From Candidatus Microgenomates bacterium (lineage in GTDB: Bacteria > Patescibacteriota > Microgenomatia > Daviesbacterales > UBA10151), in contig JACOYE010000011.1 of NCBI GenBank assembly GCA_016182045.1, positions 39 through 64,038 of the forward strand: a stretch of DNA of 64,000 nt, in the 5' to 3' direction. This document shows, one piece after another, positions 1 to 64,000 of this stretch. Positions within the stretch are counted from its first letter, which is position 1. The number at the start of each line of letters is the position of its first letter. Made by a program: the position numbers and the translations under genes. The notes beneath the pieces were generated by a model. It ran no database searches. It was not told where the DNA came from and saw nothing but the letters and a program-made list of their open reading frames with translations.

Positions 1-67
1 ATTCGGATTTTCTCATGATTCAATGATTCAATTTCATTCGGATTTTAGATGAGTCATATCGAATCCT

Positions 68-97
68 TGACAAATAGTGCTAATATTTGGTATAACT
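68..97 (+). promoter_or_regulatory. Candidate sigma70-like promoter upstream of groES (TTGACA-18nt-TATAAC) with a CIRCE-like half site (TAGTGCTAA) in the spacer
   Basis: Read directly: ttgaca at 68-73, tataac at 92-97. tagtgctaa at 76-84 matches the 3-prime CIRCE half 8/9. The 5-prime half matches poorly (about 4/9). Confidence 0.35.
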
Positions 98-126
98 TCC
101 TCCAGAATTCCTGCCTCATTGATTCC

Positions 127-2077
<1,951 letters not shown>

Positions 2078-2117
2078 GTATGGCAACTGAAAGAGACACT
2101 TTTCCAACAGAGAGCCA

Positions 2118-2420
2118 GTGCAAGTTAGACTAGAAGAGTGGCTTGCCCCTTTTTCCAGGATAAAAACCCTTGAAGATTTGCAACCAGGTGAAACTCCTGA
2201 CGTACTTTTAGTTGCAGATACTTTTTATCTTGAAGGTATTGGACATGGTAGGATTCAGATTGCTAAGTTAGATGTTAGTGAAGGAAGTCTTTTATTAGAT
2301 TTATCAGGCGATGAGCCAGTTCTTAATCCCATGGTAAGGCAGTTCGGACGAATAGATGTTTTATTTAAGGATTTAGATAAAACAATGCTGACTAAACTTA
2401 AGTCTCTAATTTTATGGTAA
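2118..2420 (+). CDS. Hypothetical protein (GTG start), function unknown
   Basis: 100-aa ORF directly downstream of groEL. No family recognised by eye. Confidence 0.3.
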   Translation: MQVRLEEWLAPFSRIKTLEDLQPGETPDVLLVADTFYLEGIGHGRIQIAKLDVSEGSLLLDLSGDEPVLNPMVRQFGRIDVLFKDLDKTMLTKLKSLILW

Positions 2421-2423
2421 AAT

Positions 2424-2678
2424 ATGTTTATTATGCAAACTATTCCTTGGCAAAAAATTAAAGCTTTAGAAGATGAAATAAAGGTTTTAAAAAACCTAGG
2501 TAAAAAGCAGGTTAAAAAGACTACTAAGAAAGATAGTCTTAAAGGTATATTAAAGGCTAAACCCAGTAGTATTGAAGGTATTCTAAAAGGAGTTAATGTT
2601 AGCTGGAAGGATTTTCAAGAGGTAAAACAAATGTGGCTTGATGAAGATCACATACTGCACCAGAAGCACAAAAAGTGA
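2424..2678 (+). CDS. Small lysine-rich protein, putative antitoxin-like partner of the downstream PIN remnant
   Basis: 84-aa ORF. Its stop overlaps by 4 nt (GTGA) the start of a PIN-domain remnant, the classic TA arrangement. The C-terminal GILKGVNVSWKDFQEVKQMW resembles VapB-type antitoxin tails. This is inference. Confidence 0.35.
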   Translation: MFIMQTIPWQKIKALEDEIKVLKNLGKKQVKKTTKKDSLKGILKAKPSSIEGILKGVNVSWKDFQEVKQMWLDEDHILHQKHKK

Positions 2679-2770
2679 ATATTTTATTAGATACAAATGC
2701 TCTCTTCTGGTATTTAGAAGATTCTCCTGTATTAAGTAAGGATGATCAAACTTATAATCAAAACAAATAA
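2675..2770 (+). pseudogene. Truncated PIN-domain (VapC-like) toxin remnant, only ~31 codons
   Basis: Translation from GTG is VNILLDTNALFWYLEDSPVLSKDDQTYNQNK*. This matches the N-terminus of the (M)xILLDTHALLWFL...P.LS VapC subfamily and then stops. Compare the intact PIN protein at 55057-55497, which starts MYLLDSNILIY. Confidence 0.5.
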
Positions 2771-3140
2771 AGCGAAGCAAGCTTTGGATATTACGGATAT
2801 TATAAATCAAGAAATCAAAAAATTAGAAATTAAGGACGGGGTTTGTAATTTGTTTGTTACTCATACAACAGCTTCCATAACTACTGCTGATTTGGATCCT
2901 GGGACAGATCAGGATTATTTGGGTGCTTTTGAAAAACTTATTCCCAAATTGGATTTTCACCATCCCCATGATCCGCAACACACCCCTGATCACATTTTAT
3001 CTTCTTTAATAGGTACCTCAATTACTCTGCCGGTGGAGAATGGGAAATTGGTGTTAGGAATTTGGCAGAGAGTAGTTTTAATGGAATTTAATGGGCCAAG
3101 AGAACGAAATATTGTAGTTTCTATGGTAAGTTCTCGCTAA
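2742..3140 (+). CDS. YjbQ/UPF0047 family protein (secondary thiamine-phosphate synthase-like)
   Basis: FVTHTTASITTADLDPG...ENGKLVLGIWQRVVLMEFNGPRERNIVV matches the YjbQ signature. Confidence 0.8.
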   Translation: MIKLIIKTNKAKQALDITDIINQEIKKLEIKDGVCNLFVTHTTASITTADLDPGTDQDYLGAFEKLIPKLDFHHPHDPQHTPDHILSSLIGTSITLPVENGKLVLGIWQRVVLMEFNGPRERNIVVSMVSSR

Positions 3141-3180
3141 TCGCTCGAACAATAATAACCTATCTGTTACAATTTATATA

Positions 3181-3774
3181 ATGGCCAAGTTTCATTACCG
3201 AGAATCTCCCACACTAAAACAAAGAAAAGCTTTTGCTCCCTATCTTTCTGAAGATGAGGAATTGATTTTAGTGACAGGTTTTTCCAAAGCCTATACACGT
3301 TCCATGTTTACTTTATTCTTAGTTTTTCCTGGTTTAATTTTTGCTCTGGCAGGAGTAGGTATAGCTTGGCTTTTAGGACTTTCTAAACAAATGGCCATAA
3401 TTTTGGCAATTTCTTTGATGATATTTTCAGCACTGCTTAGAATCCTACATGTATACCATGCCAATCGCTATCTGCTTACCACCAGGCGGGTAATCATCAA
3501 AAAAGGTTTATTCTCTGTCAAACTAACCGCAGCTTTATATGATAAGATCACTCATTTAGAAGTAATTCAAGGTCTGATTGATAGATTTTTACTTCATCAC
3601 GGCACCATCATGGTCAATACTGCAGGTTTAAATAAGGGAGAAATTGTTTTAAAGTTTGTTGACTATCCAATGGAAATCAAAAATCTAATGGAGCGGCTTA
3701 TCAATAGGGAGCGGGAACAGTTTGGTTTAAGAGGAGCAACCATCACCGAAGTTGAAGGTGAAATCATTTCTTAG
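3181..3774 (+). CDS. Membrane-anchored bacterial PH domain protein (bPH_2/YdbT-like)
   Basis: Two TM helices followed by RRVIIKKGLFSVKLTAALYDKITHLEVIQGLIDRF..GTIMVNTAG, typical of DUF304/bPH_2. Confidence 0.55.
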   Translation: MAKFHYRESPTLKQRKAFAPYLSEDEELILVTGFSKAYTRSMFTLFLVFPGLIFALAGVGIAWLLGLSKQMAIILAISLMIFSALLRILHVYHANRYLLTTRRVIIKKGLFSVKLTAALYDKITHLEVIQGLIDRFLLHHGTIMVNTAGLNKGEIVLKFVDYPMEIKNLMERLINREREQFGLRGATITEVEGEIIS

Positions 3775-4399
3775 CCAAGTTCTCGTTGGGCATATCAGGA
3801 ATTTCCGGTAAGATTGTTAAGGGATTAATGTAGTTGCCATCTTTGGTAATTTCCAAATGGGTATGAGGACCGGAGGTGAATCCAGACAAACCAACCTCTC
3901 CGATGATGTTTTCAGATCTAACTTCTTGACCTTTCTTGATATAAATTCTTCCCATATGTCCATATAAAGACTTGAATCCTTCAGTATGAGAGATAATCAA
4001 ATGATTACCATAGCCCCAAAAGCTGAAATTGACCTGCTCCACAGTTCCGGCGGTAATGGGATGGATGGGCATTCCCAAGCCGGCGGCAATATCGACACCA
4101 GGGTGAGATCTGGAGAAAGATGTTGAGAGGTAACCGGGATGAGGTAAAACAACCGGTTGAGGAAAAGAAGAGGCAATGATGCCATCTTGCACCTGATTTT
4201 GAGCAAAAGAGGTGGAGAGTCTGACAGGTGGAAATGTCAAAGCCGGATAGTAGCCGAAAAAGAAAAGAAGCAAGGTGATAATTATGGTAAGTCGTTGAAA
4301 CCTTTTTGGAACCCTTGACTTGATGTTAAAAAATCTTTGAGTTAGGGCGACCCCTTCAAAAACTTTTCTAGGCAGAAGGTTTTGAATTTTCTCTTTCAA
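3764..4399 (-). CDS. M23 family metallopeptidase (LytM-like)
   Basis: HPGVDIAAGLGMPIHPITAGTV...GYGNHLIISHTEGFKSLYGHM...GLSGFTSGPHTHLEI contains the HxxxD and HxH M23 motifs. Confidence 0.8.
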   Translation of the reverse strand: MKEKIQNLLPRKVFEGVALTQRFFNIKSRVPKRFQRLTIIITLLLFFFGYYPALTFPPVRLSTSFAQNQVQDGIIASSFPQPVVLPHPGYLSTSFSRSHPGVDIAAGLGMPIHPITAGTVEQVNFSFWGYGNHLIISHTEGFKSLYGHMGRIYIKKGQEVRSENIIGEVGLSGFTSGPHTHLEITKDGNYINPLTILPEIPDMPNENLAKK

Positions 4400-4494
4400 A
4401 AGAAAGCCAAGCTTTTTAAGGGCTTGGTAAGGAGGAATACTAACAAATTTTTCTTAAGATGTAAAGCTTACTGTGGTATATTATACTTTAGCTT

Positions 4495-5310
4495 GTGCCA
4501 AAACTTATGAAAAAGACTCTGCTTTTGGTTTTAGTAAGCATCAGCATTGCTTTGCTGATTGTTCGTTTCAGTTCAAAAGGCTTGGAGATTTTTTTGGGCA
4601 TCAAAGAAAAGAGTGGCCTGTCTATTTTATCCCAACCTTCCGATGCCACTGTTTTTCTTGATGGTCAAGAGGTGGGTAAAACTCCATATGAAGATAAGAA
4701 CTTACTTGTTAAAGACTATGTTGTTAAAATCGAAAAAGATCAATCCTTTTGGGAAGGAAAGGTTAGTTTAATAGCAGGAACACTGGTCGTTGTAAATAGG
4801 GAATTATCTAAAGAATTAACCACCTCTGCAGGTGAGATTTTAACTCTAAGAAAAGGTAGAGGTTTAACTGTCATATCAAATCCCAATAGTGCAGATGTAG
4901 AAGTAGACAATAAACCATCTGGTAAGACTCCTTTGTCAGTTAATGTATCAAGCGGTGAGCATAATGTTTCAGTTTCTCACCCGGGTTATCTAAAAAGGAA
5001 TATCAGAGCGATGTTGCCGTCTGAATATAACCTGGTTGTTTCTGTTGATTTGGCTATTGCTGAGGCCGATCTTACCACCATAACTACTCCTCCTATAACT
5101 CAAACTCCCCAAGTTTTGGTAAAGGACACCCCCACGGGATTTTTAAGAGTTAGAGATAAGCCTTCTTTATCAGGAAAAGAAATTGCTCAAGTTAAACCTG
5201 GTGATACCCTGATACTTTTGGAAGAGCTTCCTTCTTGGGACAGAGTTAGATTACCTGATGGGACTGAGGGTTATGTTTCCTCAGTTTATGTAGAGAAAAA
5301 GAATCCCTAA
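4495..5310 (+). CDS. Secreted/membrane-anchored PEGA-domain protein with C-terminal SH3b-like domain
   Basis: N-terminal TM segment. Repeated PEGA-like segments (DGQEVGKTP, VDNKPSGKTP). C-terminal GFLRVRDKPSLSGKEIAQVKPGDTLILLEE..WDRVRLPDGTEGYV is SH3b-like. Confidence 0.55.
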   Translation: MPKLMKKTLLLVLVSISIALLIVRFSSKGLEIFLGIKEKSGLSILSQPSDATVFLDGQEVGKTPYEDKNLLVKDYVVKIEKDQSFWEGKVSLIAGTLVVVNRELSKELTTSAGEILTLRKGRGLTVISNPNSADVEVDNKPSGKTPLSVNVSSGEHNVSVSHPGYLKRNIRAMLPSEYNLVVSVDLAIAEADLTTITTPPITQTPQVLVKDTPTGFLRVRDKPSLSGKEIAQVKPGDTLILLEELPSWDRVRLPDGTEGYVSSVYVEKKNP

Positions 5311-5343
5311 CCTGTGGTTTGCCAGTAAAATAAAAATAGTGCT

Positions 5344-5372
5344 TGACAAATTGCCCATAAAATGTTAAATTT
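5344..5372 (+). promoter_or_regulatory. Candidate promoter for the marR-like gene (TTGACA-17nt-TAAATT)
   Basis: ttgaca at 5344-5349 and taaatt at 5367-5372, read directly. Confidence 0.35.
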
Positions 5373-5385
5373 TTAATTGTTTGCC

Positions 5386-5400
5386 TTCTAATAATTAGAA
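5386..5400. promoter_or_regulatory. 15-bp perfect palindrome ttctaataattagaa between the promoter and the marR start (candidate MarR operator)
   Basis: Perfect dyad symmetry read directly. MarR regulators bind palindromes overlapping their own promoters. Confidence 0.35.
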
Positions 5401-5427
5401 AACTAAAGAAAGGGTGGCAAGACTTTC

Positions 5428-5862
5428 TTGAGGCATACATTAATCTTTCACACTATAAATATCGCCAGAAAACTCCAACAGAGAGTAAGTTTTCGAGATA
5501 CCCACTTACCTTTATCATATTCCCAAGCTTTAACTTTAATCACCCTTCGTTTGAAAAAAAGCTTAAGTCAAAATGAGTTAGCTTTAATACTTTATCTTAG
5601 CCCAGCTTCCGTGGTCACTCTGATTGATGAACTGGAGAAACTCGGCTTAGTCAAAAGAGAGATACCGAGCGATGATCGTAGAAGGTATAGCATTGTATTA
5701 ACCAAAAAAGGGCAAAGGAAAGCTATAGCCATAAGAGATCTAACTTATAAATTGGACGATTTCCTCAAAGATAAACTTCAAGCAAGACATAACCGTTCTT
5801 TTCATTTGAATCTGAATAAAATAGATCATTATTTAGACCAATGGAAAGGAGGTGAAAAGTGA
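5428..5862 (+). CDS. MarR family transcriptional regulator
   Basis: The wHTH LSQNELALILYLSPASVVTLIDELEKLGLVKREIPSDDRRRYSIVLTKKGQ is typical MarR. Confidence 0.75.
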   Translation: MRHTLIFHTINIARKLQQRVSFRDTHLPLSYSQALTLITLRLKKSLSQNELALILYLSPASVVTLIDELEKLGLVKREIPSDDRRRYSIVLTKKGQRKAIAIRDLTYKLDDFLKDKLQARHNRSFHLNLNKIDHYLDQWKGGEK

Positions 5863-6311
5863 AGTATCTTGCTCAAAGTGAAATTTGGCAACTTGATCAG
5901 GTAACAGGTGTGCAAGCGTTAAATGGTCAGCCTCCCTCAAGGGTACTGGCTCGTTTTAAACAGATTTTCCCCTTGACGTTGTTTCGTGACGAGTTGATCA
6001 TCGAAGAATTGAGAATGGTTTGGGTCAGAAGAGACGGACCATGGGCCGAGGAGGTGATTTCTATTATGGCCACCGATATTGCCTGCGTTGATGCCTCATC
6101 CGGACCATTTTTTGGACATGTACATATCAAAAGCCTAACTGGTGGTTTAGATATTTTTGTAGACAAATTACAAAGAGGTCATGTCTATCAGATTAGAGCA
6201 TTGGTTGAAACTATTGCCTTAGCCTCCAGAGCAGGTAAAATAATTAATGGTTCTCTTCAAGCAGGTGGACACTCTCATTTTCCGAGTCAAGGTCATATTG
6301 AGATGAACTAA
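5859..6311 (+). CDS. Hypothetical protein, translationally coupled to marR (4-nt overlap)
   Basis: 150-aa ORF, no family recognised. Its start overlaps the marR stop. Confidence 0.3.
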   Translation: MKYLAQSEIWQLDQVTGVQALNGQPPSRVLARFKQIFPLTLFRDELIIEELRMVWVRRDGPWAEEVISIMATDIACVDASSGPFFGHVHIKSLTGGLDIFVDKLQRGHVYQIRALVETIALASRAGKIINGSLQAGGHSHFPSQGHIEMN

Positions 6312-6385
6312 CCATCTGCTTGTATCAAAAAACTATCCAATCTTCTTAAGAGGAGATAGAATCTTTAATAAACTTTAGCGGCTTT

Positions 6386-7318
6386 TCAAGCCCCCAGATA
6401 ATAAATTATTCCAACTACCACAACAAGCCAGAGAAGAACTGCTATAAGAAGCGGTCTGTCGGTGAGTAAGACTCTTTCAGGAGACTCTCCCTCCTTTTTT
6501 TCATAAATTATATACAGATACCTCATAACTCCATAGATTACTAAAGGAACTGTTGCCATCAGATATTTTGCTTCAGCAAAAGGTAGCTCCAAACCCCCTA
6601 AAAAGTTAGATAGAGCACTTCTGGCGTTGATAGGTGGTTGTAAGAAAGCAAAGAAAGCATAAGTTAACCAGGTAGAGTTGGCAAACATAGAAGTTAAGAT
6701 ATCCAACAAGTTTTCAGAATAATGCAAAAGAGTTTCTCTATGGCGAGCAGCCTGGCTTTCCATCAAAGTTCGCTCAGACCGCCTCTTTCCAATTGCCAAA
6801 AATAAAGCAAAAGATATAACAGAAAGTAAAAACCAAACATTAAGATGAGCATCTATTGCCCAAACTCCCGCGTATACTCTTAAAACAAATCCAGTAGCAA
6901 TCACCATCACATCAATTAAAATGACCTGTTTTAGATAAGCTGAATAAAAAAGTTGCAAAACTAGATAGGTTAATGCAGCAAAGAAAAAGGCAGGGGAGAG
7001 TTTGTAGGATAAGGGGAGAAGCAGACCGATTATAGCCAGTGCCACTGCAGTGGCAACCGATACAGGGACTGATCCTTCGGCAATAGGACGCTTCTTTTTA
7101 AAAGGGTGAAGTTTATCTCTTTCAATATCGAAAACATCGTTTAAAAGATAGGTGGCAGATGAGAAAGCGCAAAAAAACAAAAACGCTTGGAGTGTCTTAA
7201 TTTGACTTATGGGGTCAAATAATGAGCCGGAAAAAATAAGAGCAGCAAATATGCTTAAGTTTTTTATCCACTGTCTGGGACGCGACGCTTTGATAAGTCC
7301 CCAAAGAAGTTTAACCAT
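6386..7318 (-). CDS. UbiA-family prenyltransferase, decaprenyl-phosphate phosphoribosyltransferase-like
   Basis: N-terminal RPRQWIKN, NDVFDIERDKLHP (NDxxDxxxD motif) and multiple TM helices. Confidence 0.7.
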   Translation of the reverse strand: MVKLLWGLIKASRPRQWIKNLSIFAALIFSGSLFDPISQIKTLQAFLFFCAFSSATYLLNDVFDIERDKLHPFKKKRPIAEGSVPVSVATAVALAIIGLLLPLSYKLSPAFFFAALTYLVLQLFYSAYLKQVILIDVMVIATGFVLRVYAGVWAIDAHLNVWFLLSVISFALFLAIGKRRSERTLMESQAARHRETLLHYSENLLDILTSMFANSTWLTYAFFAFLQPPINARSALSNFLGGLELPFAEAKYLMATVPLVIYGVMRYLYIIYEKKEGESPERVLLTDRPLLIAVLLWLVVVVGIIYYLGA

Positions 7319-8307
7319 AGTATACCACCTAATATTAGTATTGCCACCAAGATGGTCGCAAACAGTTTGCCGGATGATGACAAACCCAGGGCGATAAGCC
7401 CTAAGATAACAGATCCCAAAAGGTAAAACAAGGAGATTCTCTGATGTGTCAGACCTATCTCTAAAAGTTTATGGTGCAGATGTCCTCTGTCTCCCCAAAC
7501 AGGGGATTTCTTTTGAAAAATTCTTCTTAGGAATGTGTAGGCAAAATCTGTGGCGGGAATCAAAAGCACCAGCGTGGCAGTTGCTAGTTTTGCTCCCGAT
7601 AAAATTGCCAAAGTGGCAATCATAAATCCCAAAATTGTTGAACCTGAAAATGCGGGGAAAATCTTTGCCGGATACCAATTAAAGACCAAAAGCCCCAAAG
7701 ATGCGCCGGCTGTGATAAAGGCAATTTTGGCCACATCTGCTTGATTAGGATCTCCCAATAGAGTAAGTTTAATAGAGAGCAGTCCTAAAACTGCCGCGGC
7801 TACAGTAACAATTGAGGGCATTTGGCCATCTACCCCCTTTGACCAATTAATCATATTCATTACCCATACAATCCAAATTAAGGCCAAAAGATAAGAGATA
7901 AAGGGAGAGAAATGAATGATCCCTCCCAGGGGATTGGTGATAAAATTTATCCCTACTCCACTCCAAACCACTACTAAGGCAGCAATGAATTGAGAAAAAA
8001 GCCTAAAATAGGGAGATAAATTTTGATATTTATCATCCAAAAGTCCAATAAATAAAAGAATTAAAAGAGCTAAGAAAATAGCAATGATAACTTTACTTAG
8101 AGGAATAAAGATAAATATAGTAAAGATAATTCCTAAAAATGGTGCCAATCCGCCTGCCCGAGGGACTGTCCTTTTTTGTATATGTGCAGGATGAGGTCTA
8201 ATCCTTGGGTTGTCTATCAGATTAAATTTTTTTGCTATTTTAATCGCGGGATACATGGCAATGGTAGTTGTGAAAAAGGATATAATGGCAGGCAAAAGAA
8301 ATTGCAT
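7264..8307 (-). CDS. Glycosyltransferase family 4 polyprenyl-phosphate sugar-1-phosphate transferase (MraY/WecA family)
   Basis: The N-terminus (KKFNLIDNPRIRPHPAHIQKRTVPRAGGLAPFLGI), DDKYQNLSPYFRL and ~10 TM helices match MraY/WecA topology. The 3-prime end overlaps the UbiA-family gene by ~55 nt, so one of the two starts may be misplaced. Confidence 0.8.
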   Translation of the reverse strand: MQFLLPAIISFFTTTIAMYPAIKIAKKFNLIDNPRIRPHPAHIQKRTVPRAGGLAPFLGIIFTIFIFIPLSKVIIAIFLALLILLFIGLLDDKYQNLSPYFRLFSQFIAALVVVWSGVGINFITNPLGGIIHFSPFISYLLALIWIVWVMNMINWSKGVDGQMPSIVTVAAAVLGLLSIKLTLLGDPNQADVAKIAFITAGASLGLLVFNWYPAKIFPAFSGSTILGFMIATLAILSGAKLATATLVLLIPATDFAYTFLRRIFQKKSPVWGDRGHLHHKLLEIGLTHQRISLFYLLGSVILGLIALGLSSSGKLFATILVAILILGGILWLNFFGDLSKRRVPDSG

Positions 8308-8313
8308 ATAAAT

Positions 8314-8655
8314 TTAAATAAATATAAAGATTATTTTTAGATAGGTCAGGCTCAGAATGAGGGTATTGATTAAAGATGAGATCATTAATATTTTTTTAAA
8401 AAAAGTCTGACTTAAATGTAGGTGCCAGGAGATTGCTAAATTGCCTAAGGCGATTAGCATAATGATAGCGGGAATGATGAAAAATTGCTGATGGGTTGCC
8501 AGCTGATTATCACCCCAGGGTAGAGAATAAAATAATGGTAATTTATTTGGTAAATTTTTTGAAAGAAGTAAGATAGATAGCCCGATGAAAGCAGCTATCA
8601 ATATAGATAAAGCTTGGAGCCAAAGATAAAATTTATTGTTTTTTAAGACAAACAT
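8314..8655 (-). CDS. Small integral membrane protein, unknown
   Basis: Hydrophobic 113-aa ORF embedded in the glycosyltransferase cluster. Confidence 0.3.
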   Translation of the reverse strand: MFVLKNNKFYLWLQALSILIAAFIGLSILLLSKNLPNKLPLFYSLPWGDNQLATHQQFFIIPAIIMLIALGNLAISWHLHLSQTFFKKILMISSLINTLILSLTYLKIIFIFI

Positions 8656-8656
8656 T

Positions 8657-10465
8657 TTAATAATTTAAATTTTTCTCAAGAAGTCTAGCTTTATTGGTGA
8701 CCCTAAATTCCAATTTCTTACCAAACATGAGAGAAGTTTGGGCATCGATTGCCGGTAGGGATGAGATGGTAATTAAAATAATTGGCACCAAAAGCCACTG
8801 GATATATGACCAGATTACTTTAAAAATAGACCAACCCTTTGGCCTTTTGGGGACGGTTTTTTCGTGGACTAAAATGGTTGCAAAAAGCCCCAAAAAAGCC
8901 GTAGTTAAAATCCAGGAAGAGATAATGGGTAAGTTAACCGATAAAACAGAAAGTTTGTAGCTTGGGTTAACCAATGGAATCAAAAGACTACCGAAGGTGA
9001 CGAATATCGCCAAAAACCCCCATTTCAAATCCCCCCAAATTTTAAATAGTAACTTGTCGGTTTTATCCCAAAAGTCAACTTCTTTTTTAAAATATTGTTT
9101 TACTATAAAAGGTATATGTTCAACCCCATAAGCCCAACGTTTAATTTGTAAATATTGATTTTGGAAGGTCTTAAGAAGTGTGGTATCTTGGACAGCATCT
9201 CCGGAAATTGGCAGGAAATGGGGAATAACTTTGTAGTCGCCATTAAAGTGGAAGTAAGCTTTCCAGTAAAAACCGGAGTCGTCATTAACCTTATCCGGTA
9301 TCCACAAACCAACATCCAACAACGCTTTAAGAGAAATGGACATAGATGAATAGTTAATATATTTATCAGAGCCAACCATTTCCGCCAGTTGCCAAAATGA
9401 AGTTCCGGTGGCCATCAATCTCATGGGAGTGGGAGTCTGCCAATAATTGTTGTGATATAAGAATACCCCGGTAAATGAACGTTTATCTCTTTTTGACTGC
9501 GGCTGTGATAAGTATTTATGCAAGCTGCCTGCCAGAAATTGAGGATTAATACAAAAATCTGCATCCAAGGTAGTGACAAAAACATCTTCAATTTTGATGC
9601 CTCTTTTTTTAAACTCGGTAAGGATATTATTGATCATCCAGTTTTTGTTTGAACCTTGACCCGGGACTTCTCCCGGCAGACCATAAGGGTGAATGGTGGT
9701 GAATACTCCAGCAATTTTTGACTCGATCTTTTTAAGAATATTTTTAGTTTCGGTAATTTTTTTTGGATCATCTCTTTCTTCAAAGCCAACAGCTAAAAAC
9801 ATTTTATCTTTAGAGTAGTTTGAATTTAATATTGCTTCAAAAGTAGAAGTCAAAATATAGGGAGGCTCTTTATAGGTAGGGATCAGTATTAAATGATAGT
9901 ATTTTTGCCAATTTTGGGGGAAATCTTTTTGCAAAAGATTTAACCAATCCTTACTTTTGGCAACCTCCATTTTTCTATATCCAATCAAAATAAGTACACC
10001 AATTTTTAAAGCACTAAGTAACCAGTAAACATCAGCAATTAAAATTAAGTAAGCCACAACATAAGGTAAGGTGAAGGAAAGCCAAACAGGGGAGGTGAGA
10101 GCAAGCCAGGTGATTGCCCCAGGCAAAATTTCCAAGATTCTTTCAACTAAATTTTCATGTTTTAAAACAAAGTCTTTTTCTATCCTTTCAGACAAAATAT
10201 AACGACGAGAAAGAAGATGATGTAGCACCAGTCCAATACCAGAACCAATTAAAAATAGACCTGATAAAATATTAAGCCCACTACCTAAAAAAGATTGTCC
10301 AAAAATGCTTAAAAAAATTCCCACCGCAATAAAGATTATCCCAACCAAACTATGGGTTATAGGAATAACCTCTAAGGCAGGATATTTTCTGCCCAATCTC
10401 TGAAAAAGTTCTGCCAAATAAAAAAATGATACTAAACCTATAAAAAATGATAAGATTAAACGCAT
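8657..10465 (-). CDS. Membrane-embedded family 2 glycosyltransferase (cellulose-synthase-like topology)
   Basis: N-terminal TM block, cytoplasmic GT-A domain with TTLDADF (D,D,D) and QxxRW-like KRWAYG, then C-terminal TM helices. Confidence 0.6.
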   Translation of the reverse strand: MRLILSFFIGLVSFFYLAELFQRLGRKYPALEVIPITHSLVGIIFIAVGIFLSIFGQSFLGSGLNILSGLFLIGSGIGLVLHHLLSRRYILSERIEKDFVLKHENLVERILEILPGAITWLALTSPVWLSFTLPYVVAYLILIADVYWLLSALKIGVLILIGYRKMEVAKSKDWLNLLQKDFPQNWQKYYHLILIPTYKEPPYILTSTFEAILNSNYSKDKMFLAVGFEERDDPKKITETKNILKKIESKIAGVFTTIHPYGLPGEVPGQGSNKNWMINNILTEFKKRGIKIEDVFVTTLDADFCINPQFLAGSLHKYLSQPQSKRDKRSFTGVFLYHNNYWQTPTPMRLMATGTSFWQLAEMVGSDKYINYSSMSISLKALLDVGLWIPDKVNDDSGFYWKAYFHFNGDYKVIPHFLPISGDAVQDTTLLKTFQNQYLQIKRWAYGVEHIPFIVKQYFKKEVDFWDKTDKLLFKIWGDLKWGFLAIFVTFGSLLIPLVNPSYKLSVLSVNLPIISSWILTTAFLGLFATILVHEKTVPKRPKGWSIFKVIWSYIQWLLVPIILITISSLPAIDAQTSLMFGKKLEFRVTNKARLLEKNLNY

Positions 10466-10516
10466 AATTTTGAGGACAGTAAGCTTAGTTTAATGAATTT
10501 GATAGGTGAAATCAAA

Positions 10517-10537
10517 TGATCCGCCTTTGGCGGATCA
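10517..10537 (-). terminator. Hairpin tgatccgcc-tttg-gcggatca overlapping the tatD stop codon. Candidate terminator for tatD (minus strand).
   Basis: Perfect 8-9 bp stem read directly. Downstream RNA on the minus strand is only moderately U-rich. Confidence 0.3.
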
Positions 10538-11413
10538 TCCTGAGTGGAGTCGAAGGATCTGTTTTACATTGGCACTGGTTTGATTGGCAACATCTTCTAA
10601 AGAAATCTCTTTTAGCTGGGCAATCAGTTGAGCAATCTCTAAAACATTGGCTGGTTCATTTCTTTGGCCTCTTTTTGATTGAGGAGGCAAAAATGGGCAG
10701 TCTGTTTCCAAACAGATTTTTTCTAAAGGCAACAATTTAGCAGCTTCCCTTAAATATTCATTTTTAGGATAAGTAATGGTGGCTGCAAAGGATATTAGTA
10801 TACTCGGTTTCTCGAATACTCGTTTCGTCGTTTGTAGCAAGCCACTGTAACAGTGGAGTATAGTTGGGTGGTTACCAACCATCTTCAGTACTTCATCCCA
10901 TGCTTCGCTGTTTTGTGGATTGTGTGATCTATCATCCCTGCAGTGAACAATTAAAGGTAAATTTAGTTTCTTAGCTAAATCAATCTGGGCTTGAAACAAC
11001 TGGCGTTGCAGTTGTTTTATCTTGGAAACAGATAGGGTAGGCGGAGTAAATTCTGGATCAGAATAATAATCTAGTCCACATTCTCCAACAGCTACCACTT
11101 TTTTAGGATTATCACTATAGATTTTTCCCAATAGATCTATATCTTCTTGGACAAACCTTGTACGATCGGATAATGTTTGTCCATTTTTGGCATATTTTAT
11201 GGCCTCATGGGGATGGATACCAATGGTGGAATACCCTTCGACTCCGCTCAGGGCAAGTTTATCCGAAACTTGAGCAGCCTCCCTAGATTTCTCCACATCA
11301 ACACCAACATTTATGATAATGCCAACTCCAGCATCCTTGGCTCTTTGAATAACCTCATCAAGATCCTGCTTATAATCTTTCCAGTAAAGATGAGCATGAG
11401 TATCTACCAGCAT
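10535..11413 (-). CDS. TatD family metal-dependent hydrolase (start moved to internal Met, MLVDTHAHL)
   Basis: MLVDTHAHL..., HCRDD and ILHCYSG TatD motifs. The longer ORF-track start would overlap the divergent gene at 11496. Confidence 0.8.
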   Translation of the reverse strand: MLVDTHAHLYWKDYKQDLDEVIQRAKDAGVGIIINVGVDVEKSREAAQVSDKLALSGVEGYSTIGIHPHEAIKYAKNGQTLSDRTRFVQEDIDLLGKIYSDNPKKVVAVGECGLDYYSDPEFTPPTLSVSKIKQLQRQLFQAQIDLAKKLNLPLIVHCRDDRSHNPQNSEAWDEVLKMVGNHPTILHCYSGLLQTTKRVFEKPSILISFAATITYPKNEYLREAAKLLPLEKICLETDCPFLPPQSKRGQRNEPANVLEIAQLIAQLKEISLEDVANQTSANVKQILRLHSG

Positions 11414-11495
11414 ACCCCTGATTTTATCAGAAATAACAATCCTCTTTAATCTCTTGCTAAAAGATGTTATAAGATAGGGAGATAAATAATCCTTT

Positions 11496-12830
11496 ATGAG
11501 CATAACTACAGTTGAAAAAATTGAGAGGTTTCCTGCTGATCGACCAGTAGCTATTGTTTTGGGTAGCTCCAGAGGTATCGGGGGTGCTGCAGCAGAAGCT
11601 TTAGGAAAAGCAGGAATTAGTGTTCTTGGTACTCATGCTCATGAGCAGTTTAATAAAAGGCAATCTCAAGTAGAAACAAGAGTTCATCAAAGTGGAGGGT
11701 ATATGCATTCAATTGTGGCTGATATGACCAAAGGAGTAGGTCATCAGGCCCTACTTGAAACTTCTCGCATAGTGGCTCCTGATGGGTTTGATTACATAGT
11801 TATCAACTTTGCAGTGGGATTAGAAGAGAATGCCGATGATGCGTACGCGGAAAAAGGTAATATTGCTGCTCCGATAAGAATACTGGAGATGTTCTTGCCC
11901 ATGATGCATCGAGGAGGCAAAGCGCTATACGTAACCAGCCTTTGGGCAGATAGGTATGGAGAGTTGGAACAGCCACCAGGATATGAGAAAAGAGTTGCTC
12001 GACCTAAAAAAATTACTCAGCAATTACTGATTAATAGAATTCCCTATCTTTCTTCATTAGGGATAAATCTTGGTTTTGTGCGAGGACATGTCATCAAAGA
12101 TACTGGTTTTTACACCATAGCTCAGCGTAAATATCCTGATTTATTAGAGAAATTAAAGTTGACGGCTGAAGATGGAGATTTTGCAACTGCTGCAGATATG
12201 GGCACTGCCATAAGAGATATGATAATAGGTGGATTTGAGACAGGCGATATGATGAGTGTAGGAGGCACAGAAGCATATCCTTATACAGGAGTTCAGCCCG
12301 CACCGTTCGTACTAAATAGAATGCAAATTTCTGAAAACTGGTTGCCGATGTATGGGGATGATAAGTTGCTAATTGATCTATTTGTCTCCCACAAAGATAA
12401 AAACACAGGGCAGGCTCGTTTTGATGTAATGCAAAGAAATGTAGAAGGTCATTTTAAAGAAGGCTATGCGGGCGGAATTCAGGTATTTCGAGGGGTGGAG
12501 ATTCTAGAAGCTGAGGTTCAAACGGTAGGGGCTATTGTGCGGGCACGCGATCCTAATATGATTATAGTCCCAGCTGGCGAAGGAAAAATCCCACTTTTCC
12601 GTAAGGCACAAGTTGCGTGGGATGGAATGGTATTCCCAGGTGATCAAATTATTATGGATGGGGAGATTATATCTGTAGAAAAGAATTATGTTACAGCTGT
12701 ATGCAAGGCCTGGATTAGGGGTGTAGGGATTATTTCTCAGAGTGAGGTAGGGTTTAACCTTGCATCGCCAAAGGTTGCTCAAAGACTAATTAAGGAACAA
12801 AAGGCTTTAAGAGATAAATACTGGGATTAG
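11496..12830 (+). CDS. Fusion protein: N-terminal Rossmann/SDR-like domain plus C-terminal FabZ/FabA-like hotdog dehydratase domain
   Basis: The N-terminus VAIVLGSSRGIGGAAAEALGKAG is glycine-rich TGxxxGxG. The C-terminus NVEGHFKEGYAGGIQVFRGVEILEAEVQ...FPGDQIIMDGEII matches the hotdog HF..PG..ILEA.AQ core. GC looks somewhat higher than neighbouring genes by eye. Confidence 0.5.
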   Translation: MSITTVEKIERFPADRPVAIVLGSSRGIGGAAAEALGKAGISVLGTHAHEQFNKRQSQVETRVHQSGGYMHSIVADMTKGVGHQALLETSRIVAPDGFDYIVINFAVGLEENADDAYAEKGNIAAPIRILEMFLPMMHRGGKALYVTSLWADRYGELEQPPGYEKRVARPKKITQQLLINRIPYLSSLGINLGFVRGHVIKDTGFYTIAQRKYPDLLEKLKLTAEDGDFATAADMGTAIRDMIIGGFETGDMMSVGGTEAYPYTGVQPAPFVLNRMQISENWLPMYGDDKLLIDLFVSHKDKNTGQARFDVMQRNVEGHFKEGYAGGIQVFRGVEILEAEVQTVGAIVRARDPNMIIVPAGEGKIPLFRKAQVAWDGMVFPGDQIIMDGEIISVEKNYVTAVCKAWIRGVGIISQSEVGFNLASPKVAQRLIKEQKALRDKYWD

Positions 12831-12851
12831 TTAAATTAAAAGCATTAATAG

Positions 12852-13475
12852 TTAACTGTTTCTTAAATTTATTCCTAATGTTGTAATGAATCTATAATCT
12901 TCTTTTAAGTTTTCAACAACAGATCTTCTATGAGAGAAATAATCCTTACTTTCATAAGTACAAATTTTTGGATTGTCTATATTTTTCTTTAAGACACTAA
13001 GCTTTTGCAGTTGATCTTCTGCTAATTGCCAAAGATTTAGTCTGTAATGACACGGCCCAATAGATGGACCGAATTTTACAATTAAATCTTTAGGATTTGT
13101 ATTAAAATTTTTCTTCATACTTTTAACTACATTTTTTATTATGTCCTTTTCTAATCCTCTCCATCCTACATGAATTAAACCAATAGCATTATGCTTTGGG
13201 TCATAAAGACCGATGGGAATGCAATCGGCAATTTTCACCATTAAATATATTCCTGTTTCATTGGTAATTAGTCCATCTGCTTTAGTATCTGAACTTGGTA
13301 GGCGGTTGGTAACACTGATTATCTTATTACTATGTATTTGTTTGACTTCAGCAACAGAGTTTGGATTAATCCCCAGTCTTTTTAGAAATTTTTTTCTATT
13401 TTCTAAGACTGTCTTTTTATCTTCTCTGAAAAAAGACATGTTTCCATCTGAAACTTTTGAAGATACAAAAATCAT
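12852..13475 (-). CDS. PgeF/YfiH family (laccase-domain, DUF152) protein
   Basis: N-terminal DGNMSF, ADCIPIGLYDP and LIHVGWRGL motifs. Confidence 0.8.
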   Translation of the reverse strand: MIFVSSKVSDGNMSFFREDKKTVLENRKKFLKRLGINPNSVAEVKQIHSNKIISVTNRLPSSDTKADGLITNETGIYLMVKIADCIPIGLYDPKHNAIGLIHVGWRGLEKDIIKNVVKSMKKNFNTNPKDLIVKFGPSIGPCHYRLNLWQLAEDQLQKLSVLKKNIDNPKICTYESKDYFSHRRSVVENLKEDYRFITTLGINLRNS

Positions 13476-14890
13476 ATACGTGGGAACAACGGTAGTGCTG
13501 ATTTAATTGCTCCCAAGAATTGTTTTTCTATTTTTTGGGCAGTTTCGGGGAGAAATGGTCTAAGATTGTAGGCTATAGCCTGAATTCTTTTAACGTAATC
13601 TTCTAAAATTTTCTTTAATTCTTGCCCGGACAATTCCCAAGGTTTGTCCTGATTAATTTTTTTATCTGCCTCAGTAATAAGTTGCCAAATTACAGATAAG
13701 GCCTCATTAAATTTAAACTCCCCCATATATTTTTCCAAATCAGCACACCAAACATTAGATCTTGTGGTAGCCTCTATATTATTTTGTTCACAAAGTTTAG
13801 CCACTCTGGCCACCAAATTCCCCAATCCATTTGCCAAATCTGCATTATAGCTTTCTTTAAATTTTTCCTCTGAAAAATCCCCGTCTTGAAATGGCGAGAG
13901 TTTGGCCAGTAGGTAATACCGCAACGGGTCAGCACCATATTTTTCCACCAAGGGTATTGGATCTAAAACATTGCCCAAAGTTTTGGACATCTTTTGACCT
14001 TCCACAGTAATATATTCATGGACCAACAACTTTTTTGGTAAAGGTAATCCTGCAGACAATAAAATGGCTGGCCAATAAACAGCATGGAATCTAATAATCC
14101 CTTTGCCAATGACATGTATGTCAGCCGGCCACCATTTTTGATATTTTTTATCATCCCAGCCAAAACCTATACCCGACTGATAAATATTTAAAGCATCAAA
14201 CCAGACATAGATTCGCTGAGTTGGGTCATTTGGGACAGTCACACCCCAATTCTTTGCTCTCTCATTGGTCCTTGAAACACTAAAATCCTGTAAGCCCTTT
14301 TTTATGAAGGACAGGACTTCGTTTTTTCGAAATTGCGGGACAATTTGGTATTCATCTGATTCAATGATTTGAATCAATTGATCTTGATACTTTGATAGCT
14401 TGAAGAAATAATTTTCTTCGCTGACCTCTTCTAATTTTTTACCCGGATGCTCAAAGCATTCACCGTTTTCATTAAGTTCCTCTTTTGCATAAAAGGTTTC
14501 ACAACCTACACAATAAAGACCTGAATATGATTTTTTGTAGATATCACCTGATTTAGCACATAGTTGCCATAATTTTTGGGCGGATGGATAATGATGTTTT
14601 TGATCGCTGCCTTTTTGGAAGACATCAAATTGGATATTAAGTTTTTGAGCCAGGTTTTCAAAAAGCCTGGCATTTTGATCAACAAGAGTTTGTGTGTCTA
14701 GGCCTGCTTCCTCAGCAGCTTGGACATTTTTTAAGGCATTTTCATCAGCCCCAGACAGCAGCAAAACTTGCTTATCCAGCAACCTGTGAAAACGGGCAAT
14801 TGTATCTGCCTGGATAAACTCCAGCGCATGACCTATGTGGGGTTTAGCATTAACATATGGAATTGCTGTTGTGATATAGAACTTGCTCAT
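13472..14890 (-). CDS. metG: Methionyl-tRNA synthetase (short form without C-terminal tRNA-binding domain)
   Basis: PYVNAKPHIGHA (HIGH) and KMSKTLGNV (KMSKS), 472 aa. Confidence 0.9.
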   Translation of the reverse strand: MSKFYITTAIPYVNAKPHIGHALEFIQADTIARFHRLLDKQVLLLSGADENALKNVQAAEEAGLDTQTLVDQNARLFENLAQKLNIQFDVFQKGSDQKHHYPSAQKLWQLCAKSGDIYKKSYSGLYCVGCETFYAKEELNENGECFEHPGKKLEEVSEENYFFKLSKYQDQLIQIIESDEYQIVPQFRKNEVLSFIKKGLQDFSVSRTNERAKNWGVTVPNDPTQRIYVWFDALNIYQSGIGFGWDDKKYQKWWPADIHVIGKGIIRFHAVYWPAILLSAGLPLPKKLLVHEYITVEGQKMSKTLGNVLDPIPLVEKYGADPLRYYLLAKLSPFQDGDFSEEKFKESYNADLANGLGNLVARVAKLCEQNNIEATTRSNVWCADLEKYMGEFKFNEALSVIWQLITEADKKINQDKPWELSGQELKKILEDYVKRIQAIAYNLRPFLPETAQKIEKQFLGAIKSALPLFPRI

Positions 14891-14894
14891 AAAT

Positions 14895-15266
14895 CTAAAT
14901 ACCCTTTCTTAGTCTGGTTATTCTAGGAATTCTTGGCAGTTTAGTCAAATTAATTTTTCTAAAATAACTGGCCAATAGCCCTACTGCTATTGCTGTCAAA
15001 ATTCCTGTGACTAAATTTAGAGAGTCTAGTGATTTGAGGATCATTAGAAAGATTAAGCCCAAAGAGAGAGAAGTTGAGATAAAAATATTTTTTAAGAAGA
15101 TGTTTAAAGTTAAAGTTATAGCCAAAAACAGGGGGATAAAAAATGATAAAAGCTGGATTATATTTGCCTGAGTGATACTTTCCGGATAGGGAATCTGTAA
15201 AACTACATATCCAAAAATCCCCCATAAAAAGAGGGAGGGAATAATCTTTGGGATAATTTTGACCAT
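14895..15266 (-). CDS. Small integral membrane protein, unknown
   Basis: Hydrophobic 123-aa ORF between metG and sbcC. Confidence 0.3.
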   Translation of the reverse strand: MVKIIPKIIPSLFLWGIFGYVVLQIPYPESITQANIIQLLSFFIPLFLAITLTLNIFLKNIFISTSLSLGLIFLMILKSLDSLNLVTGILTAIAVGLLASYFRKINLTKLPRIPRITRLRKGI

Positions 15267-15280
15267 AAATCCATTGTAAC

Positions 15281-17440
15281 CTAAACGCCCACTACCTCAA
15301 AGGTAGAACCTGCTGCATTTTTGGAAACTTCAATCCGCACAGGAAATTCTTCTTTTAGTTCTTCCAAATGAGTTATTACCAAGATTTTTTCAAAATCATT
15401 CTTGATAGCATCTAAAACTTCCACAATCCTTGTTCTCCCCTCCACATCTTGCGTTCCAAATCCTTCATCTATCACCAAAAATTGTAATTTTGCCCCGGCT
15501 CTTCTTGTTAGAAGTTTTGATATAGCCAAGCGGATGGCAAAATTAACTCTGAACTGCTCACCACCACTATAGGCTTCATAGGATCTTTCACCCATCTCAT
15601 CAGAGATAATAATATCTAATGTTTCAATAATGCCTTTTTCTCCGCTTTCCAGTTTAGTCTTGGTTTCTCTTTGAGTAAGCAGAGAAATTTTCATCCGGCC
15701 ATCAGTCAGTTTGTCTAATAAACTGTTAGCTTCATCCTCAATTTCCGGTATGGCAGATTCAATGATCATGGCCTGAATACCTTTTTTTCCAAAAGCAAAT
15801 TGCAACTCATCCAAAATTTCTTTTTCTTTTTGTAAATTACTTTTATCTTTTTGTTTCTCTTCTTGTAATTTCTCTAACTGTTTAGATCTGGAGATTAATT
15901 CTTCTGCCCTTCCCAAAAGGCCTCTTACCTGCTTTTCTTCTAAGCGCAAGTTGGTAATCCTATTTTCTTTTTGTTCCAATATAATTTTTACTTTTCCTAA
16001 GTCTTGGTCTATTTGGGGAAGTTTTTCAGCCTCCTTTTCCAATACCTTGACTTGTTCTTCTTTATTTTTATAAAGAGCGCGCAGATCCTCAACAGTTTTT
16101 CTTTCTGTTTCTAAAGCTGCTTTATTTTGTAAGGCATTTTCTTTCTGCTTTTGTAAATCTTCCAGTTGCTTTAACTCAGTCTGAATATTTTCAAGCTTTT
16201 TTTCATCAAAAGTAACTTCTTTTAAATTGCTTACTAATTTATTAAGTATATTTTCTTCATCTTGTGTCTTAATTTTTGAAAGTTCGTTTTGTTTTTGTTG
16301 CAATTTATTGGCAATCTCTAACTTGATTTGATGTTTTTGGTCTTTGTTAATTAATTGCCCACAAGTGGGACATTTTGCCCCTTTTTGTTCTAGCGTAGTA
16401 ACCTGCTTTTTTAACTGGTCAATTTCCTGCCCCAAAAGGTTCCTCTGTTGATCCTTAAGCTTGATTTGGTAGGAAACTTCACTAATTTGTTTTTCTATCT
16501 CCAATTTTTTTTGATTTTGGATTATCAATTTATCAGCCTCTTTCTTAAGGAACTTTAACCTTAAAAGTTCCTTTTCCATGTTTTCTAAATTTGAGATTGA
16601 TTGTTCTAACTCCTTTATACGATCTGCTCTTTGTTTTCCTTGAGAAACAATTTGTTCCAACTCTTGTCTTTGAAAGTTTAAATTTTGTTCCATTTTTTGA
16701 CGTTGCTCCAAAACAATATTTAGTGTTTCTTTCTCCTTTTGCAAGATGTTGATTTCTTGTTCTAATATCTTGATCTCACTTTCTACTTTGCTTACTTTTT
16801 GTTTGGTTTGATCAAGTTCTTTTTCTCTTTCATCTTTTTGGGATAATTCTGCCTCAATTTCCAAAAGCTGATATTCCAAAAGTTGCAGTTTGGCTTGGAT
16901 TTCTTTAACTTTATCTTTGGCTTTTTCCTCTAAAATATCATAATCAGATAAACCCAAAATATCAGAAAGAATTCTTTTTCTATCAGTTGGACCTTTGGTG
17001 GTAAACTCATCAGCATGCCCTTGCCTTAAAAATGCAGAGTTGGTGAAAGTCTCAAAACTGAGATGCAGAAGATTGATAATTTTCTCCTGGGTTGCTTTGA
17101 TAGTTCCTTCAGTTAGATTATAACTGCCAGACCAAAGTTCCAAGGAGGTTGAACCGCCGCCCTTTTTTGATCTTTGTCTTTTGATGGTAAATTCCCCTCC
17201 ATCTAATTTAAAAGAAAATTCTACCCACATGTCATTTTTGCCAAGATGAACTAATGAGTCTGAAGAATCCCCAGTTCGAGATTGCCCCCAAAGACACCAG
17301 GTGATGGCATCTAAAAGTGAAGATTTACCGGCCCCGTTTGGGCCGGAAATGGCTGCCAAATGAAATTTTCTAAAATCCAACTCCTTTGGCCCATCAGAAT
17401 AGGAAGTGAAATTTGATAATTTAAGAGAAACAGGTATCAT
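15281..17440 (-). CDS. sbcC: SbcC/Rad50-like SMC-type ATPase with zinc hook
   Basis: Walker A GPNGAGKSS, long coiled coil with central CPTCGQ hook, C-terminal signature SGGEQFRVNFAIRLA and Walker B FLVIDEGFG. Overlaps sbcD by 4 nt. Confidence 0.85.
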   Translation of the reverse strand: MIPVSLKLSNFTSYSDGPKELDFRKFHLAAISGPNGAGKSSLLDAITWCLWGQSRTGDSSDSLVHLGKNDMWVEFSFKLDGGEFTIKRQRSKKGGGSTSLELWSGSYNLTEGTIKATQEKIINLLHLSFETFTNSAFLRQGHADEFTTKGPTDRKRILSDILGLSDYDILEEKAKDKVKEIQAKLQLLEYQLLEIEAELSQKDEREKELDQTKQKVSKVESEIKILEQEINILQKEKETLNIVLEQRQKMEQNLNFQRQELEQIVSQGKQRADRIKELEQSISNLENMEKELLRLKFLKKEADKLIIQNQKKLEIEKQISEVSYQIKLKDQQRNLLGQEIDQLKKQVTTLEQKGAKCPTCGQLINKDQKHQIKLEIANKLQQKQNELSKIKTQDEENILNKLVSNLKEVTFDEKKLENIQTELKQLEDLQKQKENALQNKAALETERKTVEDLRALYKNKEEQVKVLEKEAEKLPQIDQDLGKVKIILEQKENRITNLRLEEKQVRGLLGRAEELISRSKQLEKLQEEKQKDKSNLQKEKEILDELQFAFGKKGIQAMIIESAIPEIEDEANSLLDKLTDGRMKISLLTQRETKTKLESGEKGIIETLDIIISDEMGERSYEAYSGGEQFRVNFAIRLAISKLLTRRAGAKLQFLVIDEGFGTQDVEGRTRIVEVLDAIKNDFEKILVITHLEELKEEFPVRIEVSKNAAGSTFEVVGV

Positions 17441-18621
17441 TCTAATAGCTGGGCAGCGTATTTTTCCATGATCTTTTGTTTTTCCAAAGGTATTTTTTTG
17501 GCTTGAAAATACATCCTTAAGGCCTCAACCGGTGTTAAGCTTTCAACCTCTATTTCACTACTTACTCTTACTCTATCTATCCTCTCTACATTTTTTGAGA
17601 TACCAGCTAAAAAGTGAGCATCTTTTAAAGCCTTTTTAACTTGATCAATTAGAATTTCGCTGTTTAAGTCAGCAGGAATATTAATATTTATTCGGACTAT
17701 TTTATTCTCTATATCATGCTTTTTTATTTCATCTAAAATTGTTTGGGTAGGATCCGGGTCATCAGATTTTAAATCAATAATGATGGTTAAAAATTGTCTG
17801 GCATTAGTGGGGATGAATTGGATGGTGGATGGTGGATGGTGGATGGTGGACTTTATTTCCACCAAACATATTCCTTTTTCTTCTTTTTCCTCCCCAAAAT
17901 CAATTCTTTGGGGTGATCCGGAATAAACAATTAAAGGGTCTTTTCCTAAAATCTGGTGTTTATGAATGTGTCCTAAAGCAACATAAGAGAGTCGTTTATC
18001 TTGTAAAAGTGGCAAGGGAATTGTCACATCATTTCCAATAGCCATGCCTTTTTCGCTGCCATATTGGGCCCCGACAACCTCAGCGTGAGATAACAAAATA
18101 GCAGGTCCATCTGATGTGATTTTGTCATACAAAAGATTGAGTTTTTCACCAACAGTTTTGTAATCATTTTTATGAAGCCAGGGTAGAGTGATAACTTGTA
18201 AATCACCACTTTTGGTGGGAATTTTTAAAAGTTCTGGTTTTCTGGAAACATAAACGTTGTCAATCTCCAAAGCAGAGTAAATATCTAAAGTATTGGCTTT
18301 TCCTTGAGCATTTGGAGTATCATGATTGCCCACCACTAAAACTACTGGTAATTGTCTGGCCAGTTTTCTTATTCTTTCACCAAAGCCTCTTTGCTGAGTA
18401 GGATTTGGATCGCGGGTTTTGTAAGCGTCTCCTGCAAAAACTACACAATCAACATCTTCCTTAAAAGCTGTATCAATAATAAAATCAAAAGTCTGGAAAA
18501 AGTCTAAAAGTCTGGTGGAAAGCCCAGTTTGGGGATCCAACTTTGCATAATTTTCCATACCGATGTGAATATCAGAAAAATGCAGGAGTTTCATGGCACT
18601 CGCGATTTTATCATAGTCCAT
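17437..18621 (-). CDS. sbcD: SbcD/Mre11-family nuclease
   Basis: The calcineurin-like phosphoesterase motifs HFSDIHIG, GDAYK, GNHD and GHIH are present. It lies in an operon with sbcC. Confidence 0.85.
   Translation of the reverse strand: MDYDKIASAMKLLHFSDIHIGMENYAKLDPQTGLSTRLLDFFQTFDFIIDTAFKEDVDCVVFAGDAYKTRDPNPTQQRGFGERIRKLARQLPVVLVVGNHDTPNAQGKANTLDIYSALEIDNVYVSRKPELLKIPTKSGDLQVITLPWLHKNDYKTVGEKLNLLYDKITSDGPAILLSHAEVVGAQYGSEKGMAIGNDVTIPLPLLQDKRLSYVALGHIHKHQILGKDPLIVYSGSPQRIDFGEEKEEKGICLVEIKSTIHHPPSTIQFIPTNARQFLTIIIDLKSDDPDPTQTILDEIKKHDIENKIVRININIPADLNSEILIDQVKKALKDAHFLAGISKNVERIDRVRVSSEIEVESLTPVEALRMYFQAKKIPLEKQKIMEKYAAQLLE
17821..17848. repeat. Perfect tandem repeat (gatggtg)x4 inside the sbcD coding region (encodes STIHHPPSTI on the minus strand)
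   Basis: Read directly: gatggtggatggtggatggtggatggtg. The unit length of 7 is not a multiple of 3. Confidence 0.9.
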
Positions 18622-18627
18622 GCTACA

Positions 18628-19770
18628 ATGTCAGCCATGTTTGAGCGAAGAATAAAAATATTAAAGCAACATTTAAAAAGAGAAAAATTGGATGGAGTTT
18701 TAATCTCATCTGTTCCTAATATTACATATCTGACCGGCTATTCCAATTTTTTTAAAGAGGAAAGAGATGGTTATCTTTTAATAACCAAAGATAGAAATTA
18801 TATTTTAACTCACTCTATTTACAGTAAGGCTATAAATATCTCAAATTTTAAAGTAGTTGAAATAAGTCGTAGGGAACCGCCTGCAAAAGTAATGCAGAAA
18901 ATCTTAAAAAATAATGATGCATATATTGGAATTGAAGAACATGATTTAAGGGTTTATGAGTATAAGAAATTAGTTTTTGTTTTTAAAAATCTGAAAAACT
19001 TTGACCTAAAAATAAAAAGATCTATTAAGGATAAAGATGAGATTGAATTAATTTCCAAAGCATGTCAGATTGGTGATAAAGTTTTTAAAAAAGCAGTAAC
19101 AAAAATTAAATTAGGAATTTCTGAAAAGAAACTTGCTTTTGCAATAGATAATGTAATTAAAAAATTGGGTTATGAACCTTCCTTTAAAATTATTATTGCA
19201 TTTGGTAAAAATGCAGCATATCCTCATCATGAATCAGGAAAAGATAGGTTAAGAAAAAATCAGTTTGTTTTAATGGACTTTGGTGTAAAGTTTGAAAATT
19301 ATTGTTCTGATATGACTAGAACTGTCTTTTTTGGTAAACCTAATAAGAAACAAATAAAAATGTATGAGACAGTACTGAGGGCCCAACAAAAGAGTGTAGA
19401 TTCCATAAATGAAAGCATTAAAAAAGGCAAGAAAATTTTGGCTAGAGATATTGATAATGTGGCAAGAGAGTACATAGAGTCAAAAGGTTTTCCAACTATT
19501 CCACATTCCTTGGGCCATGGGATTGGACTTGAGGTACATGAGCATCCGAGCCTTTCTTCAAAAAGCAAAGATTTCTTAAAAGAGGGGATGGTTTTTTCTA
19601 TAGAACCAGGAATTTATATTCCAGGTTTTGGCTCGCCTCGCTCGACTCGTCTCGCGACGAAGCGGACGCGAGTCGAAGCGGGCGGAGTAAGGATTGAGGA
19701 TTTATATTTATTTACAAATAAGGGTTTAAAACAAATTACCACTTCCCCTAAAAGTCTAATCGAGTTATAA
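18628..19770 (+). CDS. M24 family Xaa-Pro aminopeptidase/prolidase (start moved to internal Met)
   Basis: The metal-ligand motifs DFGVKFENYCSDMTRT, HGIGLEVHE and GVRIEDLYLFT are present. The earlier ORF-track start would overlap sbcD. The gene contains an in-frame GC-rich palindromic insert (SPRSTRLATKRTRVEA). Confidence 0.8.
   Translation: MSAMFERRIKILKQHLKREKLDGVLISSVPNITYLTGYSNFFKEERDGYLLITKDRNYILTHSIYSKAINISNFKVVEISRREPPAKVMQKILKNNDAYIGIEEHDLRVYEYKKLVFVFKNLKNFDLKIKRSIKDKDEIELISKACQIGDKVFKKAVTKIKLGISEKKLAFAIDNVIKKLGYEPSFKIIIAFGKNAAYPHHESGKDRLRKNQFVLMDFGVKFENYCSDMTRTVFFGKPNKKQIKMYETVLRAQQKSVDSINESIKKGKKILARDIDNVAREYIESKGFPTIPHSLGHGIGLEVHEHPSLSSKSKDFLKEGMVFSIEPGIYIPGFGSPRSTRLATKRTRVEAGGVRIEDLYLFTNKGLKQITTSPKSLIEL
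19630..19686. repeat. GC-rich palindromic element (family 1: ctcgcctcgct...gcgggcgg), inserted in-frame in the M24 peptidase gene
   Basis: ggctcgcctcgctcgactcgtctcgcgacgaagcggacgcgagtcgaagcgggcggag. It interrupts the conserved PG-GGVRIED block. Internal inverted repeats tcgactcg/cgagtcga. Confidence 0.6.
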
Positions 19771-19774
19771 TATT

Positions 19775-20401
19775 TTGTTTCTTGCTATGGATAAATGGAC
19801 GAAGTTAACAACTAAAGAAACTATCAATAAAACCATAGAGGCCTTAAAGGCCAATGGGATAGAGGCACATTTTGTAGAAAATGGTAAGAAGGCCAAAGAG
19901 TTGGCTTTAGAATTAATTCCTGAGGGTAGTGAGGTGATGACGATGAGTTCAACTACCTTAGACACCATCAATTTGTCTGAAGAGGTAAATAAAGAGGGAA
20001 GCAAATTTAAACCAGTCAGAGACAAACTTTATTCCATGGATCCAACCACTCAATTGCAGGAAATGAATCGTTTGGGGGCAGCACCCCAATATACTTTGGG
20101 AAGTGTTCATGCAGTCACAGAAGAGGGACAAGTTTTAATTGCCTCAAATTCCGGCAGCCAGCTACCTGCTTATGCATATGGTGCATTGCATGTAATTTGG
20201 GTAGTAGGGGCACAAAAAATTGTGAAAAATATTTCGGAGGGAATAAAGAGGATTTATGAACACTCCTTTCCTTTAGAAGATGAAAGAGCCAGTAAGGCTT
20301 ATGGAATTGGCAGTGGAGTCAATAAAATTTTAATTATTAATAAGGAAAAACAAATAGGAAGAATTACTTTGATTTTTGTTAATGAAAAATTAGGTTTTTA
20401 A
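19775..20401 (+). CDS. LUD-domain protein (LutC/YkgG-like)
   Basis: MDKWTKL...IEAHFVENGKKA...QVLIASNSGSQLP resembles the LUD/DUF162 fold. Moderate confidence. Confidence 0.5.
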   Translation: MFLAMDKWTKLTTKETINKTIEALKANGIEAHFVENGKKAKELALELIPEGSEVMTMSSTTLDTINLSEEVNKEGSKFKPVRDKLYSMDPTTQLQEMNRLGAAPQYTLGSVHAVTEEGQVLIASNSGSQLPAYAYGALHVIWVVGAQKIVKNISEGIKRIYEHSFPLEDERASKAYGIGSGVNKILIINKEKQIGRITLIFVNEKLGF

Positions 20402-20952
20402 CGACGGTAAATTCGGAAATTGCCAGCCCCTTTAATATCCTTTGAAAAATCAATTTCTTTTGATAAATCTATCTTTTTAAAAGGCCTCCAATGAGAGAAA
20501 TGATAAGTTTGTGTAATAACAATAGAGCCCTTTTTTAATTCTTTTCTTAATCTCCCTTCCAGCTTATTAACCCCTTTTTGCAAAAGAAAAACATAAACAA
20601 TGTCGGCATCCGCGTATGACTTCTTAAAAAGATCGCCGTGATAAAATTGACAATTTAATCCTCGAGGACTATTTTGTCTGCTAGCTTTCCATCTGGAATA
20701 TAAAACTCTAATCCAAGATTGTTCTATGCCGACTGTATCTGCTCCGAGTTTGGCAGCTTCAATGACTACCCTGCCATCCCCAGATCCTAACTCGTAAAAT
20801 TTCTTACCCTTTTTAATTCCTGCCAGTTTTAAAATTTTTCTAATTTGATCCATTTTGGTGGGAACATAAGGAGCATCAGATCCGGCAAACCAGGATAGAG
20901 CAATAATACAGCCAATTAGAATACCTCCAGAGATAATCAGTGTGATATCCAT
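20398..20952 (-). CDS. Class I SAM-dependent methyltransferase
   Basis: Motif I FYELGSGDGRVVIEAAKLGADTVGIE. Confidence 0.7.
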   Translation of the reverse strand: MDITLIISGGILIGCIIALSWFAGSDAPYVPTKMDQIRKILKLAGIKKGKKFYELGSGDGRVVIEAAKLGADTVGIEQSWIRVLYSRWKASRQNSPRGLNCQFYHGDLFKKSYADADIVYVFLLQKGVNKLEGRLRKELKKGSIVITQTYHFSHWRPFKKIDLSKEIDFSKDIKGAGNFRIYRR

Positions 20953-20982
20953 TTGTTAAATATTAGCTTAATTTTCAAGTAC

Positions 20983-21011
20983 CAATTTACAATTTCCAAT
21001 CAAATATCAAT
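20983..21011. repeat. AT-rich intergenic repeat, copy 1 (aatttacaatttccaatcaaatatcaatg)
   Basis: 27/29 identical to 61846-61874. Both are followed by cattg/caatg/ttgaaaat-rich low-complexity sequence. Confidence 0.5.
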
Positions 21012-21079
21012 GATTAAATTTTCAAAACATTGATAAATTGAAAATTCATTGAAAATTGAGAATTAAAAATTGAAAAATT

Positions 21080-22132
21080 TCATTTTCCGAATAATCTTAA
21101 CAGAAAAACCTTTAGTGGAGTCAATTTGTCTATGGCAGTAAAAGCCAAATATAGTGGCCAATTAAAAACCAAATCATATGTTCCGATATATTCCACAAGT
21201 TCCCCACCATATCCCTGTTTAAACTTATGAAATCCATACCAGGGATCAGATTCTTTGGCATCGGGCCCTAATGCTCCCCACACGTCAAATTTCTTAAGGC
21301 CTAATTTTTTACCAAGTTTGATTGCTTGCCAAGCCACTAAATTTGAAGCCATCACATTTTTATATTCTAAAGATGAGCCGCCATAAGGATAATAAAGAGT
21401 ATCTTTGAAATTTAAAAGCATCCAGGCAGTGATCGGATGTCGGATGTCAGAGTTCGGAAGTCGGTAGAAAGCAATCAACAGCCTCGCCATGTTAACCTTC
21501 TTTAATGTTTCCCAGACCTTTTGATGATACTCTTTATTATGTCCATGATAACCTTGGCGTTTGGTGGTTTCAAAATAAAGTTTTAGATAAATTTCAAAAG
21601 CCTCATCATCTGTTCTTTCTTGAATTTCCACCCCATTTCTTTGGGCAATTTTAATGTTATATCTGGTTTTTGGGTGCATATTTTTTAAAAGTTCTTCTTC
21701 GGATTTGGTTAGATCAATTATGAAATTATATTTGGTGAATAAAGGCTTGGGAGAGGGTAAAAGATCTCTGGCCATTTTTTTTAATTGGATCCCTGCTCGC
21801 TTCGCGAAGCGAGCCTTCGCAGGGACGACGTCTGGTTCTACTTTTATGAAAGCACAATTATATTCTTTGCCAAGTTTTTTCAAAGCCTCTGCTAAATCCT
21901 TATTTGGAAAAGGACCTTTTGGTAAATAGCCAACATACTGACTGGTGAAAGGAATCTTGTGCAGAGTTAGTTGGAAGGCTTTTTGTAGTTTTCCATTTTT
22001 GTAAAGACCATAGCGCAAAAGTGGAATCCCCAAGGATTTTCGAAACTTCCCCCATTCCCAGGATTGAATGACATGGGTAACTAATTTGTCATATTGAGAT
22101 CTTTGTTTATCTGTAATTGGTCGAAGGTCCAC
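21080..22132 (-). CDS. FemAB-family peptidoglycan interpeptide-bridge aminoacyltransferase-like protein
   Basis: Its length, the N-terminal WEWGKFRKSLG and the C-terminal NLVAWQAIKLGKKLGLKKFDVWG resemble the FemABX family. It contains an in-frame GC-rich palindrome. Confidence 0.6.
   Translation of the reverse strand: MDLRPITDKQRSQYDKLVTHVIQSWEWGKFRKSLGIPLLRYGLYKNGKLQKAFQLTLHKIPFTSQYVGYLPKGPFPNKDLAEALKKLGKEYNCAFIKVEPDVVPAKARFAKRAGIQLKKMARDLLPSPKPLFTKYNFIIDLTKSEEELLKNMHPKTRYNIKIAQRNGVEIQERTDDEAFEIYLKLYFETTKRQGYHGHNKEYHQKVWETLKKVNMARLLIAFYRLPNSDIRHPITAWMLLNFKDTLYYPYGGSSLEYKNVMASNLVAWQAIKLGKKLGLKKFDVWGALGPDAKESDPWYGFHKFKQGYGGELVEYIGTYDLVFNWPLYLAFTAIDKLTPLKVFLLRLFGK
21791..21826. repeat. GC-rich palindromic element inserted in-frame in the FemAB-like gene (ccctgctcgcttcgcgaagcgagccttcgcaggg)
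   Basis: Contains the 20-bp perfect palindrome gctcgcttcgcgaagcgagc flanked by ccctgc/gcaggg. Confidence 0.6.
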
Positions 22133-22144
22133 CCGACCATTGTA

Positions 22145-22837
22145 TCAGAAGATTTGGATTTTGGCTTTTTGTCTAAGTTCTTGGAATTTTTGATTGAAGA
22201 TTTGAGAAAGCTTTTGTTGTTTTAATATATTTTCAACTTCCTTTATTTGGCCGGCAGAATCAGTAGCTTGGAGTTGATCTTTATTATTTGATAAGAATTG
22301 TTCAACTTCTTGGGCAGAGATAGTTGCCTCGTTAAGATAAAGTTTTTCTATGGAGAGTTGAACTTTAATTTGTGATCTTATGGAATCACGGTTTTGTCCT
22401 TGTTGGGAAAGTAAACTATCAAATACTTGAGTGCCACCCACACTTTTTTCTAATTCGGAGATTTTATTGTTAATCTCAGCTTCAGTTGGAGTTGCATTAT
22501 TTTTGGCTGCCTCATCCAAAATTATTTTTTCATTGATCATCTGGTTTAAAGTTTGGGTTCTAAATTGCTGATTAAGTTTCATTTGTAATTCTAAGTTGGT
22601 AATAGGAGAGCCATTAACCAAAGCAGCAATAAACCAATCTTTTTTAAGCATTGCCAGAAGCAATACCCCCACAATTAAAAGAATGACATAAAATTTTTTT
22701 GAGGATTTAAAATTTTGTAAATTAGGTATTTTATCCAGAACATTGTTTATTAAAGGAAACGGTTTTTCTTTTAAATTTTTCGACGTGGACTTTTTGACCA
22801 TTTCTGGATAGTAACAGAAGCCGTTGTCTTTTGGCAA
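22145..22837 (-). CDS. SurA N-terminal-domain-like periplasmic chaperone
   Basis: TM anchor, then VNGSPITNLELQMKLNQQF... helical chaperone-like domain. No PPIase domain. Confidence 0.45.
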   Translation of the reverse strand: MPKDNGFCYYPEMVKKSTSKNLKEKPFPLINNVLDKIPNLQNFKSSKKFYVILLIVGVLLLAMLKKDWFIAALVNGSPITNLELQMKLNQQFRTQTLNQMINEKIILDEAAKNNATPTEAEINNKISELEKSVGGTQVFDSLLSQQGQNRDSIRSQIKVQLSIEKLYLNEATISAQEVEQFLSNNKDQLQATDSAGQIKEVENILKQQKLSQIFNQKFQELRQKAKIQIF

Positions 22838-22858
22838 GACCTAAATTATGATTAATGT

Positions 22859-23728
22859 ATGCAAAAGGGATCTGCCTTAATACCCTTTCTTTTGGTTAGT
22901 TTGTTAGCAATTGTTGGTGGTATTTATTTTTACTTTAATCAATTGGGCAAAACTCCAACATTAACACCCACACCAGGTTTATCTTCAAAACAGCCATCTC
23001 AAAAGAACGAGCTAAAAACCTATACAAATGAGTATTTAGGTTTTGAATTTAACTATGATGATAAAAAATTAACTGTTAAAGAAGATTCCGAGCAGGAATT
23101 TAATAAAAGAGGAAATGGTGATTTTAGGACAAACTTTACAAGTTATGTAACTTATCCTCCCGCAGAGTTTATGGACGGGATAGTAGTTTTGGATGAAACT
23201 TCCTCATATGATAAAAACCCCCTAACAATTTGGGTTTTTAACAATTCTAACAATTTAACAATAGAACAATTTTACGCAAATTACTGGTATTACCCATTTG
23301 TCTGGGGAGATTATACCGCAAGACGCAATAGTGTGGCACCGGTAAATGATGCCACAATTTCCGGACAATTGGCACTATATGGAATAGTGACTTACCAACC
23401 AGGTTCTCCCAAATTTGTTTACCTGATCTCTGGGGGGGAAATGTATCTTTTTAGAATAATCGGAGAGGAAGGAGAAAAAATCTTACAAAGTTTTAAATTA
23501 TTGGAAGAAAAGGTAGGTTGTTTTGTGGCAGGATGCTCCGGTCAACTTTGTGTGGAGGAGGCTGAAAAAGACATTATTACTACTTGTGAGTTTAGGGAAG
23601 AGTATGCTTGTTATAAAGAAGCTAAATGTGAAAGACAACCAGACGGAAAATGCGGCTGGACAAAGAGTGTAGAACTAATCAGTTGTTTGGAGGAAAAAAG
23701 AAGCAGTTCTCCCGACATTGTATTCTAA
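22859..23728 (+). CDS. Secreted/membrane-anchored hypothetical protein with an 8-cysteine C-terminal domain
   Basis: N-terminal TM helix. C-terminal CFVAGCSGQLC...TTCEF..ACYKEAKCERQPDGKCGW..SCLEE. Confidence 0.35.
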   Translation: MQKGSALIPFLLVSLLAIVGGIYFYFNQLGKTPTLTPTPGLSSKQPSQKNELKTYTNEYLGFEFNYDDKKLTVKEDSEQEFNKRGNGDFRTNFTSYVTYPPAEFMDGIVVLDETSSYDKNPLTIWVFNNSNNLTIEQFYANYWYYPFVWGDYTARRNSVAPVNDATISGQLALYGIVTYQPGSPKFVYLISGGEMYLFRIIGEEGEKILQSFKLLEEKVGCFVAGCSGQLCVEEAEKDIITTCEFREEYACYKEAKCERQPDGKCGWTKSVELISCLEEKRSSSPDIVF

Positions 23729-23833
23729 CCATTTAACCTTTTCATAAAATTTTCCCAAAAAGAAGTCATTAAACATGTGAAAAAACAAACTCATAATTTA
23801 GATTATAGATTCTGAAACAAGTTCAGAATGACA

Positions 23834-24526
23834 TTAGAGAAGGTATATATCTACAAATTTTGCCCTCCAGCCTGCTGTTTTGGCATCGTCAAAGCCTAAG
23901 TCGATGATATTTCCTTTGATGGCTCCGCCTGTATCTCCTGCTATGGCTTGTCCGTATCCTGGGATATAAAGTTTAGATCTTAATGGTATTACTTTTGGAT
24001 CTACTGCAATTACACCTTTTCCAGCTTTTAGTCCTATGGCTGTTGTTTCATTACAACCTGGACAATGGGAATCATAGTGAGTAGCATAAACTCGCATCTT
24101 TTTCCAATAGCTAATTTGTCCATCAGGAGTATCTAAAGTTTTCCAGACGATTTTGGTGCCTCTTAAAATTTTTTTATCTTTTGGCTGAGTTGTCTCAACT
24201 GACACAATCTCCCTATCATATTCTTCACCATAATGGAAAGTAATTTTAATAATCTTTACTTGTTTACCATCCTCTCCTTCGTCAATAACTTTTTCTATCC
24301 CCGCTTCTTCTTCCGGATCATCTTCATAAATTACTTTCTTTAAGATAGTTTCTATTTCTTCTTCTAATTTTTCAGTAAATGAGGACTGGGTAGTAACAGG
24401 TTGGTTAATTGGTAGTGTTTCAGTTGGAGAGGGAGTGGAGTCTCCCAGAATTGTCGGAGATTGCCAAAAATTTTTGGCAAAAAAGGTGAGCCCTATTATT
24501 AGTAAGATCCCTAAGTATCTTTCCAT
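23834..24526 (-). CDS. G5 + 3D domain cell-wall protein (YabE/MltA 3D-domain family)
   Basis: AVDPKVIPLRSKLYIPGYGQAIAGDTGGAIKGNIIDLGFDD contains the three conserved Asp of the 3D domain. G5-like KITFHYGEEYDREIVSVETTQP lies upstream. Confidence 0.7.
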   Translation of the reverse strand: MERYLGILLIIGLTFFAKNFWQSPTILGDSTPSPTETLPINQPVTTQSSFTEKLEEEIETILKKVIYEDDPEEEAGIEKVIDEGEDGKQVKIIKITFHYGEEYDREIVSVETTQPKDKKILRGTKIVWKTLDTPDGQISYWKKMRVYATHYDSHCPGCNETTAIGLKAGKGVIAVDPKVIPLRSKLYIPGYGQAIAGDTGGAIKGNIIDLGFDDAKTAGWRAKFVDIYLL

Positions 24527-24560
24527 CCTTCGACTCCCTTCGGTCGCTCAGGACAAGTGG
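24527..24560. repeat. GC-rich palindromic element, family 2 (ccttcgactcc...gtcgctcagga), intergenic between helicase stop and 3D-gene start
   Basis: ccatccttcgactcccttcggtcgctcaggacaag. Same termini as copies at 40825, 41443, 42261, 42853 and 56343. Confidence 0.5.
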
Positions 24561-26552
24561 TCATACATTTAACCATTCTTCCTCATCAACTCCAGTATCC
24601 GTATCATCCAAGAATTGATCTGAATCTTTAAAAGTAGCATTTGATGAGATTAAGTGCTCAGGGATATCAGACAAGAAACGGGAAACCAGATTATTAGATC
24701 TTGTGCCAAAATATAATCTTTGTCTGGTATATGTTAAATATAACTTTTCCTTGGCCCGAGTAATCCCCACATAACAAAGCCTTCTTTCTTCCTCCAGTTC
24801 ATTAACATCAAGCATGGATCTAGAATGAGGGAACAATCCCTCCTCCATGCCTACTATAAAAACAACAGGAAACTCTAAACCTTTGGCAGAATGTAGGGTC
24901 ATTAAGGTTACTACATCTTGAGCTTGATTATTGGGGATGTTAGGGCGGCTAGGTAAATAGCCATTTTCCACCAAAGCTACATTTTCTAAAAAGTCTACTA
25001 AATTGGGAAATTCTTCTGCCACAGATCGAAGTTCTTTGACATTTTCCACCCGTCCCTTTCCTTCTTCAGTGCCATCATCTAAATATGTCAAGTAGCCTGT
25101 GACTTGTAGGATTTTATCCAGAAGCTCCATAGTGGTGTAACCACTTTCGTCATTGCGAGGAGACGTAGTCGACGAAGCAATCTCATTAACAAGATTGCCA
25201 CGCGAACTTCGTTCGCTCGCAATGACGTTTTGCAACTCCATTATTTTTGCAAGTCTGCCCTTACCAATTTTTTCTGCCCGCTTTAAGGAAACAGAATCTT
25301 TGGGATTTTGTAAAAGTCTTAAATAGGCAAGAACATCTTTAATTTCTTTTCTTTGATAAAAACTGACTCCACCGACTAATCTGTAAGGGACGCCCGATTT
25401 TAAAAATTGTTCCTCCAAAGACCTTGATTGGGCGTTAGTACGGTAGAGGATAGCAAAATCTGATAGCGGTTTGTTGTCATTGCGAGGAGACGTAGTCGAC
25501 GTGGCAATCTTTATTTTTGAGCCAGATTGCTTCGCTTCGCTCGCAATGACGTTTAAAATGAATAAAGTTTCCGCTACCTCATTTCTTACTTCCACCACTT
25601 CTATTTTTTCTCCTCCATCTTTTTGAGTCCAAAGTTTTAAAATTGGATGAGATTTATTTTTGGAAATAACAGCATGAGCTGCATCCAGGATGTTTTGAGT
25701 AGATCTATAATTTTGTTCAAGATTAAAAATTTTGGCATTGGGATAGTCTTTTTCAAAATTGACTATATTTCTAAAATCAGCTCCTCGGAATGAATATATG
25801 GACTGGCTTGCATCACCTACTACGCAAATGTTTTTATGACGGTTAGCCAAATATTTAGAAATTAAATATTGGGCAGGATTGGTATCCTGATATTCATCGA
25901 TTAAGATATATTTAAATTGGATTTGATATCTGGTTAAAATGGCTGGTTCTGTTTGAAAAAGCTGGATCACTTTTAATAGCAGATCATCAAAATCCAAAGC
26001 ATGATTTTTTTCCAAAATTTTCTGATATTCCAGATAAATTTTGGCCACAAGTTCCTGGAAAAAACCTCTGGCATATTGAGGATATTCTAAAGAAGAAATT
26101 AATTCATTTTTGGCCCCGGAGATGGTGGCCCGAACTGCAGAAGGGGAGGTTTTTTGAGTTGGAATATTTAAATTACCCATGGCTTCTTTGATAGCATCCA
26201 AAGCATCGGATTCATCATAAATAGCAAAGCCGGGAGGAAGCCCTAGCACTTTGCCTTCACGACGCAAGATTTTGGCACAGAAAGAATGGAATGTGCCCAT
26301 CACTGGTTGGGTGGGAAGATCGCCAATTAATTTTTTAATTCGCTCAATCATCTCTCCGCTGGCCTTATTTGTAAAAGTTAATACAAGTATATTTTCAGGT
26401 GGAATTTTCTTCTCAGAAATTAAGTAAGCCACTCTGTAGGTGAGTACTCTGGTTTTTCCAGAACCAGCTCCGGCTAAAATTAAAACTGGGCCTTCAGTTT
26501 GTTTGACAGCTTTTTGTTGAGCGGGATTTAGATCATCTAGGAGAGCAGACAT
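24561..26552 (-). CDS. UvrD/PcrA/Rep-family superfamily-1 DNA helicase (start moved to ATG at 26552, MSALLDDLNPAQ)
   Basis: LLDDLNPAQQ, Walker A GAGSGKT and motifs through TLHSAKGLEFPVVF...RRLCYVGITRAK. It carries two in-frame MITE-like inserts. Confidence 0.9.
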   Translation of the reverse strand: MSALLDDLNPAQQKAVKQTEGPVLILAGAGSGKTRVLTYRVAYLISEKKIPPENILVLTFTNKASGEMIERIKKLIGDLPTQPVMGTFHSFCAKILRREGKVLGLPPGFAIYDESDALDAIKEAMGNLNIPTQKTSPSAVRATISGAKNELISSLEYPQYARGFFQELVAKIYLEYQKILEKNHALDFDDLLLKVIQLFQTEPAILTRYQIQFKYILIDEYQDTNPAQYLISKYLANRHKNICVVGDASQSIYSFRGADFRNIVNFEKDYPNAKIFNLEQNYRSTQNILDAAHAVISKNKSHPILKLWTQKDGGEKIEVVEVRNEVAETLFILNVIASEAKQSGSKIKIATSTTSPRNDNKPLSDFAILYRTNAQSRSLEEQFLKSGVPYRLVGGVSFYQRKEIKDVLAYLRLLQNPKDSVSLKRAEKIGKGRLAKIMELQNVIASERSSRGNLVNEIASSTTSPRNDESGYTTMELLDKILQVTGYLTYLDDGTEEGKGRVENVKELRSVAEEFPNLVDFLENVALVENGYLPSRPNIPNNQAQDVVTLMTLHSAKGLEFPVVFIVGMEEGLFPHSRSMLDVNELEEERRLCYVGITRAKEKLYLTYTRQRLYFGTRSNNLVSRFLSDIPEHLISSNATFKDSDQFLDDTDTGVDEEEWLNV
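25149..25226 (-). mobile_element. 78-bp MITE-like palindromic element with 12-bp terminal inverted repeats (gtcattgcgag...ctcgcaatgac), in-frame in the helicase gene
   Basis: 78 bp = 26 codons, translated as VIASERSSRGNLVNEIASSTTSPRND. A second copy lies 337 bp away. Confidence 0.5.
25486..25560 (-). mobile_element. 75-bp second copy of the MITE-like element, in-frame in the helicase gene
   Basis: 75 bp = 25 codons, translated as VIASEAKQSGSKIKIATSTTSPRND. The first 26 nt and last 13 nt are identical to copy 1, and it has the nested gcaatct/agattgc inverted repeat. Confidence 0.5.
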
Positions 26553-26588
26553 GAAGCATATATTAACATTTGCCAGCAAAGTTGACAA

Positions 26589-26619
26589 AGTTTGTAAGAT
26601 TTCAGTTAAAATTTAGGTA
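26589..26619 (+). repeat. Direct repeat DR-A copy 1 (agtttgtaagatttcagttaaaatttaggta, 31 bp)
   Basis: Perfect identity with 27602-27632. Together the copies bracket the GC-rich segment. Confidence 0.9.
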
Positions 26620-26917
26620 AATTTTCAATGTTTGGAGGCTAAAGTATTGAAAAATATGTTAAAATATCATTGAAATCTTATGCCAGAAAGGATAAGGATC
26701 GTATTTCTACCTTCAGGACTACTCCGATAGAGGTAAATTACGAGCTATCAACACGGAAACAGAAGCACCAAAGCAGCCGCCGATAGAACGTTTAAAACGA
26801 CTCTTAGTAGGGTGGGCAAGGCGTGGTCGCACAGGGACAGAAGCAAATCCAGAACAACAGATATTAACTCCTGTCCGTCTTAAAGACTATCTTCTACAAG
26901 CAGCAAAAAGCCCATCG

Positions 26918-27556
26918 TTGGCAGTTAATCCCATGCCTAAAGTTTTTGACCTTGGGGAATTTGGAAGAGAAGCAGAAAGATTATTGCACCTATCCCTGAG
27001 AGATCCTAAACACCCGGAGTATGCCTCAATAGCTTGCATTAACGATAAAGGTCGGCTCGTCATCTTAAAGGAACCCATCCGAGGTGATGAGAGGAGCGTT
27101 CCGGTTCCCGCCCCCAAGGATAAACGCAGGGTCCTTTTGCTACATACCCACGGTGACACTGATACTCCTTTCTCCGCAAGTGATTTAGAGGGCTTATTTG
27201 TGCCCTCAGCCGAGAATGGGGTTCCAGCCGTGCTTCTCGCCACTCCGAGTCTGAAAATGCTGATTCTTCGCACCAAAGATACTCCCTATCTCACGCCGCT
27301 TCAAATTGAAGATAGGACTGTGATGATGTGGCTCCACCCAGCTACGGAAGAGGAGAGAAAACTATTCGAAGCTGGTTATCAGGCAGCGGGCGGTGAAGAA
27401 GCCGATAGGCCACCAGAGCTTACTCCAGAGTATAAGCAAGCCCTTCGTCAGCTCAGCAGCAAGCGAATGTTCGTGCTCACCCGCGCTGCCCATGAGTATA
27501 ATCTCAAAGGCTACTCTTGCCCATCTAACCAGAATATTGTGTCACTTCTCAGCTAA
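26918..27556 (+). CDS. JAB/MPN (JAMM) metalloprotease-domain protein on a GC-rich foreign segment, probably 5-prime truncated
   Basis: LLLHTHGDTDTPFSASDL is a perfect HxHx7SxxD JAMM/RadC-like motif, with an upstream Glu in ILKEPIRGDE. The frame is open from 26696 (74 codons upstream of the TTG start) with no start codon. GC is roughly 50% by eye against AT-rich flanks. Confidence 0.5.
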   Translation: MAVNPMPKVFDLGEFGREAERLLHLSLRDPKHPEYASIACINDKGRLVILKEPIRGDERSVPVPAPKDKRRVLLLHTHGDTDTPFSASDLEGLFVPSAENGVPAVLLATPSLKMLILRTKDTPYLTPLQIEDRTVMMWLHPATEEERKLFEAGYQAAGGEEADRPPELTPEYKQALRQLSSKRMFVLTRAAHEYNLKGYSCPSNQNIVSLLS

Positions 27557-27601
27557 CCCGCATCTTTAGTGGCGAGCCAGAAAATGGTGGGGTCACTTCC
27601 C

Positions 27602-27632
27602 AGTTTGTAAGATTTCAGTTAAAATTTAGGTA
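27602..27632 (+). repeat. Direct repeat DR-A copy 2
   Basis: Identical 31-mer to 26589-26619. It abuts DR-B copy 1. Confidence 0.9.
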
Positions 27633-27633
27633 G

Positions 27634-27653
27634 TTTTCCCCTAGACAATTTTT
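27634..27653 (+). repeat. Direct repeat DR-B copy 1 (ttttcccctagacaattttt, 20 bp)
   Basis: Identical 20-mer at 28540-28559. The copies bracket the two-gene NTase cassette. Confidence 0.8.
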
Positions 27654-27679
27654 GGCTTTGGAAATGGTATAATTAAGGT

Positions 27680-27943
27680 ATGTATAACTGGTCTGTTGAT
27701 GAAAAAAGGTTTAAAAAGGAAAACCCTAAAGAGTATAGACTGTGGAGGTTGGTGCAGCTGATAAACTATGGACTGGATGGAGAAAAACTGGATAGGGAGG
27801 AGGTCAAAAAAGCCTGGCCGAAGATTAAAGATCAGCTTGATCCATATAAGGCTAGGGCAATAGAATATTTATTATGGGGAAAGCTATACTCACTCCCGAA
27901 CAACTTAACTTTCTGGAATTTATCCAAAAAGAACAACAAATAA
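27680..27943 (+). CDS. Small hypothetical protein upstream of and overlapping the NTase gene (candidate partner/antitoxin)
   Basis: 87-aa ORF. It overlaps the next ORF by 70 nt in another frame. No family recognised. Confidence 0.3.
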   Translation: MYNWSVDEKRFKKENPKEYRLWRLVQLINYGLDGEKLDREEVKKAWPKIKDQLDPYKARAIEYLLWGKLYSLPNNLTFWNLSKKNNK

Positions 27944-28539
27944 CCAAACGCTTTTATTGGACCGGCGGAACAGTTCTTTCTGAATTCTACCTGCAACACA
28001 GACTTTCGGAAGATATAGATTTATTCAATGAATTTGAGGAGGTAAATCAGAGTTTAATAGATGCTTTCTTAAAAAAGATTTCACCTTCACTTCAAGTAAC
28101 AGAGATTAAGAAAAGTCAGTTTTTAGGTTTAGTGAGTTATATCTTGGTTTTTAAAAATAGTCAGAAACTAAAAATAGATTTTAATTATTATCCATTTCCT
28201 AGAATTGAAAAAGGCAAGAAATATAAAAATTTAGAGATAGACAGTATTTATGATATTGCTGTAAATAAAGTGCATACTATGTTTATGCGGACAAAAGCCA
28301 GGGATTTTGTTGACATTTATTTCATCATGAAAACAATTGATTATCATTTAGATCAGCTCATCAGGGACGCGAAGGTTAAGTTTGACTGGCATATTGATAA
28401 AGTTACTTTGGCCAGTCAATTTATGAAAGTCAAAGAAATTAAAGATTTACCTAAAATGTTGTTACCATTTAATCAAAAAGATATGGAAAAATTTTATCTA
28501 AAGCTGGCTAAATCTTTAGAAGAAGAGATCTTAAAATAA
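27874..28539 (+). CDS. Pol-beta-superfamily nucleotidyltransferase, AbiEii/DUF1814-like (abortive-infection / type IV TA toxin family)
   Basis: YWTGGTVLSEFYLQHRLSEDIDLF matches the GG...S.DhD NTase motif and AbiEii N-terminal architecture. 221 aa. Confidence 0.55.
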   Translation: MGKAILTPEQLNFLEFIQKEQQITKRFYWTGGTVLSEFYLQHRLSEDIDLFNEFEEVNQSLIDAFLKKISPSLQVTEIKKSQFLGLVSYILVFKNSQKLKIDFNYYPFPRIEKGKKYKNLEIDSIYDIAVNKVHTMFMRTKARDFVDIYFIMKTIDYHLDQLIRDAKVKFDWHIDKVTLASQFMKVKEIKDLPKMLLPFNQKDMEKFYLKLAKSLEEEILK

Positions 28540-28559
28540 TTTTCCCCTAGACAATTTTT
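28540..28559 (+). repeat. Direct repeat DR-B copy 2
   Basis: Identical to 27634-27653. It lies immediately upstream of trxA. Confidence 0.8.
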
Positions 28560-28585
28560 TAAACTATTGTTATTATCTAAATCTT

Positions 28586-28846
28586 ATGGCAGTTAAACTT
28601 TTGGATTTTTGGGCTCCTTGGTGTGGACCCTGCCATGTTATGACTCCTGTTTTGGAAGAGATTAAAAAAGAAATGGGAGATAAGGTGGAAATTGAGGAAA
28701 TTAATGTAGATGAAAAACCTGAGGAAGCTTCTAAATTTGGAGTCATGAGTATTCCTACCTATATTATATTAAGGGATAATAAAGAGGTTGGAAGGAAAAT
28801 TGGGGTTACCCCAAAAGCAGAGCTAATAAAACTTCTACAAAGTTGA
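28586..28846 (+). CDS. trxA: Thioredoxin
   Basis: WAPWCGPC active site, 86 aa. Confidence 0.9.
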   Translation: MAVKLLDFWAPWCGPCHVMTPVLEEIKKEMGDKVEIEEINVDEKPEEASKFGVMSIPTYIILRDNKEVGRKIGVTPKAELIKLLQS

Positions 28847-29142
28847 ATTTCAAGGAGAAAGTCATCAATATTGTTAAGAAAATACCATATGGTCGAGTAA
28901 CCACCTACGGTACCGTGGCAATTTTGGCTGGTGTCCCTCGTGGGGCAAGATTGGTGGGTGGGGTTTTACACTTTAATATTGAGGCTGCACCATGGCATAG
29001 AGTTATTAACCGACATGGATTTATTTCTACCAAATGTTTGGAGCATCCTAAAGCTTTACAAAAGATACTTTTGGAACAGGAGGGAATTGAGGTAACTGAC
29101 GATTTCATGATAGACTTACAAAAGTATGGATGGTGGGGATAA
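28843..29142 (+). CDS. Alkyltransferase-like (ATL) protein: MGMT/Ogt DNA-binding domain with PWHRV instead of PCHRV
   Basis: VPRGARLVGGVLHFNIEAAPWHRVINRHGFIS. Trp replaces the acceptor Cys, as in ATL proteins (Atl1/YbaZ). Translationally coupled to trxA. Confidence 0.7.
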   Translation: MNFKEKVINIVKKIPYGRVTTYGTVAILAGVPRGARLVGGVLHFNIEAAPWHRVINRHGFISTKCLEHPKALQKILLEQEGIEVTDDFMIDLQKYGWWG

Positions 29143-29818
29143 AAACATCTGGCTTATTGCTAACTGGAAATCTAATAAAACCATAGCTGAGGCTTTAGAC
29201 TGGGTTTCTAAAGTTGGACCAAAAGTCCCCAAAAGAGATGATCTAAAAGTGGTGGTTTGTCCAACTTTCAGTTGTCTTTCTGAAGTTAAAAAGGCGGTTC
29301 AAGTGGGTAACTTCCCCATCATGGTTGGATCACAGGATCTGTCTCCGTTTGAGGTGGGTGCATACACTGGTGAGGAAGCGGCATCTTTATTGAAAGGTCT
29401 TGTGTTAATATCCATCCTAGGTCATTCTGAAAGAAGACAAAATTTTTCTGAGAGTGATGAGATGGTCGCTAAAAAGGTTGAACAGGCGCTCCAAAATGGG
29501 ATCATTCCTTTAGTTTGTGTCCAGGGTCCTGATACCCCTGTACCGGATGGTTGTAAGTTAGTAGCTTATGAACCTGTCTTTGCCATAGGTACAGGGAATC
29601 CTGATATTCCAGAAAATGCCAATAATGTAGCAAAAGTTTTGAAAGAAAAACACGGTCCGCCAGCTGGCGGATTGGAAGTTTTATATGGAGGAAGTGTCAC
29701 TTCTGAAAATATTAAAAATTTTATAAATATGCCCAACCTTTGTGGTTCTTTAATAGGTAATGCCTCATTAGATGCTGAGGAGTTTATCAAGATAGTTGGG
29801 GAGTGTTCAAAACTGTGA
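29126..29818 (+). CDS. tpiA: Triosephosphate isomerase
   Basis: IANWKSN, GHSERR and AYEPVFAIGTG motifs. It contains the in-frame 16-bp palindrome encoding PPAGG. Confidence 0.85.
   Translation: MDGGDKNIWLIANWKSNKTIAEALDWVSKVGPKVPKRDDLKVVVCPTFSCLSEVKKAVQVGNFPIMVGSQDLSPFEVGAYTGEEAASLLKGLVLISILGHSERRQNFSESDEMVAKKVEQALQNGIIPLVCVQGPDTPVPDGCKLVAYEPVFAIGTGNPDIPENANNVAKVLKEKHGPPAGGLEVLYGGSVTSENIKNFINMPNLCGSLIGNASLDAEEFIKIVGECSKL
29656..29671. repeat. 16-bp perfect palindrome tccgccagctggcgga, copy 2 (inside tpiA)
   Basis: Identical to 2026-2041 in groEL. Confidence 0.7.
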
Positions 29819-31044
29819 AACCAATCAAGCTGGGGGTTAGAAGAGATTCCTATCATCAAAAGAAATCAAGATTAATCATTAAAAAATTAGCACCATTTTT
29901 TTTGGTACTGGCTATTTTAACTGCATTGGCCATATTTTTAGTAACCTTATCGGGTTCATCTATGGTCAAGTTTATCCTTTCGGGTAGTAGTCTAAGGTCT
30001 TCTGGTGGAAGGGTTAATGTGTTAATTTTGGGTATGGCAGGTGGCAGGCATGAGGGAGCGACTTTGACAGATACAATTTTGGTTACTTCCTATAATTTGG
30101 ACACAAATCAACTTCATCTTATTTCCATCCCCAGAGATCTTTGGTTACCTTCTTTTTCTGCCAAGGTAAATGCTTTGTACCAGATAGGACTTTCGCAAAA
30201 TAACGGTCTGGAACTTGCAAAAATAGGCATAGGTAATATTGTCGGATTGCCCGTTCATTATGCATTAAGAGTCGATTTTCAAGGTTTTATTGATGCAATC
30301 AATATTTTGGGAGGTATTGATGTGGAAGTGGAAAAGACTTTTGATGATTATTTATATCCAATCACTGGTAAAGAAAACGATCTTTGTGGATGGGAAGAAA
30401 AAGAGATGGAATTTAATGATATGGAGGCAAAAAAGCTCAACATTGACCCGGGCAAAAGAAAAGTTTTTGTCAAAGATGATCAAATTGCCACAGATTCTGC
30501 CCAGGAGGATAAGGGAATAAAGTACTTTTCCTGCAGATTCGAGCATATTCATTTTGATAAAGGATTGGTGCGGATGGATGGAGAGGAAGCCTTAAAATTT
30601 GTCAGATCAAGACACGGAACTAATGACGAAGGGTCTGATTTCTCAAGATCTAAAAGACAGGAGAGAGTGATTGGGGCAGTCAGGAAAAAGGCTTTGTCTT
30701 TTGAAACTTTATCAACCCCCACCAAATTAGGGGAGTTAATTAACTCTTTCGGTAAAAGCATTGATACGGATATTTCCATAAAAGATGCAGTCGAGTTCTA
30801 TAAATTGTCGAAAAGATTAGCGGTGACCTATTCAATTACATTGGATGATTCAAAAAGGGCGGGCTTAGCTGAGGGGAGAACTTCACTTTTGGTTCAGCCC
30901 TCCCCTTCAGATTATGGGGGAGCATATGTCTTAATCTCTCAGGATGATGACTTTTCCATAATTCACAAATTCATACAAGATGTGTTAAAAAAAGATGAGG
31001 AGGAGCATGAGGCTACATCTTCTGCACGGACCGGCTCTGAGTAG
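29803..31044 (+). CDS. LytR-CpsA-Psr (LCP) family cell-envelope phosphotransferase
   Basis: TM anchor, then VNVLILGMAGGRHEGATLTDTILVTSYNLDTNQLHLISIPRDLW, the LCP core. Confidence 0.8.
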   Translation: MFKTVKPIKLGVRRDSYHQKKSRLIIKKLAPFFLVLAILTALAIFLVTLSGSSMVKFILSGSSLRSSGGRVNVLILGMAGGRHEGATLTDTILVTSYNLDTNQLHLISIPRDLWLPSFSAKVNALYQIGLSQNNGLELAKIGIGNIVGLPVHYALRVDFQGFIDAINILGGIDVEVEKTFDDYLYPITGKENDLCGWEEKEMEFNDMEAKKLNIDPGKRKVFVKDDQIATDSAQEDKGIKYFSCRFEHIHFDKGLVRMDGEEALKFVRSRHGTNDEGSDFSRSKRQERVIGAVRKKALSFETLSTPTKLGELINSFGKSIDTDISIKDAVEFYKLSKRLAVTYSITLDDSKRAGLAEGRTSLLVQPSPSDYGGAYVLISQDDDFSIIHKFIQDVLKKDEEEHEATSSARTGSE

Positions 31045-31663
31045 TTCCAGAGATAAGTTGGTTTCAATAAAGCAAAAATTTAATCCTAATAATGTGGTTG
31101 TGTTTGAAAAAGAGGCAAATGTGCAGGAGGTTTTAAATACCTTAATTGCACCTTCTCTTTTTGAAGAAGAACAGTTAGTTATCTGGGAGAATCCTCCTGA
31201 TAATTTTGTTTTTGACTCATCGCTGATCAGTAATCACTCATCACTCATTTTATGGTTTGACCATGAGGTATCCCCCAAACCCATCATGGAATGGGTCAAG
31301 AAAAATGAAGGAGAGATTCTCTATTTTCCGGAGAGTAAAGAAATCTCTGTTTTTCCCTTTTTAGATTATCTTGCAAATAAAGACAAGAGAGCTTATCTTG
31401 AGATGGATAAATTAAAAAAGGCAGGTTTCGATATACACTATTTAATCACAATGGTTTTTTATATGCTGAGAAGTTTAGTAGCAACTCCCAAAAATGCCCC
31501 TGCCTTTGTTAAAGATAAACTACAAAGACAAAGAAAAAGGTTTGCTTTAGAAGATGTAGAAAATTGTTACAAAGAAATTATAAAGATAGATTTTAAAATC
31601 AAATCCGGTCTGCTGGAAAAAGAACAAGCAGAGTTTTTACTGGTTAATAAATTTGTAAATTAA
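30995..31663 (+). CDS. Possible DNA polymerase III delta subunit (HolA-like). Low confidence.
   Basis: Leucine-rich N-terminus LHLLHGPALSS and overall helical composition resemble HolA. Start uncertain (overlaps the LCP gene). Confidence 0.35.
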   Translation: MRRSMRLHLLHGPALSSSRDKLVSIKQKFNPNNVVVFEKEANVQEVLNTLIAPSLFEEEQLVIWENPPDNFVFDSSLISNHSSLILWFDHEVSPKPIMEWVKKNEGEILYFPESKEISVFPFLDYLANKDKRAYLEMDKLKKAGFDIHYLITMVFYMLRSLVATPKNAPAFVKDKLQRQRKRFALEDVENCYKEIIKIDFKIKSGLLEKEQAEFLLVNKFVN

Positions 31664-31677
31664 TTTTGAGTTGGAAC

Positions 31678-32679
31678 TTACAATTGAGGAAGGATGCCAC
31701 CCCGTCTTTCAATCTCTTGGGCTATCAGATCTAAATCTTTCTGATCAACTACTCCGTCAGAGTTTATATCAGCCCTTTTTTCTTGAGGATTTTTACTCGC
31801 CTCGCTGCCAGCCTCGCGGCTAGGCGGGCGAAGCGGGCCAAAATTTTTAAGTACTATGGCGTGATCATTAGCATTAATCTGTCCATCATTGTTTAGATCG
31901 AACTTATTTAAATCCTCAGCAGTCACCGGTTCAGTTAGATCTAAGTTTTGTCCTAATTTCAAGGGTGGTAAGATCTGGCCTGAAATTGTCAGTTTAAAAA
32001 TAGCGCTGGCCTCACCTTTATCAGAGACAACAGTTAATTTGCCGATTTCTTCTCCGTTAGGTTGATAAGTTCCTGATAAATCCGATTTGTTTATTTTAGA
32101 GAGTGGTATCAAAAAATTACCTCCAGTTTTGACCAGAGCGGATTGAGGAGAAGTACCTGAGATGGTCAGATAAACAATGCCATCATCCAAGGGAATTTCT
32201 CCATCCAAGACAGTTCCGATCACTGGGTTAAGGTTAACAAGAGAGGTGGCAGATTTGGCAGTATTAAACTGGAAAGTTTCAGACTTATGCTTGCCTGAGA
32301 CAATTTTTAAAACATACCTAGTTTGGGGTTGGAGATTTTTGAGGGTGACATAATGAGTCGGACGGGCTTTTGGTCCCGCACCATCTGGTGCGGGATTGCT
32401 GTCTCTGTCATCTAAAACTGCCTGCTCATTAGGCGATGTCAGGCCAAATGTGATAAAAGAGGGTGCGGCTTGAGATGTTTGCCAAGACACTACTACCGAT
32501 TGATCCTCAATGTTGGTAAAAATAACATCGTCTTTTTTAGGAACAATTTGTGGCGATGCTTGAGTGGAAAAAATTGCCTCCTCCTTCGCTACCAAATATA
32601 CACCCGCTACTGTTCCTGCAATAATGATGCCTAATCCTAAAAGAGTTGGTATCTTAAATTTATTAAAAAATGAAGTCAT
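31678..32679 (-). CDS. Secreted protein with Ig/Fn3-like beta-rich region and two C-terminal dockerin-type Ca-binding repeats
   Basis: DLNNDGQINANDHAIVL and DINSDGVVDQKDLDLIA match the dockerin DxNxDGxIn motif. TM/signal anchor. It contains an in-frame GC-rich element (PLRPPSREAGSEAS). Confidence 0.5.
   Translation of the reverse strand: MTSFFNKFKIPTLLGLGIIIAGTVAGVYLVAKEEAIFSTQASPQIVPKKDDVIFTNIEDQSVVVSWQTSQAAPSFITFGLTSPNEQAVLDDRDSNPAPDGAGPKARPTHYVTLKNLQPQTRYVLKIVSGKHKSETFQFNTAKSATSLVNLNPVIGTVLDGEIPLDDGIVYLTISGTSPQSALVKTGGNFLIPLSKINKSDLSGTYQPNGEEIGKLTVVSDKGEASAIFKLTISGQILPPLKLGQNLDLTEPVTAEDLNKFDLNNDGQINANDHAIVLKNFGPLRPPSREAGSEASKNPQEKRADINSDGVVDQKDLDLIAQEIERRGGILPQL
31795..31839. repeat. GC-rich palindromic element, family 1, in-frame in the dockerin-protein gene
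   Basis: actcgcctcgctgccagcctcgcggctaggcgggcgaagcgggcc. Shares termini ctcgcctcgct / gcgggcgaagcggg with the copies at 19630, 46431 and 60549. Confidence 0.55.
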
Positions 32680-32848
32680 GGTGTAGAATCTAACACTGAT
32701 GTGTCAAGATTAGGATTCAATGGTTCAATCAGCTGTTGAATGTCGGTAGGAATTTCCACCTGAGAGCTGGTATGAATTATATCAAAAGCTACCCATGCTA
32801 TTATTGTAATAAAAGTGAATATGACGGCAATCAACCATTCTTTACGTG

Positions 32849-33454
32849 TCATTTAATAAAATATGCCTTTCCGGAAAGAGACATAATCAATCCCTCTCCC
32901 TCACCGACTTTACTGATATTTAAGCTGTCAATTGAGATTAACCTAACCGAAGTGTTAAGCTCTTGCAATAGAGAAACCAGTCTCGGATATGAATTTTCAA
33001 TATTGAAAGTAAACTCTATCTCTCCCAAAGTACCGATAGTATCTTCCTTTTTGACTTCCAAGACAAGTGGTTGAACTTGTAAGGCAGAGATGGAAGCCTC
33101 ATTTTTGCTTGCCATAAGTTCCAAAGTTTGGATCAGGGATTTTAATTCTACCGTATCCGGGATGGCTGTTTGAATTCTAGTTTTTATATTTGGATTAAGA
33201 TTCTCATAATTTTGTTTACCCAATGTTAAATCGGTAGCTTTTTTCTTAAGTTGATCTAAAATTTGGTTGGCATTCTCTAACTTTTTTTGTAAGACAACAA
33301 TTGTCTCTATAGTAGGTTTAATTGCAAAGAGTATGAAGACAATCATAACTAAGATGGTAAAGATGGCTGTACCATAGGTTCTGACAATTGGTAGTTTGAC
33401 TACCGGTTTTATATGGGTAAAATATCTAAAATAACGTTCCGATTCCAGTCTCAT
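32849..33454 (-). CDS. Type IV pilus assembly PilO-like protein
   Basis: N-terminal TM, coiled coil, C-terminal beta-rich domain. Overlaps the upstream PilN-like gene by 4 nt. Confidence 0.45.
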   Translation of the reverse strand: MRLESERYFRYFTHIKPVVKLPIVRTYGTAIFTILVMIVFILFAIKPTIETIVVLQKKLENANQILDQLKKKATDLTLGKQNYENLNPNIKTRIQTAIPDTVELKSLIQTLELMASKNEASISALQVQPLVLEVKKEDTIGTLGEIEFTFNIENSYPRLVSLLQELNTSVRLISIDSLNISKVGEGEGLIMSLSGKAYFIK

Positions 33455-34035
33455 GTGCTTTTCTCCCCTTTCCGAGAAACCTTGGCAGAGGCATTAAGAA
33501 TGAAACGGATAATACCTTGCTCAAGTCCGACACTTACTAGGCTGACATCGGTAAAATATTGGTCCTCTCTCATACCGAGAAGAAAGGTTAGCAGATCATT
33601 ATTACTTTGTGCTTGAGCGTTGATTCGGATGGTGATTTTACCGACATCTTTTTGTAAGCCCATGGTGTTTATCTTGATTCCACTCGGTACTTGGTCAGAG
33701 ATTCTTTTTAAGATTTCAGGATAATCAGCATAGTTTTGATTAAAAGCTCCAATTGTTGACAGTTTAAGCTGAATTTGTTTTATCAAGATTTCATAATTTC
33801 TTAAGCTTTCAACATAAGGAATCTGCTCATCGATCTTCTCTTTGGTAGAAGCTATGTCGGCATCCAATTTAAATCTAAAAATGAAAGCCAGTAAAACCAC
33901 GGCTTCTACCAGAACAAAAATAAAGCGTCCGGTGGAAAGAAGCCAGCGTAGGAATTTTTCCGGCAGTTTCTGTGGACTTCCTTGAGGTTTTAAAAGATCC
34001 AAGTGAATGTCAAGCTTAGGGCCAGATTTGAGCAT
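33451..34035 (-). CDS. Type IV pilus assembly PilN-like protein
   Basis: LDLLKPQ, then TM helix and periplasmic domain of PilN-like size (194 aa). Confidence 0.45.
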   Translation of the reverse strand: MLKSGPKLDIHLDLLKPQGSPQKLPEKFLRWLLSTGRFIFVLVEAVVLLAFIFRFKLDADIASTKEKIDEQIPYVESLRNYEILIKQIQLKLSTIGAFNQNYADYPEILKRISDQVPSGIKINTMGLQKDVGKITIRINAQAQSNNDLLTFLLGMREDQYFTDVSLVSVGLEQGIIRFILNASAKVSRKGEKST

Positions 34036-34049
34036 AAATACATTATATA

Positions 34050-34070
34050 CTAGGGTATAGGGTATAGGGT
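34050..34070. repeat. Tandem 7-mer (tagggta)x3 immediately upstream of the pilN-like start, between rpsT and pilN
   Basis: Read directly: tagggtatagggtatagggta. Confidence 0.8.
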
Positions 34071-34079
34071 ATAGAGAGA

Positions 34080-34364
34080 TTAAGACCTCTTTTTGGTAGA
34101 TTTCTTAACGATTCCTGTGGGGGTTGTTCTCACTCGGATTCCTTTAGATAATCGGGATTTTAATCTGGCTGCTTTGTTGGGATGGATCAGTTTGACCTTG
34201 GCTGCTTTATCCAGGGCAGAAAAGGCTGCCTGAAGATCTTTAACTGCCTTGGTAGTTCTTACCTTTTTTATTAAAGACTTTAAGGCATCTGCCCTTTTTT
34301 TATTACGAGCTGTTCTTACTTTATCTTTGCGGACCTTTTTAATAGCTGATTTGATGATAGGCAT
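34080..34364 (-). CDS. rpsT: 30S ribosomal protein S20
   Basis: MPIIKSAIKKVRKDKVRTARNKKRADALKSLIKK... Confidence 0.9.
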   Translation of the reverse strand: MPIIKSAIKKVRKDKVRTARNKKRADALKSLIKKVRTTKAVKDLQAAFSALDKAAKVKLIHPNKAARLKSRLSKGIRVRTTPTGIVKKSTKKRS

Positions 34365-34399
34365 GGCGTGTATAGTATCATAATGCTACACTAAGTTAA

Positions 34400-36043
34400 A
34401 TGGTTAAAAATATATTTTCACTGCTATATTCCAGGCAAACCTCAATCCTTTCTGGGGCAGCAATTATCATGGCCACCATGATGGTGGCTAAAATATTGGG
34501 ATTGGTGCGTGATCGGTTACTGGCCCATGTCTTTCCTCCGGATACTATCGATATATTTTGGGCTGCCTTTAGATTACCGGATTTGCTTTTTTCCATTGTC
34601 ATCTTTGGCGCTTTATCTGTAGCTTTTATTCCGGTCTTTACAGAACATTTTGAAAGTAAAGGTAAAGAGGATGCCTTTGCTTTAGCCAGATCAATCTTAA
34701 ACATCTTTCTAACAATCTTTATTTTGGCTGGTATTTTAATTTATATTTTTGCCCCCTTAATAATTTCCACCGTGATCTCCCCGGGTTTTTCTCAAGAAAA
34801 GCAAGCACAGGTGGTATCTTTAGTAAGAATTATTGTTTTTGGTCAGGCCATACTGGTTTTGGGATCCTTCTTTATTGGTATTTTGCAATCATTTCAAAGA
34901 TTTATTATTCCTGCTTTAGCTCCCGTCTTTTATAATTTGGGAATTATTTTAGGCATTATCATGTTTTCAAAGGAGTGGGGAATTACAGGAGCAGCTTATG
35001 GAGTGATTATCGGTGCACTGATGCATGCTTCCATACAGCTGCCGCTAGTTTGGTCTTTAGGTTTTAGATTTAAATTCCCTTTCAAGTTTTTTCACCCAGG
35101 AGTTAAAGAAATCATTAGTTTGGTTAGTGTGAGAACTGTGGGGCTGGCTGCTGAGCAGATCAATGAAACTGTGGGATTGGCTTTGGCATCTTTGACATCA
35201 ATTGGATCAGTTACTTATTTGACCTTTGCCCAACATTTGCAAGTGGTGCCGATTGGTCTTTTTGGGGCAACTTTGGCACAAGCAGCTTTACCGGTTTTAT
35301 CATCTGAGAGAGCCAGAGGTAGAATTGAAGAGTTTAAGATTACACTTCTTACCACTACCCATCAAATATTATTTCTGACTCTTCCTGCAACAGCCATTTT
35401 GATTGTAATAAGAATTCCAGTGGTGAGATTAATTTTTGGTGCTTCTCAATTTGATTGGGAGGCAACCGTTTTAACAGGTTTAACAGTAGCTTACTTAGCA
35501 ATAGGACTGGTCGCACAATCGGTATCTTTGCTTTTTGTTAGAGGTTTTTATGCTATGAAGGATACTAAAACTCCAGTATTTGTATCTTTTATTGTGGTTA
35601 GTATAAATATAGCATTAAGCTTTTACTTTATTAAATTTTTAAAATTAGATGTTTGGAGTATTGGAGCAGCCAATTCAATATCTGCCATACTCTCCGGGAT
35701 TTTACTTTTTTGGACACTACATTTTAAAGTTGGGAAATTTAATTTGGATCAAGTGTTTATCCCTTTGGGGAAAATGCTGATGGCCACCATTATTATGGGA
35801 GTGGCACTTTATGTTCCCATCAAGCTTTTGGACCAGGTAATTTTTGATACTACCAGGACCATCAATTTGCTGATATTAACATCTTCTTCAGCAATTTTTG
35901 CTCTGTCTGTATATGTCGGATTGGTTTGGTTTTTGAAAGTGAGAGAACTACTTACCTTTGCGGATTTAATCAGAAGGGCTACTAAATTCCAAACAAAGCT
36001 TAAATCACAAGAGATAATTACTCCTGAAACAGGTACTGTTTAG
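34400..36043 (+). CDS. murJ: Lipid II flippase MurJ/MviN
   Basis: 547 aa, 14 TM helices, MurJ-like conserved Arg/Asp positions. Confidence 0.85.
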   Translation: MVKNIFSLLYSRQTSILSGAAIIMATMMVAKILGLVRDRLLAHVFPPDTIDIFWAAFRLPDLLFSIVIFGALSVAFIPVFTEHFESKGKEDAFALARSILNIFLTIFILAGILIYIFAPLIISTVISPGFSQEKQAQVVSLVRIIVFGQAILVLGSFFIGILQSFQRFIIPALAPVFYNLGIILGIIMFSKEWGITGAAYGVIIGALMHASIQLPLVWSLGFRFKFPFKFFHPGVKEIISLVSVRTVGLAAEQINETVGLALASLTSIGSVTYLTFAQHLQVVPIGLFGATLAQAALPVLSSERARGRIEEFKITLLTTTHQILFLTLPATAILIVIRIPVVRLIFGASQFDWEATVLTGLTVAYLAIGLVAQSVSLLFVRGFYAMKDTKTPVFVSFIVVSINIALSFYFIKFLKLDVWSIGAANSISAILSGILLFWTLHFKVGKFNLDQVFIPLGKMLMATIIMGVALYVPIKLLDQVIFDTTRTINLLILTSSSAIFALSVYVGLVWFLKVRELLTFADLIRRATKFQTKLKSQEIITPETGTV

Positions 36044-36058
36044 TTATATAATTGCCTC

Positions 36059-37870
36059 ATGAATATTCGTAACTTTAGTATAATTGCCCATATTGATCAT
36101 GGTAAATCTACCCTGGCTGATAGGTTTTTGGAAATTACAGGAACCGTGCCAAAGGAAAAGCTTAAACCACAACTTCTGGATTCTTTGGCTTTGGAGCGAG
36201 AACGTGGGATCACAATAAAACTTGCTCCAGTCAGGCTGAAATATGTCATTGGTGGAGTGGAGTATATCCTTAACTTGATAGACACACCAGGACATGTTGA
36301 TTTTTCCTATGAAGTCTCACGGGCTCTGGTAGCTGTTGAAGGAGCAATACTTTTGGTTGATGCCACTCAAGGAATACAAGCGCAAACTTTGGCACATGGC
36401 CTGGCTGCTTTAGAACAAAATCTTACCTTAATACCAGTTATCAACAAAATAGATCTTCCTAATGCGGATATAGTTGGAACAAAAAAACAACTTGGGGAGA
36501 CATTTGGTTTTGATGATAGGGAGATACTTTTAGTCTCGGCTAAGACTGGGCAAGGTGCAGAAGAACTTTTAAAAGCCATAGTCGAACGTATTCCTCCCCC
36601 AAAATCCGCCACAGTCGAACGTGGCAGGGACGTTCGACGTCCCGTAGGTGTAAACCTATTCCACCCCAAGGGTGGAAATATATTTAGAGCTTTGATATTT
36701 GATTCTTTTTTTGATTCTTATAAAGGAGTGATTGCAGAAATTAGGGTGATGGATGGGGAGATTCCAAAGATAGGATCATCCATTAAGTTTTTGGGAACTA
36801 AAGCCGAAGGTCAAGTTTTGGAGATGGGATATTTTGCTCCCCAGCTGACACCTACAGTTCAGTTGCAAGCTGGGGAGATAGGTTACATTGCAACAGGTGT
36901 GAAACAACCGGATTTAGTTAGAGTGGGTGATACCATCTCGACTGATTTAGGGGTTGAACCACTTCCTGGTTATAAACAAGTAAAACCTATGGTATATGTG
37001 GGTCTTTATCCAATTAATCAGGATGAGTATCATGAAATTAAGGAAGCACTGGAGAAGTTCAGGCTTAATGATCCGGCTTTTATCTACGAGTTGGAACATT
37101 CGAAAGCTTTAGGGGCAGGTTTTAGGTGTGGTTTTTTGGGGCTTTTGCATGCAGAAATTGTTCAGGAAAGATTGTCAGAGGAATTTGGAGCAGATTTAAT
37201 TGCTACTACTCCTTCGGTGCAGTATTTGGTGGATGATGTAATTTTGACTAATCCCTCTTCCCTTACCACTTTTCACTCTATTAAAGAACCATGGGTGAAA
37301 TTAAAGATATTTGTACCTCAGGAATATATTGGTAGTGTGATGGAATTAGTGTCAGAGAAAAGGGGTGGATTTTTAAATATGCAGCATTTTGGGATTCAAG
37401 TAGAACTAACTTATGAGATGCCTCTTTCAGAAATGGTGACGGACTTTTATGATAGGTTGAAATCTGTATCTTCCGGGTTTGCCTCTTTAGATTGGGAGTT
37501 TTTAGATTTTAGGGGAGTTGATGCAATCAGGGTAGATATTTTGGTTGCTGGGGAAAAAGTGGATGCGCTATCACAAATAGTGGTTAGGGAAAAGGCAGAA
37601 AGTTTGGGGAGAAGGATGGTGGAAAAATTAAAAGAGGTTTTACCCAGGCAAAATTTTGAGGTGGCAATCCAAGCATCAATTGGAGGAAAAATTATTGCCA
37701 GGGAAACTTTGCCTGCATATAGAAAAGATGTAACAGCTAAACTTTATGGAGGAGACAGAACCAGAAAAGATAAGCTTTTAGAAAAACAAAAAAAGGGAAA
37801 GAAAAAAATGAAAATGATAGGTCGGGTGGAGATACCACAGGAGGCTTTTTTAAGCATCCTGAAATCATAA
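36059..37870 (+). CDS. lepA: Elongation factor 4 (LepA)
   Basis: IRNFSIIAHIDHGKSTLADR, DTPGHVDF, NKIDL and the LepA-specific C-terminal domain. It carries an in-frame GC-rich insert after IPPPK. Confidence 0.95.
   Translation: MNIRNFSIIAHIDHGKSTLADRFLEITGTVPKEKLKPQLLDSLALERERGITIKLAPVRLKYVIGGVEYILNLIDTPGHVDFSYEVSRALVAVEGAILLVDATQGIQAQTLAHGLAALEQNLTLIPVINKIDLPNADIVGTKKQLGETFGFDDREILLVSAKTGQGAEELLKAIVERIPPPKSATVERGRDVRRPVGVNLFHPKGGNIFRALIFDSFFDSYKGVIAEIRVMDGEIPKIGSSIKFLGTKAEGQVLEMGYFAPQLTPTVQLQAGEIGYIATGVKQPDLVRVGDTISTDLGVEPLPGYKQVKPMVYVGLYPINQDEYHEIKEALEKFRLNDPAFIYELEHSKALGAGFRCGFLGLLHAEIVQERLSEEFGADLIATTPSVQYLVDDVILTNPSSLTTFHSIKEPWVKLKIFVPQEYIGSVMELVSEKRGGFLNMQHFGIQVELTYEMPLSEMVTDFYDRLKSVSSGFASLDWEFLDFRGVDAIRVDILVAGEKVDALSQIVVREKAESLGRRMVEKLKEVLPRQNFEVAIQASIGGKIIARETLPAYRKDVTAKLYGGDRTRKDKLLEKQKKGKKKMKMIGRVEIPQEAFLSILKS
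36606..36650. repeat. GC-rich palindromic insert in lepA (gtcgaacgt...acgttcgac / gggacgt-tcg-acgtccc alternative hairpins)
   Basis: ccgccacagtcgaacgtggcagggacgttcgacgtcccgtaggtg. It interrupts the conserved IPPP(K)GD region and encodes SATVERGRDVRRPVG. Confidence 0.55.
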
Positions 37871-37916
37871 TTTTGACAAATTGCCTCTTTGGAGCAGTTA
37901 TGATTACAATAATTAA

Positions 37917-39143
37917 GTGAGACATTTAGTTTGGATATTTAATGAACAAGTTCTTTCCTCTGGAAATAAAATTCTTTCCCAAGTGTTTAAACACAAATAT
38001 ATACTGTCTGCTTTATTTGGGGGATTAATTATCCTACTTGCTTTCAATTTCCGGCAAATCTTTGATCAGAATCTGCAGATTACCATTTTACAAAGTAATG
38101 AAACAAGACTGAAAAATGAATTATTAGCAGTTGGCAAACAATTGGAGGATTTAAAAAATGAGGATCAGGTAAAAATAAATCAGGATCTAAAAAAAGAAAT
38201 AGATAATATCCAAAAAACATACAATTCTGCTGTAACTGTTTATGAAAAACTGGTGGATTTTAATGGAGACAAGAAAAAGAAATCAGAGTTTGAGAAAAAT
38301 TTTGCTAAATCTTTAAAGCTTTTGGCTGATAAAAACTATACTGAGGCAGGAAAAATATTATCAGAAGTGTCATCTGGGATAGATACTGAAAATCAAAAGG
38401 TTATCGCTTCTTTTAAAATTCCTGAAAATGTTACCCAATCTAATACTCCTCCTGACTCAGGTTTTTCCAGACAAAAAGTGTCAATTGATATCGGTGATTA
38501 TTTAGTGGATGTAGTTTCGGCTGATTTAAATTCTACTAAAGTGATTGTGGATACGGCCTCAGATTCCGACTGCAAAGATAACTGTCCCACTTTACCCTTA
38601 GCCACGTATGTTTCCAGAAATGGAGCCTTTGCCGGAATTAATGGTTCATACTTTTGTCCGGCAGAGTATCCATCTTGTGCTGGTAAAACAAACTCTTTTG
38701 ACACACTTTTGATGAATAAAAATAAAACTTACTTTAATTCTGATAATAACGTTTATTCCACTGTTCCTGCTGTGATTTTTTCGGGTAACTCTGTTAGATT
38801 TGTAGGTCAATCCCTTGAGTGGGGTAGGGACAGTGGGGTAGATGCAGTTTTAGCAAATCAGCCGCTACTGGTTTCAGGGTCAAATGTGGTTTTTGGGGGG
38901 AATTCTGATCCTAAACAAGGTTTGAAAGGATCAAGAAGTTTTGTGGGAAATAAAGACTCAACAGTTTATATAGGGGTTGTACATAATGCCACTGTTGCAG
39001 AAGTTGCCAGAGTATTACAAAAAATGGGAATGCATAATGCGCTAAATTTAGATTCAGGAGGATCAACAGCTTTGTGGTCTGGAGGGTACAAAGTGGGACC
39101 AGGACGTAACATCCCCAATGCGCTTCTATTTATCAGAAAATAA
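37917..39143 (+). CDS. Phosphodiester glycosidase family protein (NAGPA/DUF2233-like), secreted
   Basis: TM anchor plus coiled coil, then GINGSYFCP...NALNLDSGGSTALW. Confidence 0.65.
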   Translation: MRHLVWIFNEQVLSSGNKILSQVFKHKYILSALFGGLIILLAFNFRQIFDQNLQITILQSNETRLKNELLAVGKQLEDLKNEDQVKINQDLKKEIDNIQKTYNSAVTVYEKLVDFNGDKKKKSEFEKNFAKSLKLLADKNYTEAGKILSEVSSGIDTENQKVIASFKIPENVTQSNTPPDSGFSRQKVSIDIGDYLVDVVSADLNSTKVIVDTASDSDCKDNCPTLPLATYVSRNGAFAGINGSYFCPAEYPSCAGKTNSFDTLLMNKNKTYFNSDNNVYSTVPAVIFSGNSVRFVGQSLEWGRDSGVDAVLANQPLLVSGSNVVFGGNSDPKQGLKGSRSFVGNKDSTVYIGVVHNATVAEVARVLQKMGMHNALNLDSGGSTALWSGGYKVGPGRNIPNALLFIRK

Positions 39144-39232
39144 GCCACTTGATTAAATTTTTTATTTGTGCTTACACTAAACTAGTATCTAGATTCTAGC
39201 AACTAGTCTCTAGTATGAAAGGGGGTGATTAA

Positions 39233-39442
39233 ATGAAAGCTTTACATATGGTGGCCTTCACCCTTTTGGTGGTAGGTGGTTTAAACTGGGGCCTTTGGGC
39301 ACTGTTTAATTTTAACTTGGTTAATACCATAGTAGGTAGCTGGCCCACACTTGAAAAATTAGTTTATATTTTGGTGGGAGTATCAGCAGTATATATTGGT
39401 GCAACTCATATGCAAGATTGCAAGATCTGCAGCGCCAAATAG
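39233..39442 (+). CDS. DUF378 family small membrane protein
   Basis: LLVVGGLNWGLWALFNFNLV....LVGVSAVY. Confidence 0.65.
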   Translation: MKALHMVAFTLLVVGGLNWGLWALFNFNLVNTIVGSWPTLEKLVYILVGVSAVYIGATHMQDCKICSAK

Positions 39443-39480
39443 CGGTAATTATTTCCTAAATATTTTTAGGAATATATTAA

Positions 39481-39510
39481 ATCTCGCTCCTCTTTGGGGC
39501 GAGATTTTTT
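39481..39510 (+). terminator. Rho-independent terminator after the DUF378 gene
   Basis: atctcgc-tcctctttggg-gcgagat followed by tttttt. Confidence 0.7.
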
Positions 39511-39524
39511 GATACAATGCTTTC

Positions 39525-40499
39525 ATGAAAATTGTTAAGCCGCCTAAGTTAAATAAAGGAGATACTATTGGGATTGTGGCCTCATCTTTGCCGGTTTTAC
39601 CCTCATTTAGAGAAAACTATGAAAGAGGTAAGAAGGTGATTTATGATTTAGGATTTAAGATTTATGAAGGGGAAACAATTGGTAAGACTCGCTGGTGGAT
39701 GGCTGGTACACCAAAAGAAGTAGCTGACGATATTAATGCCATGTTTGCTAATAAAGATATTAGAGCCATCATGGCTCAAACTGGTGGATATTCAGCAATT
39801 TCTGTTTTAGAACATTTAGACTATGAACTAATAAGAAATAACCCAAAACCCTTCATAGGAATGTCTGATATGACTGCTTATCATTTGGCAATATTTTCAA
39901 AAACAGGCATGGTAGGATTTCATATGGATGATGTGACGTTTGGATTTGGTAGAGTTCCAAAAGAAGGGAAGGAAGACTGGGTAGAAATGGATAAGCAGTT
40001 TTTCTTAAAGTTTCTAACAAAAAATGAAGCCCCTGGAATCATAAAGCCAATTTCTGAGTGGGAAGAGTGGAAAAAAGGCAAAGCAGAGGGACATTTAATT
40101 GGAGGTATATTAGAATACCATCGGATTTTATCCGGTACAGAATATTTTCCAGAAGCGGGAGCTTTTGATGAAGCTGTATTTTTTTGGGAAGAAGTAGGAG
40201 TAACTTTGCATCATATAGCCACAACTTTATATAAGTTAAAATATATGGGAATTTTAGATAAAATTTCTGGAATGCTTATTGGTAAAATCAAATATATGAA
40301 GCCACCAAGAGAGGAAGAAATAAAAGAGCCAACAGCAAAAGAGATGGTTTTAGATATCTTAAAAGAATATGATTTTCCCATTATGGCCAATTTGGATTTT
40401 GGTCACTTTACAGTTAATATTCCTATGCCCATAGGTATAAAAGTTTCCTTTGATACCTCTAAAAAAGAGCTAAACTTCCTAGAATCAGCTGTAATTTAA
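39525..40499 (+). CDS. LD-carboxypeptidase (peptidase S66 family)
   Basis: IGIVASS..., GMSDMTAYH nucleophile motif, and C-terminal Glu/His region. Confidence 0.75.
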   Translation: MKIVKPPKLNKGDTIGIVASSLPVLPSFRENYERGKKVIYDLGFKIYEGETIGKTRWWMAGTPKEVADDINAMFANKDIRAIMAQTGGYSAISVLEHLDYELIRNNPKPFIGMSDMTAYHLAIFSKTGMVGFHMDDVTFGFGRVPKEGKEDWVEMDKQFFLKFLTKNEAPGIIKPISEWEEWKKGKAEGHLIGGILEYHRILSGTEYFPEAGAFDEAVFFWEEVGVTLHHIATTLYKLKYMGILDKISGMLIGKIKYMKPPREEEIKEPTAKEMVLDILKEYDFPIMANLDFGHFTVNIPMPIGIKVSFDTSKKELNFLESAVI

Positions 40500-41239
40500 C
40501 CTCTAATCACTTGGCAGTTGGGACATCTTAGGGAACCTGCCTCATAAATTTTGGCTTTTTGCAAGGATTGTTTAAAGGTCAATTTAGCGCCTTCCTTGAT
40601 TGCATATTGGCTATGACTGTTATCATGGGTTAATGTTCCATGGCCACGAATCAATTTGAATGTTATTTCTTCATCATCTTTAAAGATAATGGGCTCAATT
40701 TTTTGGGTAGTGTTATTAAAAGCCAGCCCAAAATCATCCTGGAAAGTTTGTCCTGTGATACTTTTAAAATAGCCTGTGGAGCCAAAAGGAGTTGCTAAAA
40801 CTACCCCATCTCCAATAAGTATAGATCCTTCGACTCCTCCGACGTGACGTCGGAGTCGCTCAGGATGACTGGGAACAGTCACCTGAAACCTGATAGCATG
40901 GACAGCCTCTTTATTTCTGATGACAAAATCATTTAATGCTAAAATAGTTTGATTTTCTACTTTAGTTTCCAATTTGGCATATTCTTTAACTTGTAATTTA
41001 TTTTGAGAAAGAGTTTTTAGTAGAACTTCTTCTTTATGCTCTGGACATTTTTTGTAAATTAAACTGTTTCTTATGGGAAGTTTGGGTATTCCTGGATAGT
41101 GTCTTTCTGAGGACAAAAGAGTACCATCACCTCCATAACTTATTACCACCTCAGGGTTAGAGGTGACTACCTCAAAGCCCAAGCTTTTTACCAAGGGCTC
41201 TATATTTTTTGAATACTTGCCATGTAATAATACTTTCAT
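40496..41239 (-). CDS. nadK: NAD kinase
   Basis: GGDGTLLS, NDFVIRN and ATPFGSTGY motifs. It contains an in-frame GC-rich palindrome (encodes RLRRHVGGVEGS). Confidence 0.85.
   Translation of the reverse strand: MKVLLHGKYSKNIEPLVKSLGFEVVTSNPEVVISYGGDGTLLSSERHYPGIPKLPIRNSLIYKKCPEHKEEVLLKTLSQNKLQVKEYAKLETKVENQTILALNDFVIRNKEAVHAIRFQVTVPSHPERLRRHVGGVEGSILIGDGVVLATPFGSTGYFKSITGQTFQDDFGLAFNNTTQKIEPIIFKDDEEITFKLIRGHGTLTHDNSHSQYAIKEGAKLTFKQSLQKAKIYEAGSLRCPNCQVIRG
40825..40868. repeat. GC-rich palindromic element, family 2, in-frame in nadK
   Basis: gatccttcgactcctccgacgtgacgtcggagtcgctcaggatgac. Nested palindromes: cgactcc/ggagtcg and the 17-bp perfect palindrome tccgacgtgacgtcgga. Confidence 0.6.
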
Positions 41240-41406
41240 CTCAGGCTATCATACTACAATCTATAGTTGCTTGGAAAAGTAACAGTTTAAGGCAGTACCG
41301 CGGTAAAGACCTGGCAGTATAAATTTTAAATAAATTTTAAAGAACATATTCCAAACATTGAACGATCGTACAATGTATGGCAACAATTTAGGTCGAAAAT
41401 CAGACC

Positions 41407-41435
41407 TTGACAAACATTAGCACTCGTGGTATCTT
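41407..41435 (+). promoter_or_regulatory. Candidate sigma70-like promoter of the hrcA-grpE-dnaK operon (TTGACA-17nt-TATCTT)
   Basis: Read directly. It overlaps a CIRCE-like element. Confidence 0.4.
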
Positions 41436-41443
41436 ACTGCTAG
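41417..41443. promoter_or_regulatory. Degenerate CIRCE-like element (TTAGCACTC-N9-TACTGCTAG)
   Basis: The left half is a perfect CIRCE half site. The right half matches 6/9 of GAGTGCTAA. Confidence 0.4.
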
Positions 41444-41474
41444 TCCTCCGACTCCCTGCAGTCGCTCAGGATTG
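41443..41474. repeat. GC-rich palindromic element, family 2, in the hrcA leader
   Basis: gtcctccgactccctgcagtcgctcaggattg. Confidence 0.55.
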
Positions 41475-41478
41475 TAAT

Positions 41479-42225
41479 ATGACAGAATTATCTGACAGAC
41501 AAAAAGCACTTTTAAAAGCAATTGTGGAAGAGTATATAGAGTCAGCAGATCCGGTGGGTTCGGAGGTGATTGAGAGAAAGTATGATCTGGGGGTGTCCCC
41601 TGCCACTATCAGGATTGAGATGGGGAAATTAACTGAGATGGGATATCTTAGACAGATTCATACATCAGCCGGAAGAACTCCTACCTCTATGGGAATGCGG
41701 GTTTATATAAATGAGCTGATGAAGGAAAAACAGCTGCCTGTTACAGCTGAGGTTTCTATTAAAGAAAAGCTTATGTCAAATAGAGCTAAGGAAGAAAGGC
41801 TTTTGAAGGAAGCTGTTACAGCTTTGGCCAGTCGCCTTGACATGTTAGGTCTTGTCAGGGATGACAATGGACAGGTTTATTATGCCGGAGCTGCCAATAT
41901 TTTGGACTGGCCGGAGTTTTATGATATTGATGTTGCCAGATTTGTGCTGTCTTTGTTTGATGAAAACCCGATGTTGTCTGAGATTATAGGTAAGGCAGTT
42001 GGACCGGATCCAATACATATCCTTTTTGGTGAAGAGTTAGGGTATGAGGATTTGCTACCAACCGGATTTGTTTTTACCAGATATGAGTTTGTACCTGTAA
42101 ATCCTGGGGTTGCCGGGAAAGGTGGAGTAATTGGAGTGATTGGTCCTGCCAGGATGAATTTTGCTCTGGTTTTACCATATGTTAAATATGTCAGGAATTT
42201 GGTTTGTGAAGCTATGAGAGTGTGA
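41479..42225 (+). CDS. hrcA: Heat-inducible transcription repressor HrcA (short form). Start at ATG MTELSDRQKALL.
   Basis: The N-terminal wHTH LSDRQKALLKAIVEEYIESADPVGSEV and its position upstream of grpE-dnaK identify HrcA. Confidence 0.85.
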   Translation: MTELSDRQKALLKAIVEEYIESADPVGSEVIERKYDLGVSPATIRIEMGKLTEMGYLRQIHTSAGRTPTSMGMRVYINELMKEKQLPVTAEVSIKEKLMSNRAKEERLLKEAVTALASRLDMLGLVRDDNGQVYYAGAANILDWPEFYDIDVARFVLSLFDENPMLSEIIGKAVGPDPIHILFGEELGYEDLLPTGFVFTRYEFVPVNPGVAGKGGVIGVIGPARMNFALVLPYVKYVRNLVCEAMRV

Positions 42226-42260
42226 TGGGGTTAAATGGAGTGAGCGGATAATCCGAAGGA

Positions 42261-42297
42261 GATCCCTCGACTCGCTTCGCTCGCTCGGGATGACAAA
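42261..42297. repeat. GC-rich palindromic element, family 2 variant, intergenic hrcA-grpE
   Basis: gatccctcgactcgcttcgctcgctcgggatgacaaa. Confidence 0.55.
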
Positions 42298-42326
42298 ATG
42301 CGTTAGGAAATTGTACGCATTTTGTC
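42292..42326. promoter_or_regulatory. Perfect 11-bp inverted repeat gacaaaatgcg-N13-cgcattttgtc, 14 nt upstream of the grpE ATG
   Basis: Read directly. No U-tract follows, so it is not a canonical terminator. Confidence 0.5.
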
Positions 42327-42339
42327 AAATCGGCTTAAT

Positions 42340-42891
42340 ATGGCTAAGAAAGAAAACAAGGTTGAACAATTAGAGCAAAGAGTGGTTGAGCTGGAGAATC
42401 AGCTAAAAAGAGCAGTGGCTGATTATCATAATTTGGAGAAAAGAGTCAGTGAGGGAAGGTCTGAGTTAACAAATTATGTTGGAGCAGAGCTTTTAAGAAG
42501 GTTGATTCCTACTTTGGATCATTTGGAACAGGCTTTAGCTGGAGCAAGCGAGACAGATAAGCAGTCTGGATGGTTTAAGGGTATAGAGCTGGCTGTTAAA
42601 GAGTTTAAATATGTTTTACAATCTGAAGGGTTGGATGAAATTGCAGCAGACGGTCAATTTGATCCGGCCCTTCATGAGGCAGTTGACGTGAGGGTAATGC
42701 CGCCTTCGCTTGACAGCTCCGGCGAGCCAAAGGATAATATTATTTTGGAGGTAGTCAGGAAAGGTTACAGCTTAAATGGAAAAGTTTTAAGGCCGGCAGC
42801 AGTTGTAGTCGGCAGAAAGGATATAAATGAGCGGGGCGGACAATCTGAAATAGATCCTTCGCTAATCGCTCAGGATGACAAACAAATTTAA
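42340..42891 (+). CDS. grpE: Nucleotide exchange factor GrpE (start at ATG MAKKEN)
   Basis: Coiled-coil N-terminus. ...DHLEQAL..., ...FDPALHEAV... and the C-terminal beta domain. Confidence 0.9.
   Translation: MAKKENKVEQLEQRVVELENQLKRAVADYHNLEKRVSEGRSELTNYVGAELLRRLIPTLDHLEQALAGASETDKQSGWFKGIELAVKEFKYVLQSEGLDEIAADGQFDPALHEAVDVRVMPPSLDSSGEPKDNIILEVVRKGYSLNGKVLRPAAVVVGRKDINERGGQSEIDPSLIAQDDKQI
42853..42882. repeat. GC-rich element, family 2-like, forming the 3-prime end of grpE (encodes EIDPSLIAQDDKQI)
   Basis: gatccttcgctaatcgctcaggatgacaaa. Confidence 0.5.
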
Positions 42892-42924
42892 AAAATTGTA
42901 ATTTGTTTGTCAAATAGCAAATAT

Positions 42925-44847
42925 ATGGCTAAGATTGTAGGAATTGATTTAGGAACAACTAATAGCGCAGTGGCGGTGATGGAGGGCGGGAAGCCCAAGG
43001 TTATACATTCAGCTGAGGGGGAAAATATTATCCCTTCTGTGGTTAATCCTCTGAAAAATATTGTAGGAAGGGTTGCTAAACGTCAGGCTGTGGTTAATCC
43101 CAAAGAGACCATTTTTTCCATTAAAAGATTAATGGGTAGGAAATTTAAAGACCCAGAGGTTCAACGTGATATCAAGTGGCTTCCCTATACCATCAAAGAA
43201 GGTAAAAACGGCATGGCTGTTGTTGAAGTAGAAGGCCATGAATATACTCCTCAGGAAATTTCTGCCCAGATTTTACAAAAAATTAAAGCTGATGCTGAAT
43301 CTTATTTAGGTGAAAAAGTGACAGATGCTGTGATTACTGTCCCAGCTTATTTTGATGATGCTCAAAGGCAAGCCACCAAACAAGCAGGAGAGATTGCCGG
43401 ATTAAATGTCCAAAGAATTATTAATGAACCAACTGCGGCAGCTTTAGCCTATGGTTTGGAAAAAAGCCATGCTCACACCATTGCTGTTTATGATCTTGGG
43501 GGAGGCACTTTTGATATCTCTGTTTTAGAACTGGGTGAGGGAGTATTTGAGGTCAAATCCACCAACGGTGATACACACTTGGGCGGAGATGATTTTGATC
43601 AAGTTGTTTTAGATCATCTGGCAGAAGAGTTTAAAAAAGAACAGGGTGTGGATTTAAAAAATGACAGGCAAGCCCTGCAAAGACTGCGAGACGCTGCGGA
43701 AAAAGCTAAGATTGAGTTATCTTCCACCCAAGAGGCTTCAGTTTCTATTCCATTTGTGACTGCTGACTCAAGCGGCCCCAAGCATTTGGAGATGAAATTA
43801 TCCAGGGCCAAGCTTGAAGCTATGGTCAAATCTTTAATTGATAAAACTTTTGAGGCTGTGAAAGCTGCTTTAAAAGATGCCAAGATAGAGGCCAAAGATA
43901 TTGAGGAGGTAATTTTGGTTGGTGGCATGACCAGAATGCCTGCAGTGCAAAAGTCGGTCCAAGATTTTTTTGGCAAAGAACCACACAAGGGTATTAATCC
44001 TGATGAGGTGGTGGCAGTGGGGGCTGCTATTCAGGGAGGAGTTTTAGGTGGAGAGGTTAAGGATGTACTTTTGCTCGATGTGACGCCCTTAACTTTGGGA
44101 ATTGAGACATTAGGTGGAGTACGAACACCTTTGATACCCAGAAACACTACTATTCCTTCTTCTAAATCAGAAATATTCTCAACAGCTGCAGATAATCAAA
44201 CATCTGTGGAAATAAATGTGCTGCAAGGTGAGCGAGAGATGGCAGCTGACAATAAATCTCTGGGCAGATTTATTTTAGATGGTATTCCACCAGCACCCCG
44301 TGGAGTTCCTCAAGTTGAGGTCACTTTTGATATTGATGCCAATGGCATTTTAAATGTTTCTGCCAAGGATAAAGCCACTTCAAAAGAGCAAAAAATAACT
44401 ATTACCGGTTCAACAGGTCTTTCCAAAGATGAAGTGGAGAAAATGACCAAAGAAGCAGAGGCTCATGCTGAGGAGGATAAAAAGAGAAAAGAAGAAATTG
44501 AGATTAAAAATCAAGCAGATACTTTAGTTTATACAGCAGAAAGAAGCTTAAAAGATGCCGGGGATAAAGTTTCAGCTGAGGTAAGAACTGATGTTGAGCA
44601 AAAATTAAATGACTTAAAAGGGGTGATTCAAACTGCTTCTGCCGAAGATTTAAAACCCAAAATGGATGCATTATCTGAGGCTTTACAGAAAGTAGGAGCT
44701 GCCATGTACCAACAGCCGGGGGGAGAAGGTCAACCAGCCGGAGAACAACCACAAGCAGGTGAAGCTGAAGAGCCCTCTTCCGCCAAGGCTTCGGAGGGTG
44801 AAACAGTTGAAGGTGAAGTGGTGGAGGAAGAGAAAAAGGAAGAATAA
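42925..44847 (+). CDS. dnaK: Chaperone DnaK (Hsp70)
   Basis: [18 protein letters not shown] and the full Hsp70 architecture with an acidic EEVD-like tail. Confidence 0.97.
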
Positions 44848-44984
44848 TCCCCCTTGCCAACTGGAAAAGTTGTTTTAACCTCATTTTCATTATTTTTATT
44901 TATCCCACGGCCGTAGTAAAAGTGTATTTTTAATGGTGGAATTATGATTGGAAGTTAGATGTTGGAAACTGGAAGCTGGAAATT

Positions 44985-45527
44985 ATGAAAGGTGCTATGC
45001 TTAAGGATATGATTGGATTTCGGTTGAGGTTAAAGGGTAAAGCTGCTGTGTTTGTAGATTGGGCTAATGTTTATGGTTGGAAAAAATCTTTAAAAGAGGA
45101 AGTTAATCCTAGAAAACTCTATAAGTATTTAAAATCTTATAAAGAGATAAAAGATATTAGTTTGTATCATGGTACTGATCAAAATGAACACTCCAGAAAA
45201 TTCCTAAGAATTGCTAGAAATATTGGTTATAAAGTTATCACCAAACCTGTTAAATATGTTTTAGTTGCCGAAGTTGCAGGACAGAAAATCCGTCGAAGGA
45301 AATGTGACTTTGATATAGAAATCTCCCTGGATTGCTTTGAAAATTTAGATAAATATGATAGCTTCATTTTCCTTTCTGGAGACGGTGATTTCGCCACCCT
45401 TTATAAAAGATTAATTAATCAGAAGAAACAGGTAATTGTTATTTACGCACCTGGGCATATTGGTAGAGAGATTTGGGAAATAAAAAAAGGCTTATTTAAG
45501 GTTAGTATTGAAAATATGGGTTTTTAA
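44985..45527 (+). CDS. NYN/LabA-like (PIN-related) domain protein inserted between dnaK and dnaJ
   Basis: VFVDWANVYGW...CDFDIEISLD...FIFLSGDGDFATLYKRL..KQVIVI matches NYN/DUF88. Confidence 0.65.
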   Translation: MKGAMLKDMIGFRLRLKGKAAVFVDWANVYGWKKSLKEEVNPRKLYKYLKSYKEIKDISLYHGTDQNEHSRKFLRIARNIGYKVITKPVKYVLVAEVAGQKIRRRKCDFDIEISLDCFENLDKYDSFIFLSGDGDFATLYKRLINQKKQVIVIYAPGHIGREIWEIKKGLFKVSIENMGF

Positions 45528-45530
45528 AAA

Positions 45531-45565
45531 TCGTCCCCCGATTACTCGGGGGCGTGATTGTTTTT
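45531..45565 (+). terminator. Candidate Rho-independent terminator after the NYN gene
   Basis: cgtcccccg-attact-cgggggcg stem-loop followed by tgattgtttttattt. Confidence 0.5.
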
Positions 45566-45622
45566 ATTTAATCACAAGCTGGCACTTTTGTCAAGAGAGC
45601 GCTATAATACACAAATAAAAAT

Positions 45623-46600
45623 ATGACAAAGCGTGATTATTATGAAATTTTAGGCGTTAATAAATCCGCATCTGCTGATGAAATAAAATCAGCTTACAGG
45701 AAACTGGCTAGAAAACATCACCCTGATGTAGATAAATCTGCCGGGGCTGCAGAAAGATTTAAAGAAGTGGGTGAGGCTTATCAAGTTTTATCTGATCCTC
45801 AGAAAAAAGGAGCTTATGATCAGTTTGGCCATTCCGCCTTCGCCCCTGGAGGGGGCTTTGGCGGACAAGGCTGGCCAGGTGGTGGACCATTCGGTGGCCA
45901 AGGGGGTTGGAAAACATATAGTTGGTCCTCGGGTGGTGAAAACCCAAATATCCAGTTTGATTTTGGAGGGTTTGAGGATCCATTTGAGCTGTTTGAACAA
46001 ATTTTTGGTAGTGCCGGATTTGGCGGTTTCACCAGAAGAAGACCAACTTATCAGATGGAGCTAAGTTTTGACGAATCCATACATGGGGTGACCAAAGATA
46101 TTGAGGTGGAATCAAGAAATCAACAAGGAACATTAGTTAGGAAAAGAATGAGAATTAAAGTTCCACCGGGAGTGGATAATGGGACTAAGATGAGATTTGG
46201 TCCGTCAGCTGACGGATTGGATATTGTTTTTAGAATTTCTCGTCATCCCCAATTTTTAAGAGAAGGAGCAGATATTTTTTCGGAAATAACCATCAATATT
46301 CCCCAGTTAGTCTTGGGAGATGTGTTTGAAGTGGAAACTGTGGGAGGGAAAGTAAAAGTTAAGGTGCCGCCAGGCACCCAACCTGGTTCTTTGGTTAAAC
46401 TAAAAGGCAAAGGCGCTCCCAAATTAGGTGGCCACGGCCCGCTTCGCCCGCGAAGCGAGGCGAGCCACGGTGATCATTATGTCAGGGTTAACCTAGAAAT
46501 CCCCAAAAATCCTTCTAAGCAAGAGAAACAACTATATGAGGAGTTATATAATTTATCTTTCCCGCCTGGCGGGGCAAGCAAGAAAAAAGGCTGGTTTTAA
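45623..46600 (+). CDS. dnaJ: DnaJ-family co-chaperone without zinc-finger domain (class B-like)
   Basis: J domain [11 protein letters not shown], Gly/Phe-rich linker, C-terminal substrate-binding domains. No CxxCxGxG repeats. It contains an in-frame GC-rich element ([14 protein letters not shown]). Confidence 0.9.
46431..46471. repeat. GC-rich palindromic element, family 1 (reverse orientation), in-frame in dnaJ
   Basis: gccacggcccgcttcgcccgcgaagcgaggcgagccacgg. Its reverse complement ggctcgcctcgcttcgcgggcgaagcggg nearly equals the copy in pnp at 60549. Confidence 0.55.
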
Positions 46601-46614
46601 GATATCATAATTTT

Positions 46615-46977
46615 ATGAAATATGCTGGATTTTGGAGGAGGTTTGCTGGGGCTTTTATAGATGGGCTGATTGTGGGTGTAATTCCCGGTATGCTTTTGAA
46701 AGATGGCACAGGTAATATCTTAAGTTTTCTATTGGGTTTGGCTTATTCTATTTGGATGCTGTCAACTTATAGTGCTACGGTGGGCATGATGATTTTAAAA
46801 ATAAAAATTTTGAAGGAAAACGGTGGTAAAGTGACCTACCAGGATGCCATACTTAGGTATTTTGCCAGTATTTTATCTGCCATTGCCCTATTTTTAGGAT
46901 ACCTTTGGATGATTTGGGATCCCAAGAAACAAACTTGGCATGACAAATTGGCCAAAACTGTGGTAGTAAAAACCTAA
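46615..46977 (+). CDS. RDD family membrane protein
   Basis: GFWRRFAGAFIDGLIV...WHDKLAKTVVV. Confidence 0.65.
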   Translation: MKYAGFWRRFAGAFIDGLIVGVIPGMLLKDGTGNILSFLLGLAYSIWMLSTYSATVGMMILKIKILKENGGKVTYQDAILRYFASILSAIALFLGYLWMIWDPKKQTWHDKLAKTVVVKT

Positions 46978-47757
46978 TTATTTTAGAAGTTTTTTAAGTC
47001 CTGATAGGACTTCTGTGGGGAGGGTGAAGATGACAGTATTGCCGGCTTTGGTGGTGGTGGATTCTATGGTCTGTAGAGTTCTTAAGGAGATAGCCCCAGA
47101 TGAGGCCATATTCTGCATGGCTTTTTTCAGATTTTCTGATGCAGATAGTTCTCCCTGAGCCCTGATAATGGCTGCCCTTCTTTCCCTTTCAGCCTGTGCC
47201 TGTTTGGCCATAACAAGTTTCATATCAGCTGGGAGTTCAATATCCTGCATCTTAATGGCAGTGACATTAGCTCCCCATTCGGCGGTTTCCTTATCAACCA
47301 AAGTTTTAATCTGCTCGGCGATTTTCTCCCTTTCTGTTAAAAGCGCATCCAGCTCTATGCCACCAATCACATCTCTTAAGGCTGTTTGAGCATATTGAGT
47401 AACAGCATAGTAATAATCCTGGATTTTTAAGACCGCATCATCCGGTTTTTCAACCTGGAAATAAACCACAGCATTAATTCCCACCGGAACATTATCTTTG
47501 GTGATGACCTCCTGTTTGGGAATGTCGGCGGTGGTTATTCTAAGATCAACTCTGATCAGTCTTTGGATAAGGGGAATGACAATCTTTAAACCAGGGCTTA
47601 GAATTCCGCTAAATGTTCCTAAAGTTAACACTACCCCTCTTTCATATTGATCAATAATCTTTATGCCAGACAGAATGATAAGAAGTAAGAATACTAAAAT
47701 TGGCCAAAAGATCCAGTCCATTATTGGGAATATATCACCTACAAACCCATATTGCAA
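46978..47757 (-). CDS. SPFH/band 7 (stomatin-like) family protein
   Basis: TM anchor plus a conserved SPFH domain and EA-rich coiled coil. Confidence 0.85.
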   Translation of the reverse strand: MQYGFVGDIFPIMDWIFWPILVFLLLIILSGIKIIDQYERGVVLTLGTFSGILSPGLKIVIPLIQRLIRVDLRITTADIPKQEVITKDNVPVGINAVVYFQVEKPDDAVLKIQDYYYAVTQYAQTALRDVIGGIELDALLTEREKIAEQIKTLVDKETAEWGANVTAIKMQDIELPADMKLVMAKQAQAERERRAAIIRAQGELSASENLKKAMQNMASSGAISLRTLQTIESTTTKAGNTVIFTLPTEVLSGLKKLLK

Positions 47758-47808
47758 TTTTTTTAAAAGAATGTTATTTTAATTCAATTATTCTGTCCCC
47801 AAAAATAA

Positions 47809-49146
47809 ATGCCAGAAGCCAGAAGAGGTTCTTATATCCCCAACTCAGACACTGATAGTGAGGACATGCTAAGAGCTATTGAGGTTGATGATTTAGACGA
47901 TCTATTTAAAGACATTCCCCCACAACATCGTAATCCACCTTTAAACTTACCTCCTCCACTTTCAGAACTGGAACTTAGGCGTGAAATGGAAGATATTGCC
48001 AGCCGTAATATCTCTTTAGATGGTAAAATGCCCAGTTTTTTGGGAGGAGGTAGGTATAGACACTATATACCTGCTGCAGTTGATCATATTGTCGGAAATC
48101 CCAGTATTTACACAAGTTATACTCCTTATCAAGCTGAGGTAAGTCAGGGTAATCTTTGGGCTACTTTTGAACTTCAATCCATATTACATAATCTTTTAGG
48201 CAATCTACCTGTTGTTACTGCAGGTCATTATAGTGGAGCTACAGCTGCAGCAGAGGGTGTTCTAATGACTCACAGGATGAAAAGAGATCGAAATGTAGTT
48301 ATGATGTTTGATGATGTCAGTCCAGAGATTCAAGGAGTGATTGAAACCTATTGTTATAGTGCTGGCATTGAAATTAGTACTGTTTCTGCAAATAATCCTC
48401 CAGAGGTAAAAGATAATGTGGCCAGTGTAGTTATTCAAAATCCTAACTTTTTTGGTTATTTTAGGGAAAATTTGGCAGAGTGGGTAGAAACTGCACATCA
48501 AGCAGGTGCTTATGTGATTGCCTCTCAAGATCCAATGGCTTGTGGTTTATTTAAACCTGCTTTTGAGTATGGGGTAGATGTAGTGGTAGGTGATGGACAA
48601 CCTTTGGGCATACCATTAAACTTTGGTGGACCATCGTATGGTATTTTTGCCTGCACTGAGGAGTTTTTACATGCCAGGCAGGTACCTGGTCGACTTGTAG
48701 GCAGAACTAAAGATAGTAAAGGACGCGATTGTGTTGTTTTAATAATGACTACTCGAGAACAGCATATTAAAAGAGCACGGGCCACATCCAATATCACTAC
48801 CAATTCAGCACATAATGGTTTTAGGATGGCTGCTTACTTGGCCCTGATGGGATCATATGGGCTCAATAAGGCAGCAGAGCTATCTTTTCAGAAGGCACAT
48901 TATGCTGCAAGGCAAATAGATGGATTGGAAGATTATAGTGTGTTGCCTGGGCGTTTCTTTAAAGAATTCGTAGTGCAGTGTCCTATTGAACCCGTCCAAG
49001 TAAACCAGAAATTATATGAAGCAGGAATCATTGGCGGGATAGATGTGAGCGATCGGATACCCAACGGTTTACTTATTTGCGTAACTGAGATGAATACCAA
49101 GGAAGAGATTGATTGGTTGGTTCAAGAATTAGCCAAGATAAGGTAA
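47809..49146 (+). CDS. gcvPA: Glycine dehydrogenase (decarboxylating) subunit 1
   Basis: 445 aa N-terminal P-protein subunit. Followed by subunit 2. Confidence 0.9.
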   Translation: MPEARRGSYIPNSDTDSEDMLRAIEVDDLDDLFKDIPPQHRNPPLNLPPPLSELELRREMEDIASRNISLDGKMPSFLGGGRYRHYIPAAVDHIVGNPSIYTSYTPYQAEVSQGNLWATFELQSILHNLLGNLPVVTAGHYSGATAAAEGVLMTHRMKRDRNVVMMFDDVSPEIQGVIETYCYSAGIEISTVSANNPPEVKDNVASVVIQNPNFFGYFRENLAEWVETAHQAGAYVIASQDPMACGLFKPAFEYGVDVVVGDGQPLGIPLNFGGPSYGIFACTEEFLHARQVPGRLVGRTKDSKGRDCVVLIMTTREQHIKRARATSNITTNSAHNGFRMAAYLALMGSYGLNKAAELSFQKAHYAARQIDGLEDYSVLPGRFFKEFVVQCPIEPVQVNQKLYEAGIIGGIDVSDRIPNGLLICVTEMNTKEEIDWLVQELAKIR

Positions 49147-49154
49147 TTGAAACT

Positions 49155-50609
49155 ATGCCAGTTGAAACAAAGTTGCTGATTGAGATGAGTGTTCCTGGAA
49201 GAGGGAGAAGAGATTATCTTCCAGAATCCGACGTTCCTGAAACATCGCTTGATGAATATCAAGATCTAATTAGAAATAAAGATAGTTTAATTTTGCCAGA
49301 TGTAGCAGAGAGTGATGCTATTCGCCACTTTGAATATTTAGGCAGCTTAAACTACAGCATAGACAGAGGAGTATATCCTTTGGGTAGTTGTACCATGAAG
49401 TACAACCCAAGAGTCAATGAAACATTAGCCAATTTACCTGGATTTACTCATCTTCATCCAAATCAACCCATGGAAACTGTTCAGGGTGCTCTTCAAGTAA
49501 TGTATGAGCTTCAGAGATATCTTGCCGAAATTACTGGTATGTACGCAGTTTCACTGGATCCAAAAGCTGGAGCTCATGGGGAGTTAACAGGCATACTAAT
49601 GATCAAGAAATATCACGAAAGTCGAGGTGAAGGTGCTAAACGACGTAAGATATTAATACCTGATTCGGCCCACGGGACTAATCCTGCAACTGCAGCCATG
49701 GCAGATTATGAGGAAGTGACCTTACCATCAGATATTAATGGTAATGTGAATCTTGATGAGTTAAGAAAGCTTATGACTGAGAAAGTGGCTGGGATAATGA
49801 TGACGTTACCCAGCACATTAGGACTTTTTGACCCCAATATTTTAGAGATTACTCAGATAGTGCACGAAAAAGGAGGCCTCGTTTATGGAGACGGTGCTAA
49901 CCAGAATGCAACTATGGGTAAGGCTAAATTTGGTGAATTGGGTTTTGATGTAGTCCATTTAAATCTACATAAAACATTTAGTACACCGCATGGAGGTGGG
50001 GGGCCTGGTGCTGGACCAGTAGCCTGTAAGGAACATTTAGCGCCGTTCCTCCCATCTCCAATTGTAGAAAAAATGGATGATTCTTACCTTTTTATAAAAC
50101 CAGACAACACCATAGGAAAGATAGGTGAATATTATGGTAATTTTGCAATGGTTGTTAGAGCCTATGCTTATATTCGTGCTCATGGCGAAGAAGGTTTGCG
50201 ATCAGTAAGCGAGTATGCAGTACTGAATGCCAATTATTTATTAAGCCTACTTCAAGATGATTATTACCTTAAGTTTAAGAGACGCTGTATGCATGAGTTT
50301 GTACTTTCAGGTATCCGCCAAAAGGCCAAAAATGTCAGCACTATGGATATTGTGAAGAGACTTATGGATTATGGTTTCCACCCCCCAACTGTCTATTTTC
50401 CTCAGAAGCAGATAGTACCAGAGGCGCTGATGATTGAGCCAACAGAAACAGAATCTAAAGACAGCTTGGATGCTTTTGCAAAAGCGCTGATAGCAATTAA
50501 CAAAGAGGTTGATGAAAATCCAGAGATAGTGCGAACAGCACCTCATACTACCCAGATAGGTCGGCCTGATGAAAGTTCTGCCAGTCGTAATCCTGATATT
50601 CATTGGTAA
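49155..50609 (+). CDS. gcvPB: Glycine dehydrogenase (decarboxylating) subunit 2 (start at MPVETKLL)
   Basis: PLP-lysine region NLHKTFSTPHGGGGPG. Confidence 0.9.
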   Translation: MPVETKLLIEMSVPGRGRRDYLPESDVPETSLDEYQDLIRNKDSLILPDVAESDAIRHFEYLGSLNYSIDRGVYPLGSCTMKYNPRVNETLANLPGFTHLHPNQPMETVQGALQVMYELQRYLAEITGMYAVSLDPKAGAHGELTGILMIKKYHESRGEGAKRRKILIPDSAHGTNPATAAMADYEEVTLPSDINGNVNLDELRKLMTEKVAGIMMTLPSTLGLFDPNILEITQIVHEKGGLVYGDGANQNATMGKAKFGELGFDVVHLNLHKTFSTPHGGGGPGAGPVACKEHLAPFLPSPIVEKMDDSYLFIKPDNTIGKIGEYYGNFAMVVRAYAYIRAHGEEGLRSVSEYAVLNANYLLSLLQDDYYLKFKRRCMHEFVLSGIRQKAKNVSTMDIVKRLMDYGFHPPTVYFPQKQIVPEALMIEPTETESKDSLDAFAKALIAINKEVDENPEIVRTAPHTTQIGRPDESSASRNPDIHW

Positions 50610-50700
50610 TTTCCTCAAACTTAATGCTGGGTAGGGCGGCCTTGACTTCAAGTTAGTAAAAAGGTTAAAATACAATCTGTTAATATTCAAAGGACCGGAA

Positions 50701-50727
50701 AGGTGGGCTAGTCCCACCTTTTTAATT
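50701..50727 (+). terminator. Rho-independent terminator after gcvPB
   Basis: aggtggg-ctagt-cccacct followed by ttttaatt. Confidence 0.6.
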
Positions 50728-50730
50728 ATT

Positions 50731-51981
50731 ATGGCTCAGGCACGAACAGAGTTCGCAGCTGCTTTAAATCAAATAGCCTCTGAAAAAGGGGTGGATGTGG
50801 AGGTGGTTTTGGATGCCATCCGTCAGGCTGCCTTGGCTGCCTATAAAAAAGATCTAGTATTAAGAAATGAAATTGTGCCTGATGATTTTGAAGAATTTAC
50901 CTCTGAAGTTAACCCTGTCAGTGGGGAAATAACCATCTTACATAAAGATAAAAATGTCACCCCTTCGGGTTTCGCCAGAATAGCCGCCTCAATTGCCAAA
51001 CAAGTGATTATGCAACGGCTTAATGAGGCTGAAAGAGGTGCTATACTCTCAGAATACTCAAATAAAGTTGGCACAGTGATATCCGGGTCTATCCAAAGAC
51101 AGGAAGGTTCAACCTTCTTTGTTGATTTGGGAAGAGCCGAGGGAGTATTACCTCCTTCCGAACAAGTTCACACAGAAATTTACAGCCAAAATCAAAGGAT
51201 GAAATTTTATGTCAAAGAAATAAGAGAAGGCGGGCGGGGTTCGGAGGTGATTGTTTCCAGGTCTGATCCAAATTTGGTTAAGGCTCTATTTGCTTTAGAA
51301 GTGCCGGAAATTCAATCAGGAGCAGTTGAAGTGAAAGTGATTGCCAGAGAGGCTGGTTCAAGAACTAAAATTGCAGCTGTCTCAACCCAAGAAGGTGTTG
51401 ATCCTGTTGGGTCTCTGGTTGGACAAAAAGGAGTCAGGGTTCAAGCTGTAATGAGTGAGTTGGGGGAGGAAAAGATTGATATTATCAGCTATTCGGATGA
51501 TCCAGCCAGATTTATAGCTGCAGCGCTATCTCCTGCCAAAGATATTCAGGTTAAATTAAATGAGGCTGACAAGGTGGTAACCGTGATCGTTCCTTCATCT
51601 CAATTATCTCTGGCCATTGGGAAAGGTGGACAAAATGTCAGATTGGCTGCCAAATTGACTGGATGGAAAATAGATATAGTGGGAGCTGAGGAACCCGCCT
51701 CCGCTGACTCGGCCTCCGTAGCCACTTCGGCGAAGGAAGCAGCTACGGCGGGCAAGCCAGCAGCTGAAGCTGTGGAAGAAAAAGCTGAGGGTGAAATTGA
51801 GACTGTGGGTACTGGAGAAAGGAAAGAGAGGCCTGGTACTGCGCCAGCTCCAGCTCAGGCTACATCAGATGATCCAAAAGCTGCTCAAGATATTGAAAAA
51901 GATAAGAAATCCGCCGACGCTAAAGCTATGGCGGACAAGAAAGCTGATAAAAAGAGTAAAGCCAGTAAAGAATCTAAGTAA
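50731..51981 (+). CDS. nusA: Transcription termination/antitermination factor NusA with long Ala/Lys/Glu-rich C-terminal tail
   Basis: NusA N-terminal domain, S1 and two KH domains (LAIGKGGQNVRLAAKLTGWKIDI). Confidence 0.9.
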   Translation: MAQARTEFAAALNQIASEKGVDVEVVLDAIRQAALAAYKKDLVLRNEIVPDDFEEFTSEVNPVSGEITILHKDKNVTPSGFARIAASIAKQVIMQRLNEAERGAILSEYSNKVGTVISGSIQRQEGSTFFVDLGRAEGVLPPSEQVHTEIYSQNQRMKFYVKEIREGGRGSEVIVSRSDPNLVKALFALEVPEIQSGAVEVKVIAREAGSRTKIAAVSTQEGVDPVGSLVGQKGVRVQAVMSELGEEKIDIISYSDDPARFIAAALSPAKDIQVKLNEADKVVTVIVPSSQLSLAIGKGGQNVRLAAKLTGWKIDIVGAEEPASADSASVATSAKEAATAGKPAAEAVEEKAEGEIETVGTGERKERPGTAPAPAQATSDDPKAAQDIEKDKKSADAKAMADKKADKKSKASKESK

Positions 51982-52001
51982 TATGGAAAGGGTTTTTTAT
52001 T

Positions 52002-53456
52002 ATGGAACAAACACGACCACCTATTGTAACTATCCTTGGCCATGTTGATCATGGTAAAACCACATTGCTTGACTTTATAAGAAAATCCTCTGTTGCATCT
52101 CGTGAACATGGAGGTATAACCCAACATATTGGGGCATATCAGCTTGAACATGATGGTAAATTGATTACTTTTATTGATACCCCTGGCCATGCTGCCTTTG
52201 AAAAAATGCGCTCCCGAGGTGCCCAGGTAGCAGACATTGCTGTTTTGGTGGTGGCAGTAGATGATGGAATCATGCCTCAGACAGTTGAGGCCATCAAGCA
52301 TATTCAAGAAGCTAAGGTATCAATGATAGTGGCTGTTAACAAAATTGATCTGCCGGGCATAGATATTAAAGTCTCCTTAGAAAAAATTAAAAAACAATTA
52401 TCTGATAGAGATATAAATATTGAAGAATATGGTGGAGATGTTCCATTAGTTTCTTTATCTGCCAAAACTGGCGAGGGGGTAGATAAGCTTTTAGAGGTGA
52501 TACTTTTGGTGGCAGAATTGCATGAGCTAAAAGGAGATCCACAAACTCAACCTGTTGGTGTGGTGATTGAATCAAATTTGGATAAGTTTAAAGGGTCTGT
52601 GGCAACACTACTTATCAGAAATGGAACCCTTAAAAAGGGTGATCAGATCATGGTTGGTGGAGTTAAGGGAAAAGTGAGAGGGATGTTTGATTGGGATGGT
52701 AAAAGTGTGGAATCTGCTGGACCATCTATGCCTGTTGAGGTATTAGGTTTGGAGGCAGTTTTAGAGGTGGGAGCAGTGTTGGGAGAAGAAGTGAAAAGTG
52801 GTCAGGGAAAAGGGAAAAGTGAAACACAAAATCTGGTGGATAGATTGAGAGAGGGTGGAAAGAAAACTCTCAAGGTTATCATTAAAGCTGACAAGCAGGG
52901 GTCTTTGGAGGCTATCAAGACCTCTTTAGAAAAATATAACGAGGAGAGAGAAGTTGTCAACTTTATCTTTACAGGCACAGGAGAGATTGGCGAGGAAAAT
53001 GTCAAGCTGGCAGCAACTGTTGGGGCAATTGTGGTGGGTTTTAATGTGAAAGTAGCTCCTCAAACTCAAAGACTAGCTGAGAATGAGCATGTGCTGATTC
53101 GAACCTACAATATTATATATGAGTTGTTAGAAGATATAGAGGAAGTAGTTAATACTTTGCTTGAGGTAGGACAATTGGAGGAAGTTTTAGGGAAAGCCAA
53201 TATTATTGCCGAATTTCCCTATGGAAAAGCAGAGAGAGTTGCTGGATGTAGGATTTTGGAGGGAACAATTGCCAAGGGACAAAGGATTAGAGTCGTTCGT
53301 GATGGCACAACTATTGGTGAAACCAAACTTAAATCCTTAAGAAAAGTTAAAGAAGAGGTTAATAAGGTAGAGAAAGGTTCTGATTGCGGAATATTATTTG
53401 ATCCCCAAATAGATTTTCAAATTGGGGATATAGTGGAAAGCTTTAGGGTAATTTAA
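52002..53456 (+). CDS. infB: Translation initiation factor IF-2 (short form lacking N-terminal extension)
   Basis: [27 protein letters not shown] and NKIDL. 484 aa. Confidence 0.9.
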
Positions 53457-54591
53457 GAGATGGAGCTCTCCATAATGGTCTACAAAGTGATAGCCACTCT
53501 GAGCTAAAAGGGCCTATGTTTGATCTCCATGAAAATACTCCACTGCCTTGATGTACCAATAAACCTTTATTTTTTGCTGCTTCGAAGATGCTATCATTAA
53601 TATCAAATATTGCTAAATCTTCAGGTGATAAAAGGTTTCTATATTTCATTGTTCCAAATGCAGGTGCAGTATGCCAATGTCCGCTACAATCGAGATCATC
53701 ACCAACCTTAGCGAATGCCTCTAGTTGGTCTATAGGAGGAACAGTTGAATTGGTGAAATACACAGCATTTGCACTGAAATATAAATGTGGTGCTATATCT
53801 TGAATGTTGGGTGCCATGATTTCATATCTATCTAAGACTGCCTCTGCCAGTGTCTTTTGATGTTCTCTTATATATAGTAGGTGAGAAAATTCTTTAGCTA
53901 GTATCAATTTTTTGGCTATATTGGAGGCATAGATGAAACTATTATCCAACCTTACTTCTTCAATTAATGCTTCATCCACTCTGGCTATAACAGTTTTTGT
54001 TTCTTCTCCAGTATGCCTGTCAACTACTGTGGTTTCTACTCCAACTCCTTGTCCACCTATATCTATTGAGCCAAGAGCACGAGTAGTATTTAATAAATTT
54101 GTTAATCTTACCTTCATAGGTTCTGATCCATTATATAAAGGTATAAATCTTTGTAACTGATCAGGATTAGTTTGAGAAAGTACAATAAGTTCGCCTACCT
54201 CTGAAAACCCAGGTAAATCAGAAGATTGCGAGATATCATGACCCATTGCGATAACTAACTCTTTTGGAAAATATCTATCTTTGTATCTACCCCAATCTCT
54301 ATATGGATTATCACTTTGGGCACTTAATTTATCAAGTAGGATTTTGCCGCTAATCCCTAAGGCTGAAGCTGCAGCTGCTCCTCCTATAACCCTTCCTAAA
54401 AGCAACAAAAACTTTCTTCTGCCTGGATCTTTTGGATGATCGTTCCTGTTTTGTACTGAGCTGATTCTATCTCTTTGCTCCCTCTGTTTGCGAGCCCTAG
54501 AAAATTCCAGAATAGAACTATCTAAGGGGTTTATAAATCCGCCGGTTTCAATCATGAAGAGTATTATAATATGTACCCTATAATAAATCAA
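53443..54591 (-). CDS. Hypothetical exported protein with twin-arginine-like signal (RRKFLLLLGRVIGGAAAASALG)
   Basis: Tat-like N-terminus. No catalytic family recognised. Convergent 14-nt overlap with the infB end. Confidence 0.35.
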   Translation of the reverse strand: MIYYRVHIIILFMIETGGFINPLDSSILEFSRARKQREQRDRISSVQNRNDHPKDPGRRKFLLLLGRVIGGAAAASALGISGKILLDKLSAQSDNPYRDWGRYKDRYFPKELVIAMGHDISQSSDLPGFSEVGELIVLSQTNPDQLQRFIPLYNGSEPMKVRLTNLLNTTRALGSIDIGGQGVGVETTVVDRHTGEETKTVIARVDEALIEEVRLDNSFIYASNIAKKLILAKEFSHLLYIREHQKTLAEAVLDRYEIMAPNIQDIAPHLYFSANAVYFTNSTVPPIDQLEAFAKVGDDLDCSGHWHTAPAFGTMKYRNLLSPEDLAIFDINDSIFEAAKNKGLLVHQGSGVFSWRSNIGPFSSEWLSLCRPLWRAPSLKLP

Positions 54592-54789
54592 ATGACTAAT
54601 TTGTTGAGGCTACACACCCGGTGTGTAAAGCTAATTATACCGGGTTTGTAATTTATCCAATCAAGGTGTTTTGAGCACAAAATATTCTAAAAATCCCGAG
54701 GTGTAGCTACATTTCTACCTCCGAGGTGGAATGTTGGAGGCGTAATACTGAAATTGACATAATTATGTTTTTATGCTTCAATATAAGTA

Positions 54790-55056
54790 ATGAATTACGC
54801 AAGAACAACGCTCACTTTAGATGAGAATATTTTAAGAGAAGCTAAAAAATTGGCAGCGGATCAGAGAAAACCCCTGAAAAGAATTGTGGAAGCTGCCCTA
54901 AAAACTTATATTGAACAAAAAGGGAATACAAAGAAATTAACTCTGACTGATTTTCCTGTCTTTAATCTAGGACAGATAAATGAAAAATTAACTGGAAGAA
55001 GAAATCTATATAGCGATTATCTTAATAGTAAATTTCCTGCTGATAAAAAGTTATAA
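54790..55056 (+). CDS. VapB-like antitoxin (small DNA-binding protein) of a VapBC module
   Basis: 88 aa. Its stop abuts the PIN gene start (taaatg). Confidence 0.5.
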   Translation: MNYARTTLTLDENILREAKKLAADQRKPLKRIVEAALKTYIEQKGNTKKLTLTDFPVFNLGQINEKLTGRRNLYSDYLNSKFPADKKL

Positions 55057-55497
55057 ATGTATCTTTTGGATTCCAATATTTTAATTTATGCTCATAATTT
55101 AGCATCACCTTTCCATAAAACTGTTCGTTCATTAGTGGGCGAGGTTTTAGCTGGAAGAATTGAGGGTTGTGTATCTTTTCAAAATCTTTATGAACTTTAC
55201 TCAATAATTACAGATTCAAAAAGGGTTGAAAAACCATTATCAGTTAAAGATGCCAGAAAAATTTTACTTCTCTACTTGAAAGCAGACAATTTTCCTAAAA
55301 TTTATTCTAAAAACACAAATCTAGCTGTAACTTTAGAATTGTTGAAATCTGCTGATATTAAAAAACAGCAAATTTTTGATTTAATCCTGGTAGCGACTAT
55401 GATTGAAAATGAAGTTAAAGGAATTTATACAGCTGATGAAACATTTTTTAAAAAGTTTAAATTTTTAGAAGTGATAAATCCTTTTAAAGATAGTTAA
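55057..55497 (+). CDS. vapC: PIN-domain toxin VapC
   Basis: MYLLDSNILIYA... with conserved acidic residues (D5, E, D-ETF near the C-terminus). Confidence 0.75.
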   Translation: MYLLDSNILIYAHNLASPFHKTVRSLVGEVLAGRIEGCVSFQNLYELYSIITDSKRVEKPLSVKDARKILLLYLKADNFPKIYSKNTNLAVTLELLKSADIKKQQIFDLILVATMIENEVKGIYTADETFFKKFKFLEVINPFKDS

Positions 55498-55521
55498 GAA
55501 TTATCTAATCAAATTTTCAGA

Positions 55522-55558
55522 TAGGTGATGGAGTGGAATCTTTCAGGGTAATTTGATT
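55522..55558 (+). pseudogene. Orphan duplicate of the infB 3-prime end (encodes QIGDGVESFRVI*)
   Basis: The true infB ends [12 protein letters not shown] at 53421-53456. This 12-codon copy lies 2 kb downstream, directly before the DHH-like gene. It differs at synonymous sites, including Ser AGC vs TCT. Confidence 0.5.
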
Positions 55559-55595
55559 TGCAATTATGGGATAGTTATAGTAGAATTCAAGCACA

Positions 55596-56675
55596 GTGAA
55601 ATACGATAGTCAAATTAGTGAGCTTAAAAATTTACTGCCTACTGCTAAATCTGTTTTGATTGCCCTGCCTGTTGGAGCTGACATAGATAAATTGGCAGCA
55701 GCCCTTGCATTATTTTTAGTGCTTGAAGCGTCTGGTAAAGAAGTAACAGTTGTTTCTGATGATACCATTACCGTGGGTCAATCACATCTTTTCGGAGTAG
55801 ATCATATCTCAAAAAATCTTCCCTCTGGTCAAGGTGGTAATTTAACCTTAACTTTAGAGGGGGTAGCCTCCTCAAATGGTACCATTCCAGCCTTGGAAAA
55901 ATTGGATTGGTATGCCCAAAATAATAATTTAAATTTGGTTTTCCATGTTATTGCAGGTCAAATGTTTCGACCCTCAAGAATTGTGTCACATTATCAAGGC
56001 AGTGGTTTTAATTTAAATTTTGTGGTGGGAGCAGCCAATTTGGACAGCTTAGGCTCAATTTATAAGCAAAACTCCGACAGTTTTTCCGGTGTACATATTG
56101 TCAATATTGATAATCAAGGCAATACCGGCTTTGGTACTACCAATATTTTGGATACCAATGCCTCATCTATATCTGACATAATGGCTAATTTAATTATTGA
56201 TCTTGGTTTGAACTTGGATGCAGATGCTGCCTCAAACCTTTTAACAGGAATTTTTGATGCTACCAACAATTTATCGGATCCAAGAATTTCTGCAGATACA
56301 TATATGGTGGTGGCTAACTTATTAAGAGCAGGAGGGAAAAAGCCCTTCGACTCCAGTTCGGCTTCGCTCACTGCAGGCGCTCAGGGCAGGCCAGCCACAC
56401 CACAAGCTCCCCGGCCAGATTTATCTGCTTTGATTCCACCAGAACTTCCGTTGGTCAGTGAGATGTCAACACAACCAGTGGCTGAATTCACCCCGATCCC
56501 GATAGAATCGGGACCGATTGAATCGGGGTTCACCACCCCACCTGTGGTGTCCCAACCAGCCGGGAATAATCGACCCTCTCCTGAGGAAAGACCTGTACAG
56601 GAGGGTGTAGTCTCCGAAACCATTGAACCGGAATGGCTAACCCCCAAAATCTTTAAAGGTACATCACTGGGGTAA
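55596..56675 (+). CDS. DHH-superfamily (NrnA-like) protein with degenerate catalytic motifs and Pro-rich C-terminal tail
   Basis: NrnA-like N-terminus (SVLIALPVGADIDKLAAALAL) but DHH reduced to DHI and no GGGH. It contains an in-frame family 2 GC-rich element. Confidence 0.4.
   Translation: MKYDSQISELKNLLPTAKSVLIALPVGADIDKLAAALALFLVLEASGKEVTVVSDDTITVGQSHLFGVDHISKNLPSGQGGNLTLTLEGVASSNGTIPALEKLDWYAQNNNLNLVFHVIAGQMFRPSRIVSHYQGSGFNLNFVVGAANLDSLGSIYKQNSDSFSGVHIVNIDNQGNTGFGTTNILDTNASSISDIMANLIIDLGLNLDADAASNLLTGIFDATNNLSDPRISADTYMVVANLLRAGGKKPFDSSSASLTAGAQGRPATPQAPRPDLSALIPPELPLVSEMSTQPVAEFTPIPIESGPIESGFTTPPVVSQPAGNNRPSPEERPVQEGVVSETIEPEWLTPKIFKGTSLG
56343..56388. repeat. GC-rich palindromic element, family 2-like, in-frame in the DHH-like gene
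   Basis: cccttcgactccagttcggcttcgctcactgcaggcgctcaggg. Confidence 0.5.
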
Positions 56676-56685
56676 GATTTAGCTT

Positions 56686-57261
56686 ATGGCATTCAGGGAA
56701 CAAAAAAAATTTGGAGAAGAATTTAATCCATTTACAGGCTTAAGAAAATTAAAAGGACCAAAAACAGATGATGTAGTGGGTAGATCGAGGGGGTTTATCT
56801 TAGAAAATGCAATAGAAGGTTGTGTAGTAATTGGTAGAGAAGCACATATTTTTGATAATGATGCTGCAAGTCTACTTTCTGTAGAAGAAAAAAATGTAAT
56901 TATACGACCATTTAGTGCAGCACTCGGAACATTGTTTGTCCTCCTAGAGATTTTAAAAGAGACAACTCCCTTAGATATTACTTGTCAAATTAGAGTAGAA
57001 GATGTAGTGCTGATAGGGAGAAATGATTGGGTTTGGGACAATACAGCTGATAGGGAGCAAGGGGGGTTATTTAGTAGGTTTTTTATACCCGGCAATTATG
57101 ATATCTATACTCAGTTAGTGGTTGATACAGATCTAAAAAACCCAAACAGTACGTTGCATAGAATGCAGTTTAAATTTAATATTAAGTCCCTACCAGAAGA
57201 GTTAATAAATAGGCATAATACAACTGCATTTTCATATTACGTGTTTGTACCCTTGATGTAA
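56686..57261 (+). CDS. Hypothetical protein
   Basis: 191-aa ORF, no family recognised. Confidence 0.3.
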   Translation: MAFREQKKFGEEFNPFTGLRKLKGPKTDDVVGRSRGFILENAIEGCVVIGREAHIFDNDAASLLSVEEKNVIIRPFSAALGTLFVLLEILKETTPLDITCQIRVEDVVLIGRNDWVWDNTADREQGGLFSRFFIPGNYDIYTQLVVDTDLKNPNSTLHRMQFKFNIKSLPEELINRHNTTAFSYYVFVPLM

Positions 57262-57305
57262 ACCTGATTTGATTGTACCATTTCATTGTACGATCGCACA
57301 CCAAA

Positions 57306-57410
57306 ATGGTTAAGATGCCACTTGATCCAAAAATAAAGCAGAAGATCATTAAAGAGTTTGCTACCAAGAGCGGTGATGCTAAATACCCATGCCGGGTATG
57401 GGTTAAGTAG
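57306..57410 (+). pseudogene. Orphan 5-prime fragment paralogous to rpsO ([28 protein letters not shown]...)
   Basis: 20 of the first 22 residues are identical to the true S15 N-terminus ([21 protein letters not shown] at 58109). About 78% nt identity, with mostly synonymous differences. It then diverges and stops. Confidence 0.55.
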
Positions 57411-57440
57411 ACATGCCAGGATTATCTAAGCTGTGTTGTT

Positions 57441-57830
57441 TCACTCTTCCCCACTAATTATTGTCATTTTTCCAAATAGGGATTTTTTGGTGGATTTATT
57501 TAAAAGAGAGGTTAATTTTTTATCAATCTGATCGAGTGTTAGATTTGGAGATACACCAATTACACCAGTTGATCTACTTGTTGATACTAAAGGTTTGAAG
57601 TGTTTAATATTGAGAGTGACAAGAATTCTTTCTTCCTGTTTGGCAAGATCATAAACTTTTGTATCAGAAGATGCGCCTTGTTTATAGTCTCCAGCAACAT
57701 GTTTGACATCAAATCTGCTGTTTGTAACAGGTAAATCTTTTCTATAGTAGAACCCTTCATCAAGCAGCAACTTGTGTTTGTAAAATTTCCGGGGCATCTT
57801 TAGCAGAGCTGAGCTTTTCAACCAATTCAT
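57441..57830 (-). CDS. DUF5615 (Mut7-C/PIN-like) putative toxin
   Basis: KLLLDEGFY...DVKHVAG...ERILVTLNIKHF, paired with the upstream DUF433 gene. Confidence 0.55.
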   Translation of the reverse strand: MNWLKSSALLKMPRKFYKHKLLLDEGFYYRKDLPVTNSRFDVKHVAGDYKQGASSDTKVYDLAKQEERILVTLNIKHFKPLVSTSRSTGVIGVSPNLTLDQIDKKLTSLLNKSTKKSLFGKMTIISGEE

Positions 57831-58002
57831 TGACAGCGCCCTTTATAGTTCTTAAAGATACCCAAGGATATCCTTCTTGAATTGATTCAATAGTATGACC
57901 TTCTTTGAGGCGTGCTACGATCACTGCTATTGGTATTCTGGTACCAACTATACAAGGTGCACCACCCATAATATCAGGTTTGGAGGTGATATACTTTTTC
58001 AT
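57760..58002 (-). CDS. DUF433 putative antitoxin
   Basis: KPDIMGGAPCIVGTRIPIAVIVARLKEGHTIESIQEGYPWVSLRTIKGA matches DUF433. Confidence 0.6.
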   Translation of the reverse strand: MKKYITSKPDIMGGAPCIVGTRIPIAVIVARLKEGHTIESIQEGYPWVSLRTIKGAVNELVEKLSSAKDAPEILQTQVAA

Positions 58003-58108
58003 GCTGTCATCATAGCATAACCTTGCATATTTTAAAAGTTTCTGGTAGAATACAGCAAATGTGAATTAAGGACGACTTTGGCATCAAAGTTGTTCCAGAA
58101 AGGTTTAG

Positions 58109-58378
58109 ATGCCGTTAGATGCAAAAATTAAGCAAAAGATAATCAAGGAATTTGCCACCAAAGATGGTGATACGGGTTCCCCTGAAGTTCAAGTAGCCCT
58201 TTTAACCGAACAGATTAAAAATTTGACAGCTCATCTTAAGGAGCATCCGCATGATATTCACTCAAGGAGAGGACTTCTGTCCATGGTTAACAAAAGAAGA
58301 AGATTACTGCAATATCTGGTTAAAAAGGATGAAGAAAGGTATAAGACTGTTATTGAAAAGCTAGGTTTATCCAAATAA
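58109..58378 (+). CDS. rpsO: 30S ribosomal protein S15
   Basis: [57 protein letters not shown]... Confidence 0.95.
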
Positions 58379-58399
58379 CAGTTATCATCAAAAGCGAGT

Positions 58400-60781
58400 A
58401 TGAACAAAGTTATTACAAAAGAGATAGATCTAAATGGTCGCAAGTTGAAACTTGAAACTGGCAAATTGGCTTTGCAAGCTGATGCTTCAGTAGTGGTATC
58501 TTGGGGCGAAACAGTAATTTTGGCAACTGTGGCTACCCAGCCTCAAAAAGAAGATATTGGTTATTTTCCATTATCTGTTGAATATGTGGAAAAACACTAT
58601 GCCGGCGGAAGAATTTCCTCTTCCAGATTTATTAAAAGAGAAAGTAAACCCACTGATGAGGCTATCTTGACTGGTAGATTGATTGATCGCTCTATCCGTC
58701 CACTTTTCCCCAAAGATTTTAAAAATCAGGAAGTACAGGTGATTTTAACTGTTTTATCAGTTGATCAAAACAATGATCCTGATATTGTCGGTTTGATTGG
58801 AGCCTCTGCTGCACTTTCCATCTCCTCAGTGCCTTGGAGCGGACCAATTGCTGCTATCAGAGTGGGTGAGCGGGATGGCAATTTGGTGGTAGATCCCACC
58901 ATAGATCAGATGGAACATCTTAACATGGATCTTATAGTCGCTTCAACCAAAGACAAGGTGGTAATGATAGAAAGTGAAGCTAAACAAACTTCAGATGAGG
59001 TGATTTTTTCAGGCATCAAGGAAGCCCATGCTCAAGTCCAGCCGATCATTGAGCTGATAGAGCAGTTTAGTAACCAAGCAGGCAGAGAGAAGCAAACCTA
59101 TTCTCATTTGGTGGAAGAGGTGGAAGAGGCACTGCTTTTGGAGGTGAAAAAGATCACTAAGGAAAGAATTGAGGCTGCACTTTTTGACAATGAACATCCT
59201 TGGCATGAGGCAACTGGTGATTTGATCAAAAAAGAATTGGCTCTTCAATATGCAGAAACTTTAACTCCTCAGATAATTTCCGGAATTTTTGATAAGGTAG
59301 CCAAAGAAATCTTGCACGAGGCAGTTCTTAAAAAAGGTAAAAGAGTTGATGGCAGGGCCATGGATGAGATTAGGCATTTGGAGATGGAAGTAGGAATTTT
59401 ACCAAGAACTCATGGATCTGCTCTTTTTCAGCGGGGTGACACACAAATTTTGTCTGTGGTAACCTTAGGCGCTCCATCCTTGCAACAAACTTTGGAGGGG
59501 ATGGAAGGTGAGAGGCAAAAAAGATTTATGCATCATTACAATATGAGTATCAATCCTTTTTCTGTGGGTGAGGTTAAAAGGTTGGGTCCTCCAAATCGAC
59601 GTGATATCGGTCATGGATCTTTGGTGGAAAAAGGTTTAAATGCGGTGATTCCTTCCGAGGATAAGTTTCCCTATGCCATCAGAGTGGTATCAGAAGTCTT
59701 GGCAGCCAATGCTTCCACCTCAATGGCCGCTCTTTGTGGATCAACCTTGGCATTACTTGATGCCGGTGTACCTTTGTCAGAATCTGTGGCAGGAATTGCC
59801 TTGGGACTTTTGACTGATGGTGATAAATGGCAGGTCATTACCGATATGAGGGCTGTAGAGGACTTTTACGGTGATATGGATTTTAAGGTGGCAGGTACTA
59901 AAAATGGAGTGACAACAATTCAGATGGATACTAAACTTGACGGATTAACTTTTGAGATTATTGAGAAAGCACTGGAAATGGGTAAAAAGGCCAGGCTAGA
60001 AATCTTAGAACAGATGAATAAAGTAATAGCGGCTGCTGGTCCTTTATCTCCTCATGCTCCCAGAGTGGAGATATTACATATAAAACCAGAAGAGATTGGT
60101 TTGCTAATTGGGCCTGGAGGTAAAAATATTAATGGCATAATTTCCAAAACTGGAGCACAGATTGATATTGAGGATGATGGGACTGTGATGGTTTCTGGGA
60201 CCAACTCGGAAGGGGTGGATAAGGCAATTGCCTCAATTGAAGGCATGTTTAAACAAGTCAATGTAGGGGATGAGTTTTTAGGCAAGGTGGTCAGAATTGC
60301 TCCTTTTGGAGCTTTTGTGGAGATTGCTCCTGGAAAAGACGGATTGGTTCATATTTCCCAGATGGCTCCAGGACATGTGGAAAGACCAGAGGATGTGGTG
60401 ACTGAGGGGCAAGAAGTGAAGGTGAGGGTAACTGATGTTTCTCCAGAAGGAAAAATTGGCTTATCCATGCTTTTTGGAGCAGACGTAAAAAAGGAATCTG
60501 AAAGCAGGCCTAGAAGTAGTAGTTTTAGACCAAGACCTTCATTTGGAAACTCGCCTCGCTTCGCGGGCGGAGCGGGTAGATCAAGATCATCAGGTGGTGG
60601 GTATAGATCGGGAGGGGGCAGACGGGATTTTGGTGTAAGTGAGAGAAGAGGGCCTTTTGATAGAACCAGGGCCAGATTTGAAAGAAAACCATTTGGAGCA
60701 AGAGGTGGGGGAAGACCTGCCCGCCGAAGCGGTTTTGGCGAAGGCGGGGATAGAGGTGGACGTGGTGGCTTCAATAGATGA
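58400..60781 (+). CDS. pnp: Polynucleotide phosphorylase with Arg/Gly-rich C-terminal tail
   Basis: Two RNase PH domains, KH (LIGPGGKNINGI), S1, then an RGG-rich ~100 aa tail. Confidence 0.95.
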   Translation: MNKVITKEIDLNGRKLKLETGKLALQADASVVVSWGETVILATVATQPQKEDIGYFPLSVEYVEKHYAGGRISSSRFIKRESKPTDEAILTGRLIDRSIRPLFPKDFKNQEVQVILTVLSVDQNNDPDIVGLIGASAALSISSVPWSGPIAAIRVGERDGNLVVDPTIDQMEHLNMDLIVASTKDKVVMIESEAKQTSDEVIFSGIKEAHAQVQPIIELIEQFSNQAGREKQTYSHLVEEVEEALLLEVKKITKERIEAALFDNEHPWHEATGDLIKKELALQYAETLTPQIISGIFDKVAKEILHEAVLKKGKRVDGRAMDEIRHLEMEVGILPRTHGSALFQRGDTQILSVVTLGAPSLQQTLEGMEGERQKRFMHHYNMSINPFSVGEVKRLGPPNRRDIGHGSLVEKGLNAVIPSEDKFPYAIRVVSEVLAANASTSMAALCGSTLALLDAGVPLSESVAGIALGLLTDGDKWQVITDMRAVEDFYGDMDFKVAGTKNGVTTIQMDTKLDGLTFEIIEKALEMGKKARLEILEQMNKVIAAAGPLSPHAPRVEILHIKPEEIGLLIGPGGKNINGIISKTGAQIDIEDDGTVMVSGTNSEGVDKAIASIEGMFKQVNVGDEFLGKVVRIAPFGAFVEIAPGKDGLVHISQMAPGHVERPEDVVTEGQEVKVRVTDVSPEGKIGLSMLFGADVKKESESRPRSSSFRPRPSFGNSPRFAGGAGRSRSSGGGYRSGGGRRDFGVSERRGPFDRTRARFERKPFGARGGGRPARRSGFGEGGDRGGRGGFNR
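60549..60576. repeat. GC-rich element, family 1, within the pnp tail
   Basis: actcgcctcgcttcgcgggcggagcggg. Confidence 0.5.
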
Positions 60782-60805
60782 AAAGATTAGAGTAGAATAT
60801 TAATC

Positions 60806-61831
60806 ATGGATTCTGCCCGAGCGACAATTGATCAGCTGAAGATAAAGTTAAGCCAAGCTAGCCTACCTTCTGATATATCTGAAAAACTTTTAAATCTTCT
60901 ACAGTTTCCAGGCACGGGAGCGGAACTTGAAAAGTTGATTGCTTACATTGATTTTGTAGTTTCCCTGCCTTTTAACAAATTAAGCCAAGATATTTTGGAC
61001 CTTCCCAGAGCCAAAGAAATTTTGGATAAAAATCATTATGGTTTGCAATCTGTTAAAGATAGAATCCTGGAATATTTGGCAGTTTTAATCTTAAACAAAA
61101 GAAAAAGCTACGCTCAAGCCTTTGGACATGCTCCGATTTTGGCCTTTATTGGTTTGGCGGGTAGCGGTAAGACATCTTTGGCTTATTCTATTGCAGAATC
61201 TTTGGGAAGACCACTTCAGAGAATTCCTTTTGGAGGTTTGGGTGATCCTTTAATGCTTCGTGGTCAATCCCGTGTTCATCTGGATTCTGAACCAGGTCAA
61301 ATTATCAAAGCTATAAAATCTGCAGGAGTTAATAATCCGGTCATACTTTTGGATGAGATTGACCGGGTGGAACAAGATAGAAGGGTGGATATTATGGGCG
61401 TTTTGGTGGAACTTTTGGATCCTGCCCAAAACCAAGCTTTTTTGGATCATTATCTGGATTTCCCTTATGATTTATCACAAGTTTTATTTATTGCCACAGC
61501 CAATAATACCTCAAATATAGCCACAGCTGTTTTGGATAGATTAGAGCCAATTCAGATGCCGTCTTATTCAGACGAGGAAAAAATCACTATTGGTAAAAAT
61601 TATCTTTTGCCAAAAATTATTGAGGAAAATGGTTTGGGATCTGATATGCTGATGATAGATGAGATGGCCTGGCCGCAAATCATCAGACCACTGGGATATG
61701 ATGGGGGGATAAGATCTTTACAAAGAAGTTTGCAAAGTATCTGCAGAAAAGTGGCACGGGGGGTGGTGGAAGGGGAGATAGGGCCTTTTAAGGTGGGAGT
61801 GGAGAATGTGGGAGAATACTTAGGAGGATGA
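60806..61831 (+). CDS. Lon-type AAA+ ATPase module lacking both the N-terminal substrate domain and the C-terminal protease domain
   Basis: NHYGLQSVKDRILEYLAVL, Walker A GLAGSGKTS, Walker B ILLDEIDR, sensor FIATANN...LDRLEP. It ends at the ...GEYLGG boundary where the Lon protease domain would begin. Confidence 0.6.
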   Translation: MDSARATIDQLKIKLSQASLPSDISEKLLNLLQFPGTGAELEKLIAYIDFVVSLPFNKLSQDILDLPRAKEILDKNHYGLQSVKDRILEYLAVLILNKRKSYAQAFGHAPILAFIGLAGSGKTSLAYSIAESLGRPLQRIPFGGLGDPLMLRGQSRVHLDSEPGQIIKAIKSAGVNNPVILLDEIDRVEQDRRVDIMGVLVELLDPAQNQAFLDHYLDFPYDLSQVLFIATANNTSNIATAVLDRLEPIQMPSYSDEEKITIGKNYLLPKIIEENGLGSDMLMIDEMAWPQIIRPLGYDGGIRSLQRSLQSICRKVARGVVEGEIGPFKVGVENVGEYLGG

Positions 61832-61845
61832 AATTTTCAATTTTT

Positions 61846-61874
61846 AATTTACAATTTTTAATCAAATATCAATG
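61846..61874. repeat. AT-rich intergenic repeat, copy 2
   Basis: aatttacaatttttaatcaaatatcaatg. 27/29 identical to 20983-21011. Confidence 0.5.
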
Positions 61875-61893
61875 TTTTAATGTTTGAAAATTT

Positions 61894-63585
61894 ATGAAAA
61901 TGTTTAAACCAAAACAATTTATACCAGATCAAGGCCCAGGCCTGAAATTAATTCCATTGGGGGGAGTAGGGGATGTGACCAAAAATATGTATGTTTATGA
62001 GATGGGTAATGACATCATCATTATTGATTGTGGAGTGGGTTTTCCCGATGAGGCCATGCCGGGAGTAGACCTGGTTATTCCCGACATCTCTTATTTGAGA
62101 GGAAAACAAGATAAAATCAGAGCAATTTTAATTACCCACGGACATGAAGATCATATCGGCGGACTGCCCTATATTTGGCCCCAGCTTCAGGTTCCCATTT
62201 ATACCCAAAGATTAACAGCCGGATTTATCAGAGCCAAATTCTCAGAACATAATTTGCCAAAAAATAAAATTATAGAGGTAAAGCCAGATCAAAAATTAGA
62301 TTTGGGTATATTTAAAGTTTCTTTTTATCTGGTGTCACACTCTGTGCCAGATTCTACCGGAATAGTTTTAAAAACACCCCTTGGTACAATTATCCATCAG
62401 GCTGATTTTAAGATTGATTGGACACCGGTATCAGGACAGGTGACTGATGTGGGAACAATTGCCAACTTGGGGAAGGAAGGGGTTTTGCTTTTACTGATAG
62501 ATTGTCTAAGAGTAGAAAAGCCCGGTTTTAACAGATCGGAAAAATCAATAGAAGCTTCTTTTGAGAAAGCGGCCTTGGAAACGAAGGGCAAGCTTTTAAT
62601 AACCATGACCTCATCGAATGTGTCCAGGATGCAACAAGCCGTCAGCGTGGCCCAACGTTTAGGCAGGAAGGTGGCTGTGGTTGGCCGTTCCTTTGAAAAT
62701 AATGTTCAGGTCTCCCGGGATTTAGGGTACTTGCATGTTCCTTCCTCAGTTATGATTACCCCGGATGCCATATCCTCCTTTGATCCCAACAAAATTTTGG
62801 TACTGATCGCCGGTGCTCAAGGTCAGCCTGATTCATCCTTAGTACGAGCTGCCAATGATGAGCACAAACAGGTTAAACTAAGGGAAGGTGATAGTGTATT
62901 ATTTTCAGCCGATCCCATACCTTCCACAGAATCAGCTCAAAATGCCCTGATTGATGATTTAACCTCCAGAGGGGTTGATGTTTATTATTCAGCCATAGCC
63001 TCTGATTTGCATGTATCCGGTCATGCAGCCTTGGAGGAATTGAGATTGGTGGTCAATTTAATAAAACCCAACTTTTTGATACCGATCGGTGGAACCTTTA
63101 GACATATGAAGGCTTTCTCAAATATGGTTTATGAAATGGGTTATCAAAAAAAACAGGTTTTGGAAATAGAGGAAGGGGAGGTGGTAGAGGTGAGAAAAGA
63201 TAGTATAAAACCTTCAGGTAGAGTAGATGTGCAAAATGTCTATGTTGATGGACTGGGGGTGGGTGATGTAGGTCATATAGTTTTAAGAGACAGAAGAGTG
63301 ATGAGTGAGGAGGGAGTGGTGGTAGTGGTGGTGCCCATTGATCAACGTACGGGAAAATTGATAGGTGAGCCGGATATCATCTCAAGAGGATTTGTATTTG
63401 AAGAATTTGCCTCGGACCTTTTGGAGGAGGCCAAAATAGAGCTTAAAAATACTTTGATTGAACATACCAAAAGAATGCCAGATTGGCGGTTTATCCGTAA
63501 GATGATTGAAGATGATTTGGGAAATTTCTTTTATTCTACGACACAAAGAAGACCACTGATTTTACCGGTGGTAGTGGAGGTATAG
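61894..63585 (+). CDS. rnj: Ribonuclease J (metallo-beta-lactamase/beta-CASP)
   Basis: HGHEDHIGG motif, beta-CASP region and overall 563-aa architecture. Confidence 0.9.
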   Translation: MKMFKPKQFIPDQGPGLKLIPLGGVGDVTKNMYVYEMGNDIIIIDCGVGFPDEAMPGVDLVIPDISYLRGKQDKIRAILITHGHEDHIGGLPYIWPQLQVPIYTQRLTAGFIRAKFSEHNLPKNKIIEVKPDQKLDLGIFKVSFYLVSHSVPDSTGIVLKTPLGTIIHQADFKIDWTPVSGQVTDVGTIANLGKEGVLLLLIDCLRVEKPGFNRSEKSIEASFEKAALETKGKLLITMTSSNVSRMQQAVSVAQRLGRKVAVVGRSFENNVQVSRDLGYLHVPSSVMITPDAISSFDPNKILVLIAGAQGQPDSSLVRAANDEHKQVKLREGDSVLFSADPIPSTESAQNALIDDLTSRGVDVYYSAIASDLHVSGHAALEELRLVVNLIKPNFLIPIGGTFRHMKAFSNMVYEMGYQKKQVLEIEEGEVVEVRKDSIKPSGRVDVQNVYVDGLGVGDVGHIVLRDRRVMSEEGVVVVVVPIDQRTGKLIGEPDIISRGFVFEEFASDLLEEAKIELKNTLIEHTKRMPDWRFIRKMIEDDLGNFFYSTTQRRPLILPVVVEV

Positions 63586-63619
63586 GGTACCCCATAGTGT
63601 ATGGTATAATTAATAATAT

Positions 63620-64000
63620 ATGGCAAGAAGACGTTCTATTTATAGACTACCCAGATTAAAATTAAGACATCGGACCATTACTGCCATAGGTTCTTTGGTG
63701 GCTTTGATCTTGGCTGTTTTATCTGCCGTATCTTTGGTAACTCAATCAGCTGCTTTGGCATTTTGGAGCGACTTTTTGAAAGATTTACTTGGCTGGACTT
63801 ATATTTTTTCTCCGCTGGTCTTTTTATTATCCGGTTTAGTGTTATCAAGAGTTCGCTGGCGTTTTGCCCAAGTTAATGTTTTACTGGGGTTAATTTTACT
63901 TATATTGTCTTTGGTAGGATTAACAGCCGCCTTTTGGCCAGAAAGGGGAGGTTCCATAGGATTGACACTTTGGATACAGTTATCTTCTTTTGTGACTCCT
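63620..64000 (+). CDS. Partial ORF (runs off the window): basic N-terminus then multiple TM helices. Possibly the FtsK/SpoIIIE N-terminal domain.
   Basis: MARRRSIYRLPRLK...TM segments. Truncated by the window end. Confidence 0.3.
   Translation, partial: MARRRSIYRLPRLKLRHRTITAIGSLVALILAVLSAVSLVTQSAALAFWSDFLKDLLGWTYIFSPLVFLLSGLVLSRVRWRFAQVNVLLGLILLILSLVGLTAAFWPERGGSIGLTLWIQLSSFVTP

Follow-up and report, generated by a model that had tools for sequence, protein, structure and literature searches.

A FabL-like SDR domain joined to a FabZ-like dehydratase in a Candidatus Microgenomates bacterium: a putative dehydratase-enoyl reductase didomain

FabL, the enoyl-ACP reductase III of B. subtilis (YgaA; PDB 3OIC/3OID; NF005975), is a stand-alone protein of about 250 amino acids with an SDR fold and a glycine motif of the TGxxRGIG type. 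Its signature is Asn-Xn-Ser-Xn-Tyr-X6-Lys, it is NADPH-dependent, and its active site is a hybrid of those of FabI and FabG (2022 review, PMC9260719). A Y-x7-K spacing occurs in enoyl-ACP reductases (ENRs) that have been validated experimentally, namely FabI2 and the plant/apicomplexan ENR (PMC6817880). The protein described here shares with FabL the fold, the glycine motif, the lack of the internal Met of FabI and, in nearly all of its relatives, the Asn-Ser-Tyr-x6-Lys signature; it differs from FabL in that the identity is only about 20-25%, in its own Y-x7-K spacing with a Pro before the Lys, and in that the SDR domain is joined to a dehydratase.

With FabZ (TIGR01750/NF000582; e.g. PDB 1Z6B) the C-terminal half has in common a single hotdog, the His in GHF, the Glu of the central helix (E-x-x-AQ in FabZ, E-x-x-x-Q in the family), the PGD motif and a recognisably homologous N-terminal LP-x-Y...L-x-D stretch (LPMYGDDKL.ID against LPHRYPFLLVD in FabZ). 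Unlike in FabZ, the prolines of HFP...PG are largely replaced, a basic helix is added at the C-terminus and an SDR is joined to the domain, and some relatives have a tandem double hotdog. The closest curated model is NF005868/PRK07806, an uncharacterised subfamily whose stand-alone relatives of about 250-270 amino acids also have the YEPVA.SK motif; our protein scores under its cutoff, and the stand-alone members, e.g. the PRK07806-type SDR of a Chloroflexia locus (L013), show no fatty acid synthesis (FAS) context.

The order SDR then hotdog on one chain is also that of MFE-2 (HSD17B4/Fox2) and of bacterial SDR-MaoC fusions, and MFE-2 acts on 3-hydroxyacyl and enoyl thioesters (PMC516016). MFE-2 combines a hotdog of the MaoC/hydratase-2 type with a classical YxxxK SDR, unlike the fusion, which combines a FabZ-type hotdog with an SDR of ENR spacing. 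In type I FAS and PKS, the DH-ER(-KR) segments likewise link a dehydratase (DH) covalently to an enoyl reductase (ER) for consecutive steps. The ER of these megasynthases belongs to the MDR type, or is a TIM-barrel flavoprotein in the case of fungal FAS, and it is preceded on the chain by the DH, a double hotdog; unlike them, the fusion has an ER-like domain which is an SDR and is placed first. CPR/Patescibacteria are usually considered incapable of fatty acid synthesis. The searched literature contained no account of an ENR-FabZ fusion or a FAS cluster in CPR, nor, ENR review included, of an ENR-dehydratase fusion in a type II system. As far as found, the fusion is therefore an architecture not yet described, built of known enzyme families.

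The fusion gene in its 64-kb surroundings

The window, i.e. the whole stretch of DNA analysed (64 kb), carries the following gene, delimited from the ORF list, the Pfam matches of its neighbours and the independent contigs L001 and L002.

11496..12830, + strand: whole gene, 444 amino acids plus stop

The ORF is intact, with an ATG start and 444 codons. The identical 444 amino acid protein, with the same neighbours, is present on two independent short-read assemblies (the above contigs), and its database record reads 'SDR family NAD(P)-dependent oxidoreductase [Candidatus Microgenomates bacterium]'. The 5' neighbour is TatD, on the minus strand and divergent from the fusion gene; the 3' neighbour is YfiH/PgeF (Cu-oxidase_4), on the minus strand and convergent, and further downstream are MetRS and SbcCD on the opposite strand. 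With a minus-strand gene on either side, the fusion gene is monocistronic and transcriptionally isolated. The longest TatD ORF (10535-11503, minus strand) overlaps the start of the fusion gene at 11496 by 8 nt on the opposite strand; on the independent contigs the TatD start is called later (292 amino acids), leaving a divergent spacer of about 82 nt in which no convincing sigma-70-like promoter was found.

According to Pfam (about 40 ORFs), only housekeeping genes surround the fusion gene, including GroEL, TIM, MurJ, LepA, HrcA/DnaJ, the glycine-cleavage P subunits, NusA, PNPase and Lon; further genes of the window encode pilus proteins, UbiA, glycosyltransferases, UvrD and an AbiEii toxin. 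No ketosynthase (KS), second SDR, FabD, FabH or acyl carrier protein (ACP) was detected within the 64 kb by tblastn, and no ketoreductase (KR) or other acyl-lipid gene by Pfam and tblastn. The copy in the window is thus an orphan with housekeeping genes on all sides, and its KS, KR and ACP partners must lie beyond the 64 kb or be absent.

A raised GC content had been taken in the preliminary description as a hint of lateral acquisition. The gene has a GC of 0.421, where the 48 long ORFs of the window average 0.385 (z = +0.88, rank 8), and its GC3 is 0.310 against 0.319 (z = -0.18); the excess is in codon positions 1 and 2, because the protein is rich in Gly and Ala. With this GC3 and a native codon usage, composition gives no sign of recent lateral transfer, and the hint is not supported. 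The real compositional outlier of the window is the DUF4329 ORF at 26933-27556 (GC 0.50, GC3 0.48, by far the maximum of the window), after which comes the AbiEii type IV toxin gene (27874-28539, GC 0.30); the stretch 26933-28539 may be a small foreign or mobile insertion. The YfiH/PgeF-like gene directly downstream of the fusion (12852-13475, minus strand) has the lowest GC of the 48 long ORFs (0.298; GC3 0.212).

The two domains and their active sites

The following features were assigned within the protein, where A1 is an alignment of 22 family sequences and A2 a family profile.

11538..12281, + strand: SDR (Rossmann) domain, FabL-like putative enoyl reductase, residues ~15-262
11559..11582, + strand: Gly-rich dinucleotide-binding motif LGSSRGIG, residues 22-29 (conservation in A1)
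11982..12008, + strand: active-site segment Y163-EKRVARP-K171 (Tyr and Lys invariant in A1; aligned with FabL Y-TTVGVS-K)
12306..12764, + strand: FabZ-type hotdog dehydratase domain, residues ~271-423 (profile A2 against PDB; AlphaFold2)
12444..12521, + strand: dehydratase catalytic block EGHF...GVEILEAEVQ, residues 317-342, with His319 and Glu338 (invariance in A1; FabZ alignment)
12768..12824, + strand: basic C-terminal helix, residues 425-443, KVAQRLIKEQKALRDKYWD (AlphaFold2; pattern in A1; past the end of the FabZ alignments)

Eleven residues are invariant in A1 (G23, G29, D76, N122, S148, Y163, K171, T203, H319, E338 and Q342). The AlphaFold2 model obtained from the single sequence has a pLDDT of 32, while that obtained with the family alignment reaches 90.6; in it a Rossmann domain (18-255) is connected by a short linker to a hotdog (271-423), after which comes an additional helix at the C-terminus (425-443). 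The fusion of an SDR-like Rossmann domain with a FabZ/FabA-type hotdog, as initially described, is confirmed by the domain homologies and the conserved His/Glu pair; the three strings quoted at that time are located at residues 23, 317 and 380.

In the N-terminal half the dinucleotide motif of the TGxxxGxG type, on a Rossmann fold, is that of a classical SDR, with G23, R26, G27, I28 and G29 invariant or nearly so. Arg26 occupies a position typical of NADP(H)-preferring SDRs, and by analogy with the general SDR/FabG/FabL pattern (PMC9260719) the domain would prefer NADPH. The classical catalytic Tyr-x3-Lys is missing, as the preliminary description had correctly seen: there is no YxxxK in residues 1-270, and the whole protein contains a single one, YGDDK at residue 286, which belongs to the C-terminal domain. 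This does not amount to missing catalytic residues, since an invariant Asn-Ser-Tyr-x6/7-Lys set is present (N122, S148, Y163, K171). The classical Tyr position (K-4) is occupied by Val, and the Tyr is found at K-8 in our protein and at K-7 in the family; the spacing is x6 in most relatives (Y-x-P-V-A-R-T-K), which matches the FabL signature, and x7 in our protein (Y-E-K-R-V-A-R-P-K). The same extra residue and the Pro before the Lys are found in P0156 (254 amino acids, truncated contig), which has YSQRVAGPK against YEKRVARPK; the variant common to the two therefore defines a sub-lineage.

The best solved structure for the profile of the N-terminal half is B. subtilis FabL 3OIC (E 6e-31, 110.9 bits; first FabG 96.4 bits), and the Tyr to Lys segment is aligned without gaps to Y-TTVGVS-K of FabL. 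The best function-defined NCBIfam model is FabL NF005975, matched by 19 of 20 members with a best E of 1.6e-26 (FabG models 1e-18 to 1e-21); no member reaches its curated cutoff, as judged from comparable SDR equivalog cutoffs, which are above 230 bits and far higher than this E value implies, and the model is absent among the nine families listed for our protein at E <= 1e-5. Overall the best NCBIfam model is the uncharacterised NF005868/PRK07806, matched by all 20 N-terminal halves (best E 1e-59) and by our protein with an E of 1.2e-30 (106.9 bits for the full protein, 109.1 bits for the N-terminal half; profile positions 8-244 of 248), below the curated cutoff of 162 bits. In a single-sequence Pfam search adh_short is just over threshold. 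The nearest matches outside the family are mostly named 'enoyl-ACP reductase III', and in 104 of 118 of them Y-x6-K is present at the aligned columns.

For the C-terminal half, the first 21 matches of profile A2 in the PDB are all FabZ (best E 6e-20, full length), while FabA appears only at E 1e-3 and thioesterases at a non-significant E of 0.04-0.5. Proteins of the MaoC/hydratase-2 type are likewise non-significant, with an E of 0.033 for the MaoC-like 1q6w and of 0.3, over about 30 residues, for the MFE-2 hydratases 1pn2/1pn4. The invariant H319, E338 and Q342 are aligned on the FabZ GHF His and on the Glu of (I/V)EA(L/M)AQ, and in the AlphaFold2 model a central helix (333-351) is wrapped by four long strands, so that a hotdog fold with the His of the HF motif and the Glu of the central helix, as in FabZ, is present. 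The FabZ-like context of the catalytic His, noticed from the beginning, is borne out in this way. The identity of a hotdog thioesterase (4HBT/Acot/PaaI), which the preliminary description had named, along with a non-SDR fold of the N-terminal half, as a finding that would overturn it, is rejected on the above E values and on the presence of the dehydratase His/Glu pair. Taken alone, the C-terminal half has no Pfam match and gives weak, consistently FabZ, matches in the PDB. The curated FabZ cutoffs are not reached (23.8 against 155 bits for TIGR01750 and 23.9 against 113 bits for NF000582; E about 3e-5). By such cutoffs the protein falls outside FabL, FabZ and PRK07806, and it forms a family of its own, which presumably works like them. 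The basic C-terminal helix is specific to the family and absent from stand-alone FabZ, and its A.R...RQ...R pattern is conserved in A1.

Distribution of the family and gene context of relatives

An exhaustive HMMER scan of 1.84 billion representatives yielded 238 matches at E <= 1e-3. About 24 of these are single-hotdog proteins of 407-500 amino acids (plus two shorter fragments) aligned over both halves with 23-42% identity, and about 15 are longer variants of 520-590 amino acids. In one of the latter (P0020) hhalign detects a second, tandem hotdog repeat after the SDR domain, which resembles the pseudo-dimeric DH of megasynthases; other relatives of this size (P0016, P0023, P0027 etc.) may also be double-hotdog proteins. 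When 185,579 species-representative genomes were searched by a pattern scan, four full-length fusions emerged, a lower bound given the limited sensitivity of the scan; they are from Candidatus Curtissbacteria, Candidatus Doudnabacteria, a 'Patescibacteria group bacterium' and one MAG labelled Gammaproteobacteria, together with two SDR-only relatives in Chloroflexia. A metagenome scan added 13 further loci, and the ten relatives which were looked up are clusters of one to three metagenomic sequences each. The word-indexed homologue search returned only the query itself with the single sequence and only one other fusion, P0057, with the family alignment. The fusion, known mostly from small-genome CPR bacteria, recurs in several of their lineages yet is rare, and the family is small. 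Of the initial view that such a fusion is unexpected, the uncommon architecture stands, while the implication of a one-off does not; the counter-argument set at that time, orthologues common in the lineage, applies only weakly, since the family is recurrent but rare.

At one locus (L015 4367-5677) the inter-domain linker of a homologue with 39% identity is interrupted by one in-frame TAA (…EPLDPNEQ*PKILNREQVAKRLPMYGD…), which may reflect a nonsense mutation, an error of sequencing or a case of readthrough. A natural split version was rejected for this locus, as the one TAA lies inside a continuous homologous linker and does not separate two genes.

The closest full-length relatives are P0002 (E 1.7e-78) and P0003 (E 5.1e-70). 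At their loci (L004 and L005) the fusion abuts a KR-type SDR of about 250 amino acids, near one or two KS genes and a Crp-family regulator. The gene orders at other loci are as follows.

L008: SDR, fusion, KS, Crp
L018: Crp, two KS genes, KR, fusion
L014: KS directly upstream of the fusion
L027: FabD, Crp, KS, fusion, KR
L030: PlsC-like, KS, AcpS, KR, fusion (double-hotdog P0020, 4968-6650), FabD, GpsA
L007: FabD, FabH, truncated KS, 33 amino acid KR remnant, fusion, CDP-alcohol phosphatidyltransferase

In five of six clusters checked (L005, L018, L008, L027 and L030) the adjacent stand-alone SDR has a classical YxxxK, the motifs being YASSK, YSAAK, YSMAK, YAAAK and YAASK. The stand-alone KR beside the fusion in L004 (4469-5221) has YAMAN in its place and has lost the catalytic Lys, so that this KR is possibly inactive. 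No separate FabZ or ENR was seen in these clusters of relatives. Since these clusters already supply KS and KR, and the fusion gives the DH, the fused SDR is the only ER candidate seen.

An ACP gene was found neither in the window nor at any locus by tblastn with E. coli AcpP, a search which is weak for a protein so short; from the AcpS gene in the L030 cluster it follows that an ACP exists in that genome. The unannotated ORFs of the clusters are not homologous to one another, and a conserved extra component was therefore rejected. Motifs resembling KAS III and HX4D, seen by eye in ORFs of L008 (391 amino acids) and L030 (320 amino acids), have no Pfam or PDB support.

Two divergent KS paralogues (about 27-30% identical to each other) recur with Crp in L004 and L018, and one KS with Crp in L005, L008 and L027. 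The Crp/FNR-family regulator of L004 is 60-66% identical to each of those of L005, L008 and L018, and the copy of L027 was identified by Pfam; this constant companion hints at cyclic-nucleotide or redox control of the KS-KR-fusion module. Such arrangements would also fit a specialised, Crp-regulated pathway of the type II PKS-like or secondary-lipid kind (KS pair, KR and DH-SDR), in which the fusion has the same chemistry outside housekeeping FAS and the orphan of the window modifies scavenged acyl chains. An ApeI-like Pfam match in P0057 and the rare, patchy occurrence of the family point in the same direction. We consider this pathway quite unlikely, as L030 and L007 tie the fusion to genes of primary metabolism (FabD, FabH, AcpS, GpsA, PlsC-like and CDP-alcohol phosphatidyltransferase) and the hotdog profile fits housekeeping FabZ far better than any PKS or APE dehydratase in the PDB.

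FAS neighbours are lacking, besides the window, in L003, L009 (Doudnabacteria), L010 (Patescibacteria), L020 (a 721-kb contig), L028/L029 and L015. In L007 (2958-3660) a KS fragment of 140 amino acids and a remnant of 33 amino acids, corresponding to the C-terminus of the cluster KR (57% identity), lie beside an intact fusion, which suggests a fatty-acid cluster in course of decay. The window copy might accordingly be thought a non-functional relic of a FAS cluster lost from a reduced CPR genome, given the lack of acyl-lipid genes within 64 kb, the decay seen in L007 and the stop in L015, and its own non-consensus residues near the cofactor and active sites. Its reading frame is intact, however, with all 11 family-invariant residues, and its two domains keep 28 of 35 and 13 of 14 family-conserved columns, figures that lie inside the range of the family and show that the copy is not decayed. 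The Y-x7-K and Pro variant, being shared with P0156, is a lineage trait, codon usage is native and the identical protein was recovered from independent samples, all of which makes a relic very improbable.

Proposed function and its meaning

The domain homologies, the conservation of catalytic residues and the gene neighbourhoods of relatives are direct observations, from which we infer the type of reductase activity (enoyl reductase over ketoreductase), the cofactor, the ACP carrier and the oligomeric state. As judged from sequence, the protein is somewhat more probably than otherwise a fusion of a FabL-like enoyl reductase with a FabZ-like dehydratase, covering the last two steps of type II elongation. 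The C-terminal hotdog would dimerise, each active site combining His319 from one chain with Glu338 from its partner as in FabZ, and would dehydrate a (3R)-hydroxyacyl-thioester, most likely acyl-ACP, to the trans-2-enoyl form. Its double bond would next be reduced by the SDR domain, with Tyr163 and Lys171 as catalytic residues and NAD(P)H, probably NADPH, as cofactor, so that two consecutive FAS II steps (DH and ER) would take place on one polypeptide.

The main competing assignment is that of a KR or dehydrogenase joined to a dehydratase or hydratase, MFE-2-like or FabG-FabZ-like and working in the synthetic or degradative direction. The 3-oxo/3-hydroxy group would in that case be the target of the SDR half, and the hotdog would turn 3-hydroxyacyl into enoyl or the reverse. 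The SDR fold matches are indeed dominated by ketoreductases, the FabG models match too (at the E values given above), and KR and DH are likewise consecutive steps; the active site of FabL, moreover, is itself the FabI/FabG hybrid of the review (PMC9260719), so the chemistry is not readable by motifs alone. We regard this assignment as unlikely, because Val occupies the classical Tyr position and the Tyr at K-7/-8 has ENR spacing, because a separate KR with a classical motif abuts the fusion in five clusters and would make a second KR redundant, and because the hotdog is not of the MaoC/hydratase-2 type. The analogy with MFE-2 drawn in the preliminary description is abandoned on the same Tyr/Lys spacing and FabZ-type hotdog, with which DH plus ER fits better. 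The FabL-type signature, the best matches to FabL and the separate KR of the clusters together make the reductase half most likely an ER and not a KR.

Classes of ENR that go unrecognised matter to resistome surveys, as ENRs are targeted by antibiotics and determine resistance to triclosan. If the N-terminal domain is an ER, it would represent another SDR-type ENR lineage beside FabI, FabL, FabL2, FabI2, FabV and FabMG, and, as far as found, the first ENR of a type II system to be covalently joined to a FabZ dehydratase. From the point of view of annotation, the database record names the protein an SDR oxidoreductase only, and the hotdog half is invisible to Pfam in this sequence.

As a speculation which we think doubtful, some CPR/Patescibacteria may keep a minimal type II FAS with an undescribed class of PRK07806/FabL-like, Y-x6/7-K, FabZ-fused ENR, and an orphan DH-ER such as the one of the window may saturate 3-hydroxyacyl or enoyl chains scavenged from the host for the symbiont's own membrane. 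Compact KS-KR-(ER-DH)-FabD-AcpS clusters would, if the ER reading is true, show acyl-chain elongation by some ultra-small bacteria, and the orphan copies raise the testable question of a remodelling of scavenged lipids.

Follow-up and report, generated by a model that had tools for sequence, protein, structure and literature searches.

GC-rich palindromic mini-elements, the GC clusters, occur in the AT-rich, compact mitochondrial DNA of yeast and other fungi and occasionally lie in frame within coding sequence. In bacteria, RPE-1, reported by Ogata et al. in 2000, is said to measure about 100-150 bp and to be confined to Rickettsia. [quoted passage not shown]

The CGTC-tagged REP superfamily described by Di Nocera, De Gregorio & Rocco in 2013 counts Rickettsia RPE-4 and RPE-6 and Neisseria dRS3 among its members (PMC3733652), and intragenic CGTC/GTAG REPs and RPEs have precedent (PMC3733652; PMC3184786). 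REPs have been described as species-specific (PMC3116915; PMC6006769).

Here we describe, in 64,000 nt of Microgenomates/Daviesbacteria-like (candidate phyla radiation) DNA, hereafter the window, a set of at least 17 GC-rich hairpin repeats of very small size, most of them in frame inside essential genes.

Results

Hairpin repeats of the window

The repeats comprise several families, listed here by position together with smaller palindromes.

10535-10559, + strand: family-2 copy TCATCCTGAGTGGAGTCGAAGGATC at the TatD 3' end, giving the last codons and the stop codon.
11234-11253 (about), - strand: family-2-like minimal unit GCCCTGAGCGGAGTCGAAGGG inside TatD, encoding LSGVEG.
19632-19682, + strand: 51-nt family-1 composite in the M24 aminopeptidase gene, encoding (G)SPRSTRLATKRTRVEA, with two further hairpins nested in the loop.
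21786-21832, - strand: CGTC-1-like REP in the FemAB gene, GA-CGTC-GTCCCTGC-GAAG-[nested GCTCGCTTCGCGAAGCGA]-GCAGGGAT-CCA, encoding VVPAK[ARFAKR]AGIQ.
24525-24554, - strand: intergenic family-2 copy flanked by uvrD and the G5/3D gene, equal to the commonest viral 34-mer minus AT.
25148-25227, unstranded: dimer in UvrD of CGTC-tagged hairpins joined head to head (CGTCATTGCGAG...GCAATCT), encoding NVIASERSSRGNL..IASSTTSPRNDE.
25476-25551, unstranded: second dimer in UvrD, of (C/T)GTC-tagged hairpins, encoding VIASEAKQS..TSPRNDN.
31796-31837, + strand: 42-nt family-1 element in the dockerin/fn3 gene (antisense strand), encoding PLRPPSREAGSEAS, with a nested loop hairpin.
32374-32395, unstranded: third-family element TCCCGCACCATCTGGTGCGGGA, the second copy in the dockerin gene, encoding NPAPDGAG.
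36608-36643, + strand: 36-nt double-hairpin insert (ATVERGRDVRRP) in LepA, in the linker that joins the G domain to domain II.
40824-40869, - strand: family-2 element in the NAD kinase-like gene (nadK), encoding SHPERLRRHVGGVEGS, with a nested 9-bp hairpin.
41443-41472, - strand: family-2 copy separating the CIRCE operator/promoter from the hrcA start codon.
42261-42294, - strand: family-2 copy with a TGTC tag in the hrcA-grpE spacer.
42853-42879, - strand: family-2 copy with a TGTC tag in the last codons of grpE.
46201-46216, unstranded: perfect 16-nt palindrome TCCGTCAGCTGACGGA (PSAD) in dnaJ.
46438-46464, - strand: minimal family-1 27-mer in dnaJ, encoding GPLRPRSEA.
51679-51775, + strand: possible nested GC palindrome, a candidate insertion, in the variable C-terminal linker of NusA.
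56343-56386, - strand: variant of family 2 in ORF 55596-56675, with a CCC/GGG stem and a nested unit, encoding PFDSSSASLTAGAQG.
60550-60576, + strand: GGAG variant of the family-1 27-mer, beyond the S1 domain in the RG-rich PNPase C-terminal tail, encoding SPRFAGGAG.

Family 1 is a 27-mer that lacks a CGTC/TGTC tag. Common to its four copies are CTCGCCTCGCT and a right end in ...AAGCGGG; this end reads GCGGGCGRAGCGGG in three of them, whereas the M24 copy has a nested hairpin instead. With one mismatch allowed, the motif matches six times against 0.14 expected, the four exact matches being the family-1 copies. The six family-2 copies have CCYGAGCG ... TCGNAGG in common, a motif with eight occurrences against 0.64 expected, six of which are these copies. 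Family-2, UvrD and FemAB copies bear a CGTC/TGTC tag and a stem starting with AT; the tag is conserved and unpaired, and is accompanied by a GAG...AAG signature with a covarying stem triplet. GTCATNNNGAG occurs nine times (1.07 expected) and GCGAAGC 12 times (2.0 expected), and the window holds ten perfect GC-rich hairpins against 1.8 +/- 1.3 in dinucleotide shuffles.

An initial annotation of the window had listed 14 elements, 12 with coordinates plus two helicase copies. All have the sequences described, and their shared motifs are 6- to 40-fold enriched over shuffled sequence; the list lacked the TatD copies, the second dockerin copy and the dnaJ micro-palindromes. Pfam confirms the host genes named, except that ORF 55596-56675, called 'DHH-like', has no Pfam match. 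The M24 copy, placed at 19630, is present with an exact extent of 51 nt, and the helicase copies, given as 75 and 78 bp, are palindromes spanning 80 and 76 nt; against the closest orthologue they add 23 and 21 codons. Motifs are shared within families, a single superfamily by descent being no more than putative, and the families are pan-bacterial rather than lineage-specific. Only the dimers and the LepA copy fold significantly better than shuffled GC-rich sequence (z = -6.3 and -4.3), whereas the minimal 27-34-nt units do not (z = -0.6 to -1.9).

Eleven copies lie within ORFs, all of which are intact. That the reading frame continues through them, as first claimed, is true but in part to be expected, since stop codons are missing from 81% of all frames that cross the elements. 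The informative part is that 11/11 intragenic copies keep the downstream frame, for which the chance expectation is ~(1/3 x 0.8)^11; the commonest unit lengths (25, 26, 30 and 34 nt) are not multiples of three. The hrcA leader copy was correctly placed in the 5' UTR, and in relatives the hrcA ATG overlaps the end of the CIRCE operator or follows within about 12 nt. A 10-bp perfect hairpin at 10516-10538 adjoins the TatD 3'-end copy. Whether the internal TatD unit is an insertion is uncertain, as TatD shows no net change in length relative to its orthologue.

Comparison with described repeats

The likeness to mitochondrial GC clusters, which are organellar and unrelated in sequence, is an analogy only. 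The Nostoc repeats share with ours the hairpin units, nesting, lack of target duplication and filled and empty sites between relatives; they differ in host phylum and sequence, the comparison being one of descriptions, and in-frame occupation of core genes dominates here. The likeness to Rickettsia palindromic elements drawn in the initial annotation is apt: in each case a small AT-rich genome carries in-frame palindromic repeats in its housekeeping genes, where they are tolerated as additional stretches of peptide, and several of our copies carry the tag and AT-starting stem of the superfamily to which RPE-4 and RPE-6 belong. Compared with RPE-1, the units here are 25-80 nt long, GC-rich, nested and common to many phyla, and their peptides are predicted.

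A close match is with the CGTC-tagged REPs, which likewise have an unpaired CGTC/TGTC tag, a stem beginning A-T, head-to-head dimers, copies across phyla, no known dedicated transposase and in-frame intragenic copies, including in UvrD and other repair genes (PMC3733652). The VVPAK..AGIQ encoded by the FemAB copy recalls their VIPAKAGI (PMC3733652), and LepA of another Daviesbacterium carries VIPANAGIQ..DPRLRGDD. In contrast, our stems comprise 5 bp and then a GAG/AAG internal loop rather than 8-9 contiguous bp, our loops span 7-30 nt, often with nested hairpins, rather than 4-5 nt, and our tail is mostly CT rather than CCA (PMC3733652); the host belongs to the candidate phyla radiation and family 1 has no tag at all. 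REP/REPIN-RAYT systems share the short GC-rich hairpins, unpaired 5' tetranucleotide, dimers and lack of target-site duplication (PMC3116915; PMC6006769), whereas our tag is not GTAG, the window has no RAYT gene, strand bias is not seen, and the sequences are near-identical across phyla where REPs are described as species-specific.

Precise insertion into host genes

For LepA, the M24 peptidase and DnaJ we aligned about 120 orthologues apiece, and we made codon alignments with three syntenic relatives. These comparisons show that the elements are lineage-specific insertions, precise to 27, 36, 42 or 51 nt and free of target duplication, in agreement with the earlier proposal that the extra peptides are inserted. 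The closest syntenic relative (L127/L128) lacks the inserts in M24, UvrD (both dimers), dockerin (two), LepA, NadK and DnaJ, the best-resolved cases being exact; the relatives compared are not at strain level, the nearest LepA being only 79% identical. Deleting exactly the 42-nt and 27-nt elements regains the orthologue length, and removal of the 42-nt element from the dockerin/fn3 gene regains an FG-K-NP sequence. The nadK element is missing from three relatives, and the LepA insert is unique among 120 orthologues.

The M24 site is occupied in 19/119 orthologues, patchily, and is empty in the nearest relative. Insert DNA is 96-98% identical whereas the flanks are 63-72% identical; synonymous sites are conserved in the insert and saturated in the flanks, and the carriers are dispersed over the tree. 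The surroundings of the insert show no recombination patch, and the insert was recovered in identical form from assemblies in the NCBI, Logan, ENA and JGI collections. Since the 51-nt composite is found in M24 genes only, it behaves like an allele tied to one site rather than a dispersed copy. In dnaJ, one insertion point holds the 27-mer in both orientations (reverse in L186). According to the initial annotation, the same peptide in orthologues of unrelated lineages would speak against insertion; M24 and DnaJ orthologues do carry it, but the identity gap between insert and flanks, the scattered carriers and the two dnaJ orientations argue against an ancestral segment.

Elsewhere, the LepA and FemAB loops hold different element families in different species, the third-family element of the dockerin gene recurs in LepA of a relative (L001; DPAPSGAG), and elements nest in each other's loops. 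The grpE 3' end of relatives has one to four family-2 units in opposite orientation. At the 16-nt dnaJ palindrome, one relative (L003) has TCCGCCAGCTGGCGGA, a compensatory change, and another (L128) has no palindrome.

In otherwise confident AlphaFold models, the inserts of M24 and LepA fall in loops of low confidence. The M24 model has a mean pLDDT of 91, residues 356-371 being the only segment below 50; in LepA, residues 184-206 (inter-domain linker) fall below 50, as does a separate C-terminal-side segment, 557-581.

Distribution beyond the window

The 27-mer is found in many phyla, at 43 loci of low GC content whose contexts are unrelated; about half of these copies lie inside long ORFs, in four frames, and no recurrent gene adjoins it in the neighbourhoods compared. 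Family 2 occurs in 56 viral contigs. Among 47 family-1 copies, orientation follows neither GC skew nor coding strand, so that IS200/RAYT-type transposition through lagging-strand ssDNA finds no support here.

Discussion

On balance, these are probably selfish hairpin repeats, REP/RPE-like and non-autonomous, 25-80 nt long, copied as DNA into new sites and kept in permissive loops. Both the CGTC/TGTC-tagged families and the untagged 27-mer would be copied at the DNA level without target-site duplication. A new copy would often enter the loop of a resident hairpin element, yielding a 'Russian-doll' composite, and the same nucleotide position may be targeted repeatedly. A putative mobilising enzyme would act in trans, encoded elsewhere; a Pfam scan of 40 window ORFs turned up no transposase. 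Because the window is ~92% coding, most insertions would fall in genes, where selection would retain only stop-free copies (easy in GC-rich DNA) of a multiple of three in permissive loops, linkers or tails, presumably translated as disordered extra peptides.

An unlikely alternative dispenses with a dedicated mobile element and invokes template-switching during replication or microhomology-mediated copying together with short-patch homologous recombination after DNA uptake. Other hairpins or other species' alleles would be the templates; imperfect palindromes would 'flip-flop' in place, and quasi-palindrome correction would maintain palindromy. Precise insertion without target-site duplication, both orientations at one dnaJ site, the inversion of the grpE 3' unit between genomes, the compensatory change in the 16-nt palindrome and the restriction of the M24 composite to its site all fit this account, as does the failure to find a transposase in the window or a linked gene at the 27-mer loci. 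The M24 site also lies in the most conserved motif-coding DNA, where near-identical flanks of ~25-35 nt could support interspecies recombination, although the insert shows no recombination patch around it. Such processes alone fail to explain near-identical 25-34-mers in unrelated genes, many phyla and viral contigs, and the unpaired tag and GAG...AAG signature with its covarying stem triplet resemble a recognition site.

Retention for function, as terminators, mRNA stabilisers, attenuators, protein-binding or supercoiling sites or useful surface loops, seems to us less likely still; the first three roles are proposed for intergenic and 3'-end copies. Only ~8% of the window is non-coding, yet 3-4/15 catalogued copies lie there, units occupy the grpE 3' end/dnaK upstream spot in 3/3 genomes compared, insert DNA is conserved beyond coding need, and REPs are known to work as RNA or DNA elements (PMC3733652). 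Against such roles, the elements take either orientation relative to transcription, sit at unrelated positions in unrelated genes and are missing from close relatives, the inserted peptides are modelled as disordered and vary with the frame of the same element, and an Rfam search of the elements matched no family.

Ancestral or ordinary low-complexity protein parts, or assembly artefacts, are very improbable: several orthologues share the peptide at the M24 and DnaJ sites, and a high GC and Gly content is natural to the NusA region, the PNPase tail and the DnaJ G/F region, but most orthologues lack the segments, as does the closest relative, different genes read the same DNA in different frames, and insert-versus-flank divergence (with conserved synonymous sites beside saturated flanks), scattered carriers and assemblies from four collections contradict this reading.

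Consistent with the initial annotation, our literature search found no description of such elements in the candidate phyla radiation. For hairpin repeats of this kind, the analysis adds several new points: the near-identity of the 27-mer and the family-2 25/34-mers across many phyla, the nesting of elements in each other's loops, the patchy occupancy of the M24 site and the presence of both orientations at one dnaJ position.

GC-rich hairpin elements stand out in a densely coding region

The window has a G+C content of 38% and is ~92% coding, and its LepA finds its best matches after the source's own protein at 72–79% identity, mostly in Candidatus Daviesbacteria (homology search). The initial annotation had described GC-rich palindromes lying in named housekeeping genes. 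The described sequence is present at each coordinate, and Pfam agrees with the host assignments: M24 aminopeptidase, FemAB, UvrD, a dockerin/fn3 protein, LepA, an NAD-kinase-like protein, HrcA, GrpE, DnaJ and PNPase, with NusA and IF2 likewise identified. The recurring motifs exceed the number expected from dinucleotide shuffles.

Motifs and hairpins in the window, observed and expected from dinucleotide shuffles
CTCGCCTCGCT, 6 observed and 0.14 expected (one mismatch allowed; four exact)
CCYGAGCG, 8 observed and 0.64 expected
GTCATNNNGAG, 9 observed and 1.07 expected
GCGAAGC, 12 observed and 2.0 expected
Perfect GC-rich hairpins, 10 observed and 1.8 expected

The copies originally listed all stand, but the list was incomplete, as TatD, the dockerin gene and dnaJ carry further units.

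Additional units
10535–10559, family-2 unit supplying the TatD stop codon
~11234–11253, family-2 unit inside TatD
32374, third family, TCCCGCACCATCTGGTGCGGGA
dnaJ, two additional micro-palindromes

The internal TatD copy (~11234–11253) and a GC-rich stretch in NusA are no more than possible insertions. Rfam returned zero matches over the whole window at gathering thresholds.

Family 1 is an untagged 27-mer, CTCGCCTCGCT-TC-GCGGGCGRAGCGGG, with an imperfect 10-bp stem and variable central bases, where further hairpins can sit (the dockerin 42-mer and the M24 51-mer are examples). Pairing by eye ruled out a strand-specific G·U hairpin for this family, each strand having one wobble pair and one mismatch. 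The proposed hairpin formation was upheld for two elements only, with z = -6.3 for the UvrD dimer and z = -4.3 for the LepA copy; minimal units fold no better than shuffled GC-rich sequence.

The elements are insertions

Four lines of evidence, namely orthologue alignments, syntenic relatives, exact-deletion tests and AlphaFold models, establish that the elements are insertions and bear out the earlier view that they are absent from homologues. The 36-nt LepA insert ATVERGRDVRRP occurs in the window alone among 120 orthologues, and the same few LepA loops hold other inserts elsewhere (VIPANAGIQ..DPRLRGDD, VIPTEDEGRVEGS..SARNDES, VILSEAKN, VIARSETTWQS and GPLRPP..RLRPRSE). Among the three syntenic relatives compared (L001, L003 and L127/L128), the closest, L127/L128, has a protein identity of 58–88% and lacks the M24 insert (exactly 17 codons fewer), both UvrD dimers (23 and 21 codons), both dockerin inserts and the LepA, NadK and DnaJ inserts.

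When the 42 nt of the dockerin element, or the 27-mer in dnaJ, are excised exactly, both the length and the local sequence of the orthologues are regained. No target-site duplication was found at the dockerin, dnaJ or M24 junctions: a 5–7-nt duplication at dnaJ was ruled out because the flanking CAYGG repeat pre-exists in empty sites, and an AT-rich duplication at the dockerin gene was ruled out by empty-site comparison.

In AlphaFold models built on the orthologue alignments, which are of high confidence outside a few segments, the M24 and LepA inserts are both predicted to lie in segments below 50 pLDDT, consistent with the loop placement that was raised initially as a question. The M24 model has a mean pLDDT of 91, with the insert (residues 356–371) as its sole segment below 50; in LepA two stretches fall below 50, residues 184–206, which form the linker joining the G domain to domain II, and another towards the C-terminus. 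The alignments and predicted loops thus agree with in-frame insertion at permissive positions, as in Rickettsia palindromic elements (RPEs).

Frame continuity had been offered as a hallmark of the intragenic copies, and the downstream frame is indeed kept in all 11; an open frame alone is weak evidence, because 81% of all frames through the elements are stop-free. These 11 copies keep frame even though units in other places most often measure 25, 26, 30 or 34 nt, which suggests that the inserts are translated rather than spliced out; predicted peptides include GSPRSTRLATKR.

As deposited, the M24 protein begins 25 codons before the conserved MFERRI start (18565–18639). Several orthologues share this N-terminal extension, MNIRKMQEFHGTRDFIIVHATMS, which overlaps the start of SbcD, transcribed divergently; the annotation probably places the M24 start too far upstream.

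Tagged copies resemble CGTC-type REPs

The UvrD, NadK, hrcA–grpE and grpE 3′ copies have one architecture in common, (C/T)GTC-AT-NNN-GAG...(A)AG-N′N′N′-AT-C, in which the three-base stem segment covaries (TGC/GCA, CCT/AGG and CCC/GGG, with TCT/AGA in other genomes). Di Nocera et al. define their CGTC-tagged REP superfamily by an unpaired CGTC tag (variants TGTC/CCTC), a stem of 8–9 bp with A-T first, a loop of 4–5 nt and a short unpaired 3′ tail of consensus CCA; it covers Rickettsia RPE-4/RPE-6 and Neisseria dRS3, several phyla contain it, its copies often lie within genes (UvrD among them), and head-to-head dimers are frequent (PMC3733652).

Our tagged copies share the unpaired CGTC/TGTC tag, the head-to-head dimers and, in part, the stem, which starts with A-T. 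CGTC is found in three UvrD units and the FemAB copy, TGTC in one UvrD unit and the copies at 42261 and 42853, and AGTC in NadK; tags are degraded in the copies at 24525, 41443 and 56343, and family 1 has none. Stems open as ATTGC/GCAAT, ATCCT/AGGAT or ATCCC/GGGAT, with only 5 contiguous base pairs before a GAG/A(AG) internal loop; the FemAB stem has 8 bp, with G·T at position 1. Loops measure 7–30 nt, often with nested hairpins, as against the 4–5 nt of the superfamily. FemAB alone terminates in ATCCA, with ATCT at the end of the UvrD and family-2 units. Because loop length and tail misfit, we treat the tagged copies other than FemAB as putative relatives of the CGTC REPs and leave them outside CGTC-1 to CGTC-4.

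The FemAB copy itself, whose loop would be GAAG without its nested 18-nt hairpin, is an almost canonical CGTC-1 unit (CGTC, 8-bp stem, GAAG loop, CCA tail), and it encodes VVPAK[ARFAKR]AGIQ; the published CGTC-repeat peptide is VIPAKAGI (PMC3733652). The RPE comparison made in the initial annotation is sound for in-frame palindromes at permissive positions, while the link to RPE-4/RPE-6 consists of the shared CGTC architecture only.

The minus strand bears GTCAT/CCYGAG in seven of eight family-2 units regardless of gene orientation (exception, 10535–10559), a sample too small to call a replication-linked bias; the plus strand of the window is G-rich throughout.

Near-identical units occur across phyla

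A scan for the 27-mer over one genome per species returned at least 120 stretches. Among the matches listed, it is nearly unchanged in 43 low- to mid-GC loci, with hosts in several Patescibacteria classes, Omnitrophota, Planctomycetota (Pirellulales, Sedimentisphaerales), Nitrospira and 36%-GC 'Gammaproteobacteria' MAGs. Matches in high-GC genomes were discarded as chance, their gap lengths being random and the trailing CGGG absent. The contexts of the 43 loci listed are unrelated: a long ORF spans the copy in about half, the unit is read in four frames (one peptide is LASLRGRSG), and clustering of all ORFs revealed no gene recurring beside it. Elsewhere, family-1 units are nested in the loops of GTCATTGCGAG...GCAAT and GTCATGCTGAGC... 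units of other phyla.

The viral-contig scan gave zero matches to the 27-mer. Family 2 (GTCATCCTGAGCGA...GAAGGATC) is present in 56 IMG/VR viral contigs of 47–69% GC, where as many as seven copies share one orientation within 14 kb. Most frequent there are the 25-mer GTCATCCTGAGCGAAGCGAAGGATC and a 34-mer differing by two bases from the window's 24525 copy. Both this 25-mer and the 27-mer contain mini-hairpins of the GCGAAGC type. In one contig (L149, IMGVR_UViG_3300031555_011079), seven co-oriented 34/36-mers in 14 kb are each set in conserved flanks, ACCNCCGCACCT-...-TTCGCACNGAAA, so that family 2 belongs to a longer repeat in this contig.

An AT-rich intergenic repeat of ~70–110 nt (AATTTTCAA..TTTACAATTT..ATCAATG) occurs in the window at 20970–21091 and 61820–61902 (76–79% identical), in direct and inverted register; a similar string flanks a 27-mer copy of another locus (L034).

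Single sites are filled in several orthologues, at dnaJ in both orientations

The family-1 insert of M24 lies at exactly GF|G...A|GG in 19 of 119 orthologues and has at least seven length variants, including 27 nt (GSPRFAGEA), 30 nt (GSPRSTRVEA) and the 51 nt of the window. Carriers are scattered on the neighbour-joining tree, where the window is the only carrier in its own clade. Its 51 nt are 96–98% identical to those of two orthologues, although protein identity is only 57–60% and the coding DNA flanking the same inserts is 63–72% identical. The 51-nt composite was dropped as a dispersed multi-copy element, the metagenome scan having returned only M24 genes.

In dnaJ, the 27-mer occupies one site in 7 of 120 orthologues, four reading GPLRPRSEA and three reversed (SPRFAGEA or SPRSAGGA). 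DNA comparison places the reversed element of one such locus (L186) at the same bond as the window's. A compensatory pair in the 16-nt dnaJ palindrome distinguishes two genomes (TCCGTCAGCTGACGGA and TCCGCCAGCTGGCGGA). At the grpE 3′ end, all three genomes compared carry one to four tagged units, in an orientation different from that of the window.

Other small inserts recur at fixed sites in Daviesbacteria M24 (PAGRQG(I/M), 7 residues, 7 sequences; SSSGR/LRSGR, 11 sequences) and in DnaJ (PFGSAQGG in the G/F region, 13 sequences; SPPGGEA at the C-terminus, 19 sequences). They probably represent further mini-palindrome families.

Three processes could underlie the M24, dnaJ and grpE patterns: insertion that recurs with high site selectivity, lateral transfer of alleles already filled via conserved flanking DNA, or in-place flip-flop of imperfect palindromes.

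Neighbouring elements around hrcA–grpE–dnaK and elsewhere

Several other features of the window and its relatives were observed.

Features of the window
41407–41443, CIRCE-like operator TTAGCACTC-N9-TACTGCTAG, overlapping a TTGACA/TATCTT promoter upstream of hrcA; kept in four genomes
42291–42327 and 42876–42912, AT-rich inverted repeats TGACAAA(N6)-N9-(N6)TTTGTCA directly upstream of the grpE and dnaK start codons
42281–42349 and 42866–42934, duplicated ~70-nt leader, 72% identical, containing these repeats and starting inside a family-2 unit
26589–26624 and 27602–27637, 36-bp direct repeats, 94% identical
26918–27556, DUF4329 ORF
27874–28539, AbiEii toxin gene

A family-2 unit adjoins the last base of the CIRCE-like operator, giving a structured 5′ UTR of ~35 nt; the relatives are nearly leaderless. 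The interiors of the inverted repeats upstream of grpE and dnaK differ in a compensatory manner, and these repeats could be an operator, attenuator or terminator. The ~1-kb segment bounded by the direct repeats (26589–27637, 43% GC) holds the DUF4329 ORF and is followed by the toxin gene; a tblastn search of L128 gave no counterpart in the interval from uvrD to the thioredoxin gene, and the segment looks like a separate, larger insertion. Two features of the relatives are not in the window: a diversity-generating retroelement (bAvd gene and reverse transcriptase) between lepA and hrcA in L001 (14421–15805), and an intein-containing thioredoxin-like gene in L003 (1–957).

Discussion

We favour, with some reserve, the interpretation that the elements belong to the REP/RPE/SDR kind of repeat, as selfish, non-autonomous hairpins. 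A mobilising factor encoded elsewhere would copy them as DNA, and selection would then retain in-frame, stop-free, loop-located insertions.

The main rival, transposase-free spread by template switching and short-patch recombination, would explain why junctions are precise, why inversions occur and why the M24 allele is bound to its site; it sits poorly with the conserved tag and the cross-phylum distribution, and we think it unlikely. A functional role for the intergenic and 3′-end copies is more doubtful still, and such a role is unlikely for the intragenic copies, since a given unit is read in more than one frame.

Several observations speak against the classical RAYT/IS200 route: the GTAG/GTGG guide tetranucleotide of REP/REPIN-RAYT systems is absent (tags are CGTC, TGTC or none), no Y1_Tnp or other transposase was detected in the 40 window ORFs scanned against Pfam, and family 1 displays no strand bias of the IS200/RAYT type (27:20 relative to GC skew for replication and 21:26 for transcription). 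The sequences are moreover nearly identical across phyla; REPs, by contrast, have been called species-specific, and in Rickettsiales Y1 genes are few or absent (PMC6006769). The 2013 survey likewise found no transposase for the CGTC group (PMC3733652). The elements do not fit MITEs, as these have the terminal inverted repeats of a parent IS and target-site duplications, and the dockerin, dnaJ and M24 junctions lack duplication.

A broader proposal, which we put forward tentatively and regard as possible rather than probable, is that pan-bacterial 'nano-hairpins' of 25–34 nt (for example CTCGCCTCGCTTCGCGGGCGAAGCGGG and GTCATCCTGAGCGAAGCGAAGGATC) are kept near-constant across phyla and phage-like contigs by recognition through a widespread, hitherto unrecognised trans-acting machinery. 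It would insert them with precision, duplicating no target sequence, at defined bonds and in the loops of earlier copies, and could place or flip them in either orientation per site. They would be tolerated inside core proteins of CPR bacteria, which have almost no intergenic space. Cyanobacterial SDR nano-elements are hairpin units of 21–27 nt that lack target duplications, nest in repeats and have filled and empty sites among relatives; they resemble the present elements in the 27-mer unit, the precise junctions, the nesting and the coexistence of filled and empty sites.

In-frame palindromic repeats were reportedly already known in 2000 from Ogata. Such repeats have also been reported in other studies (PMC3733652; PMC3184786). 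Our literature search retrieved no description of in-frame palindromes in CPR bacteria, nor of these particular sequences, in keeping with the novelty initially claimed for this kind of bacterium. The cross-phylum near-identity, the loop-in-loop growth, the re-use of one site in both orientations and the tolerance in core proteins deserve follow-up.

The elements inflate and distort CPR protein sequences: lineage-specific 'signature inserts' could mislead phylogeny and structure prediction, and spurious peptides such as PLRPRSEAS recur in protein databases. How REP, RPE and CGTC palindromes spread, and why some of them look alike in distant phyla, are standing problems on which these insertions bear. 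In Daviesbacteria-like genomes the insertions are dense, patchily distributed and easy to align, and they fall in genes conserved universally: a site may be filled in one genome and empty in a close relative, one bond holds both orientations, and M24 has a nested series of 27, 30 and 51 nt. Comparisons of this material could reveal the rules of targeting, how fast copies are gained and lost, and candidate enzymes. If the proposal of pan-bacterial nano-hairpins is true, CPR genomes would be a natural laboratory for the movement of tag-bearing REP/RPE/CGTC repeats.

Follow-up and report, generated by a model that had tools for sequence, protein, structure and literature searches.

The gene for a UvrD/PcrA-type superfamily-1 DNA helicase of a Daviesbacteria-like CPR bacterium contains two copies of a palindromic element, which are probably in-frame insertions of a non-autonomous REP-type element, each copy being an inverted dimer of ~30-nt units of the CGTC-tagged REP superfamily. 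The first description of in-frame palindromic "selfish DNA" was that of the Rickettsia palindromic elements (RPEs), and the concept was extended later to GTAG- and CGTC-tagged REPs. In-frame palindromes of the REP/RPE type are an already known phenomenon, and what is new here is the lineage. The assignment is a best fit at the level of the superfamily and not to one of the four CGTC families named by Di Nocera, De Gregorio & Rocco (2013). The helicase gene, the two copies and their repeats have the following positions in the window, i.e. the whole 64-kb stretch of DNA that was analysed:

24561..26552, minus strand: coding sequence of the helicase, 663 aa from ATG, housing both element copies
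25148..25227, minus strand: copy A of the element, tags included (core 25149-25226, 78 bp), at site 2, aa 443-468, peptide VIASERSSRGNLVNEIASSTTSPRND
25475..25551, minus strand: copy B of the element, tags included (core 25476-25550, 75 bp), at site 1, aa 335-359, peptide VIASEAKQSGSKIKIATSTTSPRND
25149-25159 / 25216-25226: terminal inverted repeat GTCATTGCGAG of copy A, exact matches
25476-25486 / 25540-25550: terminal inverted repeat GTCATTGCGAG of copy B, exact matches
25177-25183 / 25192-25198: nested inverted repeat GCAATCT ... AGATTGC of copy A
25504-25510 / 25524-25530: nested inverted repeat GCAATCT ... AGATTGC of copy B

On the sense strand, copy A reads cGTC-ATTGCGAG-CGAACGAAGTTCGC-GTGGCAATCT-[8-nt loop]-AGATTGCTTC-GTCGACTACGTCTC-CTCGCAAT-GACg and copy B reads cGTC-ATTGCGAG-CGAAGC-GAAGCAATCT-[13-nt loop]-AGATTGCCAC-GTCGACTACGTCTC-CTCGCAAT-GACa. 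The first-pass annotation had placed elements of 78 and 75 bp in the helicase ORF, each with a nested inverted repeat and both in the same orientation, and this is borne out: GCAATCT/AGATTGC is present in both, the minus strand of both scores higher in a covariance model, and the arm GAGACGTAGTCGACG is common to copies A and B with 94% identity over 35 nt. Of the 12-bp terminal repeats that it reported, 11 nt match perfectly in copies A and B, whereas 12 nt (c...g) are reached in copy A only, and its separation of 337 bp has to be corrected to 327 bp from start to start, with a gap of 249 bp. The peptide VIASE...TSTTSPRND that it gave for each copy is indeed encoded in frame on the minus strand, except that the second peptide ends in SSTTSPRND. 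The reading frame through the elements is stop-free and both lengths are multiples of 3. The repeat GTCATTGCGAG occurs exactly four times in the 64-kb window, namely at the four element termini, while 0.45 occurrences were expected and none of 100 shuffled sequences reached four. The elements also differ from the remaining helicase gene in GC content (0.49-0.50 vs 0.37). The covariance model recovered copy B with 64.8 bits (E 1e-12) and copy A with 53.9 bits (E 4e-10); neither this model nor the exact termini revealed further copies of the ATTGCGAG family in the window.

The four termini carry the tag Y-GTC (cGTC three times, tGTC once) followed by AT, and the pattern GTC-AT-TGC...GCA-AT is found in all four units of the two copies, giving stems that start with A-T. 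Within a unit, the stem ATTGC/GCAAT comprises 5 bp and encloses a loop of 12-20 nt; the tails of the window units are CTG, CTT, CTC and CTT, with GCAAT-CCA-G as the consensus of the family. Taken singly, the units have folds of -2.3 to -8.6 kcal/mol, three of the four no better than shuffled sequences, and it is only the whole dimer that forms a stable hairpin. The stable RNA hairpins that the first-pass annotation had envisaged are predicted at -41.7 and -28.8 kcal/mol for the two copies (z -7.3 and -5.4 vs shuffles), and the corresponding DNA folds at -24 and -17.4 kcal/mol (z -5.9 and -5.0). Scans of the window and 18 loci, with gathering as well as E-value thresholds, matched no Rfam family to the elements; the sole Rfam match nearby, to RF03531 at 24721-24815, is conserved helicase coding sequence. 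Identities as a hammerhead or other ribozyme, integron attC, dif/Xer site, retron or tRNA-like element were rejected, as the core motifs were absent, Rfam gave no hit and there was no adjacent integrase or reverse transcriptase; an intrinsic terminator was rejected as well, the elements not being flagged by a terminator scan.

Other REP-like units are found elsewhere in the window:

23809..23832, minus strand: single REP unit of canonical CGTC-type anatomy, tGTC-ATTCTGAA-CTTGT-TTCAGAAT-cta, directly 3' of the ORF 23834..24526 (minus strand)
24525..24554, minus strand: degenerate REP-like unit, GTCCTGAGCGACCGAAGGGAGTCGAAGGAT, directly 3' of the helicase stop codon
40825..40869, minus strand: single REP-like unit, aGTC-ATCCT-GAGCGA-CTCCGAC-GTCAC-GTCGGAG-GAGTCGA-AGGAT-cta
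42262..42294, minus strand: single REP-like unit, tGTC-ATCCC-GAGCGAGCGAAGCGAGTCGA-GGGAT-ctc, intergenic, upstream of a grpE-like ORF
42854-42879, minus strand: sister of the unit at 42262-42294, upstream of a dnaK-like ORF

The first of these has a stem of 8 bp and a loop of 5 nt, in agreement with the published CGTC geometry, and a DNA fold of -5.3 kcal/mol (z -3.6). The degenerate unit is one of a three-copy family whose other members lie at 41444-41471 and 42263-42290, and the unit at 40825-40869 is translated in frame (SHPERLRRHVGGVEGS) within the NAD-kinase-like ORF 40496..41239 (minus strand). Stems starting with A-T recur in the ATCCT, ATCCC and ATTCT units of the window. A generic regular expression, GTCAT followed by a 5-bp stem, found 7 units in the window where 4.7 were expected; as this is too permissive for counts alone, the seven are credible only through their common tags, tails and loop motif.

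The host gene itself encodes a helicase (Pfam UvrD-helicase, 1.5e-90; UvrD_C, 1.9e-66; alignment to PcrA 1PJR, E 4e-165), 100% identical to an NCBI protein labelled "Candidatus Microgenomates bacterium" and with relatives named Daviesbacteria; the mechanical ORF extends to a TTG at 26588. Its helicase motifs are intact despite both in-frame inserts. Site 1 is the loop directly before motif IV (AILYRTNAQSR) and site 2 lies in the region aligning to the PcrA 2B domain. The alignment to PcrA is gapped opposite aa 342-356 of the first insert, and the second falls within the poorly aligned portion of the 2B region. An AlphaFold model built with 60 close orthologues, itself poor (mean pLDDT 61, pTM 0.40), rendered residues 342-359 and 452-465 as coil with pLDDT <50. 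Judged from the PcrA sequence alignment and this poor model, both inserts may sit in surface loops of the helicase.

Comparison with 118 Daviesbacteria orthologues, including the insert-free helicases that the first-pass annotation had proposed as a reference, showed site 1 to be empty in 67 and site 2 in 91. The occupancy is patchy, with 36 and 27 parsimony changes on a neighbor-joining tree, and empty sites were seen in syntenic DNA of two loci (L201 and L202). The loci compared at the DNA level were chosen through exact matches to orthologous proteins, as related loci on metagenome contigs mostly encoded helicases of 42-54% identity, too distant for a comparison of junctions. The same family fills site 1 in P0002/L203, where P0007/L204 retains a half-remnant, and site 2 in P0012/L205 and P0028/L206. 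Among the 118 orthologues, these two loops house no fewer than five unrelated palindromic families, beside remnants and empty sites; at site 2 of L202 the occupant is a canonical CGTC-1, tGTC-ATTCCCGC-GGAA-GCGGGAAT-CCA, with the dimer peptide VIPAEAGI...SGMT. These sequence comparisons support the view that the inserts came in by insertion from a dispersed palindromic family and do not belong to the helicase sequence proper. As the same family is found at each site in other species, we infer that the occupancies are old, tolerated in-frame insertions rather than a recent intragenic duplication. The first-pass annotation had seen repeated duplication or insertion within one gene without disruption: the preserved frame and intact motifs agree with the latter part, whereas the former, taken as a recent event, is not supported, the sites being filled in other species too. 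The difference between a filled and an empty site goes beyond the element, about five loop codons being replaced, so that a clean insertion event cannot be reconstructed.

At the nucleotide level, the orthologous elements are more conserved than their host. Among amino-acid-identical codons, 81-93% were codon-identical in the elements vs 47-55% in the gene background (Fisher p = 0.03, 0.0006 and 0.006), and the element termini are more conserved than the host gene at synonymous positions. The middle of the element is hypervariable, and the positions that are conserved are conserved as nucleotides. A side-arm hairpin covaries among five helicase copies, with the pairs GAC/GTC, CTCCGAC/GTCGGAG and GCCCCGTACCG/CGGTACGGGGC. 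This conservation beyond the synonymous background, the compensatory changes in the side arm, the very stable RNA folds and the published view that many REPs act as RNA elements would all suit domesticated cis-acting RNA or DNA hairpins that regulate the helicase through mRNA stability or processing, pausing of translation between domains or host-factor binding, the peptides being a by-product. We nevertheless regard such regulation as quite unlikely. Most orthologues lack any insert, while in others these sites hold half-remnants or palindromes of unrelated sequence, which argues against a required function; the elements resemble a terminator on neither strand and match no Rfam family, and a mobilising enzyme that recognises the termini, or recent conversion, would conserve them just as well.

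The repeated variation of both loops across Daviesbacteria, together with the apparent excess of REPs that earlier work noted in replication and repair genes, UvrD/REP helicases included, could also be read as adaptation of the protein, the loops altering helicase activity or partner binding; the published speculation on a mutator phenotype of REP-decorated repair proteins belongs here. This has very little probability in our view: the peptides are of low complexity and differ wholly between families within one loop, the element middle is hypervariable with its conserved positions kept as nucleotides, and none of the 267 sampled family members elsewhere resides in a helicase-like ORF. The related unit in the NAD-kinase-like gene of the window indicates, moreover, that the helicase is not the only gene with an insertion in its coding sequence. 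We retain the reading as insertions of a REP-type element. The insertions would be old and selectively near-neutral, and we propose that they persist through the placing of Ser/Thr/Lys-rich peptides in flexible surface loops and the scarcity of other tolerated sites in gene-dense CPR genomes. The private arm GTCGACTACGTCTC that the window copies have in common suggests conversion between the copies or a local source shared by both; an exchange of sequence between the two, whether by gene conversion or from a common local donor, would explain it.

To place the element among other genomes, we ran the pattern GTCATTGCGAG-N40-70-CTCGCAATGAC on genome contigs and viral contigs; all resulting counts are lower bounds. 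The matches listed include Bradyrhizobium, sphingomonads, Rickettsiales, Coxiellaceae, Bacteroidota, Chloroflexi, Planctomycetota, Cyanobacteria, Patescibacteria, Berkelbacteria and viral contigs, and among them the element is present at >240 unrelated loci in many phyla. At least 40 matching pieces lie on one Novosphingobium replicon, and several loci of 8-14 kb carry two or three copies. The internal consensus CGnAGCGAAGCAATCCAG...CTGGATTGCTTCG recurs although it was not imposed by the search, and GCAATC/GATTGC, which the pattern did not require either, is invariant or nearly so in all 72 aligned members. Like both window copies, all of the at least 124 database members compared are inverted pairs of units around a variable centre of 8-40 nt. 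The base at -1 is C or T in 252 and that at +1 is G or A in 259 of 265 members, and the two covary (C:G 158, T:A 54). Family lengths are uniform modulo 3 overall (45:44:35), and every intragenic copy has a length that is a multiple of 3. In ~175 kb of Daviesbacteria DNA, five strong covariance-model hits all fell in the helicase gene, partly because the loci were picked for that gene, and one weaker hit (31 bits) was intergenic.

The perfect 11-nt terminal repeats, the length of 75-78 bp and the stable hairpins are shared with classical MITEs, i.e. deletion derivatives of insertion sequences that a DDE transposase moves through the terminal inverted repeats with duplication of the target site, and copy B is flanked on each side by AAC (sense strand). 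The AAC...AAC flank is, however, absent from the other helicase copies, no target-site duplication was seen in the comparison of filled and empty sites, and flanking direct repeats of 2-8 bp at offsets 0-2 were no more frequent among 265 members than expected from permutation. Palindromy and conservation span the entire element and not its ends alone, and the 3,580 ORFs within 3 kb of 267 elements at 240 loci contained no recurrent transposase-like cluster. With neither target-site duplications above chance nor a linked transposase seen in the family, we hold the elements to be very unlikely to be classical MITEs. What survives of the MITE-like mobile element of the first-pass annotation is a dispersed, insertional palindromic family; the target-site duplications it had looked to were not found beyond chance, and a filled site is not simply an empty site plus the element.

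For the preferred REP-type reading, we envisage that the element was mobilised in trans and without target duplication. One tentative possibility, which we rate below even chances, is that a single-stranded hairpin intermediate is handled by an HUH/Y1-type enzyme (IS200/IS605- or RAYT-like) or by some other enzyme. We know of no HUH/Y1-type enzyme for CGTC elements. Neither a RAYT gene flanked by units nor a Y1-transposase-like ORF was found in the window, in the related loci or near elements elsewhere, and a query with IS608 TnpA, a weak test, had no match in about 210 kb of CPR sequence. Recurrent ORF clusters near the elements look like phage or gene-transfer-agent structural genes, as judged from the sequences without a domain search. 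The hairpin arms are nearly identical from Alphaproteobacteria to CPR bacteria with no cis-encoded enzyme found, and a more daring reading takes the hairpin GTCATTGCGAG...GCAATC...GATTGC...CTCGCAATGAC to be one horizontally spreading family, maybe borne by phages or gene-transfer agents, for which the helicase loops would be favoured places of landing or conversion, with one family taking over from another, rather than places of mere tolerance. We hold this to be unlikely; if true, it would imply a largely host-independent, novel route for inserting structured DNA, for example hairpin capture at replication forks or an unrecognised ubiquitous nuclease.

Under the REP-type reading, in-frame palindromic selfish DNA would also colonise the coding genes of tiny, gene-dense CPR genomes. 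The two helicase loops across 118 orthologues make up a compact natural experiment on the gain, replacement and erosion of elements, and also show which loops of a protein can accommodate about 25 additional residues. On the practical side, such inserts make the proteins of CPR bacteria more variable in length, give rise to spurious "protein repeats" and can lead domain annotation and alignment astray. Near-identity across phyla without a known transposase sharpens the question raised in 2013 of what mobilises CGTC elements.

The Rickettsia palindromic elements, reportedly the subject of Ogata et al. in 2000, are likewise in-frame palindromes in conserved genes of small genomes, absent from orthologues and thought to be tolerated in surface loops. 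They differ in that RPE-1 is about 105-146 bp long and unrelated in sequence, while the family described here is a different one and is not confined to one genus. REPINs are doublets of GTAG-tagged REPs moved by RAYT, a Y1 HUH transposase. Like these, the elements here are inverted doublets of short palindromes that give a long hairpin, show no target duplication and would move in trans, presumably in single-stranded form; unlike them, they are tagged CGTC or TGTC and not GTAG, are found without a unit-flanked RAYT gene, and are nearly identical across phyla, whereas REPIN/RAYT systems are said to be inherited vertically and to be specific to a lineage. The definition of bacterial MITEs (Correia/NEMIS, ERIC, RUP, Nezha and others) includes target-site duplications and an origin from insertion sequences (PMC3184786), neither of which is seen here, although terminal inverted repeats, a length <200 bp, the lack of coding capacity on their own, stable RNA folds and occasional in-frame gene fusions are common to both.

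The closest resemblance is to the CGTC-tagged REP superfamily (Di Nocera, De Gregorio & Rocco 2013, BMC Genomics 14:522, PMC3733652). In that paper, CGTC REPs have the tag CGTC, often TGTC and with CCTC as an allowed variant, stems that start with A-T and no dedicated transposase, inverted dimers predominate, and the units have stems of 8-9 bp, loops of 4-5 nt and a 3-nt tail with the consensus CCA. RPE-6 is equated there with CGTC-1 and RPE-4 with CGTC-4, the only RPEs so treated. The family with the peptide VIASEAKQS is absent from the list of intragenic elements in PMC3733652 and a CPR/Patescibacteria host from its lists, and literature searches with the DNA termini and encoded peptides as literal strings gave only primers and unrelated words. 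Two differences stand out, the 5-bp stems with 12-20-nt loops built around GAGCGAAGCGA(A) in place of the published 8-9 bp and 4-5 nt, and the tail CTN, in an AT-rich genome, in place of CCA. The likenesses are more numerous: outer Y-GTC tags, A-T stem starts, inverted dimers capable of forming a single long hairpin, variable spacers and apical parts, no adjacent transposase, and a spread over several phyla with Alphaproteobacteria prominent. CGTC and GTAG REPs have been reported in frame in UvrD/REP helicase, UvrABC, RecBCD, PolA and DnaE2 (PMC3733652), and the copies described here are similarly in frame in a repair gene of the UvrD/REP helicase type, in a loop that a canonical CGTC-1 dimer occupies in the orthologue L202.

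The first-pass annotation had proposed two MITE-like segments within the helicase gene, and both are present in the window sequence with the lengths claimed:

25149-25226, in the minus-strand helicase gene: copy A, 78 bp, helicase site 2
25476-25550, in the minus-strand helicase gene: copy B, 75 bp, helicase site 1

The terminal inverted repeats are real, the 11-mer GTCATTGCGAG occurring four times in 64 kb, exactly at the four termini (0.45 expected; four reached in 0 of 100 shuffles). Both copies contain the nested GCAATCT/AGATTGC repeat and lie 327 bp apart from start to start, with a gap of 249 bp, rather than the 337 bp reported. Both form long hairpins with stability far above that of shuffled controls: RNA folding gave -41.7 and -28.8 kcal/mol (z = -7.3 and -5.4) and DNA folding -24 and -17.4 kcal/mol (z = -5.9 and -5.0). 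The GC content of the elements is 0.49-0.50, versus 0.38 for the window.

The host gene (24561-26552, minus strand) encodes a 663-aa UvrD/PcrA-type helicase (E = 4e-165 against PcrA, 1PJR) that matches an NCBI "Candidatus Microgenomates bacterium" entry at 100% and has nearest relatives named Daviesbacteria, which places its host among the CPR/Patescibacteria. As proposed, the copies are translated in frame on the minus strand, giving the peptides VIASEAKQSGSKIKIATSTTSPRND (aa 335-359) and VIASERSSRGNLVNEIASSTTSPRND (aa 443-468). The inserts are compatible with the translated frame: they measure 75 and 78 nt in the window, their orthologous counterparts measure 78, 99, and 84 nt, and the used frame is free of stops. 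In sequence alignment, the site 1 insert falls just ahead of motif IV, opposite a gap in PcrA, and the site 2 insert falls in a variable region aligning to the PcrA 2B domain; both are low-confidence coil in an AlphaFold model that is itself poor (mean pLDDT 61). Elsewhere in the gene, 24721-24815 (minus strand) gives a subthreshold match to Rfam RF03531 (n00280, "C. difficile sRNA included into helicase gene"; 59 bits, gathering threshold 65.2); the match covers a conserved part of the helicase coding region and has nothing to do with the elements. A 36-nt direct repeat (AGTTTGTAAGATTTCAGTTAAAATTTAGGTAAATTT, 94% identical) has one copy at 26589-26624, shortly before the helicase start, and another about 1 kb off at 27602-27637; its first copy belongs to a 35-nt imperfect inverted repeat (26595-26680).

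Among 118 aligned helicase orthologues (72-83% identity; site states by our own classification), site 1 was empty in 67 and site 2 in 91, and nearly all internal length variation of the family falls at these two sites. The uninserted baseline reads ...ALFILSQIDK-TKLSDYAILYRTNAQ at site 1 and ...MELYSEISNNLDQYSTLELLD at site 2. At the same sites, other species have the palindrome-derived peptides VILSEAKDL...QND, VIPAEAGI...SGMT, SLRGASE...GLGMT, HLRGEKM...HLGGV, and VHSSEF...NSELRTL, or short remnants such as VIASERSSRGN. Occupancy of the loops is clearly patchy across the aligned proteins; an NJ tree built from the alignment after masking needs 36 site-state changes at site 1 and 27 at site 2, although the tree is weak and the absolute counts depend on it. 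Junctions were compared at the DNA level in six syntenic orthologous loci, L201-L206:

L201: both sites empty
L202: site 1 empty; site 2 with a textbook CGTC-1 dimer, starting tGTC-ATTCCCGC-GGAA-GCGGGAAT-CCA
L203: the window's ATTGC family at site 1
L204: the 5' half alone at site 1, identical to the 5' unit of copy A
L205 and L206: the window's ATTGC family at site 2

Across these loci, adding an element to an empty site does not simply yield the filled site: some five loop codons have been replaced, and matching AAC flanks are seen at copy B only. The arm variant GTCGACTACGTCTC is private to the two window copies; the orthologous copies of L203, L205, and L206 do not have it. The HLRGE...HLGGV peptide of many Daviesbacteria (P0006, P0009, P0022, P0027, and other proteins; L205 10001-12007) derives at site 1 from a non-CGTC palindrome, CACCTCCGAGGTG...CACCTCGGAGGTG, and VHSSEF...NSELRTL from another separate palindromic family. 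Two orthologues are themselves intein-bearing (P0033, 1082 aa; P0113, 977 aa), as are the thioredoxin genes adjoining the helicase (PF14890 and PF00085; L204 6950-8539, L205 8223-9923, L206 8328-9923), and L205 5620-6627 is an RVT_1 reverse-transcriptase gene.

At amino-acid-identical codons, same-family orthologous copies share 81-93% of codons against a background of 47-55% for the gene (P = 0.03, 0.0006, and 0.006 by Fisher's test), while the middle of the element has diverged more than the host gene; therefore the nucleotide sequence of the arms is conserved, not the peptide. This nucleotide-level pattern, together with low-complexity peptides that depend on the element family, makes it very unlikely that the inserts are adaptive protein loops. 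The five Daviesbacteria helicase copies also show arm covariation (GAC/GTC, CTCCGAC/GTCGGAG, and GCCCCGTACCG/CGGTACGGGGC), and arm conservation and covariation would fit hairpins domesticated as RNA or DNA structures; we regard this as improbable, as most orthologues have no insert and others hold unrelated inserts or remnants.

Searching one genome per species with the pattern GTCATTGCGAG-N40-70-CTCGCAATGAC gave at least 120 loci. The matches listed include Alphaproteobacteria (Bradyrhizobium, many sphingomonads, Rickettsiales, and Micavibrio), Coxiellaceae and other Gammaproteobacteria, Burkholderiales, Deltaproteobacteria, Bacteroidota (Pedobacter, Mucilaginibacter, and Flavobacterium), Chloroflexi, Planctomycetota, Cyanobacteria (Microcoleus), Patescibacteria, and Berkelbacteria, with at least 40 matching pieces on one Novosphingobium replicon. 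A separate search of IMG/VR viral contigs with this pattern also gave matches. The internal consensus, not imposed by the pattern, is nCGTCATTGCGAG-CGnAGC-GAAGCAATCCAG...CTGGATTGCTTC-GTCGCnnnGnTC-CTCGCAATGACGn; GCAATC and GATTGC are invariant or nearly so in 72 aligned members, with which copies A and B align end to end. One arm is often swapped for an unrelated perfect hairpin, e.g., GGCCCCTTCGGGGCC or CCCACCTCCTTGCAGGTGGG. Across the wider family, element lengths are spread evenly over the three residue classes modulo 3 (45:44:35), and most family copies are therefore free of coding constraint; a helicase-like ORF hosted none of 267 members sampled from other taxa among the matches listed. 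In a Patescibacteria MAG (JAQVNC010000011.1), an ATTGC-family member at 3703-3793 of locus L014 encodes the last 30 residues (SLRGSLATKQSPVSRNKSEIASLPSVARNDRQF*) of a multi-pass membrane protein of 524 aa, and a second copy lies 2.2 kb off in the next intergenic gap.

With orthologues mostly empty and the family dispersed over phyla, the mobile-element-like part of the first-pass reading is borne out; its assignment to MITEs is not. In 265 listed members, the base at -1 is C/T in 252 and that at +1 G/A in 259, the two covarying (C:G 158, T:A 54), and direct repeats of 2-8 bp flank them no more often than permutation predicts. ORFs up to 3 kb away from 267 elements, at 240 listed loci, included no recurrent transposase; recurrent ORF clusters there resemble phage or gene-transfer-agent structural genes, judged by eye from sequence. 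As MITEs require target duplications by definition (PMC3184786), and neither these nor a parental IS was found at the listed loci, that the copies are classical MITEs is highly improbable. No Rfam family matches the elements.

R1, a covariance model built for the ATTGC family, found no copy beyond A and B in the 64-kb window; across about 175 kb of Daviesbacteria DNA, its hits were limited to the five helicase copies and a weaker intergenic dimer (L205 21851-21932). Since these loci were picked for their helicase inserts, the helicase count is no unbiased enrichment. Further single units in the window have the same features, namely a Y-GTC tag, a stem starting with AT, and a CTN tail:

23809-23832: single unit, 8-bp stem and 5-nt loop, canonical CGTC geometry
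42262-42294 and 42854-42879: single units ahead of grpE- and dnaK-like ORFs
24525-24554 and 41444-41471: degenerate relatives
40825-40869, minus strand: single REP-like unit, in frame in an NAD-kinase-like ORF, 40496..41239(-)

The last is laid out as aGTC-ATCCT-GAGCGA-CTCCGAC-GTCAC-GTCGGAG-GAGTCGA-AGGAT-cta and encodes SHPERLRRHVGGVEGS; it directly precedes an GDGVVLATPFGSTGY motif, and distant PDB homologues align structured sequence there without a gap. The other CGTC-like units sit at gene ends and in hrcA-, grpE-, and dnaK-like intergenic regions. The units ahead of the grpE- and dnaK-like ORFs each precede a conserved stretch of 69 nt (72% identical), which continues into the ORF start and harbours an inverted repeat (GACAAAATGCG...CGCATTTTGTC and GACAAACAAATT...AATTTGTTTGTC).

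Occupancy of both loops would be old and near-neutral, and the two window copies may have been homogenised by conversion or derived from a common local donor. Propagation would occur in trans, without target duplication; in the most plausible route, which we put forward tentatively, an HUH/Y1-like or other enzyme would cut the tag of a hairpin intermediate in single-stranded form. No such mobilising enzyme was found among ORFs near the listed elements.

The closest known system is the CGTC-tagged REP superfamily of Di Nocera et al. 2013 (PMC3733652). Its units are described there as having a terminal CGTC tag (often TGTC), A-T-start stems, and a 3-nt tail, usually CCA; they form mostly inverted dimers with variable spacers in several phyla, Alphaproteobacteria dominating, and have no dedicated transposase or known mobilising enzyme. 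They occur repeatedly in frame within replication and repair genes, UvrD/REP helicases included, and CGTC-1 and CGTC-4 correspond to Rickettsia RPE-6 and RPE-4. The tags, A-T stems, inverted dimers, and transposase absence of the window elements fit these published features, and the encoded-peptide table (VIPAKAGI, ...IPAFAGMT, and VIAGLDPAI) fits families in the orthologues' helicase loops; VIASEAKQS, the ATTGC-family peptide, is absent from that table. The unit stem, however, is limited to ATTGC/GCAAT and encloses a conserved GAGCGAAGCGA(A) loop, which departs from the published geometry, and single ATTGC units alone do not fold stably. In the sister family ATCCT/AGGAT (VILSEAKDL), this loop is retained and the stem covaries, in support of reading the repeats as units. 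Because tag, A-T-start, and dimer features match and MITEs need target duplications, we assign the elements, on sequence features, to an unlisted family of probable CGTC-type REP dimers rather than to MITEs. The phenomenon of REP/RPE-type palindromes in frame in repair genes is already described; new are the CPR host lineage, an element family outside the 2013 catalogue, as represented by its peptide table, that is near-identical across phyla and present in viral contigs too, and, at the two insertion loops of the helicase, a turnover that involves at least five palindromic families.
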